From Trichosphaerium sp. ATCC 40318 (lineage: Eukaryota > Protista > Tubulinea), in the NCBI GenBank assembly GCA_038496445.1, contig JALMLS010000356.1, positions 85,973-149,972 on the forward strand: a DNA stretch of 64,000 nt. The letters run 5' to 3'. A program made the translations under genes and the position numbers. The notes below the pieces were generated by a model, which was given only the letters and a program-made list of their open reading frames with translations, did not search any database and was not told where the DNA came from. Within the stretch, counting starts at the first letter, position 1. The number at the start of each line of letters is the position of its first letter. Positions 1 through 64,000 of the stretch are shown here, in pieces.

Positions 1-797
1 GTAGGCACCGTGAACCCACGCAATACCCACAAATAATGTTAACAGACCAGATGTAATCTTCATATTATTGTTAGCACGAATTGACGAACACAGAGAAAAA
101 AAATAGTAAGAAAAAAATAAGATTCTGTTTGAGTGTCAACATACACTTCTATCCTTATAAAAGTTTGTAGAAACAGCTACCATCCAAGAAGAAAACGATG
201 TAACGCTTCCTAGGTAACCAGTACCAAACCCAGAGAAATACTCTGGGTTATTCGTGAAAAAGGAACTAGTCTTTAAACTTGCGAAAAAACCCATCACAAA
301 AGCGCCAAAACCGTTAGAAAGGAACTCTCTAGATCAAAAATTAGTAACTCACAATATTACATGTTATAATAGGCAGTAATGAAAGCTCTAAAACGACGAT
401 GTGCGAACGGATAATTGATTTCAAACGTTTTTGTTTCATTTGCTCTGTAATAGGTCGGTATAGCGTTTTTAAATGTAACTGAGGCGTACGGATACAATGC
501 ATCAACTGGGAAAGTCTCATTAACAGTTGGCCATGTTCCTGCTTTCCAAACTACTTCAACTTGTAGTTTTATCAACGCAAAACGCGTTATTTCACCCAAA
601 GAAGCGAAAATCAGTATCAGAAATACTTCCCGAAGCTAAATACCCTGAGTTAGGCGTTTTAATCTATTGTGTTGCTTATTTGCGCGTAATAGGCTAATAT
701 AAGCTCAAGCATTTAACGAAGTTTGTTAAAAACGCTTGACAACCACGACGTGCGTACCGGATACAACTTACACATCTCTACATACGTTTGTACTCAT
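1..797 (-). CDS. FEX: Fluoride export channel (Fluc/CrcB-domain, FEX-type), multi-exon, runs off the left edge
   Basis: Spliced minus-strand translation gives IFASLGEITRFAL (CrcB TM1 motif), FLSNGFGAFVMGFF and SGFGTGYLGSVTSFSSW (GxxTGxxGxxT-FS motif). The start ATG near 797 is tentative. Confidence 0.8.
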
Positions 798-856
798 TTA
801 GAAACGCTGATTGCAATGTGGCTTAAGTTGCCTATAATTTTAGTATCACAGCAACA

Positions 857-3306
857 ATGAGTGAGCGGAGGTTGTCAAGGCGTGTGGATTCATCCTCAAT
901 AGCAGCTGTAAAGAAAAACAGGCGCCGTAGCGTTATGTTTCGTACAAGCGGTAGAACGTTTAGAGAAAGAGACCAAGAGCAATCTAGAAAGCTAGTCGAA
1001 GATCAACGCAAGTTTGAAGACCAGTTGCGCAAAGATGAAAAAGAATACGCAAAGATACGTGAAGGCTGGAATAAAGCCGATAGAGAGCGTAAACGTAAAG
1101 AGAACGACGAAAAACGCCGAGAAGAGAGTTTTAAAAAACAACTCCTTAAAAAGAAGGAACAAGCTGAAAAAGAAGCTAGAGCGCTTTATGAAGCTCATAA
1201 GAGGAAGAATAAAATAAAAACAGAGCGGTACGACTATTGTACTTTAATATTGTTTTGTTGTTGCTGAAAACGACCTCTTTTGTACTCATTTCGGCATAGG
1301 TACAAAGCCGAAATAGAACGAGAGATTAATAGTCTCAAACGTCGCAAGCTAGAGATCGATATTCGCAAAAACGAGCGTATAAAGCGCTGGAAGCTCAAAA
1401 CCAACGATAAAAACGAAAGGTAAACAAACATACTTAAACGGTCACTAACAACCCATTAAAGACATGAACAACTCCAACAAACATGGGTTGAGCGACTATC
1501 TGAGCGTATGAAGGAAAGACAGGAGTACAGACGTATTCAGCTTCGAGAGAGCGTGGAAGCACGAACAGAGTACGATCTCGATCACCATCTTGATTCTAGT
1601 GGTTAATATAGACTTTAGACGTAACTCTGTGATGCTTTACAGCTACCATAATACGTGGGACGAACGACGTATTAAGGCAAAGCAAGAATGGAATGCTAAG
1701 CATCCTTGGCAACCACCTAAGAAACTTGTTGTCAAAAAGATTGCGTTTGTACCCAAAAAAAGTAAGTTTTAATTTCTTCTGTTTTCTTGAGCTTGGCCTT
1801 CGAATAAGTGGTTCTAAGCATGTACAATAGGGGTTAAGAAACCAAAGAAGAAGGATGAAGGTGATTTGGATGACCTTGGGCTATCTGATTCGGAAGATGA
1901 CAGCGATGATGAAGTTGGTGATTTGAGGTTAGGATATTGCGTTCGCCTGATTTCTAATACTTTGTTAGCGATTTAAAGAACGATTTGGACGCTGAGGATG
2001 ATTTCTTCTCATCACGTGAAGATGAGGAAGTAAAACCTGTAAATGGGTCTGAAAGTGCAGGTATAGATGATGCACAATCAGAAGATAGCGTTGATAGCAA
2101 CGCTGATAAAGAAGATATTGACAAAAAACAAAAGGATGAAACTGAGAATCCTGAAGATAAAACAGATACTGTTAGCCCTGAAGAAGATTCTTTTGCTGAT
2201 GTCGATGGGTTAAGTGATGAAGAAGGTCTTGACGGATTAGATAGTCCACGTAGTGGAAAAGAAGATATTAAAATCGGTTCGAAGCCCGAAACAGATGAGC
2301 ACAAAGCAAGTGATGAAGAAGATTCGTTTAACGATGCTGACAGAAAAAGTACCGGCGGCATCAAGTTAGATGAACATGAAGATATCATAGCAGGTGATAT
2401 ACACCTTGATATTGATTTCTGTGGAGGAGATGATAGTTCTGAAGATTTAAGCGATGATGAAGACTTAGATGGCTTAAAAGAGAAAGTAAATCATTCAGGA
2501 AATGAAGTCGATATTGACTTCTCTGATGATGATACAGCATCAAATAATAGTGTCACAGCAGGTGATATTCATCTAGATTTTGATAATGTGGATGATGATA
2601 TTGAATTGAGTGATGAGGATGAGTTTGATGATGAAAAACTTGAGAAAGACTTAGACGGTTTAAGTGATTTTGGTGATGATTCTGCTGGAGATACTAAAGT
2701 ACAAGATGACGATAAATATGATAGTTTAAGTGATGAAGATGTAAAGCTAGGCGATAAAGATGATGAAGACTCGTTTAATGATGTAGATGGTTTAGATAGC
2801 TTAAGTGACGATGACGTAAAGTTAAGTGATGAAGATGTTAAGTTAAGCGATGCAGATGAAGAGGACTCGTTTAATGATGTGGGCGGTTTGAGTGATGAAG
2901 ATGTAAAGTTAAGTGACGAAGATGAAGAAGACTCTTTTAATGACGTAGATGGTTTGAGTGATGACGATTTGAGTAAGTGCTTCTTTTTTCAATTTTCCAA
3001 TTTTTTCTTCTTTGCAATTTGCGTTGTACACGTGTTTTGTTGCTAGAGTAAGTTTACTTTTTTTTGTTTTGCTTACTTTATGTTTAGAATTATCAGATGA
3101 CGATGTTTTGAGTACAGAGGTACGTATTGTTTTTAGTAGAAATTGCTTCAAAAAATGTTATTTCGTGATAGTACTTTTACCAGCTTTGGTTTGTTGTTGT
3201 ACCTTTTCTTAACTCTTTAACCACCTATTAGGATGAACCTAAAAAGAACGGCGATGATGTAATGGATGAAGATAATTTTGATGACCTAGATGATGACGAG
3301 TGGTAG
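857..3306 (+). CDS. Coiled-coil plus very long Asp/Glu-rich protein ending in DDLDDDEW
   Basis: ORFs 857-1267 and 1985-3046 are joined by GT-AG introns. The last exon, 3232-3306, reads DEPKKNGDDVMDEDNFDDLDDDEW*. Confidence 0.75.
2722..2972 (+). repeat. Coding acidic tandem repeats (LSDEDVKL / EDSFNDVDGL units)
   Basis: Recurring ttaagtgatgaagatgtaaag and gaagactcgtttaatga units in the acidic exon. Confidence 0.75.
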
Positions 3307-3513
3307 TAGAAACAAAAGTTTTTGATCACTAAGTCAGTGTTGACTTTGTATTGTAATTTGTAGTAAACGTTTATTACTCAACTATGTAGCTTTTTCCTTT
3401 CCTTTAAACACCAAAAAGGCGCCAAAACGCTCTATTTTCTTCGAAATACAACGGGACTCCCGTCACAAGTCAGCTGTAGTCTTAAACAGCGCAAATCGCC
3501 TTCATCTGTCTTA

Positions 3514-3802
3514 GGACTGCACTTTTTCTTTTATTATTTTTCACGCGGATTTTTGCATTTTTTTACCGCAGTTTGACTTTTTGATTACAAATGCCAATTG
3601 GTCACTTTTTCGCAGAAATATAGTACTTGAAAAAAATACCCCTTCCAAACACCCTCATATTTCAATATGAAGGTGGTGAATGCAATACAAAACAGCCGTT
3701 CATTAGGTGTCACAAGCTCGTGATATTTCGTAGAAATTTGCAAAACATGCGGTAAAAAATTGTCAAAATCCGCGTGAAAAATAAAAGAAAAAGTGCAAGT
3801 CC
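3514..3802. mobile_element. MITE, Tourist/PIF-Harbinger-like (289 bp)
   Basis: Imperfect terminal inverted repeats of about 60 bp (GGACTGCACTTTTTCTTTTATT... / ...AATAAAAGAAAAAGTGCAAGTCC), flanked by TTA at 3511-3513 and 3803-3805, with a non-coding interior. Confidence 0.8.
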
Positions 3803-3936
3803 TTAGTTATCAGCTACAAGGTTGATTTCTTACTGCTATTGAGCTATTCTGTTAAAAACTGTACAAAAAGCTCAGATAGGCTCTATCAGGAAAAGACTGA
3901 CTTGAAGCATTACTTGGAGAAGTCTCCACGCTAAAA

Positions 3937-5619
3937 ATGCAGAAATTAGAACAAAAACGGAAGCCAAATTACAGTACTCGGGTTTGCTCTGTTCTACAAC
4001 TTCCAAATGAACTTCAGACGTACATATCTACGTTTGATCGGGAAACGTTCTCAAAGTTCCACGTGCTATCAAAAAGAGCTGCTACGAACACACATTATGA
4101 TCAAAATCTGAATAAAAAAGGTGTTTGGATTTTTTGGTATGATGATGGCTCTCGAAGGAAAACAAAAACGATGTTCAAAGGTAAGCGACATGGAGAGATG
4201 AAGAAATGGTATAAGAACGGACAGTTATTGCTCCAGGCTTGGTACAGCGATGATGAGATGCATGGTTTGTATAACAGTTGGCATGAAGATGGACAATGTC
4301 ATGAAGAATGTACTTTTGCTAGTGGCCAGGAGAATGGAGACGTAAGGCGGTGGTATGAGAACGGACAAATAATGGTACATAGTAAGTTTGTTCACGGAAA
4401 AAGGAATGGTGAGAGCAAGGTGTGGCATGACAATGGACAACTCGAATGGGAAACCTTCTTTGTTGATGGCAAAGAAAATGGTGAATACAAAGAATGGTAT
4501 GATAATGGACAGATGCATATTGTTACTGTGTATGTTGACGGCTTAAGGCAAGGCGATTTCAAAACGTGGTATAAGCACGGTCAAATAAAATCAACAAAAA
4601 AGTATGTTGACAACAAGAAGCATGGCGAAGTCAAAGAATGGTATTATGAAGGACAACTTGCACTGAATACTACATTTATTAATGGCGACCAAAATGGTGA
4701 GCGTGTGGAGTGGTATGAACATGGTCAAGTTAAAGAACAAAGTACATGGGTTGATGGGAAAAAAAATGGTTTTCACAAGCAATGGTATGAACATGGTCAA
4801 GTTAAAGAACAAAGTACATGGGTTGATGGGAAAAAAAATGGTTTTCAAAAGCAATGGTGTGAGGATGGACAACTTGATTGGCAAAGTACATGGGTTGATG
4901 GAAAACCAAATGGTTATTGCAAACAATGGCATGAGAATGGACAACTTGCTTATCAAACAATGTATGTTGATGGCAGGGAGAATGGTGAGAGCAAACAATG
5001 GTGTAAGGATGGACAACTTGTGATACAAACTACGTATGTTGATGGCAAGCGCAATGGCGAATACAAACAATGGCATGAGAATGGACAACTTGCGATACAA
5101 ACTACGTATGTTGATGGCAAGCGCAATGGCGAATACAAACAATGGCGTTGGGGTGGACAACTTGCACTACATACTACATTTATTGATGGCAACCAGAATG
5201 GTGAGCGTATGGAGTGGTATGATAATGGTCAACTTAACACACAAAGTATGTGGGTTGATGGAAAACCAAATGGTTATCACAAACAATGGGAAAAGAATGG
5301 ACAACTTGTGATACAAACTACGTATGTTGATGGCAAGCGCAATGGCGAATACAAACAATGGGAAAAGAATGGACAACTTGCGATACAAACTACGTATGTT
5401 GATGGCAAGCGCAATGGCGAATACAAAGAATGGCGTTGGGGTGGACAACTTGCTTGGCAAAGTACATGGGTTGATGGAAAACCAAATGGTTATCTCAAAC
5501 AATGGCATGAGAATGGACAACTTGCTTATCAAACAATGTATGTTGATGGCAGGGAGATTGGTGAGAGCAAACAATGGTATAAGGATGGACAACCCAGAGA
5601 ACCAACACTAGACTTTTGA
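3937..5619 (+). CDS. F-box-like motif plus MORN-variant (YwqK-like) repeat protein, intronless
   Basis: Uninterrupted 560-aa ORF with N-terminal LQLPNELQTYISTF, then about 20 24-aa repeats of the form WYENGQL...YVDGKRNGEYKQ. Confidence 0.85.
   Translation: MQKLEQKRKPNYSTRVCSVLQLPNELQTYISTFDRETFSKFHVLSKRAATNTHYDQNLNKKGVWIFWYDDGSRRKTKTMFKGKRHGEMKKWYKNGQLLLQAWYSDDEMHGLYNSWHEDGQCHEECTFASGQENGDVRRWYENGQIMVHSKFVHGKRNGESKVWHDNGQLEWETFFVDGKENGEYKEWYDNGQMHIVTVYVDGLRQGDFKTWYKHGQIKSTKKYVDNKKHGEVKEWYYEGQLALNTTFINGDQNGERVEWYEHGQVKEQSTWVDGKKNGFHKQWYEHGQVKEQSTWVDGKKNGFQKQWCEDGQLDWQSTWVDGKPNGYCKQWHENGQLAYQTMYVDGRENGESKQWCKDGQLVIQTTYVDGKRNGEYKQWHENGQLAIQTTYVDGKRNGEYKQWRWGGQLALHTTFIDGNQNGERMEWYDNGQLNTQSMWVDGKPNGYHKQWEKNGQLVIQTTYVDGKRNGEYKQWEKNGQLAIQTTYVDGKRNGEYKEWRWGGQLAWQSTWVDGKPNGYLKQWHENGQLAYQTMYVDGREIGESKQWYKDGQPREPTLDF
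4711..5590 (+). repeat. 72-bp near-identical coding tandem repeats
   Basis: 4711-4782 and 4783-4854 are nearly identical. gatacaaactacgtatgttgatggcaagcgcaatggcgaatacaaa recurs four times. Confidence 0.9.
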
Positions 5620-5724
5620 GAATGATCTTAAAGAACAAACAACAACGAACATGCCTTAAGTAGTAGACAGTTTACATCGACTAAGCAACTTCCGTTTGTT
5701 CACTAAGTACATAAAGAAGTTGCG

Positions 5725-7983
5725 ATGCTTTACACAATACTGATAGCAACATTATTTCACCTTGTGGTTTCCCGTAAGTGTTTTGGCAAGTGTAGTTTTT
5801 GGCGGTGAGCCAACTTTTGTTTAAAGACCCAAGTAACAATCTTTCACTACAAACTGTACCTAATCAACTCCAGAAACAACCGCAACGTGGTCTGTAGATA
5901 CAAGAGAAGTTTTTTTTACACAACAACAAGGCGCTGCAGGCGCTACTGTACGTTGACGAACGTTATTTAAGCATAACACGTTGTTTTTAAGCTAGACTGG
6001 TGGAGACTAACCGATCAACCTTATGGACCCACGTGGGGTAATAATAGCATTCTCACAATAAACTTTGATGACCCTAGAATAATATTAGCCGCTAAGGTAT
6101 TTATTGGGCATTTTTAACCAAATCACGTGCTCAGAGAAAACTGAGACTACTTTTCTTTTTTTTTTTTTCCTTCAAATTAAGAGCTTCGTTTTAGGGCCTT
6201 AGTGGAGGTTTCTTACGCGTAGGAGGGTATCAAGCTGATTATGTGACGTACGATATTGATGGCGAATGTACAATTGTAGAACCAAAATTCGCCTGCTTCT
6301 CGATGGATAGATGGGAAGCTGTAAACAAATTTGCGACAAACGTTGGTACATCTTACTTTCTCATTCACTGTTGACCTACTTTTGCTTCTTTCTTACGATA
6401 CAGACCTCTAATATGCAGAGTATTACAATGACATTTACAGTTTTGCTTAGGACTGAAGCTCATATTTGGTCTAAACGGAAACTTTGACAGAAAATCATCA
6501 ACATCAATGATGAGTTTTAAAAACATTGAACAACTGTTTCAAGTAACTACTCAAGAAGGGTACTCTTTTAATTAATCCAATCACCTCTTTTATGAAAAAA
6601 TCATTGAAGTCTTAATTATATTAGATTCCCCTCAAAGAATCTTTGGGGATTCGAATTGGGTAATGAATTGTACTACCGTATTAAATCTTCTCTATCTGCT
6701 GAAGAATATCTGAAACTACCACCTCTTCTTGAAAAGTATTGGCCTTCCACGGACACCAGACCAAAGTTCTTAGGTACGTGTTGATGTGGTATTAACATCA
6801 TTGTGAGTTCATCGAATTCTATAGAGCCTCTCAGTGTACTTGTACTTGCTGATATATTGTTCTTAAGGTCCTGACTACAACTTTCAACAAGGCGTAAACC
6901 AGTTTTTACAAGCTCCTGCTGATCCAGGAAAAGTTATGGATGTCGTCACATATCATAATTATATTGAATGCGAAATGGACAATCCGTCAGAATACGTCCT
7001 AGACCCAAAGTGCCTCGATAAGTGCGTAATCAAAAGTCCAACAAACTAAAACACTTCTTCTTTACTTTGCATTAACCCAAACTACAACTGTTATTCGATT
7101 GCCTGATGTGTTTAAATCGAACAACTTTTCTAAAATCTATTGTAGGTCTCAAGATGCAGCAAACGTGATCAACCCTGTTAAAGATAAACTAGCCCCACAA
7201 GCTGAATTGTGGTTTGGAGAAGGAGCTGATCACTCTTCTGGTGGTATAAATAACTTAACAAATGTGTTTATAAGCAGCTTCTGGTATGCAGATGTTCTTG
7301 GCGTTCTAGGTAATTGACCAATTGTATTAACCTGTTCACTTTACAAACTTCTTGTATAGGTACCAAACGAGTATCAGCAATGTTAAGACAAACATTTGCA
7401 GGTGGTAACTATGGGTTACTTGATGCTTTTTCTTTGAAACCAAATCCGGATTATTGGATAGGTACAACAAGTTGTAATTTTTTTTTCCGATTTTTCTTTC
7501 TTCTTCTAAGCCTCTTTTCTCTTCCAGCGTACACTTGGCATAGACTTCTAAATAATAAAGTATTAACAACATCTCCAATAACATCAACGAATCCCTCTTT
7601 ACGATTGTATGCTCACTGTGGAAAGAATCCAAAGGAAGTAACAGTCATCGCTATAAATCTTTCAACAAATCAAGATTTCTCAGTTGATATCAATCTAATC
7701 GGACTTTCAGACCTTGATCCACAACGAAAAGAGTACGTATATTTCTACTTGGTAGTCTATCCATACAACGAACTATATTGATGATATGAGTAGGTATCAT
7801 TTTACTCCACAAGGAGATGTTCATTCAAAAACAGTTCTTGTAAATGGCAAACTTTTGAGCCTTGACAGTGGCACTTTACCTGACCTTGTTCCTACTTCTG
7901 TTTCTTCAAACTTACCTTTGAGTATTAAAAGGGCATCAATAGTATTCATTGTGTACTCGGGTGAGTCTACAGCTTGTAGTTAG
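5725..7983 (+). CDS. Glycoside hydrolase family 79 (heparanase/beta-glucuronidase-like), secreted
   Basis: Signal peptide MLYTILIATLFHLVVS; motifs FLRVGG, LIFGLN, GFELGNE, LWFGE...SGG, RQTFAGGNYGLLD, PNPDYW and LRLYAHC. Confidence 0.9.
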
Positions 7984-9371
7984 CACCAATAAAGCAAGTC
8001 CCATTAAGTTTAAAGTGTTCAAGTTAACTCAACCAGCTTCATGCACATACTGCCATTGGTACAACTAACGTAAGGAGCAATCAAACTCTCAAAGAACTAA
8101 TCGAAATCACCTATGGCATTGCAGCGAAAGCACTACTGAGCACTACTGTCTGATTGTTTGTAGCTAATACTATGACAAGGAGCAATAGGAAAGTCTGTGT
8201 ATCTGATCGTGACAGCTAAGGAAGACGAGGTTCTATTGTCACCTTGTGGCTGATACTAGAGTAATGGTATGAGGATTAACAGTATCATTAAACATCCTTT
8301 CAGGACAACATTTCATTACTTTAAAAGGTGGGTGTAATGTTCCAGACCTGCTGCCGGATCACGTACGTCACTGCTTAGTTTTTTTTCTCTACCTTTTTTG
8401 GTTTTCTTCTTTCTGTTCTAATTCTAACTTCATTTAGTCGTGTTGATCACTGCTACTTCGCTTTTATTAGTGACATACAAAATCAAACAACTCCCAATAA
8501 AACTGATTTACAGCCCTATATCGTGTCTAATTAAAACAAAACAAATGTTGCAGTGTTTGTTCCATAAACTAACACAACCGGAATCGTGGTGCTCTCCATT
8601 ACATGCTACTCAAACTCCGAGTTTTGAGAGGCCCCCGTGTGCCTCTTGGCTACTTTGGGTATGTGTTCCTGTGTATTCAGGCTGTCTACCATATCATTGC
8701 TCTGTAATGCCTAAACTAGGTTTTCTTTTTTGACGTTTTTGTTTAGGGAAAAAACTGATTTGTTAGCCATCTTAGGTTTGGCCATAGATACATGTTCTCG
8801 CTAGGGCACGGAGCACGTAGGAAAGACACCAGACATCACACTCAGCGGGAGATTTTTTTGTACGTGAGAAAGCATGTCGAGAAATGATGCTGTTTGGTAA
8901 TGTGTTATTGTTGTGTTAAACTAAGGAGCAAGGAAAGACGGGTCGTAAGCGTCGCTTTGTTTAAGGTTTGTGGAGAGTTAGGATGTAATTTTCTCCATGC
9001 ACCTTGAATGCCCAAATTTAATTAGTTGTAACAGCTCTTTGTAATTTATCACGTGGACGTACTAATTAAGCGACTTGGTACCTTTATCTCTACCAATCAC
9101 GTAAAAACACGTAAGCAGAACGAAAATGTAAGTTGATAGTGGAGAGCAACGTCCGAGAGTCCATAGTTGTGGCAAAAGTCACCAAAAAAATGCGGCTTCG
9201 TTGAAAGCGAACAAAGTTTCCAAATACCGCTTCTCAATTTATTTTTTACACGGCGTTTCAACAAACATCCACGCGCACTCGTTAGCCTAATTTAGTAGTT
9301 GACCGAAGCGTTGACTTATTGGACAAGCGGATTTTTTGTAAACAAGCAGTAACATCTAAGAACCAACAGAA

Positions 9372-10926
9372 ATGGGCCTTTTCTTTGGTAAGAAGAAAAA
9401 GAAAAAGGGAAAGAGTGATGGTTTGGTTAAAGACAAGGATGCTGATGATACAAAAGCGGGCGATTATGACTACTTCTTCAGGTTAATACTTCTTGGGAAC
9501 TCCGGTGGTGGTAAGAGCTCTATATTAAGGCGTTTTACAGATGAAATATTCGAAGACAATTATTCAACTGTTGGAGTTGATTTCGTACGTTGTCTATTTT
9601 TCTTCTTCTCTTCTTTGCGCTTTTGGTAGCTTTCCGATGTTTTTGAAGGTTGGCCCACTTGTCTCCGTACTTTTCATTATAACGTGTATCATGTTTTTAG
9701 TCACGTGGGGCGTAGTACTAATGCTCAAAAAAGCAATCTATTTTAAAATGAAAAAAGTGAAATAATTATTAAAAATTTGGAAAATGGCTTTGTTCCACCT
9801 TTTCTCATCACGTGATGCCCTACATGTTTTTACGACATCAATTTTTAATATTGCCGCCTTCTTGAAAAAACCAAAACACCTTTTTTGCGCGTGAACCCGC
9901 CTAACAAGACAGCGTTTTAAAATACAAATATGTATACTTCAAAGCTAATAATTTGTCCGTAGAAGCAAAAAATCGTTAAAAGCAATGATACGCCTATAAA
10001 ACTACAAATATGGGTATGTCTATAAAGCCTTTTATCTAGTCTATTTAATATTACGCCTAAACAACGTCGGGTTTTTATGCAAAAGCAAGAAAATAGAATT
10101 TTTTATTGTATTATTATTTTTTTTGTATTAGTTTTGAATCTACTCTTCGTTCCCGAATCCACGTGGTCTTTACTAATGATCACGTGATTTTTGAGGAAAA
10201 AAAAACATTGTTTTTTCTCTTTGTCTTAAATTATTAATTCTGTTGGTTCGTTGACACGTGAAAGGACACAGCAGGCCAGGAAAAATTCCGAACAATCACA
10301 AATTCGTACTACAACAAAGCTGAAGGCGTAGTTTTGGTATTCGATGTTTGCAGTCAAGAAAGTTTTGATGGGCTTGGTGAATGGCTCGTTGAAGTAGAAA
10401 AATACGCTGCTGCTGATATACCTATTCTTTTACTTGGTAATAAGAACGACAAAGAAGGGCGCGTGATAACAGAGTCAGTAGCGCAGGTACAATCGTAAAT
10501 CTATCTTTTCAAAGAATTTTTACAAAAACTTACGCTTCAGATCGTTCAATATAACTCCTTTCTACTTTCTCTACTCCAAACAAATACCAGTGAGACCTCC
10601 TAATTATTAGAAAATATTTTTCGGGTTGAGGAGTCGGTGAAAGTGAACAAACGAAAGTTTGAATGATTTTTCTCAGTTAAAATCAAGAAAAGTCGTAAAC
10701 CATACCTTTTTTCTTTTCATCTCTAGTACCTATCTCATCACGCTTTAGGAATGGGCAAGCGAAAAGGGCTTAGAATACTTTGACGTATCCGCAAAGGAAA
10801 ACGTTAACAGTACGTCCAGTACTGCATAAACTAAAAAAAAAACTAACATGATTTTTAAAAATAGTCACAGACGCTTTCCAAGCTTTAAGCGCAACACTGG
10901 TAGAGAGCAAACAATCAGCAATATGA
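9372..10926 (+). CDS. Rab1/Rab8-like GTPase with N-terminal MG+polyK and no C-terminal cysteines
   Basis: [50 protein letters not shown] and DVSAK; ends ...LVESKQSAI*. Confidence 0.9.
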
Positions 10927-11293
10927 TAATTGAATTTAAATACCCAAAAACGCAATCATTATTGAAATTACATGTAATATAAACGCAGCAAAATGACAAC
11001 ACTATCCCTTCTGTAAGAAAGTATACTTTTTGTATCCAAAAAAATTAATTGTTACTTTCTCCTACAGCTTTACAATGAAGTAATATTGTATCTCACAAGC
11101 ACACACGTTTCTAAGTTGAGTGAGGTTCTTCATTGAACATTGACAGCACCTTACTTCCTCTCAGTATTGCTTAGAAAACTCGCACCTTTTTTGGAGTCGG
11201 GCGACCTTTATTTAAAGTAGCTCCGAACTTCATCGCAGTACTTAGCCGCATCTGACTTCTGTTGAAACAAAGAATTGTTGCAAACGCGTTACA

Positions 11294-12775
11294 ATGGCAG
11301 ATAATACAAGTGACATTAGTCTCCTGGACTTTCCTGCAGAGGTACAAACTGAAAACAGCGTTTAAGGTGTTTTAAACAATATTGTAGCTATTGGTTCATA
11401 TTATCGCGTTTTTGGATAATAAAAGGGATATATACGTGTGTATGATGGTTAACAAGGAGTTAAACAGATGTAGCAGTGATAATATGGTACAACAGAGTTA
11501 AATACGCTCTCTAAACGGTAGTTAAAAGGTATGGGCCATGCAACTCAAGTCTTTGATTGGTAAAGTACCTGACAACGCTCACAACAACAGAATACGTTAC
11601 CGCGACATTATTCGACATTCAACAACATCAAAGGTGCGGGTTGTCTTCAAAAACGACAACATTCACTTTCCACCTTTGATACCACTCTTATTTTCAAAAT
11701 TGTCACTTTCATCAGCCTGTCTACGTCCGTTCAAGTTGATGTTTTATCCACGTGTTAAATACAATTTAAGTCTTTTGACAACACGTGTCAACTAAAATGC
11801 CAGTATGTTGCACGTAAATTTTTTGTTCACTCTTTGCTTCAAAAAAAGTATTTTTTCATGCTCGCAGTAGCCATGTTTTGAATAAAATATCGTACATTGA
11901 GGTACCTAGAATCGAATGAAGGAACTTTATCAATAACGTTCTTCGAAAAGATAAAGATTGAGTAGAAGTATTTCAATTCGTCATCAATTGCGTTTAGCTA
12001 ATTTATTTTACTCTCTTAGGCTCTTTTTGCAAAGGGAAAGTATGATCTATCGAAGAGCGATATTCATTGTGATTACAACATTGAAGATCATATTATTGGG
12101 TATTGTTACAGAGGAGAGTTAGAAAAACTGTCAAAAAATGCTGATAAAATTGAAGTTAACAAAGTATCTCTTTACCGATCTTATGTATATTATGGCAACT
12201 TCTCATACCCATTCATGGTAAAGAGATAATCGTAAAGCAACGTCATCACACTGACATATTATTACCAGGGCAAGATTATTATCAAAGACGGTATGACAAC
12301 AAAAGCCAAATCAAAACCAGTTTGTTCAGCTCAAGTTTTCTTGAATAGGTTTGTACGTTCCACACATTGTAGAAAAAAATGGACGCGAAAGAAATACACC
12401 AGCACTAGTTCTCGCTAATACAGAAGCGGCAGGTTAGTGAATATATTTTATGTTCTAAACTAGAGAAAGGAAACAATTTAATTTTGATGTCTATTTTAGG
12501 AACTCCTTTGCATTGGGCTTGTATTTGTGGTCACGAAAAAGTTGTTAGATATTTATTAGATACCTTTTCAGATGAAATAGATGTTGACATAAAGATAAAA
12601 AAACACAATGCTACTGCTCTAAAAGGTATCCAAAAAATCATGTGTTCAACGAGTTCGTACAACTGTACCTGTTGAATAATGTGTTGTAGTTGCTCAATCA
12701 AATGGTCATCTAGAAATAGCAAGATTACTGAGACAATTCAAAAGAATGAAACGTAGGAAAAACCGCCGTGACTAA
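11294..12775 (+). CDS. F-box plus ankyrin-repeat protein
   Basis: LLDFPAE.LVHIIAFL...MVNKEL (F-box), followed by TPLHWACICGHEKVVRYLL and TALK.AQSNGHLEIARLL. Confidence 0.8.
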
Positions 12776-13575
12776 ATAGTTATTGCATTCTTGTAGAGTA
12801 AGACATCTCGCCTTACAACTTTTGTAGGATAAAAACCACTTTGTTATCTTCCTTACTCAATAATTTGGATAATAAAACATATTATACAACGCCATGTACC
12901 ATTTGCAATATTAGCAGATATCACCAAGGTTCCAGAAACAGTGTTTTGGGTTCCTGAGGCTGAAACCTGTTATTGCGGAAGTTCGAGGCAACTTTTGGGT
13001 TCAGGAACACTTCGCTGAATGTGAATGCTTCCTCTTCGGTTTGGAAGATCCTGTCAGGGTCAACACCTTGCGTACGTGCTGCATCGTTTGTATTGGTATA
13101 CAACCGTCAAGTTGGCTGCGCCGCTATTCGATGAACAAATAAAAACTTCCGCTTCGATTTGACTCTTATTTTAAACAAGTACTTCCCTTGCTTCTACAAT
13201 GACGATGTTTACAAGATATAAAGGTAAAAACCATATTTTGAGATGGAAGTTCATTTTCACGTGCGTTGCAAAATGTTTGATGAAGCGACTTACGTCGAAC
13301 TTCTTGCGTTTTATATTATTTTATGTAAAAGAGGCCCAAACGCCTTATTTTCAACATGTAAACGTGCTGTGGGCCGTTATCTTCTTGATGAAGGATCGGT
13401 GTCTTTGCGATCACCGTCTCTTCATTTAACGATTGTGCGTCAATCGCCATTTTTGTGGAAGCAATACACTTGCGACAACTCTTCATTTACTAGACGGCAT
13501 CAGGACACGTTAGTGAATTCCAACAGCTCCAATATATATACTTTATCGCCAACTAAATCCTTTGTAGTTTACAAC

Positions 13576-16500
13576 ATGTCTTTACATATCGCAGGTACAT
13601 ATTTAAAAATGTTTGTGGCTCACTTTTGTAAGCCTTTTACGGAGATGATGATAAGGTCAAATTGTTATTAAAATCAGGAGCTGCCATTGAAGGTGAAGAA
13701 GGTGCAAAAGACACACCATTGATTACAGCAGGTATTGTTCATGACACCCTCTACACTGTACTAACCGCTATTAGCATTTTACGGACATGTTAATGTGGTT
13801 AAAACGTTACTGAAGGCAGGAGCCAATGTTAATGCTACAAACAAAAAAGGGAAAACATCTTTACATGGCGCAGGTACTTATCATCTTCTTTAAAGCAACT
13901 ACCCACATTCACAATCTAGTTTACCGTGGTCACCATGATGTGTTCCGAATATTATTGGAATCAGGTGCCTATGTGAATGTTTTCAGTACATCTTTCCATG
14001 AAACACCTTTACATTGTGCAGGTAATCATCAATTCAATAAAACTGGGTACTAATAATTACTAGCGGCACAAGGGTATGATTTAATGGTCGAAACCTTGTT
14101 GAAATCAGGTGCTGACATTAATGCCCGAGATAAACATCAACGTGTACCTTTACATATTGCTGGTAATACCTCAAGTCACTAAAATATATCTTACTGTATT
14201 ATTAGCCATAGAAGGGAAAGAATCTATTGCTGCATTATTGTTAAAAGCAGGCGCAAACATTGATGATAAGTGCAAAAGTCTGCAAACACCATTACATAAA
14301 GCAGGTGAGGAATTTGTCTAACAAGACACTTTTAGTTACTCTATTTAGCTGATGAGGGACATAACAAAGTAGTTAAGCTACTGTTAAAACTTGGTGCCAG
14401 TATAGATGCTATCGATACCCTAACACAAACGCCTTTATATGTAGCAGGTACTAAACTGGCTGTTTTTAAAGCAGCGCTATTAGATAACTAAGTATATTTA
14501 GCATTCAGAGGACATGAAGCTGTTGTTAAAACACTATTGATGTCAGGGGCCAATGTTAATATTGCAGAGATGGATGATGATCATTTAGATGCTGCAGGTA
14601 GAGTGAGTTTTAATAAGCCAGGTTTACTAAATCAGTTAAGTTTCAAGTAAACGTCCTTCCATTATAACGCTACTATTAAAAGCGGGAGCAAAGATAGACA
14701 CCTCCACTGATTATTGGGATTCTTGGAAAAGACAAACAGTTATCGACTATATCATTAAAGGAGTTGTAGAGAACAATGCCAATTTTGCAGATGCATTCAG
14801 ATACATGATGTGTCAATTGCCAAACAACAAACTTGAATGTCAATCATTTTGGTTAAAAGAATTAAACACAAATGCATATTGGAGATGTATACTTGCTAAC
14901 TGGCTACGCTATTTGGTATGTTGGATCGTTAAACTTATAGTACACACTCAATACTAATTCTGATATCTACAAATAGCCATCACAGCCTTACTTTGAGCTT
15001 GCAATTGAAAAAGGGATTTGTAGTTTGATTTGTACTTACCATCCAATCCTCGTTCTTTCTCAGGTTTGAAACTTCTTAAAATGGGCAGTAATTGACACGT
15101 TTATTTTAGAGTTTTTGGCATTCAAACCAGGAATGTATGATGGGCATCTTACTGGACTTGCCAAAGGACATGTGGAACAATACACGTGATGCCATTGAAC
15201 TGGTAAAAAATGATTCCTTGAGGGCAGTTGTACATGCCCATTGTGTTTCAAAAGGATGGTGTCCTCAATACTTCTTGGGTGAACAAGATGATTTGCGTGA
15301 GTGCTTTATCAACTAACAAGGTTCAATACTTACTTATTGTAGAGCGTTGTGACGATAAAAGGGTTGTGTGCATCCATTGTGCTAAACTACATCACCGAGA
15401 ATATTCCTACTTATGTATTACAATTAAAGAGAAAAAAGACTGGCCCAATTTTGACCCTACTTGCATTCACAAACAAGACATTCCAATCTCAAAGATACTT
15501 GTTGACCAAGTTAACAGTACGTCACATGTCATCAGAGGTGAACACAAGTTAGAGCATGTATCTGATAACATTTGGGGAATGAATGAACGACTGAGATACG
15601 CACAAAGCTGGGATACTACAAACAATGGGTGAGTCATAAAAATAACAACTAATGATTATTGACATTATACAACAAAAAGGGATTATGTCAAGAAGGCAAC
15701 ACATTACAAGACTTTGAACCTTCTCGATTCAAATGACATTGTCGCCAAAAGAGAGTATCTCAACTTACTTGATCACATGTCTAAAATGAAAGGGTTTGAG
15801 TTATTCGAGATAACTGAAGCAGTTCTTGTGAACAATACTGTTTTGAGTGATAAATTCAGTGCTTACAACTCTATACTTGCTCATAGACACAAGTACGTTT
15901 ACCACTTTCTATCTTTGTTTGAATTTCACAAAGTTAGGACGTTACCAAAGTTATTCTGTAAACGTGACTGGGAGAAGAGTCATGCCAAGGATATGGTGCT
16001 TCAAAAGTTCAACGATCTTTGTTCAGTCTATTCGCAAAGCTCTAATGAAACGGATGAAAAAGTAACAACACCTACAAACTAGTAGCTTGTGACTCCCTTT
16101 GCTAGGTACCAGTGATTTTGATGGCTCATGGTACTTCAAAACAAGCCGCTTGGAGTATTGTACAAGGTGGTTTTGGGACAGTAAGCTCATTGGACGCTGG
16201 ATTCTATGGACAAGGCATATACTTTACAGTAAGTCTTCAAAGGCAACATAAAAGTACATGCTAAACTTGAAAAATAGAGCAATGTGAGGTATGCTTGTAT
16301 GTACGATACATCAGGACCAGAGAAAACATTGATATTGAGCTTTGTTACGCCAGGAAACACCTACCCTGTACGCCTTTGACTTGATAATAGTAGGTCTAAC
16401 TATGATAATAGGCAACAGAAGATCCGAATGGTCCTGGTAATCTACATGGAGCACCAATAAAATCGGGATATCAAAGTCATTACGCATGTGTAAACAGAAA

Positions 16501-17092
16501 GGGTAAACCATTTAAGATGTCAGAACGTGAAAATACAAAGTCAAAAGCTGTTGAATACGATGAACTTGTTGTAGCACAAGGTACTTTTCAATAAGAATAC
16601 AGTGTCTATTTCTGATCTTTACAAGATGATCAAGCAATTGCACGTTATATAGTCACACTTGTGAAGAAGAAGCGTAGAGGCAAAAATCGTTCTGTTGAAA
16701 ACAAAGAAGGAAATATCAAAGAACCACAAACAACGAAATCAGACTGTTCTGATGATGAGTTTTCTGATGATGAAGGAGACAATGAATTCATACAAAAACG
16801 GTACTTAACGCTATTACTGTATTCAACGCTAACAAGTACAAGTAATCTATGGGGAGCGAATGAAGTCAGTGAAGAACAAACAATATCTCCAAATACACAA
16901 ACAGATATTGTCAAGAAGACTCACGAAACACAAGCTCCTATAGCTTCTGTAAAGGTATTGCCGGATGTTGTGGAACCTCAATTCTTGAACTTGCAGGAAG
17001 AGGTTAACTTTTTGAGGCAGAAAATTGAACTACTGCAGCGCGAGATCAGCACATTGAAGCAAGAGAACAGCTTAAAACTAAACCAACAATAA
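13576..17092 (+). CDS. Ankyrin-repeat protein with C-terminal PARP-family ADP-ribosyltransferase domain and coiled coil
   Basis: About 8 ankyrin repeats, one per exon; MAHGTS, GFYGQGIYFT, YKSHYACV and YDELVV give an H-Y-E triad. An alternative start at 13199 is possible. Confidence 0.85.
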
Positions 17093-17408
17093 AGTTGATG
17101 AATCAATCCACTACACTATCACCCAGGCACAAACCTATCTTCCTAAGTGTAAACACATAAAAGAACAGTTATTTTATACATCTGGATGTTGTTGCTCTTT
17201 TACCAGTGGTCATGTAAAAGCGCTAGCTCCAATGAAAACATAACATTGAGTCAAATTATAACACCTGACAGCCAGCAACATTTGAAGAAAAAAAAATTTC
17301 GTAGTAAAACCTTTCCAAAGTTTTTTCACACCGTTGCTTGTTCTTTTAAAATGATACCTTTGTTTTAATACCAAAAATTCACTTGTAACTCGACCACAAA
17401 ATCAAAAT

Positions 17409-17900
17409 TTATGGTTCGTTCTCAGTCCACAGCGTTGGAAGGTAGTTATTTTCAAGAATAAGCCTTGGATTTCTATCGTCAAGCATACACACTTGCTTTC
17501 TCTCTTCAGGAGGTATGCATTCCTTGGAGCTCGTATCATCCTTCTGCAGCTTACATGTTAGCCTTAGTAGAAGCCTTGCTGCTATTGCTGCGAGACTAGA
17601 AGTACAAAGTTAAAGAAAGAACTGTTGATGCATGCAAGCATTGTACTTATTTCGAAAGGTTTAGTAGCAGAGTGGTATCCTTGCAGCCACGTATGTCAAA
17701 TGGAACTCTTTGTCATTCCAAAACAAAGAAACCAAAGAAATGACAGACTATAATGTTTGTTAGTTTACTTGTGCAACAAGAGTACACGAAATTACCAACG
17801 AGGCAGATCTCTCCACTGAAAATTATGACATAGTACCAATGACTCAAACGTGCACAAGCATGTCTAGCTAACACTTGCCAAAGGCAATCAACAAAACAAG
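17409..17900 (-). CDS. Small hypothetical protein, 5' end unresolved
   Basis: Open exons bounded by splice-like sites; the last exon reads LAAIAARLLLRL...LWTENEP*. Confidence 0.35.
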
Positions 17901-18133
17901 TAAACACCAAAAGATTAACGTGCCGACCAAGTCATCTCACCTACATGCATTATCGACACAGTAACCTTATCAATAATAAAGACTATATCATCTTATATTT
18001 GAACTACCGGCAAAAAATTAGAACGTCCGTTAAAACACTAAAACCCGAAAAGTTGGTAAATTTCTGACGCATTCCCGATTCTCCGTTTCGGTAAATAGAA
18101 ACTCCTCCACATCATCCTAAAAGTATTGTAATC

Positions 18134-18992
18134 ATGTTAAGAACACTAGTAAACGCAGCACAACGTCAAATGGGATCCACCTTCGGTATTATAAAGGAAG
18201 AAACGCCAGATCATACAGTATTGGCTAATAAAGGGTCCTATGAGATTAGAAAGTATCCTTCGCTACTTATAGCAGAGACAACGTACAATGGTACGTGAAA
18301 ATCGTTACTTTTCTTAAAACGCATAACGTTATGCTCAAACGCGTTAATAAATCACTTAGGTAACGATTCTATTGGTTTTAGGTCACTAGCAGGGTTTATA
18401 TTTGGAAAAAACACTGTTGGCGATACAAAGTACGTACACAAGCGCTGTGACAGTATTAAAGTATTTTTAACGCTTTTTTACAGTACAAGTGCCAATGTCG
18501 CGATGACAGCTCCTGTTGAAATTAAAAAGCTTGACAATAAGAGAATCATGCGTTTTATTATGCCATCAAAGGTAAACCAAGCATTTTAAAACTCTCTACT
18601 GTTGTCGGGTTTTTTTGCTAATATTTCTTTTGTCACTTAACTAACTGCCTTCTAAGTACACTATTGATACTCTACCAAAGCCTAAAGATGCATCAGTTGC
18701 AATAAAACAAACTGAAGGTCTCATAGTTGCTGTTAGAAAGTTCTCTGGATACACAGGAGATGATAAACTAAAGACACAACGTGAAGCACTATTGTCAGAT
18801 TTAAACAAAGACAAAGTCACATTAAACCCAGATGAGGACTGGTACTACAACCAGTATAACCCACCATTGTACGTATTATATTACCACTATTTTCTTGTTT
18901 TGTAGTTGTGAGATTTTCTCACGTGATACCTTAGCACATTGCCATCAATGCGTACAAACGAAATTTGTATTCCAGTGAAATTCGAAAGTTGA
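18134..18992 (+). CDS. SOUL family heme-binding protein
   Basis: YEIRKYP, GFRSLAGFIFGKN, AMTAPV, MRFIMPSKY, LPKP, AVRKFSG and YNPP.TLPSMRTNEI. Confidence 0.92.
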
Positions 18993-20012
18993 GTTTTAGT
19001 TTGGACCGATCATCATACTCCCCTTGTATATTAATTAACAACCTTTCTTTTAATCTCGTTATATGAATTATCAGTTGCCCTATTTAAGCCTGCCTGTTTT
19101 TGTCAATACAGTTGTTTCACATCTCGAGTAAACAAGAAAACCCAACTCCGAATGTACTTTTTCTGTTGTTCGTTACTGCCTTTACTGTGAGTTTCTGTAA
19201 TATCACGTACATACATCGCAATGAGCCATACAACTGGGAATTGATGCTTAATTAAGTGTAAACTGTTATTCCGCAGCAATTACATTTAACGGACCTTGAG
19301 TAAATAATGACAACATTAAATTGCGTCTGTGACATCACACTAATAGTGTGCTTAAGATCACATCAGCTCCCAACTGAAAAGCTGTAAAATAAAATAGGGT
19401 TCTCGTATCGTTCAGTAAACAAGAATCTGTTTCGGAACGTCACGTGATTTTATGTGGACGATATACTATGCAACGATTATTGGGTTTAGTAAACTATCTA
19501 TGTAGTACTCAAAAAAGGTTATTGAAACCCACATCAGGATTCCTTTGGTATCTAAACTCGTCTCAAGAGCTCCTGCTATCTAGTGTACGGTTGCAGTTTT
19601 TGGAGTTGCCCGAATGTAGTTTTGTGTTCAGGAACTTCTCCTGTAAGGTAAGAAAACCATAGAAGCACCCAACCATTTTGCACGTTACCCATTACTTACA
19701 TCCTCACTGCATTGGTAGTTGTACGGTAGTACACTATAAACTCCAAAGGCGCTAATTGGATCCATGGAAAAACTAGTAACTCCGTGTTGCCTTACATAAC
19801 TATAACGAGCATGTATGTAAGCAGTGGCAACAAAAGCAAAGTTCCTTATTTGTTCGTAACAATGTTTCTTACAGCGCACAATTTTTTTCTGAAGAGTCAA
19901 CGCTAGTTATCCCTCGCTATTTTTTTGCGTTTCTCGTCCACGGAGCTAGCAACAACGGTAGCCCATTCTATACAATCTTGTTAGACTTATAAGTATACAA
20001 CAAGCCCTACAA

Positions 20013-21142
20013 ATGCCTTCTCTATTCAACCTACAATTTAAAACTGAAGGCGTACCATCAACTGAAGTAGTACAGATAAGCATTACAGTCAATGGTACGT
20101 AGCGATTGGGTAAATACCCAAGTTAAGGGTAAAAAACAAAAAATCCGTTCCAATCAACTTTCTAAACTTTTAACAAAACACGTGATCCAAACGACGTCAA
20201 AATTTTTTTTCGCTTCCGTGCAGTTTTTTTTTTTTGGTTTGTGAAAACTTTTGTTGTCTTTCTTTACTCTTCATGTCTAATGTTTTACTAGATGTCAAGT
20301 ACGTTGCTGTACAAGATGATAAGGTTAAAAATAAACACAAAGTACGACAAGTCCTATGGCCAAGGAAAACACTCGCTTTGGTTAGAATACAATCACTGGT
20401 ACGTACACATGCCGACTAGCGTCGCAAGTTATTCTGAAGTAAAATAGTTTTTTGTTTCTGAAATTTTTTTTGTTGATAAAAAATTGATCACGTGATCTCT
20501 TATAACGAACAGACACTTCGTTTAGCGTCATCTAAAGACATTACAATTTTCAGATATTCTTCGCCGATTGTACAAACGAAATTTACTCAACTGAGACAAG
20601 TCGCGAAAACACAGCGACTTCCTCTTGTTTGGTAGATTGAAATTTCGTACTCACGTGTTTCGGTTTTTTTCCTTTGTTTTTTTTTCGAACACAAACGCTC
20701 TTGATACAGTTTTCAATTGAAATTTGAACGACTGGTTCTACCCCTTAAATATACACCTACCTATAGCGCTATAGATTTTTATTTCTTTTTGGTTTTTAAC
20801 CCACCACGTTGTGCGTTGAACTTACTTTTTTTCTTTTAGAATGATGCACGTTTTTACACAACATACTCTATCGTCCTACCAGATAAATTGAATGGTCTCT
20901 TTACTAAGCATTCACAACCTATAAAAGTACCTGGAACAGAGAGATTTGGTAGCTGTACTGTATACATGAAGTGGAGGAAGATCCGATCACGAACAAGGTC
21001 CAGCACAGTCTAAAAAAAAAAAAACTTAAAAAACCGCCATCCGATGACAAAAAATAACTTTTGGTTTAGTAAGAAGAAGCAAGCTAAGAAAGCAGCGCAT
21101 AGACTTCGTACATCTAATCTTGGCAAGTATATTGGAGGTTAA
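20013..21142 (+). CDS. Hypothetical multi-exon protein
   Basis: Exon chain from MPSLFNLQFKTEG to ...KKAAHRLRTSNLGKYIGG* with canonical introns; no family recognised. Confidence 0.55.
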
Positions 21143-21951
21143 ATGGGTCAAATAAAACCTATACATGGCGTCTGGTGGCTAAAACCCAAAAAAGAAAGAA
21201 CAGAAAAAAAAAGAAAAGAAAAAAAGTATTGTAAAAATAACCAACTTGTAAAACAGATAAAGTAAAATTGTATTATTAATTAAACAAAAGACAATAAGAT
21301 AAAAGAGTCCGGTAACTTATTTTAATAATTCATAAAAAACTACACAAGCTAGAGCACATTTTTTGGTTGATTTTATTTTTTGCTTACCCTTTTTTTCGAT
21401 CCATTCTTATTGACAATAAAGTGCTACGTGGAGTGACTGGTTAAGAATAAGAATGTATTAATTGATTGCGTCATCATACAAATAAAAAGGCAAAGGTAAG
21501 ACGTTCACAATAAACCTAGTGGAGTAATAATTGAAACTTCGAGAGTACATGTATCTTACAACACGTGATTATTAACAAACCCAGACGCCTGTTCAAAAGA
21601 ACGCAGGTGCGCTTTTAATTATTTCCACTCAGCCAAATTTCATCAGGTCTGGTTATCTTGTATCCAAGATATTGGTAGGTTTTATGAAGGCGCCAGACGA
21701 AAGGATTTTTTCAAAAAACAACTATGTCGCAAAGCCCTTATGATTTTTGAAAAGTTTTATTTTTTTGATTATCTTTCTCGTAATCATATATTTCCCAACC
21801 AACCAACCACGTTAATATTTTAAGTTATTAACTATTACCTTCCAACCTCCAATGAATAGAGGAAAGAAGTTAATTTCTAAAAGTACAAATATTACCATCG
21901 GAGTCTTGCGTCACCTAAAAAAAGAACATCAGAAAAAAAAAGATGTAATTC

Positions 21952-23860
21952 TCATTCGGATCTTGCTAAGTGACTTGCCTTGGTAGGGTTTGGATTGACT
22001 TTGGCTACAAGTTTTAGTTTACCAGTAACAGGTGTCTTCCAGTCATTTTCTAGGAGACCACCAGTATCGCCAGAATCAGGGTTGAGACACCAAAAAAAGT
22101 TGTCTGTGTTTTCGGTTTCCACTAACCACGTAGTGTATGCATCAAGCCATTGCTTCAAAACAATTAAATAAACAAGTATGTCAAAAGAACGTACTCCATC
22201 TGATCCAGTTAGTTGACCACCCCATTCTCCAATGACAATAGCGTTGCCTAAGGAACGTCAACAAAGCACGTGCAAAAAATCTTTCGTTTTACATACCTGT
22301 AACATTCGGCACAAAACCATAGTGAGTGTCCCATATCTCTGGCATATTTGCTGGGAAATTAGGGGCAGCGAAGTATGATTGATAAGCTACAGAAGGACCA
22401 TAGCAATGAGGAGAGTATACAAGTTTATCTTTTTGAGTTAACTCTACAGGTGCTTCATGAACGCCGAGAAGATTTTCTCCCCTAAAAAACTATTTTTAGA
22501 TCGCTCGCAACACACTGAATATTGTCGTACCAGAAACATGCGTTAGTACATGGTGGACTCTTGTTTGTTCCTTCGACAAAGATGAGGTACCTGCATACTA
22601 AAGTAAGCAAATAAAGAGCTTTGAGAAAAAAAGTGTTGGTAGAAAAAAATCGTACTTTGATCCAGCTGGAGTTGAATGGATATGGTTACCAATTCGTGCT
22701 GCAGCTTTATCCCAGTCAGTCTTTAGATCTCCTGTATTCCATGTAGTTGCGAAAGGTTCATTCTTTAGATCAAGGGCAACAACATTCCAGGTGTTAGCGT
22801 ATCGTGCGATAAGAGTATCCTTTGTAAAAAATTAGATCCATGTTTCCAACAAAACCTAAGTTTCTCGCTTACCCAGCCTTTGATGACCATGGATTCTGGA
22901 TGAGTTGCGTCATACCATAAACCGTCTTGCATAAACGTGCCTAAGATATAGTGCGTTACAAATGGTAGTCATGGTAAGGAAATGAAGTACGGAAAAACAA
23001 GTTAATCTTACCTCCTAAGAAGGAATGGAGATCTAACATTATGAGAATACCGTTCTGTCCTGCGTAATCTATAATTTTATCTAGTACTTGCATTGAAGTC
23101 AAACTAGTCATTTCAAGTAAGTAAAAGAATGAGACTTGTCGTAAAAGGGAACAGACACCAAAAAAAAAATCTCAAGAAACAAGATTGTTACGAAATCTTG
23201 GCGTACTTTTTGAGGTCTTCGTTCATGTTGTAATAGTTTATAGAATCAGGCATAGTGGTATTATTGAGTACCAATTCTAGGAGAGGAAGAAAATTAGAGT
23301 AGGATTGATCGAGGCTTTTCGTGGATGGTTTCTTTTGTTTTGTTTTGTCTTTCAATCTTATTTTTTTATTGTACCTAAGTAAAAAGGAAGTCTCATGGCG
23401 TTGAACCCATTCGTCTTTATAAAGTCCAATAATGTTTTATAGTCTGAATTTATTTAGTATACTAGTTACTGGAGCAGTAAAAAAAAAATATGAAAATGTC
23501 ACGTGACAGTACAAAAAGCAAGTAAAAGTCGGAAGAAAATTGTTAGGATAGTTTCTTCCTTTTTGTGATGTTAAAACTGTTTAAATATTGGCCTACCTTG
23601 TGCCCATAACCCATGACAGACATTATTAGTCGTTTCAAAACCGAACCAACTCAATCCTTTTAGATAAAATCGTTCGCCGTTCGCGTGCAGGTGACCGCCA
23701 GAAGACGTTAATTCAAACGCCTCTGGGGCACTACAACCAGCCCAGGCATAGATCTAAAGGGTTTTTGTTAATACACAACAGCACTGTGGATAGAGGACGA
23801 TAATCTAAATAAGCCTACCGTGAAGGAAGATAAGACTATAAGAAATAGACACCAGTTCAT
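21952..23860 (-). CDS. GH5 endoglucanase (cellulase), secreted
   Basis: Signal peptide; KGLSWFGFET, HGLW, GFNAMRLPF, DLKNEP, YSPHCYGP, IGEWGG and WCLNPDSGDTGGLL. Confidence 0.93.
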
Positions 23861-24260
23861 GCTTTCAGTTTACTTTGAGTGAAAACAAAAGGGAGGATTT
23901 TGGAAAACTTTGACCAAAAAACGATCTAGTTTTCGGCGTGTTTTGGTTCAGAGAACACTGTCGAGTCAGCGTCAGTGCCGATAGTTTCTTTAGAGTTGCA
24001 CAGATAAATAACTTGCTGAGGAGACTGTTATAGAAAGCTCAATAAAAATAAAAAAGGCTTGGCGAAATAAATCTAGCTTCCCTTTTAACAGCTTTAGCCT
24101 TGTTGCAATAACAATATCATCACTATACTGAACGAGGAGACTACAAGCAATGGTGTTCATAAAGGTTCGTTGCTATGTTAGTGGTAGTATACTGGCTACA
24201 GAATACGTAGCCCGTTCATCTCAAAAAAAAAAAGAGATAAACAATTATTATACAATATCT

Positions 24261-25219
24261 TTATTTAACAAGTTCATTGATAGCTTCAGAAAAGTACTCT
24301 GGCGTGCATGTCTTACTAAGCCTGTGATCATCATCAACGACTTTTAGAATAATATGAGGACTTTTAGATTTCAATTCTTGACTATCTGCAAGAGGGATAA
24401 CCTTCAGGAGAAAAAAATGTCAAAAAACGTCATTAAAAAGCTCAAAAATGCTCTAAAAATGAGCTGAAACTTACTGTATCGCCTGTTCCATGTATCACAA
24501 ATGCAGGCACATGAGAGGGAATGACGATATCATCGTTTGAGATGTAGTTGGCGTAGAAGTTAACTTGTTTGGCTGCTTGAGCGCAAAGTAATGTAGGACC
24601 ACTCCATACGCGTTTGGTGATACAATAGAGTGCAATAGCGCCTCCAAAAGACGAACCTACCAATAGTCAGCCAAAAGCGGTTGAAATCAAAGAAAGTACG
24701 CGTTTCCTTACCTACTACAACGTCTGGTTGATATTCTTGTATTGCTTTAGCTTGAAGAGCTACGCATGCTTCAAGCATTTGACTGACTCGTCGCTGAGCC
24801 ATCCTTATACCGCCATAAACTACGCCTACAACGCTCATACACATTCCGACGCGAAAATAGGTGTTTGTTATTGCAAAAAGCAGACAAGCTACTCTGGCAT
24901 GGTTTTAATACGTATTGCGACCTGTTTGAGCGTACCCTGATAGTGCTACGATAGATAGAGCGCCCATAGTTATTAACGGCTTCTTACGGGTATATTTCAG
25001 TACTGATTGTATCTCCGAACGCATTGATATGGCGTGAACGTCATGGTGCTTTTCTTGAGATGTTAAAATGAAACCAATCATATTCTCAGTTTAACGCACT
25101 CAAATTATTTACTTTACGCCCTCTAGGGCCAGATTCTAGCCCGTGCATGTATAGAACTATTTTTATAAACAAAATGCACAATTTCTTTGTTGAGGGGTAC
25201 CTTTTATTTGTCTAGACAT
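24261..25219 (-). CDS. Small alpha/beta-hydrolase (YqiA/UPF0227-like esterase) with a hydrophobic insert
   Basis: YMHGLESGP, VVVGSSFGG (nucleophile Ser), IHGTGDTV (Asp) and DDDHRL (His). Confidence 0.85.
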
Positions 25220-25340
25220 TAAATATTAATATGTGCTGTTGTTGAAGGTAATGTAGATTAGTCTGTGAACGGTATGTAGCGAATAGTATTGACTCAATAC
25301 AAAATTCGTCTTCAATAGTGTCTTCTTTGCTATAATACGT

Positions 25341-28306
25341 ATGGCTACTAAACCAGATGGAGTACGTTTATTTTCATCGTTTTGTACTGACAATAACTAG
25401 AAAGACTGAAGAAGAGCGCCTGTCATTTGCTACATATGTTTGCGCACGTCTGGGTATATCTAAGTGTTCTCCAGTAGAAGGTCCGCGTTTCTTTTTCGAA
25501 AGTTAGTAGTTTGACACTTCGTCGCTCGTCTGATGGCAACTTTAAGCCGTTACAAAAGCGGTCCGCTATTAATCAGTCAAAATGATGCTATAACGTTATA
25601 AAATTCTCTAAACAGCTTTGATAGGTTCCAAAGGCTCAGCGGACTCACAGTGCTTAATATCTAGCTTGCACGAACGAATGACGGCAACAAGCAACAACTT
25701 TGTTATACACAATTTAGATCGCACTGAGCAGCATTTAAAATCACTTTGGGAAGATATTCGCTCCAAAGCAGACAACGAAAAACAACAAAACACGAGTACT
25801 TGTTCTTTGAAGGACTTTGTTAGTGATATGTTTGATCTTTTAACTCAACTGTTTGACGAGTATTTCAATCAAAGTACGTCTACTTAGGATCACGTGTTTC
25901 GTGTTCAAATGATGACTTACTTTTTTTTTAGGTTGGGAAAATATTGAAGGACTTGTGGATGCAAACAAAGCGGTGAGGGAATTGTAAGTATTTTTTAATA
26001 CAAAGACAACAAGATGCTGACACCAAATTTAGAGCTAATCTCAATACTAAAGAGGCTGAGCACAAGCAAAAGTCTATAGATAAAAAGTAAGCAAAATGCA
26101 GTCCTGCTGGTAGTGGCATTAAAATCACGTGATTTTATAAAAAAAGTCTCGTGTAATTTTTTTTCTAACATTCAAAAAAGGCAAGTACCAACTGCAGAGA
26201 TAAATGAAATGATACAGAATGCCCAAGACAAAGACGATGATGATGATTCAAAGGTCAAACATATAGTCACAAGTGAAGACTTTAAAATCGTTGATAAAGG
26301 CAGAACATTGTTGTTAATTCATGCTTCTTACTGCGAAGCTTGTAAACGATTAATACCAAATTTTAAAGCAGCAGCGAAGGTATATAAACAATTGTTAACC
26401 TATGAGTTATCGTATTCTTATAACTATACAGTTAATCGCAGATATGCCAGAGATTAAAGTCAGATTCGCCATGCTAGAAGGTTTGTTTTTGTACAACTTG
26501 AAAAACGCTGTTTTTTCTGTTTTTTCTGTTTGTAAGTTTTCTGTTATAGGTAGTCTGCCAATGACTCGAAATTGGGCTCTACCAGCACTACATTATGAAG
26601 AGTATCCTACATTATGGATGTACAAGTACGTAATTATAAGTGATGTCAAAGACATGACTAAAACAAAAAAACCAGGGATGGTAAATTGGAAGATAAGTTT
26701 TCAGGAACTGATCGTTCTATTGAAGCCATCGTTAATTTTGCAAAGCGGTATGTATCAAATTAAAAGACCTGTTTAATTACTATATAACTAACTATTACAT
26801 AAGGAAATCACGTGATAGAGAAAAAGCTAAACGACATTGGGAGATTTTACGGCAAAAACTTGTCGTTGATAAATATGCAAAAAGATCTGATGATGTTTTA
26901 AAGACACAGAAGCAACTCACTAAAGTCTTCGAGATTAGCAAGGTATGTCTCCAAAACCAATTAACCTTGTTTGTTTTAATACCTTGAGTGTTAATTTAAT
27001 CCACTTTCTGTAGGCTTTAGGTTGTACTAAACAAAACAAGTGTGTAGTCTCTCCAAAAAGAGATTTGACTGTACAGAAACCAAGATTGTATTTAATGGGT
27101 GGTGGCATGGCTTCAGGTAAAAGCTCTGTTGTCCGTAAACTACATAAAACGGACGAATTCTGGATGAAGTATGGTAAAGATATCGTAATAGTAGAGGCAG
27201 ATAGATTTAAAATGAAAGATCCTGTGTTTAAGGTATGTATGCACTATTTCAGAACATTGGACACTTGTTAGATGTGAGATCTAAAACAAATTAGGAGCTT
27301 GAAACAATAAAAGATCCTCTAGCTAGCTATCACGTTCATGAATACTCAACACAAGCAGCAGTAAGTACATGGAGTGCACTCAATATTTATTTTTTTGTAT
27401 TCTGACTTATCTGTTTCATAGTCAGAGCTGTTCTTGGTTTCTTTACACCATAATAGAGATATTGTACTTGATGGAACTATGATGTGGGAACCATTTGTGA
27501 AACAAACAATAGAAATGGTTCGTGATAATAAGAACAACTATTGTAGAGGTCCTGGATATAAAAAAGGAGGTAACCATCTTACGTCAAAAAGTCAATGAGT
27601 TACGAAATGAAATATTAACTTAACTGACAGAGGAAGAAGTGTATTGGAAAGTGGAGCGACCTGCAGAGAATCCATGCCTAGAGTATGAAATTATTATTAT
27701 CGGTGTTACAGCACCTGCAGAGACTGCTGTAGCAAGGTATGAAGTGCTTTGAAGAAAGCGTTTTCATTAACAAAAACAACTTAGAGGTATTGTGAGGAAA
27801 ATTGTTACAACAAGAGGAGTTCCTGTTTATTCGCAGTTGGAGAGTCACAGACAGTTTTCAGTGAATTTTGAAGGTTATGTAAAATCGGTTGACCAAGGTA
27901 TGCTTGTTGACACATGTCACAAATCAAGGATAACTGCGCTTTTTTTTTCTCCAATTTTGAGTATAAGAACATTGTTTTCTTTGTTTAGACAGTCATATCT
28001 TATTGATTCATTCTAGCAATGTTATTTTATAATGGAGAGAAAGATCCAATACTCATTGCCCATAAAGAAGGAAAAGGTAAAGAACTTGAAGTGCTAGATA
28101 AGAAGAGATACAAACACTTCATCAGGTAAAAAAATAGATTGTTTTTGTTGTTTGTTTCTAACACGTGTTTTCTTACCTACAGTAAAAAAGATATAAATTC
28201 AAAAGCAAAGAGTGCTGCTGAGTTGTTTCCTCAAAAAGACCTTGAATCAAATATTAAAGCGTGTTGTCCAAATCTATTAAAAAAAGTAAAAGCATACTTT
28301 AAATAA
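25341..28306 (+). CDS. Zeta-toxin-like P-loop kinase of the plant CaM-dependent NAD kinase (NADKc) type, with an internal thioredoxin-like domain; copy A
   Basis: LMGGGMASGKS, VEADRFK, VHEYST, RDIVLDGT..WEPFV.QTI.M, RGPGY and SQLESH; the insert contains HASYCEACKRLIPNF and YPT. Confidence 0.85.
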
Positions 28307-29193
28307 ACAATGATAGTGAAGAACCTTGTGCTTCACTATCAGCTAAGTAGATTTTGAGAATCTGTTTGCAATTCATAAAATATGTTTTACATAATTATGT
28401 CTGTATGTTTGTGCTTGTTAAAATAACTGTTGTGCCAGCTAATATGCTATTGTTTGGGAGGAAAGCCAATGTCTTAGTGGCTATCAATAGCACACTGATA
28501 TTGTGTATATTTGTACATAAAACGCACATACAACACTACAGTGCACTTGTGCGAATTACATTTAGTCAGTGCCTATTTTTTCCAGGATATTAAGTTCCAA
28601 ACATGAGTGAGAGATTCCATATTAAAATATAAGGAATACATGGTATTATGCACGCTTTTGAGATACTCAGATATGCTGTTACTTGTTGGCGTACACGCAT
28701 TTCTCAATATTTTTACCTCTGATATTGTGAAACACTTTTGTGAAACTAGAGCATGCTTCCATCTCTCAGTACTTACACACCATCTACTAGACATCTGTTC
28801 CTTGTAGTATGTCTCATAAGAAACATGCGAGTCATGTTTGGAGTTTACAGAGTGCTGATTTGGTGGGTTTTTTACAATGTTTCTGATTTTGCTTTCCATG
28901 AAATTTTTTTTTTTTGGACAGAGAATGAAGTTTTCACGCGTTGGGTTTATGGTGTTGTTGATATTAACCATAGTTTAATCGTGTTAATATGTCTGTTGAG
29001 TTCAGAGTTGAGCTTCGGTCTCACAAATTCAAACACCGAAATGGTTGACATATTCACCCGTTAAACATAATTACATCCCTGTGATGACTATGTTATTTCA
29101 TAAAATACATGCTATAAGATATGTACAAGCTAAAGTAGGCCTCCTCAAGTCCTTTTTATTAGATGTATCTGTATGATTCTACATGATTTGGTT

Positions 29194-30572
29194 TTAACGT
29201 CTCAACAGTAGTTTACGGGCTTCAGAGTCAATAACTTCACCACCACAAGAGACAGTAAATGTTGTTGGTTGGGCAATATCACATGGGTCCCTTATTACAA
29301 ACCATTAATATGTTGATGCTAAAAACAAAAAGTAGTACAGAGGTGCTTTTCCTGAGAAACTGATTCCAGATTGAATAGGTACAGGTCCTGAGGATTCTAT
29401 TTGAGCACTTAAATCGGAAGTACTTGGACCTAGGGGCTTTATAAGTTCATCAGTAATGGTATCGCTGAGTCATACCTGTAGCAATAAAATCAAAACTGCA
29501 TTGTCCAGTAGCAAGATCTGAAACTACAAAACCGTTCCTGGAGTCTGTTGTTTCTATTATTCCTGCTCCTACCGCACAAGTTTTTGACTCTGGTATTATT
29601 GTTCCTATTTCGGATGGGATGATAAATGCTATATCTGAGAATCCAGAAAATGGCACACAATCCAGCTTTGCTGTAACAATGTCACCTGTAAAACAAATGT
29701 GTCAACAATAGTATGAATAAATTTTCGTTCTATTTTCATGGCTATAAAGCACTGCTATACTATAGGACATGGAAGATATTTTGAGTTGTAAAGCAAGTCT
29801 GCTTCCAAACAAAAAGTTGTTCACGTGGAAAGCTATTTGTTCAGACTCTGTTTTGATGTGAATGTTTGTTTCATACCTCTTTTTGCTGAAGTAACAGGCA
29901 CACCATCAACTAAAAACTGGTGCTCGCATACTGTAGCTGGTGTAAAACATAATTCATCAATAGTATATGTCACAGATGTCATTACACTATCCAGAGATTC
30001 AAAGGAAAGTGTGAATGTGCTTAATTCGTTAACTTGTGTTCCTATAGTTATACATTGTTCCCTTCTTTCGTCTCCTGTACTAAACTGTATGAACATATTG
30101 TCTGTTATACTAGTTCTTGCCACCAAGCCAGAGCGTATTGAAGATGCTACACCAACAGTAAAGCAATCTACAGAGTGTAAATACAAGAAAAAGAGCTCGT
30201 GTTTTTGTTTCAAGAAATTAACTTACGCCCACTCAGAGCCGAAACATCAACGGATGTTACCGATGTATACTCTATCTCACACCGACCTACAACGTCTGTA
30301 CCAAACTGAATTGTTAGAAACCCGCCCATTATCGAACAAATGACAGGGTTTGAAGCCATTGACGGGTTTTCGTCAACATGTGCTGTAATTCGTCTCATCC
30401 CTCCGAAAACGCCCGGAATATTAGTCTGGAGCATTGTAGAAGGCGTCCCAATAGTCGTTGCGGTTACTGTTACTGCAGCCGTTAGATCATCCACAACACG
30501 CGTTGTTATTAACGGTTGGCTCATTGACATTGCTATGAACGCCAATAAATACAGCACGGAACCTTTCCACAT
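29194..30572 (-). CDS. Secreted Thr/Ser/Cys-rich beta-strand protein of unknown function
   Basis: Signal peptide MWKGSVLYLLAFIAMSMS; ORFs 30210-30575, 29833-30213 and 29450-29656 are joined by introns. Confidence 0.7.
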
Positions 30573-30973
30573 CACGTGTTATCAAAAGCTAGCTGTGATT
30601 CTCGGAGGTATTGTTTTATTTGCTGAGGTTAAGTTGTGGGGAATCTGACGCTTATAGCTCCGGAGCCCTATGAACCACTAATCATGTCTAATAGTAGATT
30701 AACCAGAAAAGTAGAAAAACTAGCAAACGTGCTCTTGGCTTAGCAGCTTCACGAAACCTAAAAAGTTCTGCAGTACGTATCTAATAATTGCTGTTAAATC
30801 TATGAGCTTCCAGCAATTTGCATTTTAAGCTCAAGAAATGTTGTTGGGTTATTTTAAAATTCAGTTCTCAATCACGTGATCAGTTAAGTTGAGGTTGGTT
30901 ACAAATCTTACTTTTAATTGTATTACGCCTTCATTGACACCTTACAAGAGCAAGGTTGATCGTTACAATCATA

Positions 30974-32576
30974 ATGGGTAATAAACAGCCAAAGGCGTGT
31001 AATACAACTGATTATACATCTACATTACTGAGCATGCCTAACGAAGTGTTGGTGTGTATTTTAGTTCAATGTATGCCAAGTCAGCTAACAACAACCCGTA
31101 TCATCAACAAACGCTTCCACGAGCTCACACAGGTGGCTGCAAGGCAAAACGCACGCCTCAGACTCAATGATAAATATGTTTACAACGCTGGGTAGGGATT
31201 TTCGCAGACTATTGACAGTACATTCTCCCAGCTTTATAGCTATAAATTAGTACGCACGTGCTTTTTTTGTAAAAGGAATCGACCGAGAGTTACAATAATG
31301 GTACTATGCCATAATCTCAATTTTCAGCTCCACGCTGAAAAATCACAACTCATTGATTTGAATAAGTTTTATTGGATTGTAGCTACTGCTGACCATTGAT
31401 TGCGTTAACAACATTTAACTCTCGGTCGATTTCTATGACATACCCACAATCCTAGTGGCATAAACAAAATTACCTAATGTCATGTTAGAAGCTACGACCG
31501 TATACTGCCAAGATGGCATCAATAAAAGTTTGTTTTTTAGGAAGTGAGGGTAAGCAGTTTTTTAATATGTAGCACTTAATCTTTATCACAGGGACCGGAA
31601 GCAAGTCAGCTTTCATAATACAATTTTGCCGTGATCAATTCGTATGCGGGATTGTATGATTCTTAACATTAACTTCTTTTAGAGGAAGGACTATTATCCA
31701 CCAATGGAAAATGTACGTTGTATTGTTTGTGAGCTTATTTAAATCTCATACTTTCTTTAGACGTACCGGTGCGTGTAGTACTTCTTTTGAGTTTCCACTG
31801 ACAAACATATTAAGAAAAACATGGAAAGTGGATGGGCTTACTGTTAATTACACTATTCTGGATACAAAAACATACGCATGTGGAGACAAGGTAAAAACTA
31901 GCTTCAAGTTTAAGAATTGTAATTGTTAATATTACATTATGAGTAGCGTGATTTTTATCTTCCTTGTTCTCGAAGCTACTATGATTGTTTTGTTATTGGA
32001 TACTCTATTACTTCACAAAAATCATTTCAGGATTGTATTAGTAACTACATTCCTTATATTCTTCCTTCTAAACATGGGAACAGTTTTCGCAAAGTACGTC
32101 ACAATGCCAGGGCATTATGTGTAATTTTATTTTATTTAGCTGCCAGTAGTGTTGATTGGAAACAAAAAAGATCTTAGCAGCCAACGTGAGGTAACGTATG
32201 CTGAAGGAAAAGGTACAAGTTGTATTCTCAAAAGTATATCTTTTTCTTCCCTTTATTTGTTATTCATTCCTTCCTTGACCTTTCTTTTACATTGTAAATT
32301 ACTTGATTTAAATCATTACTGCCACTGTACACACTCTTTTCCTTCCCATATGGGAGGAAACAGTCGCTAATGTGACGTGCTGGTGTGGCTTTTTTCTCTT
32401 TTTTTTCTGATTTTTTAACAGCTTTGGCCGACGAGTATGGTATTCCCTTTTTCGAAACATCAGCAAAAACAAGAGAAAATGTTGAAGAGGCTATGATATT
32501 ATTAACAAGAGAGTATTGGAAAAAGATATGCAAAAAGAAAAGGAAAAGGAAGAAAAAATGGAGAAGCAAAAAATAA
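30974..32576 (+). CDS. F-box plus Ras/Rab-like GTPase fusion (divergent G1/G3)
   Basis: MGNK...LLSMPNEVLVCIL...INKRF (F-box); KVCFLGSEGTGSKS, ILDT, LIGNKKDL and FFETSAK; polybasic C-terminus. Confidence 0.8.
31277..31431. repeat. 16-bp perfect inverted repeat bounding about 155 bp within an intron (possible MITE remnant)
   Basis: AATCGACCGAGAGTTA at 31277-31292 and TAACTCTCGGTCGATT at 31416-31431; no clear target-site duplication. Confidence 0.6.
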
Positions 32577-33530
32577 AAACAACCAAAAAAGTTTGTTCAA
32601 AGTGCGTTCAATAAATATCAGACCAAAGCTTTATATTTCTTTCTCTATTACAATTTAAGGAATTTTCATTACCCATAGACCCCATGAAAATACTATACGG
32701 CTGTCAAACTTGTGCTTACCGTGTAGATTCAAGTTATTATGTCATATTCGCCTAAAGCTATCAAAAGCATCGATACCATTGCCTACTACAAAAAAGTGAC
32801 ATATCCAAGAGTTAGGATGAAACGTTATTGAAGTGAGCCAACTTTTCAAATTCTTGAATTATGGACTATAGTTTTTACTCCACTAATTCACGTGTATTTG
32901 CAATTCGACAAACTGATTTTTGACTTTTCAAAGAGTAAAGAGCTGTTATGTTACGTAGCCAAAAAGTATGATTTGGGTAAAAAGTAGTTGAAAGTATCAA
33001 ATATTGTTCACAAATAGCAACCTCCGAATGGTTCTAAATGGAAGCAACTCCCTTGGTACATAAACACGTGTGTTTTTCTTCAAAAAAGGAAAGTAGCGTG
33101 AAACGTGAAGCGTGAAAAGGCACGATAGTTGTAGAATTCTATACCAGTATCCAACAGCAAAGTAGCTCTTCATGAGAGTCCAAGTAGCACTTATTACCAT
33201 AGTGAATCGCATTGGTTGTTGTTTATTTGCTAGTTTGCGTAGCTATCTTCAAGGTACATGCGTAGATTACAGAGTAATATCCAACTAACAGTTCCTAATG
33301 CCATAGTTCACAGGATTTACGTTGGACATCAACTGTGTTAGATGACTTTCAAAACAGCCGGATTTACAGCTACGTAATAAGGTCTGAGAGTTGATTAAAA
33401 AGAAGAACTTGTTATGTAGAAAATACCTTTTGCGCACTACTAGCGACTCCTTACCTGACCTAGGTACAGCGCTGTGTAAGCGAGACAGATAGCTAAAAAA
33501 GTACTTGTACTTCTTTTCCACTCAGAAAAG

Positions 33531-33770
33531 CTCGGAAGTATTTTCAAAATTCAAAGCGTTATCTAAAGCTACTGCAACACATTATAATTACAAGTTTAGA
33601 AGTATTTTCAAGTCCCATGTCCTGTCAAAACGAGCTGCCACTGTTACACACTACCCTCAAACTTGAACAACATGTCTAGTAGTTGTGTGGTACAAAAGTG
33701 GAAACCTTGAGTAACAAAGCGTTATGGTTAATGGTAAACGAAATGGCGAAAGAGTGGTATAAAACTGGAC
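33531..33770 (+). pseudogene. Degenerate copy of the F-box/MORN-variant family
   Basis: Translates to FKSHVLSKRAATVTHY (compare FSKFHVLSKRAATNTHY at 3937) and WYKSGNLE*QSVMVNGKRNGE, with a stop and a frameshift. Confidence 0.75.
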
Positions 33771-34461
33771 CTCGTAAGATAAAACAGATTCTTAGTTGGT
33801 CAACTCCAACTTTTAACCATCTGTATCTCCTCTGTAATTTGTTAATACCTATTGCTTTGGACCTGTCCCATCATATCTCGAAAACCCTTTAGTGAACAAG
33901 TGTCTTTTATTTTTAAACTTAAGGGGTTACTTGGAGAGTAAACCATCATTTATGAGTAACAACAGTCGAATTAAAAATGCAATGTGCTCTATATTTAGCT
34001 CGATCCTATATCAGTGTACCACAATTGTACTTCAGACAAAATATATTATACCAGTACAGAATCTTCCTTGACACTCTACAAGAAAAACCTTAGTAAAGAA
34101 AAGAAATGCAAGCTGGCTTTCAGAGCATACATGGGATTCACTTGAGTTTCTTGTTACACTTCTTCATCACTGTTGACGCCTTATACAACAATTTTATATG
34201 GTCTGAATTTGTAGTTACGTGTGATGATAGAGGAAACATATGATAGTGTCGACAGAGACTGATGAAATAGTTGGTAATGTACACAACAAAAATTGAATAA
34301 AACGAGTCAGTATGAAGCAGAAACTAACAGTTGTATTTTCCTTCATGTCACGGGACTTATTGTAGTACAAGAAATACAAGGATAGTGAAAGCAAAAAGCA
34401 CCAAATCCAGCGGAGGTAAAATGACTCCTTGGAGGAGGTTGCTAAGTCACTTTTTATATAT

Positions 34462-37326
34462 TCAGGTATTAATGGTGCTTTGTTTGTTAAAGTATGCTTG
34501 CACTTTTTTTAGTAGGTTTGGACTTCTTCTGTCATTTTCAGGACTTTTAGAGTAATACAGATCTGAAGCATTCTTTGCTTTTGAATTTATCTTCTTTTTT
34601 CTGTGAAGGCGTGTTAGCCCAAAACCGTTTCAACTTAAAAAGTTGTACCTGAGGAAGTTTTTGTATCTCTTCTCATCTACTACTTCAAGTTCTTGACCTT
34701 TTCCTTCTTTACAAGCAATGAGTATTGGATCTTTCTCTCCATTATCAAATAACATAGCTATAACGAATCAATAAGATACGATGTACTGTCTAAACAATGT
34801 TCTTGTACGCAAAATAGAAGAAAAAAAAGAACAAGGTTATCTGAGGATATATTTCATTCAAGTCATTGTTGACAATGTGTGTCAACATGCACGTACCTTG
34901 GTCAACCAATTTTACATAACCTTCAAAATTTACTGAAAACTGTCTGTGGCTCTCCAACTGCGAACAAACAGGAACTCCTCTTGTTGTAACTATTTTCCTC
35001 ACAATACCTCTAATATGTTTTTGTTAATGAAAACGCTTTCTTCAAAGCACTTCATACCTTGCTACAGCAGTCTCTGGAGGTGCTGTAACGCCGATTACAA
35101 TGATTTCATATTCTGGACGTGGATTCTCTGCAGGTCGCTCCACTTTCCAATACACTTCTTTCTCTGTCAGTTAAGTTAATACTTACTTTCCTATCTCAAC
35201 TAGTATTTACCTCCTTTTTTATATCCAGGACCTCTACAATAGTTGTTTTTATTATCACGAACCATTTCTATTGTTTGTTTCACAAATGGTTGCCACATCA
35301 TAGTTCCATCAAGTACAATATCTCTATTATGGTGTAAAGAAACCAAGAACAGCTCTGACTATGAAACAAATTAGCACCATATGGTTATCTAAACTTACAG
35401 CTGCTTGTGTTGACTCTTCATGAACGCGATAGCTAGCAAGAGGATCTTTGATAAGCGTAAGCTCCTAATTTGTTTTAGACCTCACACATCTAACATGCGT
35501 CTAATATTCTAAAATAAGCTTTAAGTAGCATACATACCTTAAACACAGGATCTTTCATTTTAAATCTATCTGCCTCTACTATTACGATATCTTTACCATA
35601 CTTCATCCAGAATTTGTCCGTTTTATGTAGTTTATGGACAACAGAGCTTTTACCTGAAGCCATGCCACCACCCATTAAATACAATCTTGGTTTCTGTACA
35701 GTCAAATCTCTTTTTGGAGCACCTGAACCATCGCAATTTAACGCCTACACGAAATTGATTTTTAGAATGCTTAGGTGCTTTTTCTTGTACCTTGCTCATC
35801 TCAAACACTTTTTGGAATTTTTTCTTTGTCTTAAAAAACAGTTCAGACTTCTTGACATGACTTTCAACGACAAGTTTTTGCCTTAGCAGTTCCCAATGTC
35901 TCTTTGCTTTTCCACCATTACTTGATATCCTAATGTTAAAGCTTAATTAAACAATACGTCTAGATGGTTTTGTGATCATACTGTTTGGCAAAATTAACTA
36001 TGGCTTCAACAGAACGGTCAGTTCCAGAAAACTCACTTTCTTTTTTTCCATTCCTAGTTTGTTATATCAAAGAGTAGCATGTTGGTAATAATACGTACTT
36101 GTATAAACATATTTTAGGATGCTCTTCATGATCTAGTTCTAGGAAGAGAAAATTAACAAAGAGATGTAAGCCGGATTGTCAGCATACCTTCAATCATTGC
36201 AAATCTGATTTTAACTCCAGGGTCTTCTGCAATTAGCTATGTCGGTGTAAGTATATATGAGGACATGTTAAAATAACACACTACCTTTGCCGCTGCTTTA
36301 AAATTTGGAATAAGTCGCTTAGGTAATTTACAATGACAAGGTTTGATTAGCAATACTGTAGTGCCAGTTTGAACTATATTATTGAAGTCTTCTTTTTTCT
36401 TAACATCAAAAACTTTTGAATAATCTGAGTCATCTTTGTATTGTGAGTCTATAAGTTCGTTCATCTCACCACGTCGTATTTTACTGTAACGATGGTTAAC
36501 AAAGTTAAGAAAGAACTGAGAAAATTATTATCAATCACGTGATTAGGCAGTACCAAGAAAGTATAAAAATGCTAAAGCTTCTATTGCTTACCTTTCTTTA
36601 AAATCACTACGAACACGTGTAGCTTGTGGGGTATTAATTTCAGCTCTAAACAAATGTCGGTTTGGTAGTAAAAGAACAATCGTACATTTTCTTTACACCT
36701 TTGTTTGCATCCACAAGTCCTTCAATGTTTTCCCAACCTTAAAAAAAAGTAAGTCATCCTTTGAATACGAAACACGTGATCCTAAGTAGACGTACTTTGA
36801 TTGAAATACTCGTCAAACAGTTGAGTTAAAAGATCAAACATATCACTAACAAAGTCCTTCAAAGAACAAGAAGTCGTGTTTTGTTGTTTTTCGTTGTTGT
36901 CTGCTTTGGAGCGAATATCTTCCCAAAGTGTTTTTAAATACTCCTCAGTGCGAACCACGTTGTTTATAACAAAGAAATTACTTGTAACCGTCATTAGTTC
37001 GTGCAAGGTAGATTCTTTTTTTGATGACTCTCCTTGACCTGTAGCGCCTATCACGACATTAGAGAAAATCAATCTTTTGCGTGATTGAAAGAGGAACCAC
37101 TTGAAAAATGCCTCTAAGTTACCATAGGGACAATTATTTGACTGAGAATGCCAGAACTACATTATCTCAAAAAAAAGGCGTACTTTCTATTGGGGAACAC
37201 TCAGATATGCCCAGACGCGCACAAACATATTTAGCAAACGACAGGCGCACTTTAGAGTCTCTTAACTAGCAATTCGTCAGTATAAAACAGTGAAATCAAC
37301 AGTACTGTATTTCGTATATTAGCCAT
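34462..37326 (-). CDS. NADKc-like P-loop kinase with thioredoxin-like insert; copy B (inverted paralogue)
   Basis: Kinase exons are near-identical to 25341-28306 (for example ORF 35490-35705 versus 27065-27271). The thioredoxin motif reads PCHCKLP. Confidence 0.85.
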
Positions 37327-37619
37327 GTAGCAAACAAGATGTTGTAGATGATGAATTGTGTAGTCAAGCATATTCGAGAAAAACCTGTTCATTGAGCAGT
37401 AAGCAAGCCTTGTTCGTTGACTAACTACTGTTCACTGATTAATCAACGGCATAAACTAACGCTTAAGGGCACCTGTAAGGAAGTGTTCTTGTAATGAAGA
37501 GTCTTGAGCGTCGTTTTGCATAGCTCATTACTTGCTTAATGTGCAATCAACATTTTTATGAAACTACTAACAATTCCTTTCATTAGTTATTGATAAAAGT
37601 TTAACTACATCTTCTAGCT

Positions 37620-38629
37620 CTAGCTTATCACTTGCACTTGTTCTACGAAAATGTTTAAAGATTCGAAACAATCTAGTAGAAAGTATCTTATTCCTTGAAG
37701 GAGCTTTATCTGGTTGCCTATTTTACTTTTCAATATATCTATAGATAAAACCTTAGGTGCCTTACCAACACAAAATAATTGGTTTGTAAGTGACCACACC
37801 TTCCTTTAGTTCCTGTATTTTTTTACCTTTTATTACTGCAACACAGCAATAGTTTTGAAACTAAACAAATACTGAAAAAGGGTAGATTACTAAAAAAACA
37901 AGTGTACTTTTTGTAGTAGTGTATTTGTCAATAGCTCATACTTGTCTGTATCTTCATGAGCACTTTGTCCAGCATTCATATAGGTGTATATTTCAGAGGA
38001 TGTTAGATATAATATAGCCCATTTGAGATCACCAAGCAATACTTGATGAAACAAACTCAAAACATTCTTTTTCTCAATCAAAACACCCTCTTCCGGGACA
38101 TCCTAAATATACTCCTCAAAAAAATGGAGTTTTTAGTGACGTACCCAAAAGCTGTAACTGAAGCACAAGTGTGATAACTTTAAATCAACCAAACGTCTCC
38201 ACGTGCTTAGTGATTCAGGGCACGCGCCAAGCTTTAATTTTGTTAAATTCTTCAAACTTGATAATACATCCCACAGCAGACTCATAAACTCATCTTCATC
38301 GAAGTAAAGGGCTAAGATTATGTGGTTTTATTAATATTAACGAAAAAGATATGTCACGCACGTGTAAATCGAAGAGACTCAAGGTTTTTAAAACATTTAA
38401 TAGTGCTAGCTATATATGTTGTAAAAGAGGGTGCAGAAACTGTTAATGACTTTATTTCTAGGTTGCTTATATCATGCCATTGCCAACAGACTCTCCTTTA
38501 CAGGTGTATCAGTTATTTTGAAATGTTATTTCATGAGGTGCACCTAAACGACCAAATAGATTTGGGGTTGCTTCGCCATTTAATTATATTGAACAGAATC
38601 TCTGGCGGTAGAGATGCGCTTGTCATCAT
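37620..38629 (-). CDS. F-box plus LRR-like protein
   Basis: LPPEILFNII...RVCWQW, then FKNLESLRF and LKNLTKLKL. Both ends are approximate, and an upstream exon near 38780-38870 is possible. Confidence 0.65.
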
Positions 38630-39196
38630 TACCTATCACACCAATGACTTAAACGATAATTAAAAGAATAGACAAAGTTACATTACGAGGTACTCGGCAT
38701 AATCACGTGAGCAAATTCGCTCAATATAGATCACACAGTGAGTTTATTCTCGTTGAAAGCATGGCTGTCAGATACCTGTTTCTAAACCACGCCAGAACGT
38801 GTTATCATACTCGTTTTCAGGTTTAGGTGGAAGCTTATACAATATCTTTCTCTGGATTTTGAGATTTCTTGTTGCGGTAGCCAAGAAAGGCGAGAAAGTG
38901 GAAAAAAGACAAACGAGACTTAATCGCCTTTCTATTTTTACTTTTTCACGAAACAAGGCAGGAAGTTGTACGTAAGAGCCACTCAATTGTTAAATGGACC
39001 AACATCAAATATACTGGTTGACTTGTGCGTGTTTACGTAATTAATTTAATCTAACGCCGTTGTAGTTACGGAAGTACAATGGCCAAGCGCCAAGGGTGTG
39101 TTTCAGAACATATTACCATTTTCGTTAGGCTAACTAAACAAAGGATCAAGCCAACCTGTCTTACAAGTCACTGTACTATCAAATAACACCTCTATA

Positions 39197-41272
39197 ATGT
39201 TCCGCAAGTACAACATTCCTAACAAGTCACAACCTCACCCATCGTTCTATCCATGCGATATCACGCTTGCTGTGTACGTTTAAAACCTCCTAAACACAAA
39301 AACCACAAAACAAATCGTGATTTCCGTTAAATCTGTCCTTTACCTTTAAATACGCTCCAACGCAATCAAAACCAACTAATAACGCCATTAGACCAGTAAA
39401 CGATCATTTTAGCTATAAATTCGAGTTAATGCGTAAGGGAGAGTCAAAAGGAAGGCAAACTATTCCAGGACAAGATCTTAAACGTATAGCGACATTACAA
39501 GTGCCTCATAGAATAATACTTAATGTCGATAAGAATATTTCCATTTCTGCTCGTGCACTTCTGGGGTCAACAGTAAAACGTGAAAAAAGTATTGATAAAC
39601 GTGAAGATGAAGTAAAACCAAAAACAGTAAGTTTCATTTATTGAATCTTTGAAAAACGTGAAGAGAGAGGTCACAAGAAGCCTCCATTTTAAATCGAAAA
39701 CATTTTCAAAAATCACGTTTTTTATCTTCGGATTGCTCTTGAGGTGAAGTACACCAGACAATGATTTTTTTGATTGATTTTTAATGATTAATGATATCTA
39801 TAGGTTAGCCTTAATTCATTGAGAGGTACATTGGGTGTTACATCATCTGTAGACCACGCAGGACATGCACATCCTCTTTCTAGAGAAACGTCAAATAGTA
39901 AATGGCAATGTAACGGAAAGAAGTTCTATGGACGTTGCTTGAGTGGTAAAGAACAAGCTAAAGGCACTCTAAAGTACGTTAAAGGTTACTTATGTAGTGG
40001 CATGAACGATTTTCAAAAGTATTTAAAGTAATCACGTGAGGTTATTGACTAATCAACTGTTTAGGTTTAAATGTAAAAAATGTAATTTTGATCTTTGCGA
40101 GAAATGCACTTGGCATGCTTCTAAGCCTCTTAAAGTACGTGTTGGTAGTGAAACATGTGTATGGGATCCAGCAGAAGAAATATTATATGATGCGAAAGGA
40201 AGTTATGTTGCATACGTTGATGATGGTAATGCTTTAACGAAAGAACAAATCGAAAGCAAAAAACGTAATCAACAAAGACCAGCTGATCAGAAAAAGAAGT
40301 CACGTCCTTCTACTCCTTCTTCTCTTTCTAGATTTAATGGTATACAAGTTGAAGGACGTATGAATTCAGTAGGAAATTGCAGGCCAGTTGGTATGTGGCA
40401 TTGTATGGATTGTGGAAAAACAGAGTTTCCTGGATGTAATACTCATGGTTTGATGACTTGGCTTGCTAAAGATGTTACTTTTGGTAATTCTGTACCTAAT
40501 CAGTTTAAGTATTACTTGAGGTGCAGTGCTTCAGGATGTAACTCTAATACTGGAAAACGAAGTGCGTTAATTTTCTTTTTTCAAAGATCGTTTTTGTGCC
40601 AAGTGTATTCAAACTTTACGATCTATTATGCGTATCACTCAAGTTAAACATGCAGTCAAAATGTCGCCCAACTTTTGTTTTTTCTTGCGAAATCGACACA
40701 ATGTTTGACTTGAATGATTGATTCAAAGAAATGAAGAGAAAACGTTTTGCTAATGTCTTTTTTTTTTCAGGTTTTTGGGATCATAAGTGTAGATATTGTA
40801 AGTCAGGTAAAATAGTTGCTACTGTCGGTAGACTATCACCTTCTGAACGTGACTATTTGAAGAACAAGAAAAAAGACAGAGATTTATGTTTATTACATTG
40901 TAAAAAGTGTCAAAATGTTGAGTTTCCTGGATGTACTAATCATGGCTTATTATTCATTAAAACTGCGTACGTATTAATTCTCTTTGTTTTTAGAAAAGTT
41001 CATTATGTGCTTTAAAACAAAAACACATAAGTCTTTGTGCATTTTGTTGGAGACTGTCTTCTTCAGAGGTTAAGTTTGATTTAAGTTTCTGATTTTTTAT
41101 TTTTAGTGGAGGTAATATTAAGTGTGGGTACTGTAGCACTTCAGTAGATACCACTGCACCTTGGAAAAGTGGTTGTAGACAATGTCAAGGCCCTCTAGCG
41201 AAGTTTTTAACTTATGTGCAGGATGATGAGGTTGACTACTTAGTACAAGCATACAGCAAACCTGTCGTGTAA
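39197..41272 (+). CDS. Cys/His-rich protein: C1/ZZ-like finger plus a duplicated CxxC...EFPGCxxHG module
   Basis: HAHPL...WQCNG...FKCKKCNFDLCEKC, then WHCMDCGKTEFPGCNTHGL and LHCKKCQNVEFPGCTNHGL. Confidence 0.7.
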
Positions 41273-41675
41273 ACAAATAAAAAGACAAACCGAAAAACCA
41301 AAGCTCTAAAGTGTTTTGTAGTGGTTTCTACAAGTTATCACATTCTCGCGACTGTTGCTGTGTTAAGCTAGCGTTGACGCTCGTAAACAATAAAAGTAAC
41401 GTTGGTTTTCTACCTTGCAAACAAGCCAAATTCGTTAAATTGGTTCAGTGAATCATTCTGTAGAAAAAATGTTTAGGCTAAAGCGTAATTTTGATTTTAG
41501 CCTAAATAATATGTCGACAATGTAAGAACGTAATTTAACCTATCTCCGTAATCTCGGAGATCACTATCTCACGGGAATAAACAAGTTAACAGCTCCTCTC
41601 TCGTACTCTTTGGATATAAACCTCCCACAACAACCAAATTAATATTCCTATATCAACACAACAACAACACCAAGT

Positions 41676-42387
41676 ATGAGAGGCATAAAATCAGTAATTG
41701 TTGGAGATGGCGCTGTTGGAAAAACGTGTATGCTTATATCTTATACCACTAATACGATACCTGGTGACTATATACCAACAGTACGTTAGCGGAGCTCACT
41801 ATTCTTGTAGTAAAGATTTATTTTGCTAATGTTTCTTCGCAGGTCTTTGATAATTACTCTGCAAATGTGATGGTTGATGGCCATCAATCAATCTCGGATT
41901 ATGGGATACTGCCGGCCAAGGAGACTATGACAGATTAAGACCTTTATCGTACCCTGCAACGGATGTATTCTTAATATGTTTCTCAGTTGTTGCTCCATCA
42001 TCTTTTGAAAACGTGAGAGAAAAGGCACGTGTGAAACTTCGGTTTTATCCTTTTCTCTTGTTTGTTGCTTACGTCTTCGTCTAGTGGTTTCCAGAAGTTT
42101 CTCATCATTGTACTAGCTCTCCAATCATATTAGTTGGTAATAAGATTGATCTCAGAGATAAAGAAACAACGATAAATAAGCTTGCTGCAAAGAAACAAGC
42201 TCCAATAACATTCGAACAAGGAACATCAATGGCACAAAGTATTGGTGCTTTGAAATACCTTGAGTGTTCGTCTTTCACACAGGTCGGACTTAAAAATGTT
42301 TTCGATGAAGCCATGCGTGCTGTTATATCTCCACCTACAAACAAGAAGAAAACAAAGAAACATGAACAGAAATGTAGACTCTTGTAG
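41676..42387 (+). CDS. rac: Rac/Rho GTPase copy A (apparent 1-bp frameshift near 41886)
   Basis: [42 protein letters not shown] and a CRLL CAAX box. The frame breaks at ggc cat ca atc aat. Confidence 0.85.
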
Positions 42388-42815
42388 AAAAACGTAACAT
42401 AAAAAAAAAACCTTGTATCAATAAAAACAATATAGTACTTCAAGTGCCAGCCTTCTTTTATGTTTCCAATACTTCCTCTCATGCGCTTTACAAACCCTCT
42501 GGCCTTTGGCAAAATGCTACTGTAAAAAGGTTCTAAGACATCTACAAAAAAATGCAAATCATCTGTCATCCTGTTTCCTACAATAATTTTTTGGCGTAGG
42601 AGCAATAAATATGGTGATTTCATGTAGCTGTTTCTTTAAATGTTGTTTCTTGTATAGCTAAGTAGTTATTACATGATATCCCTTAGTCAATATCAGTTAG
42701 TACGAGGTGAAAATTACTTACGACAATAGTTGATTGAAATTGATTTGAGTGAACTTAGATTGAAATCATACTTGATATTTTAAGTCGTAACTTAACTCAT
42801 TAAAACACAACCACA

Positions 42816-43078
42816 ATGACAACACAACACCTCTCAAATTTGAATCTAAATACTGTAGACAATATACTATGTAATGCAAAGGTATGTATTTAGTGCTTTA
42901 GATGAATTGAGCTAACATTACATAGTCAAGACATTGCACAACATTTGGCACTGACATAGATGGTGCTTATCCTCGCCCACCTTCAATACACGGAACCAAA
43001 CGCCCTCTGATTGTTCACGGATATGGTATTCAGTTTATAGATAATCAATCTAAAAAGAACAATAAAATTGCATTTTGA
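42816..43078 (+). CDS. Small two-exon ORF duplicated together with Rac
   Basis: MTTQHLSNLNLNTVDNILCNAK/SRHCTTFGTDIDGAYPRPP...; a near-identical inverted copy lies at 60269-60531. Confidence 0.45.
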
Positions 43079-43449
43079 GTGCAATGAAATGTAACCTTAG
43101 TGATAAGGGCGGCTAACGCTCTTAAGTGTAATTATAGAATAAACAATTCTGATAGTACTAAAAAACAAGAAATTTCTTCTACAAGGGTTGCTAGCAATAG
43201 CTATTTTAACCTTGGTCACTCGAAGGTTTTAAAAAAAGTGTACAATATTCAAACACCTCGAAATCAAGTTCAATCAGTCAATTCAGTTAACATTAAAATC
43301 CTTCCCTGTGTTGGATTTAATGTCACTTTTTGTGTTGCACTAGGGTACATAGGTTGGCATTTTAAGCCAGAGGTGGAATACAAAAAGTACTGAGTTTTCT
43401 TGGGTTACGATGAGTCACACGTCCAGTGAATGTTTATTTTGTCAATAAT

Positions 43450-46400
43450 TTATAGTACAATTCCTCTTGATACTTCAGCTCTCTCTGAAATATTACTTTG
43501 TGATGAAAGATCTTCATCATCATAATTCTTGTTATCTTCTTTTTGTTTTTGTTTTTTTTTCGCTTTTTTTAAAAGCTTATTTTTCTCAGAAGCAGGCATA
43601 TTAAGTAGTGGCCTGATCTTCTTATCAATATGTGGTAACGATAAATCAGGTCTGAACAGAAATAAGCGGTCAATAATGATGTGAATTAAAGCACGTGAAG
43701 TGAGTCACAAGTAAAATTTATGACGTTACATCTGTAAGACTATACTTCTCTGAAAAACTACAGTACATACCTTAACTTTTTAATAGTTGCTATTAAAGTA
43801 TCCATATCTCCAGGCTTCCACCAATAAGGAACAGCAACGATTGTTATACCTTAATTACAATTAGTTGTTTCCACTCAAAAAGGTTTTATGAACGAAAAAA
43901 AGACTGGACAAAAACCCTCATGTTGTATCATCTCAGATGTAGTCTTACCATGTTCATGACACAATATTAGCTTCTCTATATCTCTACCTTGTTGTAGATC
44001 TGTAGGACCCCAGTGATTCATATTATCTAAGTAATGTTGTTCACCTTGATATTCTAATCCAAGGTTCAAGCTAGGAATAAACACATCAAGTGTTATCTTT
44101 GCTCTAAATGACTCATTTTGAAGATCTAGTAAATACTCTTCTACAATATCTTCTTTAGGGAATAAGTCCTTCGAGCATTGGACCAGTAAACTAAAGCGAA
44201 AACAAAAGTAAAAAAACAATGAAAAAGAAGCAAAACGAAAATAATGTTCTGTTTCAGTGTTGTCATTACCGTTGTGTAGCTCGTTTTCCAGAACTACGAA
44301 ATTCTTCCCAGTCCCATGCAAATTCTGGATAAACACGTTCTAGAACTTTTGGGTAGTAAGCAATGAAGCCACCACCTTTCCAGCTTTCAATGTGACCTTT
44401 TGTTATAGAATACCAATCAGATAGTTCTTTTACCCTTAGCTTTTCTTCAATTACGCGAATAAACGTTTCTATATTATCCATTTTACGCCAATAATTTGTT
44501 GGCGCCTTACCTTAATAACAAAAGGTAAGTATGCAGTCAAAAGAGAGTAAAATCAAAAGAAGAAAAAAACAAGAAAGACTCAGCAGAAAGATACGCAACT
44601 GAAACGAAGTGGTTCCCAATCATAGTCGGGATATAACTTTTCTACCATTATTTGAATACTTCCTTTACTTTGTCTTTACATAGAATAAAAGTAAGAACAT
44701 GGCGAAGAACCTTTAGCAAAAGAAAAAAAAAAAGATGACAAAACGAACGAAAAAAAACATACACAAGTAATCCTCCACCACCCAGTTTCTGAATATCTTT
44801 TACAGAAACACTATACCAGTCTTGAACACTAGTAATTTTGAATTCTTTCTTCATCTTGAGTAAAGACAATGAGCAACAAGCAAAAGAAGCTTAGAAATAA
44901 AAAAACAAGTACTTCTTCTAAAAATACTGCTTGATTTTGCTTTGACAACCAAAACCCTTTTGGTACTTTACCTATAGCGTCAAAGGAGTAAGAAAGCGGG
45001 CTACTAAATAACTAAGCGAAAAATGTGTACCAAACTTCCAAGCTTTCCATAGATGATCAGGATACATAGTACTAAGCATATCTTGAACAGAGTTGCCAAA
45101 GTGTCTAAAGAAAAATAAGAAAAGCCGGCTGATTACAATATTAAATCACACGATAAAACAACGACATCAATCTATTTGATTAATAGTAGTTAAAAGACCA
45201 AGTAGCGCAAAGGCTGCTTGCTACAAAATCAAAAAAAAAGTTAAATAAATTGTCAAAGCAAAAAAACGTACTGGAGAATGCCTGCTCCTCCAACCTTTTT
45301 TATATCGTAATAACCATACTTATACCAATCATCTAGGTCTTTAATATCAAGCATACGTTCTGCCTATACGGTTGCATTAGTTACATATACATAAATAATG
45401 CACAAAGAACCACACGTGTTTGAAAAACTCTATCTTATGAGATTTCGACAACCAAAAGTTCTTTGACATTACACCTACAAACCTCGATTAAACAACCTTA
45501 AAACGCTTACTTCAAGCAAATAGTAGATTTAATACATACCAAACTTCCATGGTACCCATGGATATTCAGGGTACATGCAAGACAGTAAATACTTGAGCGA
45601 GAAACGATACTTTCTATATCATAGAAAACTATGAGAACACGTGAAGGTGTGATGAATGATGACGTACTTAATAAGTGCCGCTCCACCTAGTCTAGTTATT
45701 GTATGTAATGGAATATTATACCATCTATCTATGGAGTATATATTTAACGTTTTCTCTGCTTCTCTTACAAAGTCAAGAACGTTATCTTCATTTTCCCAAC
45801 AAAACACAGGTGCAATCACTAGTATTCCAATTAATTTATGTTGCAATACAGACTAAAAGTACTCATACCGAATTTCCACGGGAACCATTTTACATCACAG
45901 TATATATGAGATACCATACGGAATACAGAGGCACCATAATATTCACTACAAAGAGGGTTAGTGAATTATCTTATATTTTTCTTAAATAAGCGAAACATTA
46001 AACTTCAATTGCGCTCAAGTTCAATCTTTCATAGGTTTAAAAGATTGCCGTTGATATCAAAAGGGCGTTTAATTTAGCCTACCTGAAAACTTATAGTAGT
46101 CATTGGGTAGTGTACATACGGCTACGTTGACTATGTAAAAAAAAGTACCTTACAAAACTTGCAGTAGAAATGCTCAAGATATCCTTCGCTGGTATTGTAT
46201 ACCAATCATCCAGTTTACTTATACCAAGTTTTTTTTCAGCCTATTGTATAGCTTCAATATTAAACCCTCTTAGCTGTTGTATAATTACCTCAATAATGAA
46301 CTTTACCCTATTTTCTAATGAGAACCAAAATTTTGGTGGTACACGGTCTATTAAAAGGTCATAAACAAAGGAGACTAAATCTACTGTATAAAAGAAATAG

Positions 46401-47424
46401 AAATTAAAATAGAATGTAGTACGAAAGTCCCAAGGAAGCCATTTGTGAAACGAATAATTGTACTGAAGCATAAGTATAATTGACTTTGAATATTCACTGT
46501 AAGAAATCGTTAACTTGAAGCTTCAACGACTTACGCCCTTAAGGATGATAACCCTACAAGCTACATACCTAAGAAATTCTTCACCACCTTGAAAATCAAG
46601 TATATCATTTGTTGTAACACTGTACCAATCATCCAAAGTTTTTAGAGGCAACTCTTCTGCAACCTAGTTTTTTTCAACAAAAAATTTTTGTCACGTGAAA
46701 CGCACGTGTTCTAGGAAGTCTCTTTGTGCTTTCTTATCACACCATGTAGTAGGACAAGGTACTCCTTAAATAATAATAAGCTCTAGATTGCATGTATTTC
46801 CAGAAAAAAAACCAATAGTTCAACATGAGAACAAACTTTGGAATTCTGGTTCTGGTCAGCGTACTGAATTTCCATGGAAGCCATTTTTTTGTTGTTAGTG
46901 TAGAATTTAATATATTACATACTGAGTAATCGTATTGGCTAATAACATTAAGTACAAATTCAGTTAAGCGGTAATAAAAATTATTCAAAAAAATCATGTC
47001 ATTTGAAACATACCTAACGAGTTCTCTGCCTCCTAAATACCCAAAATCACGAATACGTACTCCATACCAATCTTCAGGCTTTTTAATATCGAATTTAATA
47101 GCAGCCTAGACTCGTTTAAGCGAAAAGGAAGAAAATTCAAGCGTGTCAAATGATTTTAACAGCTTTACTGTCAAACTATGTTTAAACAGTTACTAGACGC
47201 GCATTCACTGGTTTTTAAACATATTCTAAGGCTTTATAGCAAGTTTTAACGGAAATGCCAACTTTTAAACTAAAATGACGTATTACCTCGTCCAAAAATC
47301 GTTTTCTGTTCTCTAGTTTATCCCAGTAGTTCGGTTGAGCTTGTAATATTGTTTCATACTTTATTTTAAGTTTAAGCCCTTGACGGGGGACTCCTTTGGA
47401 TACTAGCGCATGAGTCACGCTCAT
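43450..47424 (-). CDS. Seven ~70-aa Trp-rich repeats plus a C-terminal PD-(D/E)XK (Vsr/DUF559/EDxHD-like) nuclease domain
   Basis: Repeats follow P.xFW...N...F...DWYxV....I...GG..L...YP...W.PWKF. The C-terminal domain reads LDVFIPSLNLGLEYQGEQHY...RDIEKLILC..GITIVAVPYWW. Confidence 0.85.
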
Positions 47425-47514
47425 AGGTGCGCCCACACTACGCTCATAACATACTGCACTATTGCGACTTAGTCTCGCTTCTTCTCGGCTTAATGTGAGC
47501 GATAACAAGCACAG

Positions 47515-48853
47515 ATGCCAGCGCAAGGCGCCCCTGACGTTCTTGTCATTCCAACCGCTCGTAAAGACGCTTTTAAAACTGGTCGTTGGACAGTATTTGT
47601 CGTTTTAATCGCCGTGGTTATCGTTATTATTTTACAGCTAAATAAACCAAAGAATACATGTGGTAATGGCGTTTTGGATGATTCTGAAGAATGTGATAAC
47701 GGAACTGGTTGTACACTTTGTAAATGTGATGATGGTTACATGCCTGCCTCTACACTTGGATGTAAACCCAGTACGAGCTTTAAAATAAGGATTTATTTCG
47801 TTTGAGGCAAAGAAAGTTTTCAAGTCTTATTTTGTACCTTCGGTCTCAGTTCCTGCCTTTAGAGTGCGGTAATGGCGTCCTAGATGATAGAGAAGAATGC
47901 GATGGTACTCTTTACTGTACACCTTCGTGTCAGTGTAAACAAGGAACAATCAGTAATGGCAGTGGAAGCTGTGGTACTTTTTTTTGGAGTTTTTCATTTT
48001 ACCACGTGTTTTCCAAAAAAATGCGTCACTACTTTTTTTCTTGACGATGGCGAGTGATTTTTTATTGCGTTTTAGGTAAACACTTTAATGTCATTATGGA
48101 TTTATATGAGGGACCTTTTCCAGAACTGTTTCTTGTAAAGGAAGAACACATTAGAGATTTTTTACAACGAAATGGTGTCTTTGTAACAATAGTCAAACGT
48201 GATGACATTAAGAACTCACAACAGTGTACAGCACCTCTACTATATGTAGTAAGTATATCAACACCCAGAGTAGAAACATACCTTGATGAGAAACTGTGTA
48301 AGGGTACGTGATAAAACACAAACTCTGACAAACTATTTGCTAATTTTCTGGGTTTAGAAACAGCTTGTCAAGGACAAGTCACGATTATGCCTTTAGTACC
48401 TGAAGTCCATGAACATGTAACATTCCCTCAATATTCTGAAAAATGTAATGCAAAACTTATTCCAGTTATAACAAATGGTACAACAATCAAAGCCGATCAA
48501 ACATTACAAATACTCAGTTTATAAATGGTAAAAAAATATCTCAAAAGAAAATTGTAGTAAAAAATAAATGTTAAGCGCCAACAAATAGACATAGCATGAT
48601 GGACCTTACTTGAATTGATAAACAATCTGCTGAAAGTGAACCTCCAGTGCATAAAAAACCAACCAAGCCGAAAAATAGAATTTGTTTTGGAAGTGACATG
48701 TGTGTTTTTTACCAATTTAAAACGTTTTCGAAGTCACATATCTCCTCGATCTTTGCTCATAAAGTTCCAGGTGTAGAAGGTAGCGACCTTTATAGGATGT
48801 GTATCAAATCACTTAAGTGGAAGACCTATCACAACAGCATACACCGCTTGTAA
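47515..48853 (+). CDS. Type II membrane protein with CGNG..D..EECD cysteine-rich repeats
   Basis: TM segment WTVFVVLIAVVIVIIL, then two CGNGVLDD.EECD repeats (Myxococcus Cys-rich/DUF4215-like). Confidence 0.75.
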
Positions 48854-49059
48854 CTTTGTAAAACGGATCACATTGCTAATAAACGTATTCCTAGCATCTT
48901 GTTCAAGTTTATTCCGAACAACGTTTCTGAAATCTATTCTCTTCTGTGCTTACTGTTAGCGTAAGATACTGTATGTGGTTGTAATGGCACGTTAAAGTGA
49001 TGAATAATATTGGACATATTGTGATTCAAAGTATTTGTTATATCAGAGAATTTTTGTTT

Positions 49060-50085
49060 TTAGTATACAAGATCATGTGGGTGCGTTGATTCTTCTTCGT
49101 CTGGTGACCTTTGTGGTATAACATAAGCACTCAATTTTGCGCTTTCTAGAGATACATGCCAATACGATTCATTCACTTGAACAAGCTTCAACTCACCTGG
49201 AAAAGATTTAGTTTTTTGAAGTGACACATAAAAAAATTATGTCGTACCTGGAACACAACCACAAGAGCTTGAGTTCACTACATTGAACTCATAAACAAAA
49301 GAATGTTGTGCGCCCATTTCTTTACATCTAAACAAAAGTAGGTAAGCACGCGGAAAAGTACAAGAAACGGCTAGCATACCTGTGGAACAAAACACCATAA
49401 CATTCGTAAGGATTTGAGAAAACCATGTAACCAGCGTTTTTAGTACCAAAGAGTCTCATACGTATTGAGAATGACGGAAGGCAAGGTTCAGGGAGAGTGC
49501 TAATACCTTGGCCAAGCCAGGAATACTCAGATGGTACTTCACCCGTCTTTAAGCTACAAAGAACATTATACCATGGTGTTCAAACAAACAAAAAAATCCA
49601 TAAAAGAAAATAACTCTTACCAAGAAGTGCCATTATTTGGGAGATACCCAGAACACATAGCACGCGGTACGATATGTATCTAAATAAAATAAGCGCGAAC
49701 ACGAATCAAAATAACATGAGAAAGCCGTAAATAACCAAAAAGAAAGCATCACGTGGTTTTTACATTGCCATGACAAAAAAAAATAGATGGTTACGTACTC
49801 CCTTAGCTTTGCACATTATGATAATAGTAAGACATAGAACAGCAGCACTAAGGTAGAAAAGACCTATAAAACAGAATAGTCACGTGAGAAATCACGTTTT
49901 TACAACAAAACGCCAAGCTTGATTTGTTTAGGCGTACCAAGAAGCCAGTAAGCGAAAACTTTAATCTTCAGGTCATCACAGAAAATACGCCGTTTATTGT
50001 AACTCTGTGGGTCTGTGTCAGTGTCTCCGTTAATAGGAGACATCGTATTAGCGGCAGAAAGCATCGGTCGGTCTTCTTCTGACAT
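49060..50085 (-). CDS. Hypothetical single-pass membrane protein
   Basis: MSEEDRPMLS...VFAYWLLGLFYLSAAVLCLTIIM, with a spliced chain to ...HPHDLVY*. Confidence 0.6.
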
Positions 50086-50250
50086 TGCGTAGGTGAAAAA
50101 ATGTTGGTTACACTTGACATATTTCGTTCAGCGAAAATTCAAAGATTGTTAAAGCAGGACCGATGACATTTGATCTTGGTACAGTACTTTTATGTTTTAC
50201 ATAAGTTTCTAGTATACATGTTTACAACATTTTGGAGAAGCCACAGGCAC

Positions 50251-51222
50251 TCAAAGCGTAATTTGAAGCCATAGTCTTAACAATACAAAAAAGTTGTTGT
50301 GTTTGATTTTTATCGCCTTATGTATGGCTCTTGCTATTGTCATTCTTCTCTTTTATCTGTGTTGTTGTGTGTCGTACCACCAGCATGATTTCTTTTGAAA
50401 AGTCCTTTTCTGAGGCAAGCTTTGGTGGCAACTTCCGAAGTTATTCGTAAATCCAAAAAGAAAATCCATTTCACAAAATGTCAGATTCTGGTACACCAAC
50501 GGTAATGTATAAAAGTATAACCGCCAAAAAATCATTGAATAATGTAAGCGTAAATGATACAGGTTGGACTTGAAATAATAAAAGTTAGTGACATGTATGA
50601 GGCAAGCAATAAAAAAAAATTTCCAAAAAATCAAGAAAATAAAAAGGAAAAACAGACGGAGGGTTTTATCTTCAAATTGATTCCATTTTCTCTTTGGTTA
50701 CGCCACATTGCTTATAACCATAAGGCATAAAGCGGTTTTTCTTATGGTTTACCGGTTTTACTTGAAATTTCTTTTTCGCCGACGTGGTTTGTACATTACG
50801 TATTGTACTGTTTAAATACTTCGCGTTGCGTACCTTTTCCAACGAATACAAGTGGTATTGCTAAAACAGAAAAAGAAAGCCCTTGTGATATTATAATAAA
50901 GAGATTTAAGCTCATAATAGTAGAGAATATAACACGAGAAGCGTTTGCGCGGACATGAGCTTGATTTGCGTATCTACGTTTTAAACGAGCGGATAACGCC
51001 GTAAGCATCTAATATAATACAGTTTAGAGTATTGTAGAATACAATAAAAGAACATACGAGTTGAATTAAGCGTAATAAGAATGCGCATACGTTAAACGTT
51101 GCGTAGTATTCATATACAATTTGTACACCAAATACATACAATCCCGTGCGGTAAAATGCTGCTTTACCACTGCGATGAACTTGTACCTCCTCGCCTAACT
51201 CTATATCATGTACACGCTCCAT
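50251..51222 (-). CDS. Hypothetical membrane protein
   Basis: MERVHDIELG... with hydrophobic exons (50796-51008); the 3' end is uncertain. Confidence 0.5.
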
Positions 51223-51897
51223 TGGCAAGAGTGTCAACGTCACAAGAAAAACTACTTAAGTCGACATAAGGTGAAAATCCGCTTTCTGCTCTAAGCAACA
51301 ATCCCACTTCTCATGGCGAGAAATCTCATAAAATTCTCTTGGGTTCACTTGCTTTGTTTCTTCAGGTGACTGAGCAAAAAGACATGTAAGGTTTTAGTCA
51401 CGTGTTGGGAGTTGCACCAGTAGCCTAAGTCATTGTGCTTGTAAACTCATAAACTTGCTAAGTTGAATAAACCTTCACGTGTCTTGACTTATAGCGGCAC
51501 GTATAAAGGCTAGCGGATACTTGCTGAAAGCAACTCTAACATGTGTAGTCACTAATTAAATAGTATTATAATACTTTTCCTAACCCTTGGTCTCATAAAT
51601 AAGTACAAAAAATGTAAGTCGTTTCATTAAAGTCAGCAACTGCAACTTCCACAATACCCTATATACCTGCTTACGTGCGCAGTACGACCAAAATAGTAGC
51701 AAGTGAGACTAACAACTGAAGAATTCAAACGTACTTATTGCACGTGCCGTTCCTTACAAGATTTTACACTTTTTGAAGTTACCTTGGTGCGCTTCTTTTG
51801 GCGATAATAGCGTCCGGAATAAAGCTTGACTATGTTAAGCGTGTTAACCATTCGTTGAAACTAGAAGATGCTTGCACAAAGTTAAAATACATCGCAA

Positions 51898-52930
51898 ATG
51901 GGTGACAAAGGCAGTAAAGTGGCGAATAGCAAAGGTAAAAATAAATGCCAGGTTTTTTAAACGATTATTGGTGGTTAGCTATTTAAACAAACGTTAGACG
52001 TGCTAATTAGATTCGCACATGCGTATTTCGTGCCTTGGTGGTATTATCGCGCCATTGTAGAGTTTGAAACAACTGACGGTATCATAGGCGCTAAGAACCC
52101 TTCTACAGTAACGAAAGACGCAAATCGCGAATAGTACAAGCACTTTTAGTTTAATTCTTAACGTTGACACGGAATAAAGTGATTTCAAATTTGAGATCGT
52201 TATTGTCGGTGATTTTGGCGTTGGGAAGACCAGTTTGATCAATAGAATAGTTGATAACACGTTTACAGAAGCATACACAACCACAAAAAAAACTGGCGAG
52301 AGTGTACGTTTTACGAAGTGCCACGTGTGTCACTATCTGTCTAAATATCCTAGTTCTTTCAGAGAGCAACAATAATTGATATTGGTGAAGACAGGAGTAA
52401 GCTAAATCTCAATGAAGTTCCTCGTAAGTGACACCTTCATATATTTTTTTGAAGCTTTGACTAAGACTAGACGTCTAACACTTCGTCTTTAGCACAGCCA
52501 AATTATGATAAACCATTCCAGAATCCGTATAGAATGGCTCATTGTGTTGTGATTGTTTATGATTGCACAGAACAACAGACATATGAGAATATACAGACTT
52601 GTTATGATGATATTAAAAGACAAGCAAAAGAGGATGTGAAACTAGTTCTTGTTGCATCCAAAACTGATCTGGTATCTCAAGCAAAAGTCAGTTTTGAAAC
52701 AGCCAAGGTACAAGATGAAATAGATTTTGTAGTGTACACTTGTTGCACAACACTGACTTGATGAAGGTATTTGCTGAAGAACACAAAATGCAGTTATTCG
52801 AAACTTCAGCCAAAACTTCAAGCAATGGTAAACAATTGGTTTATACTCTATCTTACTGTTTTATGTAGTTGAAGACACCTTCCTTACTATGTTGCATGAC
52901 GTTCTGAGGCATGCTAAATCTAAAAAGTAG
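51898..52930 (+). CDS. Divergent Rab-like GTPase with N-terminal MG, no DxxGQ and no C-terminal Cys
   Basis: MGDKGSK; IVIVGDFGVGKTS, VIVYDCT, VASKTDL and FETSAK; ends ...RHAKSKK*. The small 5' exons are tentative. Confidence 0.8.
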
Positions 52931-53181
52931 CACGTGCTTAAGACAAAGTCAATGTACTTAGTAGTTGTTCTAATATGTTCTTTGGTTATTATTGTTTGTT
53001 CCTACCAAGCACCTTTTATTCATATAAAAAGAAATCAAGCTTCTCGACATGAATTACATGTGTTTTATTAACTTGGCTGCTGCTACACTATACGCAACTT
53101 ACTTGATCTGTCTCAGTAAACACTATCATTTGTTTTTTCTTTTTGTCATAACATGTTACAACAAAGGCAGAACTAATAACA

Positions 53182-54584
53182 CTAGTGAATCCTGCATTGA
53201 ATGTTGCTATTATCAAACAAACAGTAGTTAGTACAAGTAATTGCGTTTGTTTGTTCAACAAAACACTCACGTGATGCCCATGAAAAGGCTTGGTCATGTG
53301 TGCTTTCATAATCAGTCCAAGTGCAAACATCAAAGTCTCCCATTTGCGATAGCTTCTTTATTAGCCTAAAAAAACATGTCACGTGACCAAAAATTATCGA
53401 AACTAAACCTTACACCTTGCCTATAACATGAGTTCTGGAGTACTCGTCATCTTTCATGTATTCTGTACTAGAGATTGGAGAAACATGCACATCTTTTGAA
53501 CGAAATGGAGCAATAGAAATTTGGCATTCATCCACACTGTGGCGTAGGCTTTTTTCATCATCAACTTGCGCCAAGTATGGAGGCCTTATAAATTTAGAAA
53601 ATAGTCTGTTGTTTCATACAACACATACAATTCGTGATTTGCTAGGAAGTGATAAGAAAACTGTGCTAGTGTCATAGAATCAGAGCCAAGAGATACTTCA
53701 TCTTCTAGGTTCTGCTTGCCAGTTGCATGACGTAACATGGTTATTATAGCACATAATCCATGAGACAACTCATTACTTTTGTGAAGTTCAACATCAAAAA
53801 CAGCATAAGTAAGCACAGCCGTCGGATTGACTTAAAAAAAACCATAAGAATCATAAAGACATGTAGTTGTCTTACAGTCAAGAACTATCAAAGAAATGTA
53901 AGCTAATGGTTATTATTAGTTGAGTCATTGCTTACTTCCAAATGAGTTTATACCTTCGATGAAACCACTATATGAGGGTCAGCCACTACATTCAACAAGA
54001 ACTAACAATTAACTTGTGCAAGGAAAAAAGTAAAAACAGTTTCTAAATCAGTGTGACTACTTGATTAAGTTCTTTGAACTAAAACACGTGTCCATTCAAA
54101 AAAGTATCTATTGTGGGTTAACTTACTGGAACCTATCGGAGAACTTGTGTTCAATATACTTAGGAAATTGGCTAACTGTTGAAACAAAAAGTCTATGCCA
54201 AAACTTATCATCAACATCATCTGTTTTTATTGACTCTTCTGTTTCCTTTCTTCTTTCATCCCAAACAAACTTTGAGAAGAAAAATCTTTTCCATATCGCA
54301 TTAGCACAAGCAACCTGAAAGCAAAAAAAAAAGTCAACAAAAAGTAACAAAACAAACAACCGCTTCTTGTTGTTTGGCCTGGCCTGTGCCGGTTGTTTCC
54401 AGTAATGGCAGAAGAGATAATGTATACGTACATCGTGCCAGGCCGTTGAGACAGTTTGAACAGCGCTTACGTCCTCACTTGGTAGGTATAAGAAAATACA
54501 AAGCAAACAGTCGTAATTAAGCTCGTTTGATGTATTATTAAACTTCTGGTGCTGTTGTCGTTTTATTTGATGATTTTTACTCAT
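53182..54584 (-). CDS. F-box protein with an unknown C-terminal domain
   Basis: LNYDCLLCIFLYL...VQTVSTAWHDVACANAIWK, followed by several further exons. Confidence 0.75.
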
Positions 54585-54749
54585 AGTGAGATCTTATCAC
54601 TGTTTTAACTGATATGTATTGTCCCGTGTTGTCCCGTGTTGTAATGCTAGCGCAACGTAACGGATCTTGTGGACTTCAAGTGACTTAGTAATCTCAACAG
54701 GTCCTGCTGAAAAAAAAACCTGTGGACCAATTGTTTTGATTGAGTTTTT

Positions 54750-54992
54750 TCATATACATGCTCGCAAAAACTGTAATTTGGATCATAGAGATGTAAATGG
54801 TGACACTGCACTACTATTATCCTTTAAAATGAACATCTTATTTGCATAAGGCGGCTTTATAATAGCAGATCCTACTATTGGGTAAAACAGTACATATTAT
54901 TTACATTTATGGAGATTGAATGAAGTCGCTGATGACAATGAAGCAGAGCTCTATGATCAATATGCTGCTGAGTATGAGGACACTCAGTATTA
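54750..54992 (+). pseudogene. Ankyrin-repeat fragment
   Basis: CNLDHRDVNGDTALLL followed by in-frame stops. Confidence 0.35.
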
Positions 54993-55155
54993 AGAGCTAT
55001 TGGAACTGACAATAAAAAAACAAAGAAAAAGATGTATGAACTCGATAACGTGGTTAAATTTCTTTTATGAACTTAATATCTCAATAGAAATGCATTACAC
55101 ATGTGTACTGACCATGCACGTGCATGAAAAAACAACCATCGTTGGGGTTTTTTAG

Positions 55156-57751
55156 CTACTTCTTTGTAAGTGTAACTGAATCTGCAACACCTATAACGTT
55201 GTCTATTAGTTCCTTTAAAGAGTTTTAAGTTGGAAGTAATCGTACTAAGATTAGAAGCAAGAACAAACTCTAATTTGAGTGTTGCTCTGGTTATATGCAA
55301 GCGAGTGTACCCAAACTCTGCCATCCTAAAGGATGTATTACTATAGTAACAATGTTAATTAGCTTTGTACCTGTATGTTGACCATTCCGGTTGAGGTCTC
55401 CATCTACTATCTAAAGTCATACCAGCCATTCCAATAACCTTAAAATATATTTAAAAACAGTTAACCGAACTACAAAACACTTGAAAAACTCCAAGTAATA
55501 AAGTCGTTTTGTGATGCATTTAAGGTACTTACAACGTTCACTGGTGCTTCTCCATCGTTTCTACACTTTTGTGACTCAACAGGGCATGTACGCTCATAGG
55601 AGTGATAGTGACCAGCAAGGAATAAATCCACCTAACAAAGTATTAATGGTGTAAACAGATAAACAAACTTCTGTTTTGTGTTGTACTTTATTATCAACTA
55701 GCAAGCCTTCAACATTCTCCTGTAGTTTCTGGCACATAACCCAATCTGATGCGTAGTTCGCTGAAGAATACAAAGGTCTATGAGCACCTACAACAACCCA
55801 AGGAGTAACTTTTCTATCAACAGTCTCAAGATCGTTTTTAAGCCATTTGTACTGTGCCTACAACATCGTTTGGAATTGCATCAAATAAACCATTTGAGGC
55901 GTACTGAATTAGGGGTAAAGTCATGCTCAGCTGAGAAAATAGAGAAGTGCGTATTGCCATAATCAAAAGAGTACTATCAATGAGTTTAGATGGCTCTCTT
56001 GGTGCACATTTAGCTGAGTTGACGTACCCAATCTGTGTCTCTTGTCCAAGGCATGTTGAACCTCTCTTTGGCTGGTACGCCGCATTCACCTCCTACATCG
56101 AGTAAAAATGATATCTGGAAGGCTAGAACATTGCAAAGTTTAGATGTGATATACCTGAGTCGGCACCATAGTTACTCCAAGATGGTTTAAATGGTTGACC
56201 TGGGTAGTCGTATTCATGGTTTCCAATTGATACCATGTAAGGTAACGATGTAGATATAGGTTCTATCATCATGAAGAATTGTTCCCAGCGTATAGCATAC
56301 CCAACTTGATGAAACAAATAAATACCAAAATCAAATTTTGATACACAAAAAAAAGTTGTTATCGTACCTGAATAAGCTATATCACCAATCTGAAGGAGTA
56401 GGTCATAATCTTTGGTTTCTATTTCTTTATTTAGACCTGCTACTACACCTTGCGATCCTGGTTCACACCATCCAGAGCCTACACTCAAGTAAAAATGTTA
56501 AAACGAAAAAAGTATTCGAACCTTCGTTGCATCTAAACGTTCCCATATCACCAAAAGCTAGTACATGTATCTCTTCAGCACCAGGAATCGCAGGCGATAC
56601 AAAAGTACGTATTGGTCCCCAACCGTCAACGTTATTTCCGTATCTAAAATCACGTGTCATTCACTTTGGTCAGAAACAATTTTAAAATTAAACGATGCGC
56701 TAACTCAAGTGTATTGCTGTCTAAACAACAGTTTAAATACCTGTAGAAATACTTTGTTCGAGGTTTCAATGATGTTAACACTACATCATGAAGTTGTCCT
56801 GGATCTCTAAAATATTTGATAGCCACACTGGCGTTATTAACAGCACAGTGATACATACTTTCAACGCCATAAGTTGAAGAATTTCCTATCCGTGTTTCAG
56901 CGTTGAGTGCCAAATGCGTGAGTGTTAATAGATTACCTGTAGCTTGAGTACCAAGACTATCAGTTATCCCGTATTGAACCGTGGCTACCTTGATTTTAAG
57001 GGTAAGCAATGCTTGCAGATAGTTACTGGTAAGGTACGGTACCTCTACTGAATCGCTTGTCCACATAACACGCATTTCAGACGGATCATCTGTTAACGCG
57101 ATGTGGCCTTGCAATGGATATGTCTTTTTGACATTTACGGTATTACTTGTTGCAGCAAGAATGTACGATATGTTATTCCTCCAGTACTTGACGACATAAT
57201 CTAATTTACATTTAAAAAAAATCACCCGAAAATCTTTTTTTTTTCGCCAAATTAACCAATTTTGTGTCGTTTCGTAACACGTGAGGAATGACAAATATTT
57301 TCTCCGTACCTGTACGCATATTTATCATCCAATCAAAAGATACACTTCCGCTGCCCGTTTTCCAGCTGTAAAACAAGTTAAAAAACACAAAACAATTTTT
57401 TGAATGTCGCAAAGTCTCCACAACAAAATATCGCACTCTGGAGATGCCGTTACCCACTAATACTTGAGTTAGTGATATTTTATGCGTTCAATAATCCTTG
57501 AGTGCCTTGTAAGACAAATATTCCGTCTTGGGGCTATCTGGCGGGGAGTAAATAGCGATCCAATCTTCTAAACAAAAGATTGGTTTCGGCAAATATAAAT
57601 CCCTCGTACTTTCTCCAGGGTTGGTTATTCCACTCCATTTTACGGACAACGTTTCTACATCAGTGATGACATTTGGAGAAACTATCAAGGATGGTTCTGC
57701 AGCTGAGAAAGCGACAAAAACTAAAAATACTAGAAAAGATTCCACTCTCAT
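55156..57751 (-). CDS. Purple acid phosphatase (large nucleotide pyrophosphatase/phosphodiesterase type), secreted
   Basis: Signal peptide; DWIAIYSP, GDMG, GDIAY, GNHEYDY, HRPLYSS, GHYHSYERTCP and FGYTRL. Confidence 0.93.
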
Positions 57752-57859
57752 GTTTTTCTGCTTTTATGGCTTAACTGGAGAAACTAAGGTATGTACTTCG
57801 ACAACAAAATCTCATTTACAAGTATTAATAAGAGCGGATGTAAACTCAGTAAACCAGTT

Positions 57860-58702
57860 TTAATACCAAATGTATCCTAGTTCACCATCTATCCACATGC
57901 GCTGTGACTTTAGTTCTCCGTTCTCATGCCATTGTTTAGTTTCGCCATGCCGTTTATCATTAGCCCACATGGACTGTTCCTGAAGTTGTCCATTCTCATA
58001 CCACTCTTTAGTTTCACCGTGTAGCTTATCATCAACCCACATGGACTGTTCCTGAACTTGTCCATTTGCATACCAATTTTTGCGTTCACCCTGTTGTTTA
58101 CCATCAACAAACATGAACTGAAACTTTAGTTGTCCATTTTCATGCCATCCTCTACTGTCACCACTTGGTTTATTATCAACCCACATGCATCGTATCTGAA
58201 GTTGTCCATTTTCATGCCAATATTTACACTCACCTTGTAGTGTATTATTTACATAATGGAACAACTCTTTCAATTGACCATTTTTGTACCACTTTTTGTA
58301 CTCTCCATTGAATGCATCATTGACAACATTACCTTGTTCCATCAGTTCACCGCTTTGATACCATCGTTTGAAATCTCCATGACATACACAGTTGACAGTA
58401 TTATACAGCTCTTTTAATTGACCCTTCTTGTACCATACTTTACATGGTCCATTCACTACATGTTTATGCATTTGTACCTCTCCACTTGTATACCAACGTG
58501 TCCACATTCCTTTCTTTTTTAATGAATCATCAAAATGAGTATTAATTGCTGCTCTCTTTGATAGAGTATGGAATTTTGTGAATGCTTCAATATTGAAAGT
58601 ACAAATATATGTTTGAAGTTCACATGGAATATCCAATAAACCAAATGAGACCAATTTACAGTGAAGGTTTTTTTGCTTTGCACTTGACTGTAAAAAAAAC
58701 AA
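57860..58702 (-). CDS. F-box-like plus MORN-variant repeat protein, paralogue of 3937
   Basis: LLDIPCELQTYICTF...FTKFHTLSKRAAINTHF followed by about 9 repeats. An acceptor-like site near 58690 suggests a short upstream exon (ATG near 58781). Confidence 0.85.
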   Translation of the reverse strand: MFFLQSSAKQKNLHCKLVSFGLLDIPCELQTYICTFNIEAFTKFHTLSKRAAINTHFDDSLKKKGMWTRWYTSGEVQMHKHVVNGPCKVWYKKGQLKELYNTVNCVCHGDFKRWYQSGELMEQGNVVNDAFNGEYKKWYKNGQLKELFHYVNNTLQGECKYWHENGQLQIRCMWVDNKPSGDSRGWHENGQLKFQFMFVDGKQQGERKNWYANGQVQEQSMWVDDKLHGETKEWYENGQLQEQSMWANDKRHGETKQWHENGELKSQRMWIDGELGYIWY

Positions 58703-59201
58703 CGTTAGCGAAAAGCATCAGAGAACAAAAGATTAAATTGATAAAGAGCTTGCAGAACCAATTTGCTTGATTTTTGTACATTTGGTTGACAAAAACTAAT
58801 AAAAAACATAAAAAAGGGTGCCAATATGTCATGGACCAATATATAGGAATTTTGCTGGCGTGTCACCTCTAAAAGGCTTGGTTTCTACGAAAAATGGAAT
58901 ACTAACATACTAACTCCACTACACTGTTTACGTGGTAGTTTACGTACCATTGGACCTCCAAGTGAAGTACTATTTCTTTGAAAATGCACTCGTTAAGGTA
59001 TTGAAAAACTTAACTTGTCATCGCTTGTGGAGTCATTAATCCAGATTACTTGCTAACCAACTGTTTAAGCAGCACTTATAAACGTGGCAAGTGCGTTACT
59101 TTTTTTGGAGTAGTGTTTTTACAAACGAACTGACATGAATGCTTAACAAAGTGATAGGAACTGACTTAACTTAAAAACAAAAAACCAAACGTTTTTTAAT
59201 C

Positions 59202-59733
59202 ATGACCGCTAGGCACTCTGAATTAGACGCAGATCAAGGCGAGGTATCATCTGCACGAGGATTAGGCGCTAATGTTCAAGTTTCGTCAACTTATGACCCA
59301 AATCATTCACTTGGAAACAGTTTCTTACACGCGCAACCACCTCGAGTTTATGCTGGCGCGTGGTGTGCAGGTGCTAATGATAAAAATCAGTGGGTACAAC
59401 TGTCATTTGGGTTTAAAAAAGTTCTCGTGACAGGTGTAAAGACACAAGGTTGTTACCAATGTTTTATTTAAAGCCAACAATGATATCATTAATTTATCAA
59501 TAGGACGGTATGATTGTGACCAATGGGTTACCCAATATTCAGTTTCATACACAAATAATGGATATGATTGGTTAACCGTAGATAACGGCAGAACCTTTGT
59601 TGGAAACAAAGATAGAGATACAGTTGTATCAAACAAATTCGAAAAACCAGTTTTTGCAAGAGCAATACGTATCATACCTCTCTCATGGCATGCTCATATC
59701 TCAATGAGATTTGATGCTTTGATTGTAGTTTAA
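59202..59733 (+). CDS. Stand-alone discoidin (F5/8 type C) domain protein
   Basis: GAWCAG...QWVQL...GVKTQGR...QWVTQY...ARAIRIIP.SW...ISMRFD, with one intron. Confidence 0.92.
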
Positions 59734-60268
59734 AGTATTAATGTTTGAAGAATAAAAAGACTGTCTTCCACTAGAGTCGCTGTAGCTCGAGTATTTCGAA
59801 ATAAGATAATTGTACGAATAGATTGATTATTGTAGAGAAGTTGCGCTACAACAAAATTAGAAGTATGTCTCCAAATTGCAACCACAGATCCTTATAAATG
59901 AAAAAAAAAAATCACGTGACCTCAGACCACAATACTTTAGTTGGTTGAGTATAGCCAAAAGTCGATTTTACAGAGCATTTTTATCCCAACATACAGCAAG
60001 CGGTCATGTGCGGTAATCAGTTTTGAGAACTTGCATTTGCAACACTTAATGCTTACAAAAACACTAATTAGGACCAAGACATAAACTATCACCCTAACGC
60101 GCACTGCTGCAGTTATACATAATCTAAACAACTGTAAAATCTTTGACAATAGCCAGTGAGCAACCGCATTAACAACTGAGATTTTTTTATATTCTTTTAT
60201 TACACTATTTTACCATCTTACAATGTTTACTGTACTCCAAATGCACCGTTGTGAATATTCCTTACGAA

Positions 60269-60531
60269 TCAAGTCTTATTGACTTTAAAGCAAGTAGATT
60301 GATTATCTATAAACTGAATACCATATCCGTGAACAATCAGAGGACGTTTGGTTCCGTGTATTGAAGGTGGGCGAGGATAAGCACCATCTATGTCAGTGCC
60401 AAATGTTGTGCAATGTCTTGACTATGTAATGTTAGCTCAGTTCATCTAAAGCACAAAATACATACCTTTGCATTACATAGTATATTGTCTACAGTATTTA
60501 GATTCAAGTTTGAGAGGTGTTGTGTTGTCAT
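60269..60531 (-). CDS. Inverted copy of the small ORF at 42816
   Basis: About 60296-60617 is near-identical to the reverse complement of about 42727-43050. Confidence 0.45.
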
Positions 60532-60923
60532 TGTGGTTGTGTTTTAATGAGTTAAGTTACGACTTAAAATATCAAGTATGATTTCAATCTAAGTTCACTC
60601 AAACATTTCAATCAACTGATATCATAAACTACTTTATCAATGCTTGAACTAAAAGCCCAGTGCAATTGGCAAACCTTGTGATGATTGATTTTTATTTTTT
60701 TATGGTTGAAAACTAAAACAATCATCATACACGCTTTTCACTCAATATTGGCTATCAATCTCGACTAGCGTAGACCACACTATCGTAGCAATGTTACAAG
60801 CTATAACTTTGGTCAATGTAGCTCGGATCAGGGTAATAAAGCAGGTATCCAATCCAACTAAGACAAGAGTCTACAATTGCATACAAAAATGTCTTTTAGG
60901 CTATTTTTAGTTTACTTTTCTTT

Positions 60924-61610
60924 CTACAAGAGTCTACATTTCTGTTCATGTTTCTTTGTTCTCTTGTTCATTGGCGCAGATATAACAGCACGTGTGGCTT
61001 CATCGAAAATAGTTTTAAGTCCGACCTGTGTGAAAGACGAACACTCCAGGTATTTCAAAGCACCAATACTTTGTGCCATTGATGTTCCTTGTTCAAATGT
61101 TATTGGAGCTTGTTTCTTTGCAGCAAGCTTATTTATCGTTGTTTCTTTATCTCTGAGATCAATCTTATTACCAACTAATATGATTGGTACATTAGGACAA
61201 TGATGAGAAACTTCTGGAAACCACTAGATGAAGACGTAAGCAACAAACAAGCGAAAAAGATAAAACCGAAGTTTCACACGTGCCTTTTCTCTCACGCTTT
61301 CGAAAGACGATGGAGCAACAACTGAGAAACATATTAAGAACGCCTCTGTATCAGGATATGATAAAGGTCTTAATCTAGCATATTGTTCGCGCCCAGAAGA
61401 ATCCCATAATTGGAGATTGATTTGAAGACCGTCAACCATAACATTTGCAGTGTAATTATCAAACATGAAATCTAACATCTCTACAACAACAGTTACTAAC
61501 TAGTAAATGAGTATAGGGTCACCAGGCATGGTATTAGTGGTATAGGATATAAGCATAGCCGTTTTTCCAACAGCACTGTCTCCAACGAGTACTGATTTTA
61601 TTGTTCTCAT
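60924..61610 (-). CDS. rac: Rac/Rho GTPase copy B, divergent (G12S- and Q61R-equivalent), possibly a pseudogene
   Basis: [26 protein letters not shown] and CRLL. The switch-I/intron-1 region is altered. Confidence 0.75.
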
Positions 61611-61726
61611 TGTTGTTGTGTGTATTCCTTGCATTAAAAATACTTGTTTGTGCTGTAGTTAGGCTAACATAAAATAATTTGGCTTTCGCCTAATTTGAAT
61701 TATTTATCTTCACTGAAACTAAACAG

Positions 61727-61884
61727 CTGCTGTTAAGGCTTGGTGGAACAATGGTAAAATACAAAGGCATTGTAATTACATCAACGACAAGCTAGAAGGA
61801 GAGTACAAGGTATGGTATGAGAATATCCAATTGTGGTGGAAGTGTAATTTTGCCAATGACAAACAAGAAGGAGAATACAAGGCC
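61727..61884 (+). pseudogene. Orphan MORN-variant repeat fragment
   Basis: AVKAWWNNGKIQRHCNYINDKLEGEYKVWYENIQLWWKCNFANDKQEGEYKA with no full gene around it. Confidence 0.65.
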
Positions 61885-62136
61885 TTGCATTGGGAATGGG
61901 TACCCATTGTAATTACATCAATGGCAAACGATCATATCAGGCATTTTTGGCTAGGTTTTGTTCATCACTGTGAGTACGTAGTACATGCTAACAAGCAAAA
62001 ACTGTTTAGCTATGTTCTAAGGTAACATAGACTAAGAAAAGCGTCTTACCATTGAACAAGTTTTATTGAAAAATACCGACAATTACTTTTCTACCACTTT
62101 CTTTGTTGGCTTTTTTTTTTTGTATTTTTTATAAGT

Positions 62137-64000
62137 TTACATAGGTACAAGCCCTAGTTGTTGCTGCTTTGTATAAACCAAACTAACATTACATAAAGTA
62201 CGTTTTTCCCAATAGCTATTCATTGTTTCAATATCTCCAGTGTCAAAGCAATATTGTAATACAACCAAGAAAGAATCAATGTTTATAACTTCTGGATTAT
62301 TTTCAAGTCCATCATCAAAGAACTTGAATAATTGTTTCTTTGTACCAGATGTTGCTATTAGTTTAATCATAATCTCATATGAACGTTGATCAATACCAAA
62401 ATTCTGTTGTATTGTCTTATATAGTTCAAGTCCTTTCTGTAAGTCACCAATCTTTAAGAAACCTTCAAGTAAAATATTTATCTGACTTGTATTTACTTTT
62501 ACTTTCATTATCTCACTCATTGTTTCTAAAAGTTCTGTAGCTGCTGGTATATCTTCACAAATACATGATATAGCTGTGTTTATATGAGGATCCTTATCAG
62601 AAAAAACAGAAGTAAGCATAACACACAAAACGTTACACAAAAAAAAGAATCAGAAAAGAAAAAAAAAAAAAAAAAGAAAAACTAAAAGCGTGTTCAAGCT
62701 CTTTTATGTTTTCAGGCAATAACTTGGCATCATTGTTTCCTCATGCGTAGTGATTACAGTGATGCAATTAAGAACACTTTCATCCGTCACGGGTTTTTTT
62801 TGTTGCTTGAGTTTGAAAAAGAATACGAAGACGTAGGTTTGGGTTTATACCTTGTCATCATCATTATCACCATAAATCGTGTCATTTATGAAGTTAATCA
62901 AAGATAATTTATACTCTTTTCTCTTTTCTTCTGATATAACAGACTCAAATATAGCTTTCCATAGAAATGCATAGGTTGCAAGTGTCTCGTCTAAATAGAG
63001 AAATGAGCCAAGAGCTTGAACCTAAAAAAAAACTGTCCCGAAAAAAATAGGCAAACACGGCCTTTGTTGTTATTATTATTTTGGAGTATGTAATAAAGTG
63101 TAATTACACTGGCAGTAGAAAGTGAATTAAAAGAAAATTGTGTGATTCTTGAGTCACCACGTGAAGAAAAAAACAAAAAAAACTAGATAAGTGCGTTTGG
63201 AGACTTCTTCTATTTTACCCTCCGCGCTGGCCAGAGAATAGTAGTTTGTAGTAAAATACGTAAAGTGTAGCAGATATAAATTGTAATAGATTATGCAAAC
63301 GTACGTTCAAGTGATTCAGCAAGGGCACGTTCAAACTCTTCCAAAGGCAATTCCATCAAAATAATAGAAAGAAGGTATGGACGTACAAAGTACTCTTTAC
63401 ACTCTATCATTTTACTCCTTATGGCCATAATATGTTGTAATAGATCATTAACACGTGGTACATCCTTTGATATTGTTAATGCTTTAAGGAACCCTTCAGC
63501 TATTATCGTAAAGTGCATATACACAGCACGTTTATGAAGTGCATGCCATAGTTCTGAAGCGCTCTTAATATCACCATTATATAAATAATTCTTTAAAAGA
63601 CAAGAAAACATTAAATGGGGTATCTCATTATCACGCTATGGAAAGGGTGTTAGAAAGACTGTAAGAAAAAACAGTTTGAAGAGGTTTTTTTTTTTTGTTT
63701 TGTAACACGTACAAGGTCTTTAGCTTGTAGACAAAGTTGGTAGAGTAAATATCCAGCTTCTCTATCACAAATAGATAGAGACAATGCCATTTGTTTGTAT
63801 AAAGCGGTTGCAACGTTGTGTAACGGTACATTACGTAGAGGTTCACAGAACTATGACTTAGTTAAAAAAACTGGCTTAATAGACTTAAAGAAAAGAAAGA
63901 AAAAAAACAGACAGACGTCTTGCTGAAGCTTCCAGGCAACCTTGATCAGAAAGAGGTTGTTATTTTTATACGACGTACTTTTACTATTTTTTCAACTTCC
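62137..64000 (-). CDS. Pentatricopeptide-repeat (PPR)-like protein, 5' part outside the window
   Basis: INILLEGFLKIGDLQKGLELYKTI, SYEIMIKLIATSG and FSCLLKNYLYNGDIKSASELW. Confidence 0.75.

What the first reader, a model, noticed from the sequence alone, without database searches (positions are those of the whole stretch)
2013..63457. CACGTG palindrome about tenfold enriched and concentrated in introns
Seen: I counted 64 CACGTG by hand, about 36 intronic, 15 intergenic/UTR, 10 exonic and 3 spanning exon-donor junctions. Random sequence at about 33-35% GC (my estimate) would give roughly 5-6. Many extend to longer palindromes (CATCACGTGATG ~9806, GATCACGTGATC ~20486, TAAAATCACGTGATTTTA 26120, GTCACGTGAC ~53378, CATGCACGTGCATG ~55113) and sit next to poly(dA:dT) tracts. 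The Rab gene has five in two long introns, while the short ankyrin-PARP introns have none. The equivalent intron of the two NADKc paralogues (26126 and 36536) is otherwise unalignable but keeps AATCACGTGATT; another site (28162) is lost in copy B. Established: (T)CACGTG(A) is bound by bHLH-ZIP factors (Cbf1, USF, Max, TFEB), and Cbf1 acts as a nucleosome-organising factor in yeasts. Inference: this may be a genome-wide intron-embedded chromatin, regulatory or methylation code in this lineage.
Basis: partly seen in the sequence, partly recalled or inferred. Interest (0 to 1): 0.82.

Follow-up and report, generated by a model that had tools for sequence, protein, structure and literature searches.

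The report
Dense CACGTG motif in noncoding DNA
An unidentified, intron-rich microbial eukaryote carries the palindrome CACGTG about once per kilobase of noncoding DNA, seven to nine times more often than chance. It is most likely the docking site of an abundant paired DNA-binding protein that organises chromatin or transcription, but that function is untested.

Summary
The window holds 65 CACGTG, against 9.5 +/- 3.1 in dinucleotide-preserving shuffles. CACGTG is the top-ranked hexamer at Markov orders 1 to 4. No other palindromic hexamer exceeds 2.3-fold, and single-mismatch variants sit near 1-fold. All flanks are unique, so this is not a repeat family.

The enrichment lies in noncoding DNA (about 1.3-1.75 per kb) and not in coding DNA (0.41 per kb). 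Density in intron-like DNA is not significantly higher than between genes, so "concentrated in introns" is only partly right.

The recognition unit is a dyad of about 8 bp: TCACGTGA occurs 18 times against 0.8 expected. Flanks are symmetric relative to transcription direction, which points to double-stranded DNA read by a dimer and not to an RNA signal. Poly(dA:dT) runs are 2-2.7-fold enriched within 40 bp of the sites. Noncoding CpG is not depleted (o/e 0.91), so nothing supports a methylation code.

My best reading is a bHLH-ZIP-like (Cbf1/USF/TFE-type) factor site used at very high density, possibly as a nucleosome-organising element. No relative of this genome could be found, so genome-wide extent, conservation and occupancy are untested.

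The parts
2013..63457 (.). Span holding all 65 CACGTG copies. Start coordinates are listed in the full report. Mean spacing is 960 bp, with an even spread (variance/mean 0.63 in 2-kb bins).
9050..9055 (.). Copy about 320 bp upstream of the Rab start codon (9373), followed by near-copies CACGTA.
9702..9814 (.). Two copies (9702, 9809) in Rab intron 1 (about 9585-9963). The copy at 9809 is part of a 12-bp palindrome.
10160..10260 (.). Three copies (10160, 10181, 10255) in Rab intron 2 (about 10015-10266), beside an A9 run. The last lies 6 nt before the acceptor.
11749..11787 (.). Pair of copies 33 bp apart in the presumed first intron of the ankyrin-repeat gene.
20489..20494 (.). Copy inside a 12-bp palindrome, next to T8 and A6 runs.
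22267..22272. Copy inside a 49-nt intron of the minus-strand gene read by eye as a GH5-like glycosidase (no Pfam hit for that ORF). It shows that short introns are not exempt.
25891..25896 (.). Copy in a short intron of about 58 nt of NADKc-like copy A. It is identical in copy B (36773), within a block that is nearly identical overall.
26120..26137 (.). 18-bp perfect palindrome centred on CACGTG in an intron of copy A. The 12-bp core is shared with copy B at 36536 although the surrounding intron is diverged.
36536..36541 (.). Counterpart in copy B of the 26126 site.
28162..28167 (.). Copy present in paralogue A only; B has an indel here. The copy at 26809 is likewise A-only, with two substitutions in B. 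Both show turnover since the duplication.
42026..42031 (+). Copy overlapping a GC-AG donor (AAG|GCACGT) of Rac paralogue 1. The same junction is kept in paralogue 2 at 61277 (minus strand).
46692..46708 (.). Two copies 11 bp apart beside T7/A6/T5 runs, inside the minus-strand gene 43450-47604.
48003..48008 (.). Copy flanked by T8 on one side and A7 on the other, in an intron-like gap of the plus-strand gene 47515-48524.
51399..51746 (.). Three copies (51399, 51476, 51741) upstream of the second Rab-like gene (exons from about 52033). A fourth, at 52322, lies in its first intron.
55113..55126 (.). 14-bp palindrome centred on CACGTG, between the purple acid phosphatase gene and the F-box gene.

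Best explanation
CACGTG, in its preferred form TCACGTGA, is the double-stranded DNA binding site of an abundant homodimeric sequence-specific protein. This is most plausibly a bHLH-ZIP factor of the Cbf1/USF/TFE type. Selection keeps about one site per kilobase of noncoding DNA in this genome, in introns as well as between genes. Together with the poly(dA:dT) runs that cluster within about 40 bp, the sites most likely create or fix nucleosome-free, accessible spots. These would be general regulatory or intragenic enhancer elements, as Cbf1 sites plus poly(dA:dT) are in many yeasts. Shown here: the enrichment, its sharpness, its dyad symmetry, its restriction to noncoding DNA and its association with poly(dA:dT). 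Inferred: the class of protein, the binding itself and the effect on chromatin.
For: (1) The excess is 7- to 9-fold and survives every background: 65 copies against 9.46 +/- 3.08 in shuffles, and top hexamer at the Markov orders ranked. (2) All flanks are unique and there is no repeat family, so the copies were not seeded by one mobile sequence. An excess of this size with unique flanks needs selection site by site. (3) Only the complete palindrome is enriched. Half-site variants and all nine single-mismatch classes are at 0.6-1.9-fold, and other E-boxes and ACGT palindromes are at about 1-fold. That is the signature of a dimer reading both halves. (4) The flank preference is T at -4 and A at +4: TCACGTGA occurs 18 times against 0.8 expected. 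From established knowledge, this is the flank preferred by Cbf1, USF and TFE/MITF and disfavoured by Myc/Max and Pho4. (5) Flanks are symmetric with respect to the direction of transcription for the 44 sites inside gene spans, so the signal is read on DNA and not on the transcript. (6) Coding DNA has 0.41 sites per kb, noncoding 1.15-1.75 per kb. After removing junction and misclassified cases, coding is close to expectation. (7) A5/T5 runs are 2-2.7-fold enriched at 1-40 bp on each side and back to background at 41-60 bp. Within +/-40 bp, AAAAA occurs 157 times against 70 expected relative to noncoding background. 68% of sites have a run within 40 bp, against 43% of random positions. [quoted passage not shown] (9) 73 unrelated eukaryote-like contigs (339 kb) show 64 observed against 74 expected, so the excess is a property of this genome.
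Against: No binding protein was identified, and nothing bHLH-like was recognised among the ORFs scanned, though one would not necessarily be expected in 64 kb. The sites are not concentrated where yeast general regulatory factor sites lie. Only 2 fall in the 4.5 kb immediately upstream of start codons, and several genes (both MORN genes, the discoidin-domain gene, the SOUL gene) have none upstream. Paralogue comparison gives no excess conservation: 2 of 4 aligned sites are kept, the same as any hexamer in those alignments (36-56%). Symmetric +/-4 pairs are commoner (32 of 65) than independent half-site preferences predict (about 21). A single dimer does not predict this; it may mean several factors with different flank tastes. 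The gene map used for compartments is my own rough one.
Confidence: 0.5

Rival explanations
1. The same kind of protein-binding site, but acting as ordinary gene-specific enhancers of a large regulon (a Myc/Max-, USF- or TFE-like growth or metabolic programme) located largely in introns, with no general role in organising chromatin.
For: Copies are unevenly shared among genes. The small GTPase genes are rich (Rab 6, second Rab 4, Ras-like 2), while the MORN and discoidin-domain genes have none in or upstream. The region just upstream of start codons is poor. Gains and losses have occurred between young paralogues.
Against: One site per kb spread evenly over 64 kb (variance/mean 0.63-0.81), with roughly 29 genes by my own rough map, is far denser than a regulon normally needs. 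The tight coupling to poly(dA:dT) is typical of nucleosome-excluding modules.
Confidence: 0.2
2. A DNA-level mark with a role other than transcription. CACGTG would be the target of a sequence-specific DNA-modifying or DNA-processing enzyme (methyltransferase, nuclease, recombination or replication factor), and its density would serve self-marking, origin or hotspot specification.
For: The specificity is enzyme-like: the exact hexamer is 7-fold enriched and every neighbour about 1-fold. It is a palindrome with a central CpG. Spacing is even at about 1 per kb. Palindromic symmetry at +/-4 exceeds independent half-site preference.
Against: There is no CpG decay in noncoding DNA (o/e 0.91) and no excess of CATGTG/CACATG (0.79). 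Known restriction-like systems deplete their palindromes rather than enrich them (established knowledge). No such enzyme gene was seen in the window.
Confidence: 0.13
3. An RNA-level intronic element: CACGUG in pre-mRNA bound by a splicing factor, or pairs of copies base-pairing to fold long introns.
For: The highest density is in noncoding DNA inside gene spans (1.75 per kb), especially the first two thirds of genes (2.1 per kb). Long introns hold 2-3 copies. Windows around sites fold better than their shuffles (mean z -0.82, 23% below -2, against 3% for controls). ACTAAT branch-like words occur near sites (10 against 2.9).
Against: RNA signals have no reason to be palindromic or to have dyad-symmetric flanks, and the flanks show no asymmetry relative to transcription. 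Regions between genes are still about 7-fold enriched. Many introns hold a single copy, which cannot pair with another copy within the same intron. The extra folding is largely explained by A-run/T-run pairing and by second copies in the window.
Confidence: 0.07
4. Remnants or footprints of a small mobile element or dispersed repeat that carries CACGTG.
For: A few sites sit in longer imperfect inverted repeats built from A and T runs (48003, 20489, 26126).
Against: No sequence is shared beyond +/-5 bp among the 65 sites. A self-comparison of the window finds only the gene duplications. Palindromy beyond +/-4 is not significant (permutation p 0.22). Close pairs (3 within 35 bp) match the Poisson expectation of about 2.7, my own estimate from the spacings.
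Confidence: 0.03
5. A compositional artefact: ACGT is common because of GTACGT splice donors, or the excess is chance.
For: ACGT is the commonest CpG context in noncoding DNA (207 of 1051), and GTACGT is a frequent donor (62 on both strands).
Against: The excess persists at Markov orders 3 and 4, whose expectations are themselves inflated by the motif. None of 100 shuffles reached even 18 copies. Only a handful of sites overlap donors (42026, 53268, 61277).
Confidence: 0.01

Closest known systems
Cbf1 sites (CDEI-type RTCACRTG) as general regulatory factor sites in budding yeasts, acting with poly(dA:dT)
   Same: Same core and same T/A flank preference. The sites are likewise associated with poly(dA:dT). 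[quoted passage not shown]
   Different: In yeasts the sites lie in promoter nucleosome-free regions, and by my recollection and arithmetic (not computed here) the hexamer is not grossly over-represented genome-wide. Here the density is about 1 per kb, most copies lie in introns, and the 250 bp before start codons are relatively poor. No Cbf1 homologue or occupancy was shown.
USF and TFE/MITF (CLEAR element GTCACGTGAC) and Myc/Max E-boxes of animals and their unicellular relatives
   Same: A homodimeric or heterodimeric bHLH-ZIP protein reads the CACGTG palindrome. T at -4 is favoured by USF and TFE/MITF. Intronic and intragenic sites are common.
   Different: These define regulons of hundreds to thousands of genes and do not produce a 7-9-fold genome-wide excess. 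Myc/Max disfavours the T flank seen here.
Plant G-box (CACGTG) bound by bZIP GBFs and bHLH PIF/MYC factors
   Same: Same hexamer with an ACGT core, and abundant in regulatory DNA.
   Different: bZIP G-box factors also use hybrid ACGT elements and prefer a CCACGTGG context. Here CACGTA, CACGTC, TACGTA and GACGTC are not enriched, and CCACGTGG occurs only twice. The window's Rac-type GTPases and yeast-like intron signals do not suggest a plant (my own reading).
PATC (periodic A/T clusters) in C. elegans introns
   Same: A noncoding, intron-embedded DNA signal proposed to set chromatin state. A/T runs accompany the motif here, and AAA/TTT shows a weak 9-10 bp periodicity in noncoding DNA.
   Different: PATC is a periodic composition signal without a specific palindromic word, and its resemblance here is only by analogy.
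Over-represented short genomic words of bacteria (DNA uptake sequences, Chi)
   Same: An exact short word at about 1 per kb with unique flanks, maintained genome-wide.
   Different: Those are bacterial, 8-12 nt, mostly non-palindromic and tied to uptake or recombination. No such process is known for a eukaryote, and coding DNA is not enriched here.

Membership tests
bHLH-ZIP (Cbf1/USF/TFE-type) binding sites | Exact palindromic CACGTG core, with both half-sites required | tested here: met
   65 copies against about 9.5 expected. Half-site and single-mismatch variants are at 0.6-1.9-fold.
bHLH-ZIP (Cbf1/USF/TFE-type) binding sites | T at -4 and A at +4 flank preference | tested here: met
   A at +4 (folded halves) in 45% of cases and T at +5 in 51%. 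TCACGTGA occurs 18 times against 0.8 expected.
bHLH-ZIP (Cbf1/USF/TFE-type) binding sites | A bHLH-ZIP protein encoded by the genome that binds the motif | not testable with these tools
   Only 64 kb of the genome is available. No bHLH-like ORF was recognised by eye among ORFs of 75 aa or more, and none among the 30 ORFs scanned against Pfam. No relative genome was found.
General regulatory / nucleosome-displacing factor sites | Sites lie in promoter nucleosome-free regions just upstream of genes | tested here: inconclusive
   2 sites in 4.5 kb of the 250 bp upstream of start codons, 1.58 per kb at 251-500 bp, and 2.1 per kb in 5' and middle intron-like DNA. The gene starts are my own rough calls, and transcription start sites are unknown.
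General regulatory / nucleosome-displacing factor sites | Association with intrinsic nucleosome-excluding poly(dA:dT) | tested here: met
   A5/T5 runs are 2-2.7-fold enriched within 40 bp and at background beyond.
General regulatory / nucleosome-displacing factor sites | Nucleosome depletion or phasing at sites in vivo | not testable with these tools
   Needs MNase or ATAC data.
Plant-type G-box / bZIP ACGT elements | Hybrid ACGT elements and the CCACGTGG context also used | tested here: not met
   CACGTA/TACGTG 1.1-fold, CACGTC/GACGTG 0.61-fold, GACGTC 0.43-fold, CCACGTGG 2 copies.
Dispersed repeat / MITE / transposon footprint | Shared flanking sequence, terminal repeats or target-site duplications | tested here: not met
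   Flanks are unique. Self-BLAST finds only gene duplications. Palindromy beyond +/-4 is not significant.
CpG methylation target | Mutational footprint of 5mC: CpG depletion with TpG/CpA excess, and decay products of the motif | tested here: not met
   Noncoding CpG o/e is 0.91. CATGTG/CACATG is at 0.79-fold.
Intronic RNA splicing element | Strand-specific context relative to transcription, and restriction to transcribed DNA | tested here: not met
   Flanks are symmetric relative to gene orientation. DNA between gene spans still has 1.15 sites per kb.

The most novel reading that the evidence does not exclude
CACGTG could be a lineage-specific genome-wide DNA signal, about one per kb and mainly in transcribed noncoding DNA. 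A dimeric protein would read it for a purpose other than classical promoter control: for example intragenic chromatin phasing that licenses or protects genes, self-marking by modification, or specification of replication or recombination sites. This would be a eukaryotic counterpart of the over-represented functional words of bacterial genomes.
Probability: 0.15. Interest if true: 0.8.

Novelty: new variant of a known kind. Interest (0 to 1): 0.6.

Why it matters
Short transcription-factor words are almost never over-represented several-fold across a whole eukaryotic genome. If the density seen here holds genome-wide, this organism has tens of thousands of selected CACGTG sites, most of them inside genes. 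That would make it a natural system for asking how a single sequence-specific factor, together with poly(dA:dT), shapes chromatin across gene bodies. It would also allow a test of whether the Cbf1-type general regulatory role proposed as ancestral in yeasts is much older and can be used far more heavily. The organism belongs to a lineage with no close relative in very large protein collections, so the observation also flags an unsampled genome with unusual regulatory architecture.

Tried and rejected
**Organism identification failed.**
- Three word-indexed homologue searches found no self or near hit: the MORN ORF, a purple-acid-phosphatase exon and a Rac exon. The best identities were 24-66%.
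- The exhaustive representative search with the phosphatase exon gave at best 46-49% identity. The hits were unnamed metatranscriptome proteins and scattered eukaryotes: a sea anemone, Diphylleia and Chlorokybus.
- A metagenome scan with the Rac exon returned 72 loci but no close relative. The best (L070) is 88% identical over one segment, has 46% GC and holds no CACGTG.
- Contigs fetched for three hits (one had no DNA available) gave no relative either.
- No tRNA or Rfam family is present in the window.

**Gene finding.** I wrote a small codon-usage and splice-signal gene finder. It either over-chained or under-called exons. I therefore used it only as a coding mask, together with hand-drawn gene spans.

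**Paralogue conservation test.** Numbers were too small and the result equals background.

**Hairpin hypothesis.** Windows around sites fold better than shuffles. This is explained by A/T runs and neighbouring copies, and there is no preferred mirror arrangement of the runs.

**Transposon-footprint idea.** Close pairs occur at Poisson rate and there are no shared flanks.

**Literature.** Six completed searches found no report of a genome-wide CACGTG excess.

Full report
**What is there**

The window (64,000 bp, 36.2% GC) contains 65 exact copies of CACGTG. Their start coordinates are: 2013, 3029, 4060, 6030, 6124, 9050, 9702, 9809, 10160, 10181, 10255, 11749, 11782, 13258, 15183, 18920, 19441, 20179, 20489, 20652, 21562, 22267, 23500, 25891, 26126, 26809, 28162, 29822, 30573, 30873, 31255, 32889, 33065, 36536, 36614, 36773, 38200, 38359, 38704, 40033, 42026, 43692, 45413, 45638, 46692, 46703, 48003, 49750, 49881, 51399, 51476, 51741, 52322, 52931, 53268, 53380, 54085, 55117, 56651, 57278, 59913, 60989, 61277, 63158, 63452.

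**Is it more than chance?**

- Expected counts are 7.0 (base composition), 9.3, 10.5, 18.4 and 35 for Markov orders 1 to 4. CACGTG has the largest z-score of all hexamers at orders 1, 3 and 4, even though the high-order expectations are themselves inflated by the motif.
- One hundred dinucleotide-preserving shuffles gave 9.46 +/- 3.08, with a maximum of 17.
- No other palindromic hexamer exceeds 2.24-fold, and the other CG-containing palindromes are at 0 to 2.24-fold.
- The nine classes of single-mismatch neighbours lie between 0.61 and 1.88-fold.
The excess is real and specific.

**Anatomy of the sites**

- The 25 bp on either side of each copy are all different, so this is not a repeat family. 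A self-comparison of the window finds only two gene duplications and internal repeats of the MORN genes.
- There is a flank preference for A at +4 (45% of folded half-sites) and T at +5 (51%). TCACGTGA occurs 18 times against 0.8 expected.
- Symmetric 8-mers make up 32 of the 65 sites, where independent half-site preferences predict about 21. Beyond +/-4, palindromic extension is not significant (permutation p = 0.22).
- For the 44 sites inside gene spans, upstream and downstream flanks are mirror images with respect to the direction of transcription.
- An exact palindrome, dyad-symmetric flanks, no enrichment of half-sites and no orientation relative to transcripts together indicate that double-stranded DNA is being read by a dimeric protein.

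**Where the sites lie**

The organism is an intron-rich eukaryote. Its introns are mostly short, with GTACGT or GTATGT donors and CTAAY branch sites. I could not obtain reliable automatic gene models. I therefore combined a self-trained coding mask with hand-drawn gene spans based on recognisable ORFs and Pfam hits.

| Compartment | Sites | Length | Density |
|---|---|---|---|
| Predicted coding | 11 | 26.8 kb | 0.41 per kb |
| Noncoding inside gene spans | 33 | 18.9 kb | 1.75 per kb |
| Between gene spans | 21 | 18.3 kb | 1.15 per kb |

(All.)

- Several of the 'coding' sites are really splice junctions or intron ends (26809, 53268, 61277), so true coding DNA is close to expectation.
However, intron-like and intergenic DNA are both strongly enriched, and the difference between them is not significant.
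- Short introns are not exempt. Copies lie in introns of about 49, 58, 71 and 91 nt.
- Measured against my approximate start codons, the 250 bp just upstream are poor (2 sites in 4.5 kb). The first and middle thirds of genes carry 2.1 sites per kb of noncoding DNA (p about 0.01, but dependent on the rough map).
- The sites are spread evenly along the window (variance/mean 0.63 in 2-kb bins).

**Companions**

- Poly(dA:dT) is the only word class clearly enriched around the sites. Within +/-40 bp, AAAAA/TTTTT occurs 157 times against 70 expected from noncoding background.
- A5/T5 runs are 2-2.7-fold enriched in each 10-bp bin out to 40 bp and return to background at 41-60 bp, with no preferred orientation.
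- 68% of sites have such a run within 40 bp, against 43% of random positions.
- The windows fold somewhat better than shuffled versions. This stems from A-run/T-run pairing and from neighbouring copies, not from a designed hairpin.

**Methylation**

CpG is not depleted in noncoding DNA (o/e 0.91, against 0.65 in coding DNA). The deamination products CATGTG/CACATG are not in excess. Nothing in the sequence supports a 5mC-based code, although direct modification data would be needed to exclude one.

**Conservation**

- Two young inverted duplications lie in the window. The NADKc-like (zeta-toxin domain) genes span 25266-28310 and 37391-34480 at about 77% identity. The Rac genes span 41667-42405 and 61619-60904 at 84% identity.
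- Of four aligned sites, two are kept (25891/36773 and 42026/61277) and two are private to one copy (26809, 28162). In the same alignments 36-56% of all hexamers are kept, so this test is uninformative.
- The one suggestive case is 26126/36536, where a 12-bp palindrome is shared inside an intron that otherwise aligns poorly.
- The private sites show that copies are gained or lost on the time scale of these duplications.

**Explanation**

An excess of this size with unique flanks cannot be made by composition or by a mobile element. It has to be maintained site by site. The dyad symmetry points to a dimeric DNA-binding protein.

The best-known readers of CACGTG with a T/A flank are bHLH-ZIP factors of the Cbf1, USF and TFE/MITF kind (established knowledge). 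[quoted passage not shown] Cbf1 is inferred to be an ancestral general regulatory factor, and its use trades off with poly(dA:dT) tracts (PMC2897762; see also PMC5880240). The coupling of the motif to poly(dA:dT) found here fits that model.

I therefore rank 'site of an abundant bHLH-ZIP-like dimer that opens or organises chromatin in noncoding DNA, including introns' first (0.5). Second (0.2) is the same protein class acting as ordinary intragenic enhancers of a large regulon. Third (0.13) is a DNA mark for modification, replication or recombination. An RNA-level intronic element comes next (0.07); it conflicts with the palindromy, the flank symmetry and the intergenic enrichment. A mobile-element remnant (0.03) and an artefact (0.01) are last.

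What does not fit the yeast model is the location. Most copies are inside genes and few lie immediately upstream of start codons. The density, about one per kb, is also far above anything described for Cbf1 sites.

**Comparison with the known, and novelty**

The motif itself is the classical E-box/G-box, and the proposed mechanism is known. What is unusual is its use: a 7-9-fold excess, roughly one selected site per kilobase, mostly intragenic. Six completed literature searches found no description of such a genome-wide excess. The library is incomplete and the organism is unknown, so a prior description cannot be excluded. I rate it a new variant of a known kind.

**Limits**

- Only 64 kb of one genome was available.
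- The organism could not be identified, and no relative exists in the collections searched. 'Genome-wide', 'lineage-wide', conservation and occupancy therefore remain untested.
- The compartment figures rest on an approximate gene map.

Noticed in passing
window 41843-42018 (break near 41880-41886): Exon 2 of Rac paralogue 1 changes reading frame. It reads [13 protein letters not shown] in frame 0, then [19 protein letters not shown]... in frame 2. Paralogue 2 is intact in one frame. The conserved GQE is also GQG here. This is a possible pseudogene or an assembly indel.
   Followed up: partly
window 25266-28310 vs 37391-34480; 41667-43052 vs 61619-60295: There are two inverted segmental duplications. 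One is the thioredoxin plus zeta-toxin-domain (NADKc-like) genes, at about 77% identity including most introns. The other is the Rac genes at 84%, followed by a 325-bp flank at 97.8%, which suggests recent gene conversion.
   Followed up: partly
window 42025-42031 and 61277-61283: A GC-AG intron with donor GCACGT (the usual donor here is GTACGT) is kept in both Rac paralogues.
   Followed up: no
window 3937-5619 (+) and 57860-58717 (-): Two MORN_2-repeat proteins have F-box-like N-termini. Their best database relatives are bacterial or metagenomic, at only 24-33% identity over most of the length. F-box-like N-termini also precede a Ras-like gene (30974) and the gene at 54127-54584.
   Followed up: no
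window 43450-47604 (-): A multi-exon gene carries at least four repeats of a module of the form ...DWY...LGG.... A C-terminal ORF (43878-44339) looks by eye like a PD-(D/E)XK-type nuclease motif. No Pfam family matched either piece.
   Followed up: no
whole window: No protein of the window has a close relative among 5.8 billion clustered proteins or 1.84 billion representatives: best 46-49% for a phosphatase exon and 66% for a Rac exon. The genome appears to come from an unsampled eukaryotic lineage with yeast-like strong splice signals (GTACGT/GTATGT donors, CTAAY branch).
   Followed up: partly
whole window: CpG o/e is 0.65 in predicted coding DNA but 0.91 in noncoding DNA. ACGT is by far the commonest CpG context in noncoding DNA (207 of 1051).
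   Followed up: no
noncoding DNA of the window: AAA/TTT words show a weak 9-10 bp periodicity in their autocorrelation, with bumps at lags 9-13, 18-21 and 30-31.
   Followed up: no

Follow-up and report, generated by a model that had tools for sequence, protein, structure and literature searches.

A 75-residue repeat array joined to a predicted Vsr/EDxHD-type nuclease domain in Trichosphaerium, a member of a large unnamed protein family

The window, the 64-kb stretch of Trichosphaerium DNA that was analysed, contains on its minus strand an intact eukaryotic gene of 21 exons (47424-43450, hand-built splice model; Table 1). Splicing yields an open frame of 2199 nt (732 codons plus TAA) that runs from the ATG at 47424 to the TAA at 43450, exactly the limits given by an earlier sequence-only reading, and the 20 introns, all GT-AG, measure 42-203 nt. 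No in-frame ATG precedes 47424, and a divergent neighbouring gene begins 90 bp away, at 47515. The encoded protein comprises a basic leader of 26 residues, seven repeats of 75 residues, a C-terminal domain of ~120 residues and a Lys-rich tail. Family proteins of the same build align with it end to end (28-33% identity, E 1e-95 to 1e-108), residues 21-671 pairing with 23-673 of the homologue P0005, and under the chosen splicing all seven repeats stay in register, free of indels, with a consensus drawn from 1258 repeats in 176 proteins. When the six-frame translation of the window was searched with a seven-repeat profile, every repeat exon was found (E down to 5e-28) and nothing elsewhere scored better than E 0.86; the array is therefore far beyond chance, and the 64 kb hold no second copy or paralogue. 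An Rfam scan of the window gave no match.

Table 1. Features of the window gene and the protein it encodes (position 1 is the first letter of the window).
Feature	Residues	Position	Strand	Description
Whole coding region		43450..47424	-	21 exons, 20 introns; splice model and end-to-end homologue alignment
N-terminal leader	1-26	47347..47424	-	no acidic residue in first 23 residues, five Lys/Arg
Repeat 1	27-101	46866..47346	-	three exon pieces, core EDWYGV, repeat-profile score 70.1 bits
Repeat 2	102-177	46424..46865	-	exons 59/95/74 nt, core DDWYSV
Repeat 3	178-253	45870..46423	-	exons 59/92/77 nt, core DDWYTI
Repeat 4	254-328	45541..45869	-	two exons 151/74 nt, core DRWYNI
Repeat 5	329-403	45032..45540	-	exons 59/92/74 nt, core DDWYKY
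Repeat 6	404-478	44601..45031	-	exons 59/92/74 nt, core QDWYSV, best profile score (84.7 bits)
Repeat 7	479-553	44287..44600	-	nearly all in one exon (44510-44270), core SDWYSI
Predicted Vsr/EDxHD-type nuclease domain	554-672	43633..44286	-	from the end of exon 18, through exons 19 and 20, into exon 21
Conserved polar codons		43971..44141	-	E576 44141-44139, D594 44087-44085, E605 44054-44052
Conserved polar codons (rest)		43971..44141	-	H611 44036-44034, D629 43982-43980, K632 43973-43971
C-terminal tail	673-732	43453..43632	-	low complexity, KKAKKKQKQK cluster, then acidic stretch

The seven repeats span residues 27-553 and are on average 30% identical in pairwise comparison, and all seven cores picked out by the sequence-only reading occur in the minus-strand translation. 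The unit is 75 residues (225 coding nt) rather than the 70 first proposed, and 75 is also the modal spacing of the 1258 family repeats. Repeat 3 carries ST in place of the GG turn, and repeat 4 has lost the first intron of the unit. Information content along the repeat reveals a conserved aromatic/Gly/Pro scaffold with many variable surface positions and no outstanding pair; three orthologous protein pairs weakly indicate variability at positions 1, 3, 29, 36, 58 and 66. Comparison with eight family proteins uncovered no repeat-by-repeat orthology, so that no true orthologue of the window protein is at hand.

Pfam scans of single window exons matched neither the repeat nor the nuclease, and a PDB sequence search with an 89-repeat profile returned nothing. 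Weak matches of family proteins to CH, SAM_TNK, Myb_Rap1 and Chromo all lay far below cut-off and were set aside; a SAM-like or helix-hairpin-helix fold is one idea for the repeat. Judged by profile searches, the repeat has no Pfam family of its own, and its sole relation appears to be bacterial DUF4046 (PF13255, uncharacterised Bacillus proteins, on which we found no literature), with which it shares the skeleton P-x-x-Y-W ... G ... S-x-x-x-L-L-x-x-x-Y-P. The family repeat profile recognises five consecutive repeats in P0172 of Bacillus sp. EB600 (115 bits in total; per-repeat E 5e-7 to 3e-12, computed against that single protein), and P0172 passes the DUF4046 cut-off (24.8 vs 22.8 bits). Eukaryotic members either score too low for DUF4046 (P0159 has 20.1 bits vs the gathering score of 22.8) or, like window repeat 7, give no match at all; the family profile all the same supports homology of the repeats. 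The nuclease profile of the window family finds no match in the C-terminal part of P0172.

A family search was run with the exon of repeat 7 (44510-44270) as query, and this one repeat retrieved 2280 protein clusters. The 176 proteins that were fetched carry between 2 and 25 repeats, a wide variation in repeat number of the kind that the sequence-only reading had proposed to count, and 133 of them include the nuclease. Named sources are Cavostelium, with at least eight transcripts or paralogues, and Heterolobosea sp. BB2, with at least two transcripts; one assembly holds at least four family loci on separate contigs, each longer than 0.8 Mb. The eukaryotic members are thus multigene, dispersed and expressed. 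Most protein pairs lack position-by-position orthology of their repeats, which indicates that the arrays turn over fast. Outside eukaryotes, the same build of repeats and nuclease occurs in Bacillus sp. EB600, a SAR324 MAG, a Planctomycetota MAG and a giant-virus-like contig, where the member (P0171) adjoins topoisomerase II, DUF5824 and an HMG-box gene. P0171 is the only viral member with the 75-residue repeat that was found: of 109 nuclease-bearing loci, viral or prokaryotic, none carries it (0 of 80 IMG/VR loci), and P0171 as query retrieved no viral relative with the repeat. The repeat alignment is too degenerate for a pattern scan of viral relatives. The family turned up under no name, the eukaryotic repeat in no Pfam family, and we found no describing paper; an existing functional characterisation, which the sequence-only reading had named as grounds for refutation, thus did not come to light. 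The family is very large, unnamed and unstudied, and is spread over protists, a few bacteria and one giant virus.

The C-terminal domain of the window protein is, by sequence and predicted structure, a putative Vsr/EDxHD-type PD-(D/E)XK nuclease. The string on which this assignment had first been based (LDVFIP...LEYQGEQHY...RDIEK...C...GITIVAVPYWW) is present in the minus-strand translation, and the proposed fusion of a tandem array to such a nuclease is upheld by phage profile matches, by the predicted fold of P0005 and by conserved residues. Exon 19 matches phrog_27771 (E 2.4e-7), phrog_559 (E 2.6e-7), phrog_9084 'homing endonuclease' (E 1.2e-4) and phrog_7140 'intron encoded nuclease' (E 4.4e-4), and the matches of a homologue's nuclease domain are stronger (phrog_559 8e-14, phrog_9084 1e-9). 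Across 103 family nuclease domains, D and K never vary, whereas E, H and D are each kept in 99% and the first E in 89%; the window protein retains all of these catalytic-type residues (E576, D594, E605, H611, D629 and K632). The spacing of 17 between D594 and H611 equals that of the catalytic pair D196/H213 in I-Bth0305I and is close to that of D51/H69 in Vsr, residues being equated by order and spacing (PMC3239194, PMC11879112).

Matches of the nuclease to Pfam families are weaker. DUF2726 is touched by 22 of the 103 domains (P0012 scores 23.6 bits vs a gathering score of 24.7), no eukaryotic family member reaches a Pfam gathering score for the nuclease, and the giant-virus member P0171 alone passes that of DUF559. 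The RAP model PF08373 matches none of the window exons and one of the 103 domains (E 0.03). The kinship with RAP proteins suggested by the sequence-only reading thus holds for the overall build, which is like that of organellar helical-repeat and RAP/FASTK proteins, but not for membership of the RAP family. PDB sequence searches with the nuclease exon and with the 103-domain profile returned nothing.

Structures were predicted on P0005, which is 32% identical to the window protein overall and ~40% identical in the nuclease domain. The AF2 model of P0005 residues 553-673 (pLDDT 90.2) has the order H-E-H-E-E-H-E-H, with an alpha-beta-beta-beta-alpha-beta core that corresponds to the restriction-endonuclease-like fold. 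In Foldseek searches of the PDB, I-Bth0305I (3r3p) gave the best single-domain superposition (probability 0.99, TM 0.67), followed by Vsr (1vsr/1cw0, probability 0.96), and the top lists consist almost entirely of PD-(D/E)XK enzymes, so the fold predicted from the letters is recovered in this homologue. BFVD contributes 69 viral matches at E<=1e-3, to homing endonucleases, DUF559, VSR or restriction endonucleases. A second model, of three repeats plus nuclease (pLDDT 94.8, pTM 0.80), predicts about five helices in each repeat and shows the last three repeats packing on each other and on the nuclease as one confidently predicted body. In the PDB it is matched best by T. gondii mitoribosome large-subunit chains, 6z1p_AS (Tetrahymena mL104), 6rd4 chain 2 (Polytomella) and FASTKD4 (9gek). 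The E-values of these matches are all >= 0.0086, PDB Foldseek E-values never going down to 1e-3. Two of these chains are templates that have been named for helical-repeat plus RAP proteins (PMC8190603).

At the other end of the protein, the basic N-terminus pointed out earlier is confirmed (Table 1), and an acid-free leader proves to be the rule in the family. Judged by composition, with many starts taken from automatic gene calls on metagenomes, acidic residues make up 3.1% of 75 family leaders vs 12.2% of the remaining protein, and 47 of the 75 have no D/E in their first 20 residues, vs 5% of control windows. The window leader is compatible in composition with these presequence-like leaders and is a possible mitochondrial presequence. 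The tail (pI 9.65) is lacking in most homologues. Splicing into its exon is backed by an RPDL motif that the window protein has in common with P0012 and P0036, and the rest of the tail is without homologue support.

What follows on nucleic-acid binding, cleavage and localisation of the window protein is inference. The reading that we prefer, at a probability of roughly 0.45, is that of a mitochondrion-targeted, sequence-specific endonuclease that acts on organellar transcripts in a manner analogous to FASTK/RAP proteins. The repeat array would lie along an extended nucleic acid and provide sequence specificity, with the number and make-up of the repeats setting the target, and would deliver the C-terminal domain, whose Asp/His pair may support metal-dependent cutting as in Vsr and I-Bth0305I. 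Eukaryotic members, the window protein included, would enter mitochondria through the basic, acid-free leader and serve there as gene-specific RNA-processing endonucleases, most likely on organellar transcripts. They could thereby do the work of FASTK/RAP, OPR-RAP and HPR-RAP proteins in lineages that reportedly have no RAP proteins. FASTKD5, an established site-specific mitochondrial endoribonuclease that combines helical repeats with a Vsr-like C terminus, cleaves mitochondrial pre-mRNAs in vitro (PMC12242768). If this reading is right, one exon gives access to a family that numbers over two thousand sequence clusters, and these include candidate factors for cutting and maturing mitochondrial transcripts in Amoebozoa and Excavata, filling a gap in organelle biology.

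A possible though doubtful alternative is a DNA endonuclease descended from free-standing homing endonucleases, in which an array of DNA-binding modules would recognise an extended DNA site for the EDxHD/Vsr domain to nick or cut; equally doubtful is its extension, by which the eukaryotic copies are domesticated or selfish and take part in mtDNA recombination, repair or copy selection, or act on invading DNA. The nearest relatives of the nuclease, in sequence and in fold, are DNA nucleases of the homing, restriction or Vsr type from phages and giant viruses; that its sequence relatives are such DNA enzymes and not RAP proteins argues against an RNA role. Bacteria, phages and giant viruses also place the same nuclease domain after DUF4379/CapR-like treble-clef arrays, modules to which a role in DNA-binding specificity has been ascribed (PMC12350094). 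The full 75-residue-repeat build is found, moreover, in bacteria and on the giant-virus-like contig, where no organelle exists, and this counts against an organellar role. The near-invariance of the catalytic residues is typical of obligate cutters, FASTKD4 by comparison acting without nuclease activity (PMC11879112), and the fast turnover of the arrays points in the same direction. The window gene, however, is an intron-rich, spliced nuclear gene with ordinary neighbours, single in the 64 kb and situated in no intron or intein. Dispersed, expressed eukaryotic multigene families with presequence-like leaders conform to the pattern of organellar RNA factors, and a need for at least eight site-specific DNA cutters per mitochondrion is hard to see. 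PADLOC, run on nine family or related proteins, returned no defence-system match, which weighs against a DNA endonuclease as well.

The whole-architecture fold matches, to mitoribosome-bound proteins and FASTKD4, would also suit a non-cutting nucleic-acid binder, whose array and Vsr-like domain would do no more than hold RNA; it might stabilise the RNA, act in polyadenylation or translation, or sit at the periphery of the mitoribosome. The Vsr-like pocket of FASTKD4 is catalytically dispensable (PMC11879112), and RAP and HPR proteins decorate the mitoribosome of T. gondii (PMC11652630). We nevertheless consider such a protein improbable: the Asp/His pair lost in FASTKD4 survives in the window protein and in 99% of the 103 domains, as do E605, D629 and K632, and this conservation makes a dead site unlikely. 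Because the members keep a complete active site, unlike FASTKD4, the family is well suited to the study of the Vsr-type DNA nuclease fold, possibly acting on RNA.

The Lys cluster in the tail resembles a nuclear localisation signal, which argues against an organellar role and would agree with a nuclear or cytosolic nuclease that has no organelle tie, for example a factor in defence or counter-defence between amoebae and giant viruses that was exchanged between host and virus. The neighbourhood of P0171, the many giant-virus proteins that share the nuclease fold and the quick diversification of the arrays are consistent with such a factor. Basic, acid-free leaders in about two thirds of the leader-bearing eukaryotic members, the single viral member against 80 IMG/VR nuclease loci lacking the repeat, and the missing PADLOC match all speak the other way, and we give this explanation little chance.

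We regard it as unlikely that the five-helix, 75-residue module is a new natural modular reader of nucleic acid, each repeat using a few of its surface positions to read a small, fixed number of nucleotides. If that view were true, arrays of 2-25 repeats would spell the targets, and the Vsr-type nuclease attached to them would always be active. Next to the zinc-finger, TALE and PPR designs, the family would then in effect supply a fourth 'programmable nuclease' scaffold from nature, as well as a long-missed RAP/FASTK counterpart of amoebae and heteroloboseans, and its array-plus-nuclease design would be of interest for engineering sequence-specific cutters.

Like PPR, OPR, HPR, Pumilio and TALE proteins, some of which are fused to nucleases, the window family has degenerate tandem repeats with a conserved hydrophobic/aromatic scaffold, variable surface positions and a repeat number that differs between paralogues. 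The TALE- or PPR-like array envisaged by the sequence-only reading stands as regards tandem repetition and variable number, but not as regards the unit, which is a five-helix module twice as long as their 34-38-residue hairpin and has no evident small hypervariable 'code' set. The closest resemblance in overall design is to the FASTK/RAP proteins (FASTKD1-5, apicomplexan and algal HPR-RAP/OPR-RAP, mL104), which share the N-terminal leader (a putative targeting leader in the window family), the helical-repeat array of variable length, the C-terminal Vsr-like domain and the organisation in multigene families; in Foldseek, solved structures of these proteins match the whole architecture best. The window family differs in having no significant match to the RAP model or, by sequence, to any PDB chain, no FAST_1/FAST_2 modules, and a unit of ~five helices where FASTK/RAP repeats are helical hairpins of 34-40 residues. 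FASTKD4 has Asn for the catalytic His, whereas the window family keeps the full Asp/His pair. Amoebozoa and Excavata are reported to have no RAP proteins (PMC8190603), and the window family is present in Amoebozoa and Heterolobosea.

With I-Bth0305I, phage Hef-type nucleases (PHROGs 559, 9084, 7140 and 3339) and Vsr, the window family shares the fold and the E...D...(E)...H...D pattern, to which it adds the invariant K632. EDxHD homing endonucleases are likewise bipartite, with separate specificity modules and a C-terminal catalytic domain, although the specificity part of the window family is not of NUMOD/HTH type. In the CapR/DUF4379 plus EDxHD/Vsr proteins of phages, giant viruses and bacteria, 3-12 small tandem modules adjoin a nuclease that is 30-40% identical to that of the window family (tblastn), and in 2025 these modules were read as the DNA-binding specificity modules of phage group II intron HEGs (PMC12350094). 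They are Cys-rich treble-clef zinc fingers of ~60 residues, whereas the window repeat is Trp-rich and helical and has no Cys/His ligand pattern. Homology between the two, suggested by GG-x-x-L...Y, was rejected (hhalign probability 4.6%). The same nuclease domain has thus been paired with at least two unrelated repeat modules, the zinc-finger DUF4379 and the helical 75-residue unit, which shows a recurring evolutionary solution.

The gene region in the window has a G+C content of 33-39%, the DNA is eukaryotic nuclear in character, and the minus-strand coding pieces of the gene are broken every 60-150 nt. Reading the three minus-strand frames and joining coding pieces solely at GT...AG boundaries gave a model of 21 exons with a 2199-nt open frame encoding 732 aa, whose ATG and TAA coincide with the gene limits proposed by the sequence-only reading. 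No upstream in-frame ATG occurs in the minus-strand translation, and the assigned start is probably right because a divergent gene begins only 90 bp from it, ATG to ATG. The two genes probably have a very short bidirectional promoter in common. In the neighbour's product, a transmembrane segment precedes Cys-rich CGNGVLDD.EECD repeats, whose coding sequence is interrupted by introns. All seven repeat cores and the C-terminal motifs that had been read from the DNA are found in the spliced protein, the unit being 75 aa rather than the 70 first given. Within the C-terminal tail, which most homologues lack, lie a KKAKKKQKQK cluster and a run of acidic residues. The tail resembles a signal for nuclear localisation or a segment that binds nucleic acids unspecifically, and is an odd partner for a mitochondrial leader.

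Coordinates of the gene, its protein segments and other open reading frames in the window
Feature	Protein position	Window coordinates	Strand	Basis
Gene model, ATG to TAA		47424-43450	-	splice model
Leader	26 aa at N-terminus		-	window protein sequence
Seven repeats	aa 27-553		-	window protein sequence
C-terminal domain	aa 554-672		-	window protein sequence
Low-complexity tail with Lys cluster	60 aa	43453-43632	-	last exon
Stretch with the three-exon repeat modules		47424-44270	-	
Repeat 7		44272-44508	-	
Divergent neighbour gene		47515-48050	+	
MORN_2-rich ORF		3937-5619	+	E 4e-49
MORN_2-rich ORF		57860-58702	-	E 6e-35
ORF fragment, weak PPR_2 match		62137-62640	-	E 1e-4, under cut-off

Three other reading frames in the window deserve mention. 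Two long intronless ORFs are rich in MORN_2 (YwqK-like) repeats. The plus-strand copy has its nearest relatives in bacteria (Bacteroidota and Parachlamydiales, 24-45% identity) and no close eukaryotic match, which may reflect horizontal acquisition by a genome that is otherwise intron-rich. The third, a fragment resembling PPR_2, may belong to a gene for a pentatricopeptide-repeat protein, which would be a further organellar RNA factor encoded in the window.

Each repeat is encoded by a module of three exons (59, 92 and 74 nt; phases 1, 0 and 2). The module's first intron is missing from repeat 4 and both introns are missing from repeat 7, so that some intron loss came after the array had expanded from an intron-containing unit. 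The periodicity of the split module indicates that the unit already contained its introns when tandem duplication enlarged the array, and that this took place in a eukaryotic genome. The seven repeats share a mean pairwise identity of 30% (n=7), and a profile built from them recovered every repeat exon in the six-frame translation of the 64-kb window and no further copies elsewhere in it. Across 1258 repeats from 176 proteins the modal spacing is 75 and the consensus reads.P..yW.s.eNQr.Fmd.L..kLnlks.eDWy.vs...i...GG..LL..Y..Sl..lL..iYPe..W, which the spliced window repeats match without indels, supporting our splice choices. The scaffold is strongly conserved at P2, W6, N11, F15, D30, W31, G43, G44, L47, L48, Y51, Y63, P64 and W68, and many surface positions are free to vary. 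The repeat has no PDB relatives by sequence, and no Pfam model reached above its cut-off against the eukaryotic repeats. Residues 5-59 of repeat 7 show weak matches to Pfam DUF1140 (E 0.012) and phrog_1083 (E 0.0038), short phage and bacterial families of unknown function; phages may carry single-copy versions of the module.

The C-terminal domain is well supported, by homology and by modelling, as a PD-(D/E)XK nuclease of the Vsr/EDxHD type. Exon 19 matches the phage families phrog_27771 (2.4e-7), phrog_559 (2.6e-7), phrog_9084 'homing endonuclease' (1.2e-4) and phrog_7140 'intron encoded nuclease' (4.4e-4), and the homologous domain of P0005, a family protein 32% identical to the window protein and used for all structure models, matches the same families with E up to 8e-14. 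Pfam gave near-threshold matches only: 22 of the 103 domains hit DUF2726, the giant-virus member hits DUF559, and RAP came up a single time, at 0.03. An AlphaFold2 model of the P0005 domain, built on an alignment of the 103 domains (pLDDT 90.2, pTM 0.83), runs helix, strand, short helix, strand, strand, helix, strand, helix. No PDB structure matched it at E 1e-3. The PDB lists are nonetheless filled almost entirely by PD-(D/E)XK nucleases (BstEII, TnsA, Can2, R2 endonuclease, PvuRts1I, McrC, Vsr, I-Bth0305I and FASTKD4), matches that are each weak alone and mutually consistent, and the top single-domain superpositions are I-Bth0305I (probability 0.99, TM 0.67) and Vsr (0.96). Among predicted viral structures, 69 matched at E<=1e-3, every one through the nuclease domain, under the labels homing endonuclease, group I intron protein, VSR endonuclease, DUF559, DUF2726 and restriction endonuclease.

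Over the 103 domains, the active site has an invariant Asp and an invariant Lys; conservation is 99% for a Glu, a His and another Asp, and 89% for a Glu further upstream. The window protein keeps every one of them (E576, D594, E605, H611, D629 and K632). From Asp to His the spacing is 17, the same as in the catalytic pair D196/H213 of I-Bth0305I and one residue shorter than for D51/H69 in Vsr (PMC3239194, PMC11879112). The phage-family matches, the fold of P0005 and this conserved active site together underlie the nuclease assignment and bear out the Vsr/EDxHD-like endonuclease recognised from the DNA. Nuclease activity is predicted for the family from this residue conservation, and a protein that binds without cutting is one of the two readings we hold least probable.

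A larger model of the last three repeats and nuclease of P0005 (94-sequence alignment; pLDDT 94.8, pTM 0.80) shows about five helices per repeat: a long first helix bearing N-Q-R...F...L, two short helices around D-W-Y, a fourth past the G-G turn and a fifth that closes with Y-P. So high a pTM suggests that the repeats hold a fixed mutual arrangement rather than lying as beads on a string. In the PDB this model is matched best (E 0.009-0.5) by large-subunit chains of the T. gondii mitoribosome, Tetrahymena 6z1p_AS, FASTKD4 and chain 2 of Polytomella 6rd4. A survey of 'helical repeats followed by RAP' took Tetrahymena mL104 (6z1p_AS) and the chain-2 protein of Polytomella (there as entry 6rd6) for its templates (PMC8190603). 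RAP and HPR proteins, of which the T. gondii chains matched here may be examples, are known from that mitoribosome (PMC11652630).

A search of 1.84 billion representative proteins with repeat 7 alone, which lies almost wholly in one exon, returned 2280 clusters at E<=1e-3, of which 34 reached E<=1e-30; the proteins contained between 2 and 21 stretches that matched. Among 176 family sequences the repeat count ranges from 2 to 25, the repeat-number variation that the sequence-only reading had proposed to count, and 133 carry the C-terminal domain of the window protein, nearly always at the extreme end. Many members align end to end with the window protein (28-33% identity, E down to 5e-108), and almost none carries a name. 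Named sources comprise the amoebozoan Cavostelium apophysatum, with at least eight different family transcripts, Heterolobosea sp. BB2, with at least two, and one MMETSP transcript. In one ENA assembly there are at least four members (5, 7, 7 and 25 repeats), each on its own contig of >0.8 Mb and surrounded by ordinary eukaryotic genes. Immediately upstream of the gene for one family protein (P0152), a separate 147-aa open frame (2492-2932 (+) of its locus, L001) encodes two more family repeats; a frameshift or short intron has probably cut the gene call short, the real protein having some nine or ten repeats.

Outside eukaryotes, the same build was found in four places: on a giant-virus-like contig (beside topoisomerase II, DUF5824 and HMG-box genes), in Bacillus sp. 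EB600, and in SAR324 and Planctomycetota MAGs; the Bacillus and SAR324 neighbourhoods are truly bacterial. The Bacillus gene (GCA_024494385.1, locus L115, 8001-9581) is a lone DUF4046 member amid flagellin genes in a flagellar gene cluster, a typical variable 'island' position, and the SAR324 gene adjoins a PemK toxin gene.

Evidence on place and substrate points two ways, to an organellar RNA role and to a DNA role. Our best explanation, which we put at roughly 45%, is that the window protein would act as a mitochondrial sequence-specific endonuclease with RNA as its substrate. In eukaryotic members with a 15-80-aa leader, acidic residues make up 3.1% of the leader versus 12.2% elsewhere, and 47 of 75 leaders have no Asp or Glu within the first 20 residues, as against 5% of control windows. 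Judged by composition, many look like textbook presequences; that of the window protein has no acidic residue in 23 and five Lys/Arg. A defence role outside organelles, to which such leaders run counter, shares last place with the non-cutting binder. The family forms a dispersed, expressed multigene set whose arrays vary, in the manner of PPR, OPR, HPR and FASTK/RAP factors, and RAP is undetected in the groups to which the family's named hosts belong (PMC8190603). A direct precedent is FASTKD5, which combines helical repeats with a Vsr-like C terminus and cuts mitochondrial pre-mRNAs in vitro (PMC12242768).

A DNA-cutting version of the endonuclease ranks second and seems to us rather unlikely. 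In its favour, all detectable sequence relatives of the nuclease are DNA enzymes, the entire build is present in bacteria and a giant virus, no catalytic residue has been lost, and the arrays turn over fast. At about 40% whole-length identity, positional repeat orthology is kept only in the pairs P0005/P0151, P0019/P0032 and P0153/P0156, and is absent from P0013/P0031, P0017/P0065, P0124/P0144 and about 40 other pairs of family proteins, where a repeat resembles its positional counterpart in the partner no more closely than any other repeat; this suggests that arrays are homogenised or quickly rebuilt. Within the three orthologous pairs (21 repeats), orthologous repeats agree at positions 1, 3, 29, 36, 58 and 66, at which neighbouring repeats vary; these six candidates are only a lead towards a putative TALE/PPR-like recognition code.

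Compared with known systems, an RNA-cutting mitochondrial endonuclease of this design comes closest in working principle to FASTK/RAP-type organellar factors and bipartite EDxHD homing endonucleases. The window protein is no member of the RAP family, as it leaves the RAP model unmatched and differs in repeat type, and its spliced nuclear gene excludes it from homing endonucleases in the strict sense. Its repeat is related to DUF4046, yet falls below that model's threshold; five repeats of the Bacillus sp. EB600 protein match the family repeat profile, and we found no paper that mentions DUF4046. In bacteria, phages and giant viruses, zinc-finger DUF4379/CapR repeats stand ahead of the same nuclease domain and have been interpreted as the DNA-binding modules that give homing endonucleases their specificity (PMC12350094); kinship of the 75-aa repeat with them was rejected on repeat comparison. 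The nuclease fold and the overall design are known, whereas the repeat module and the family it defines are so far undescribed.
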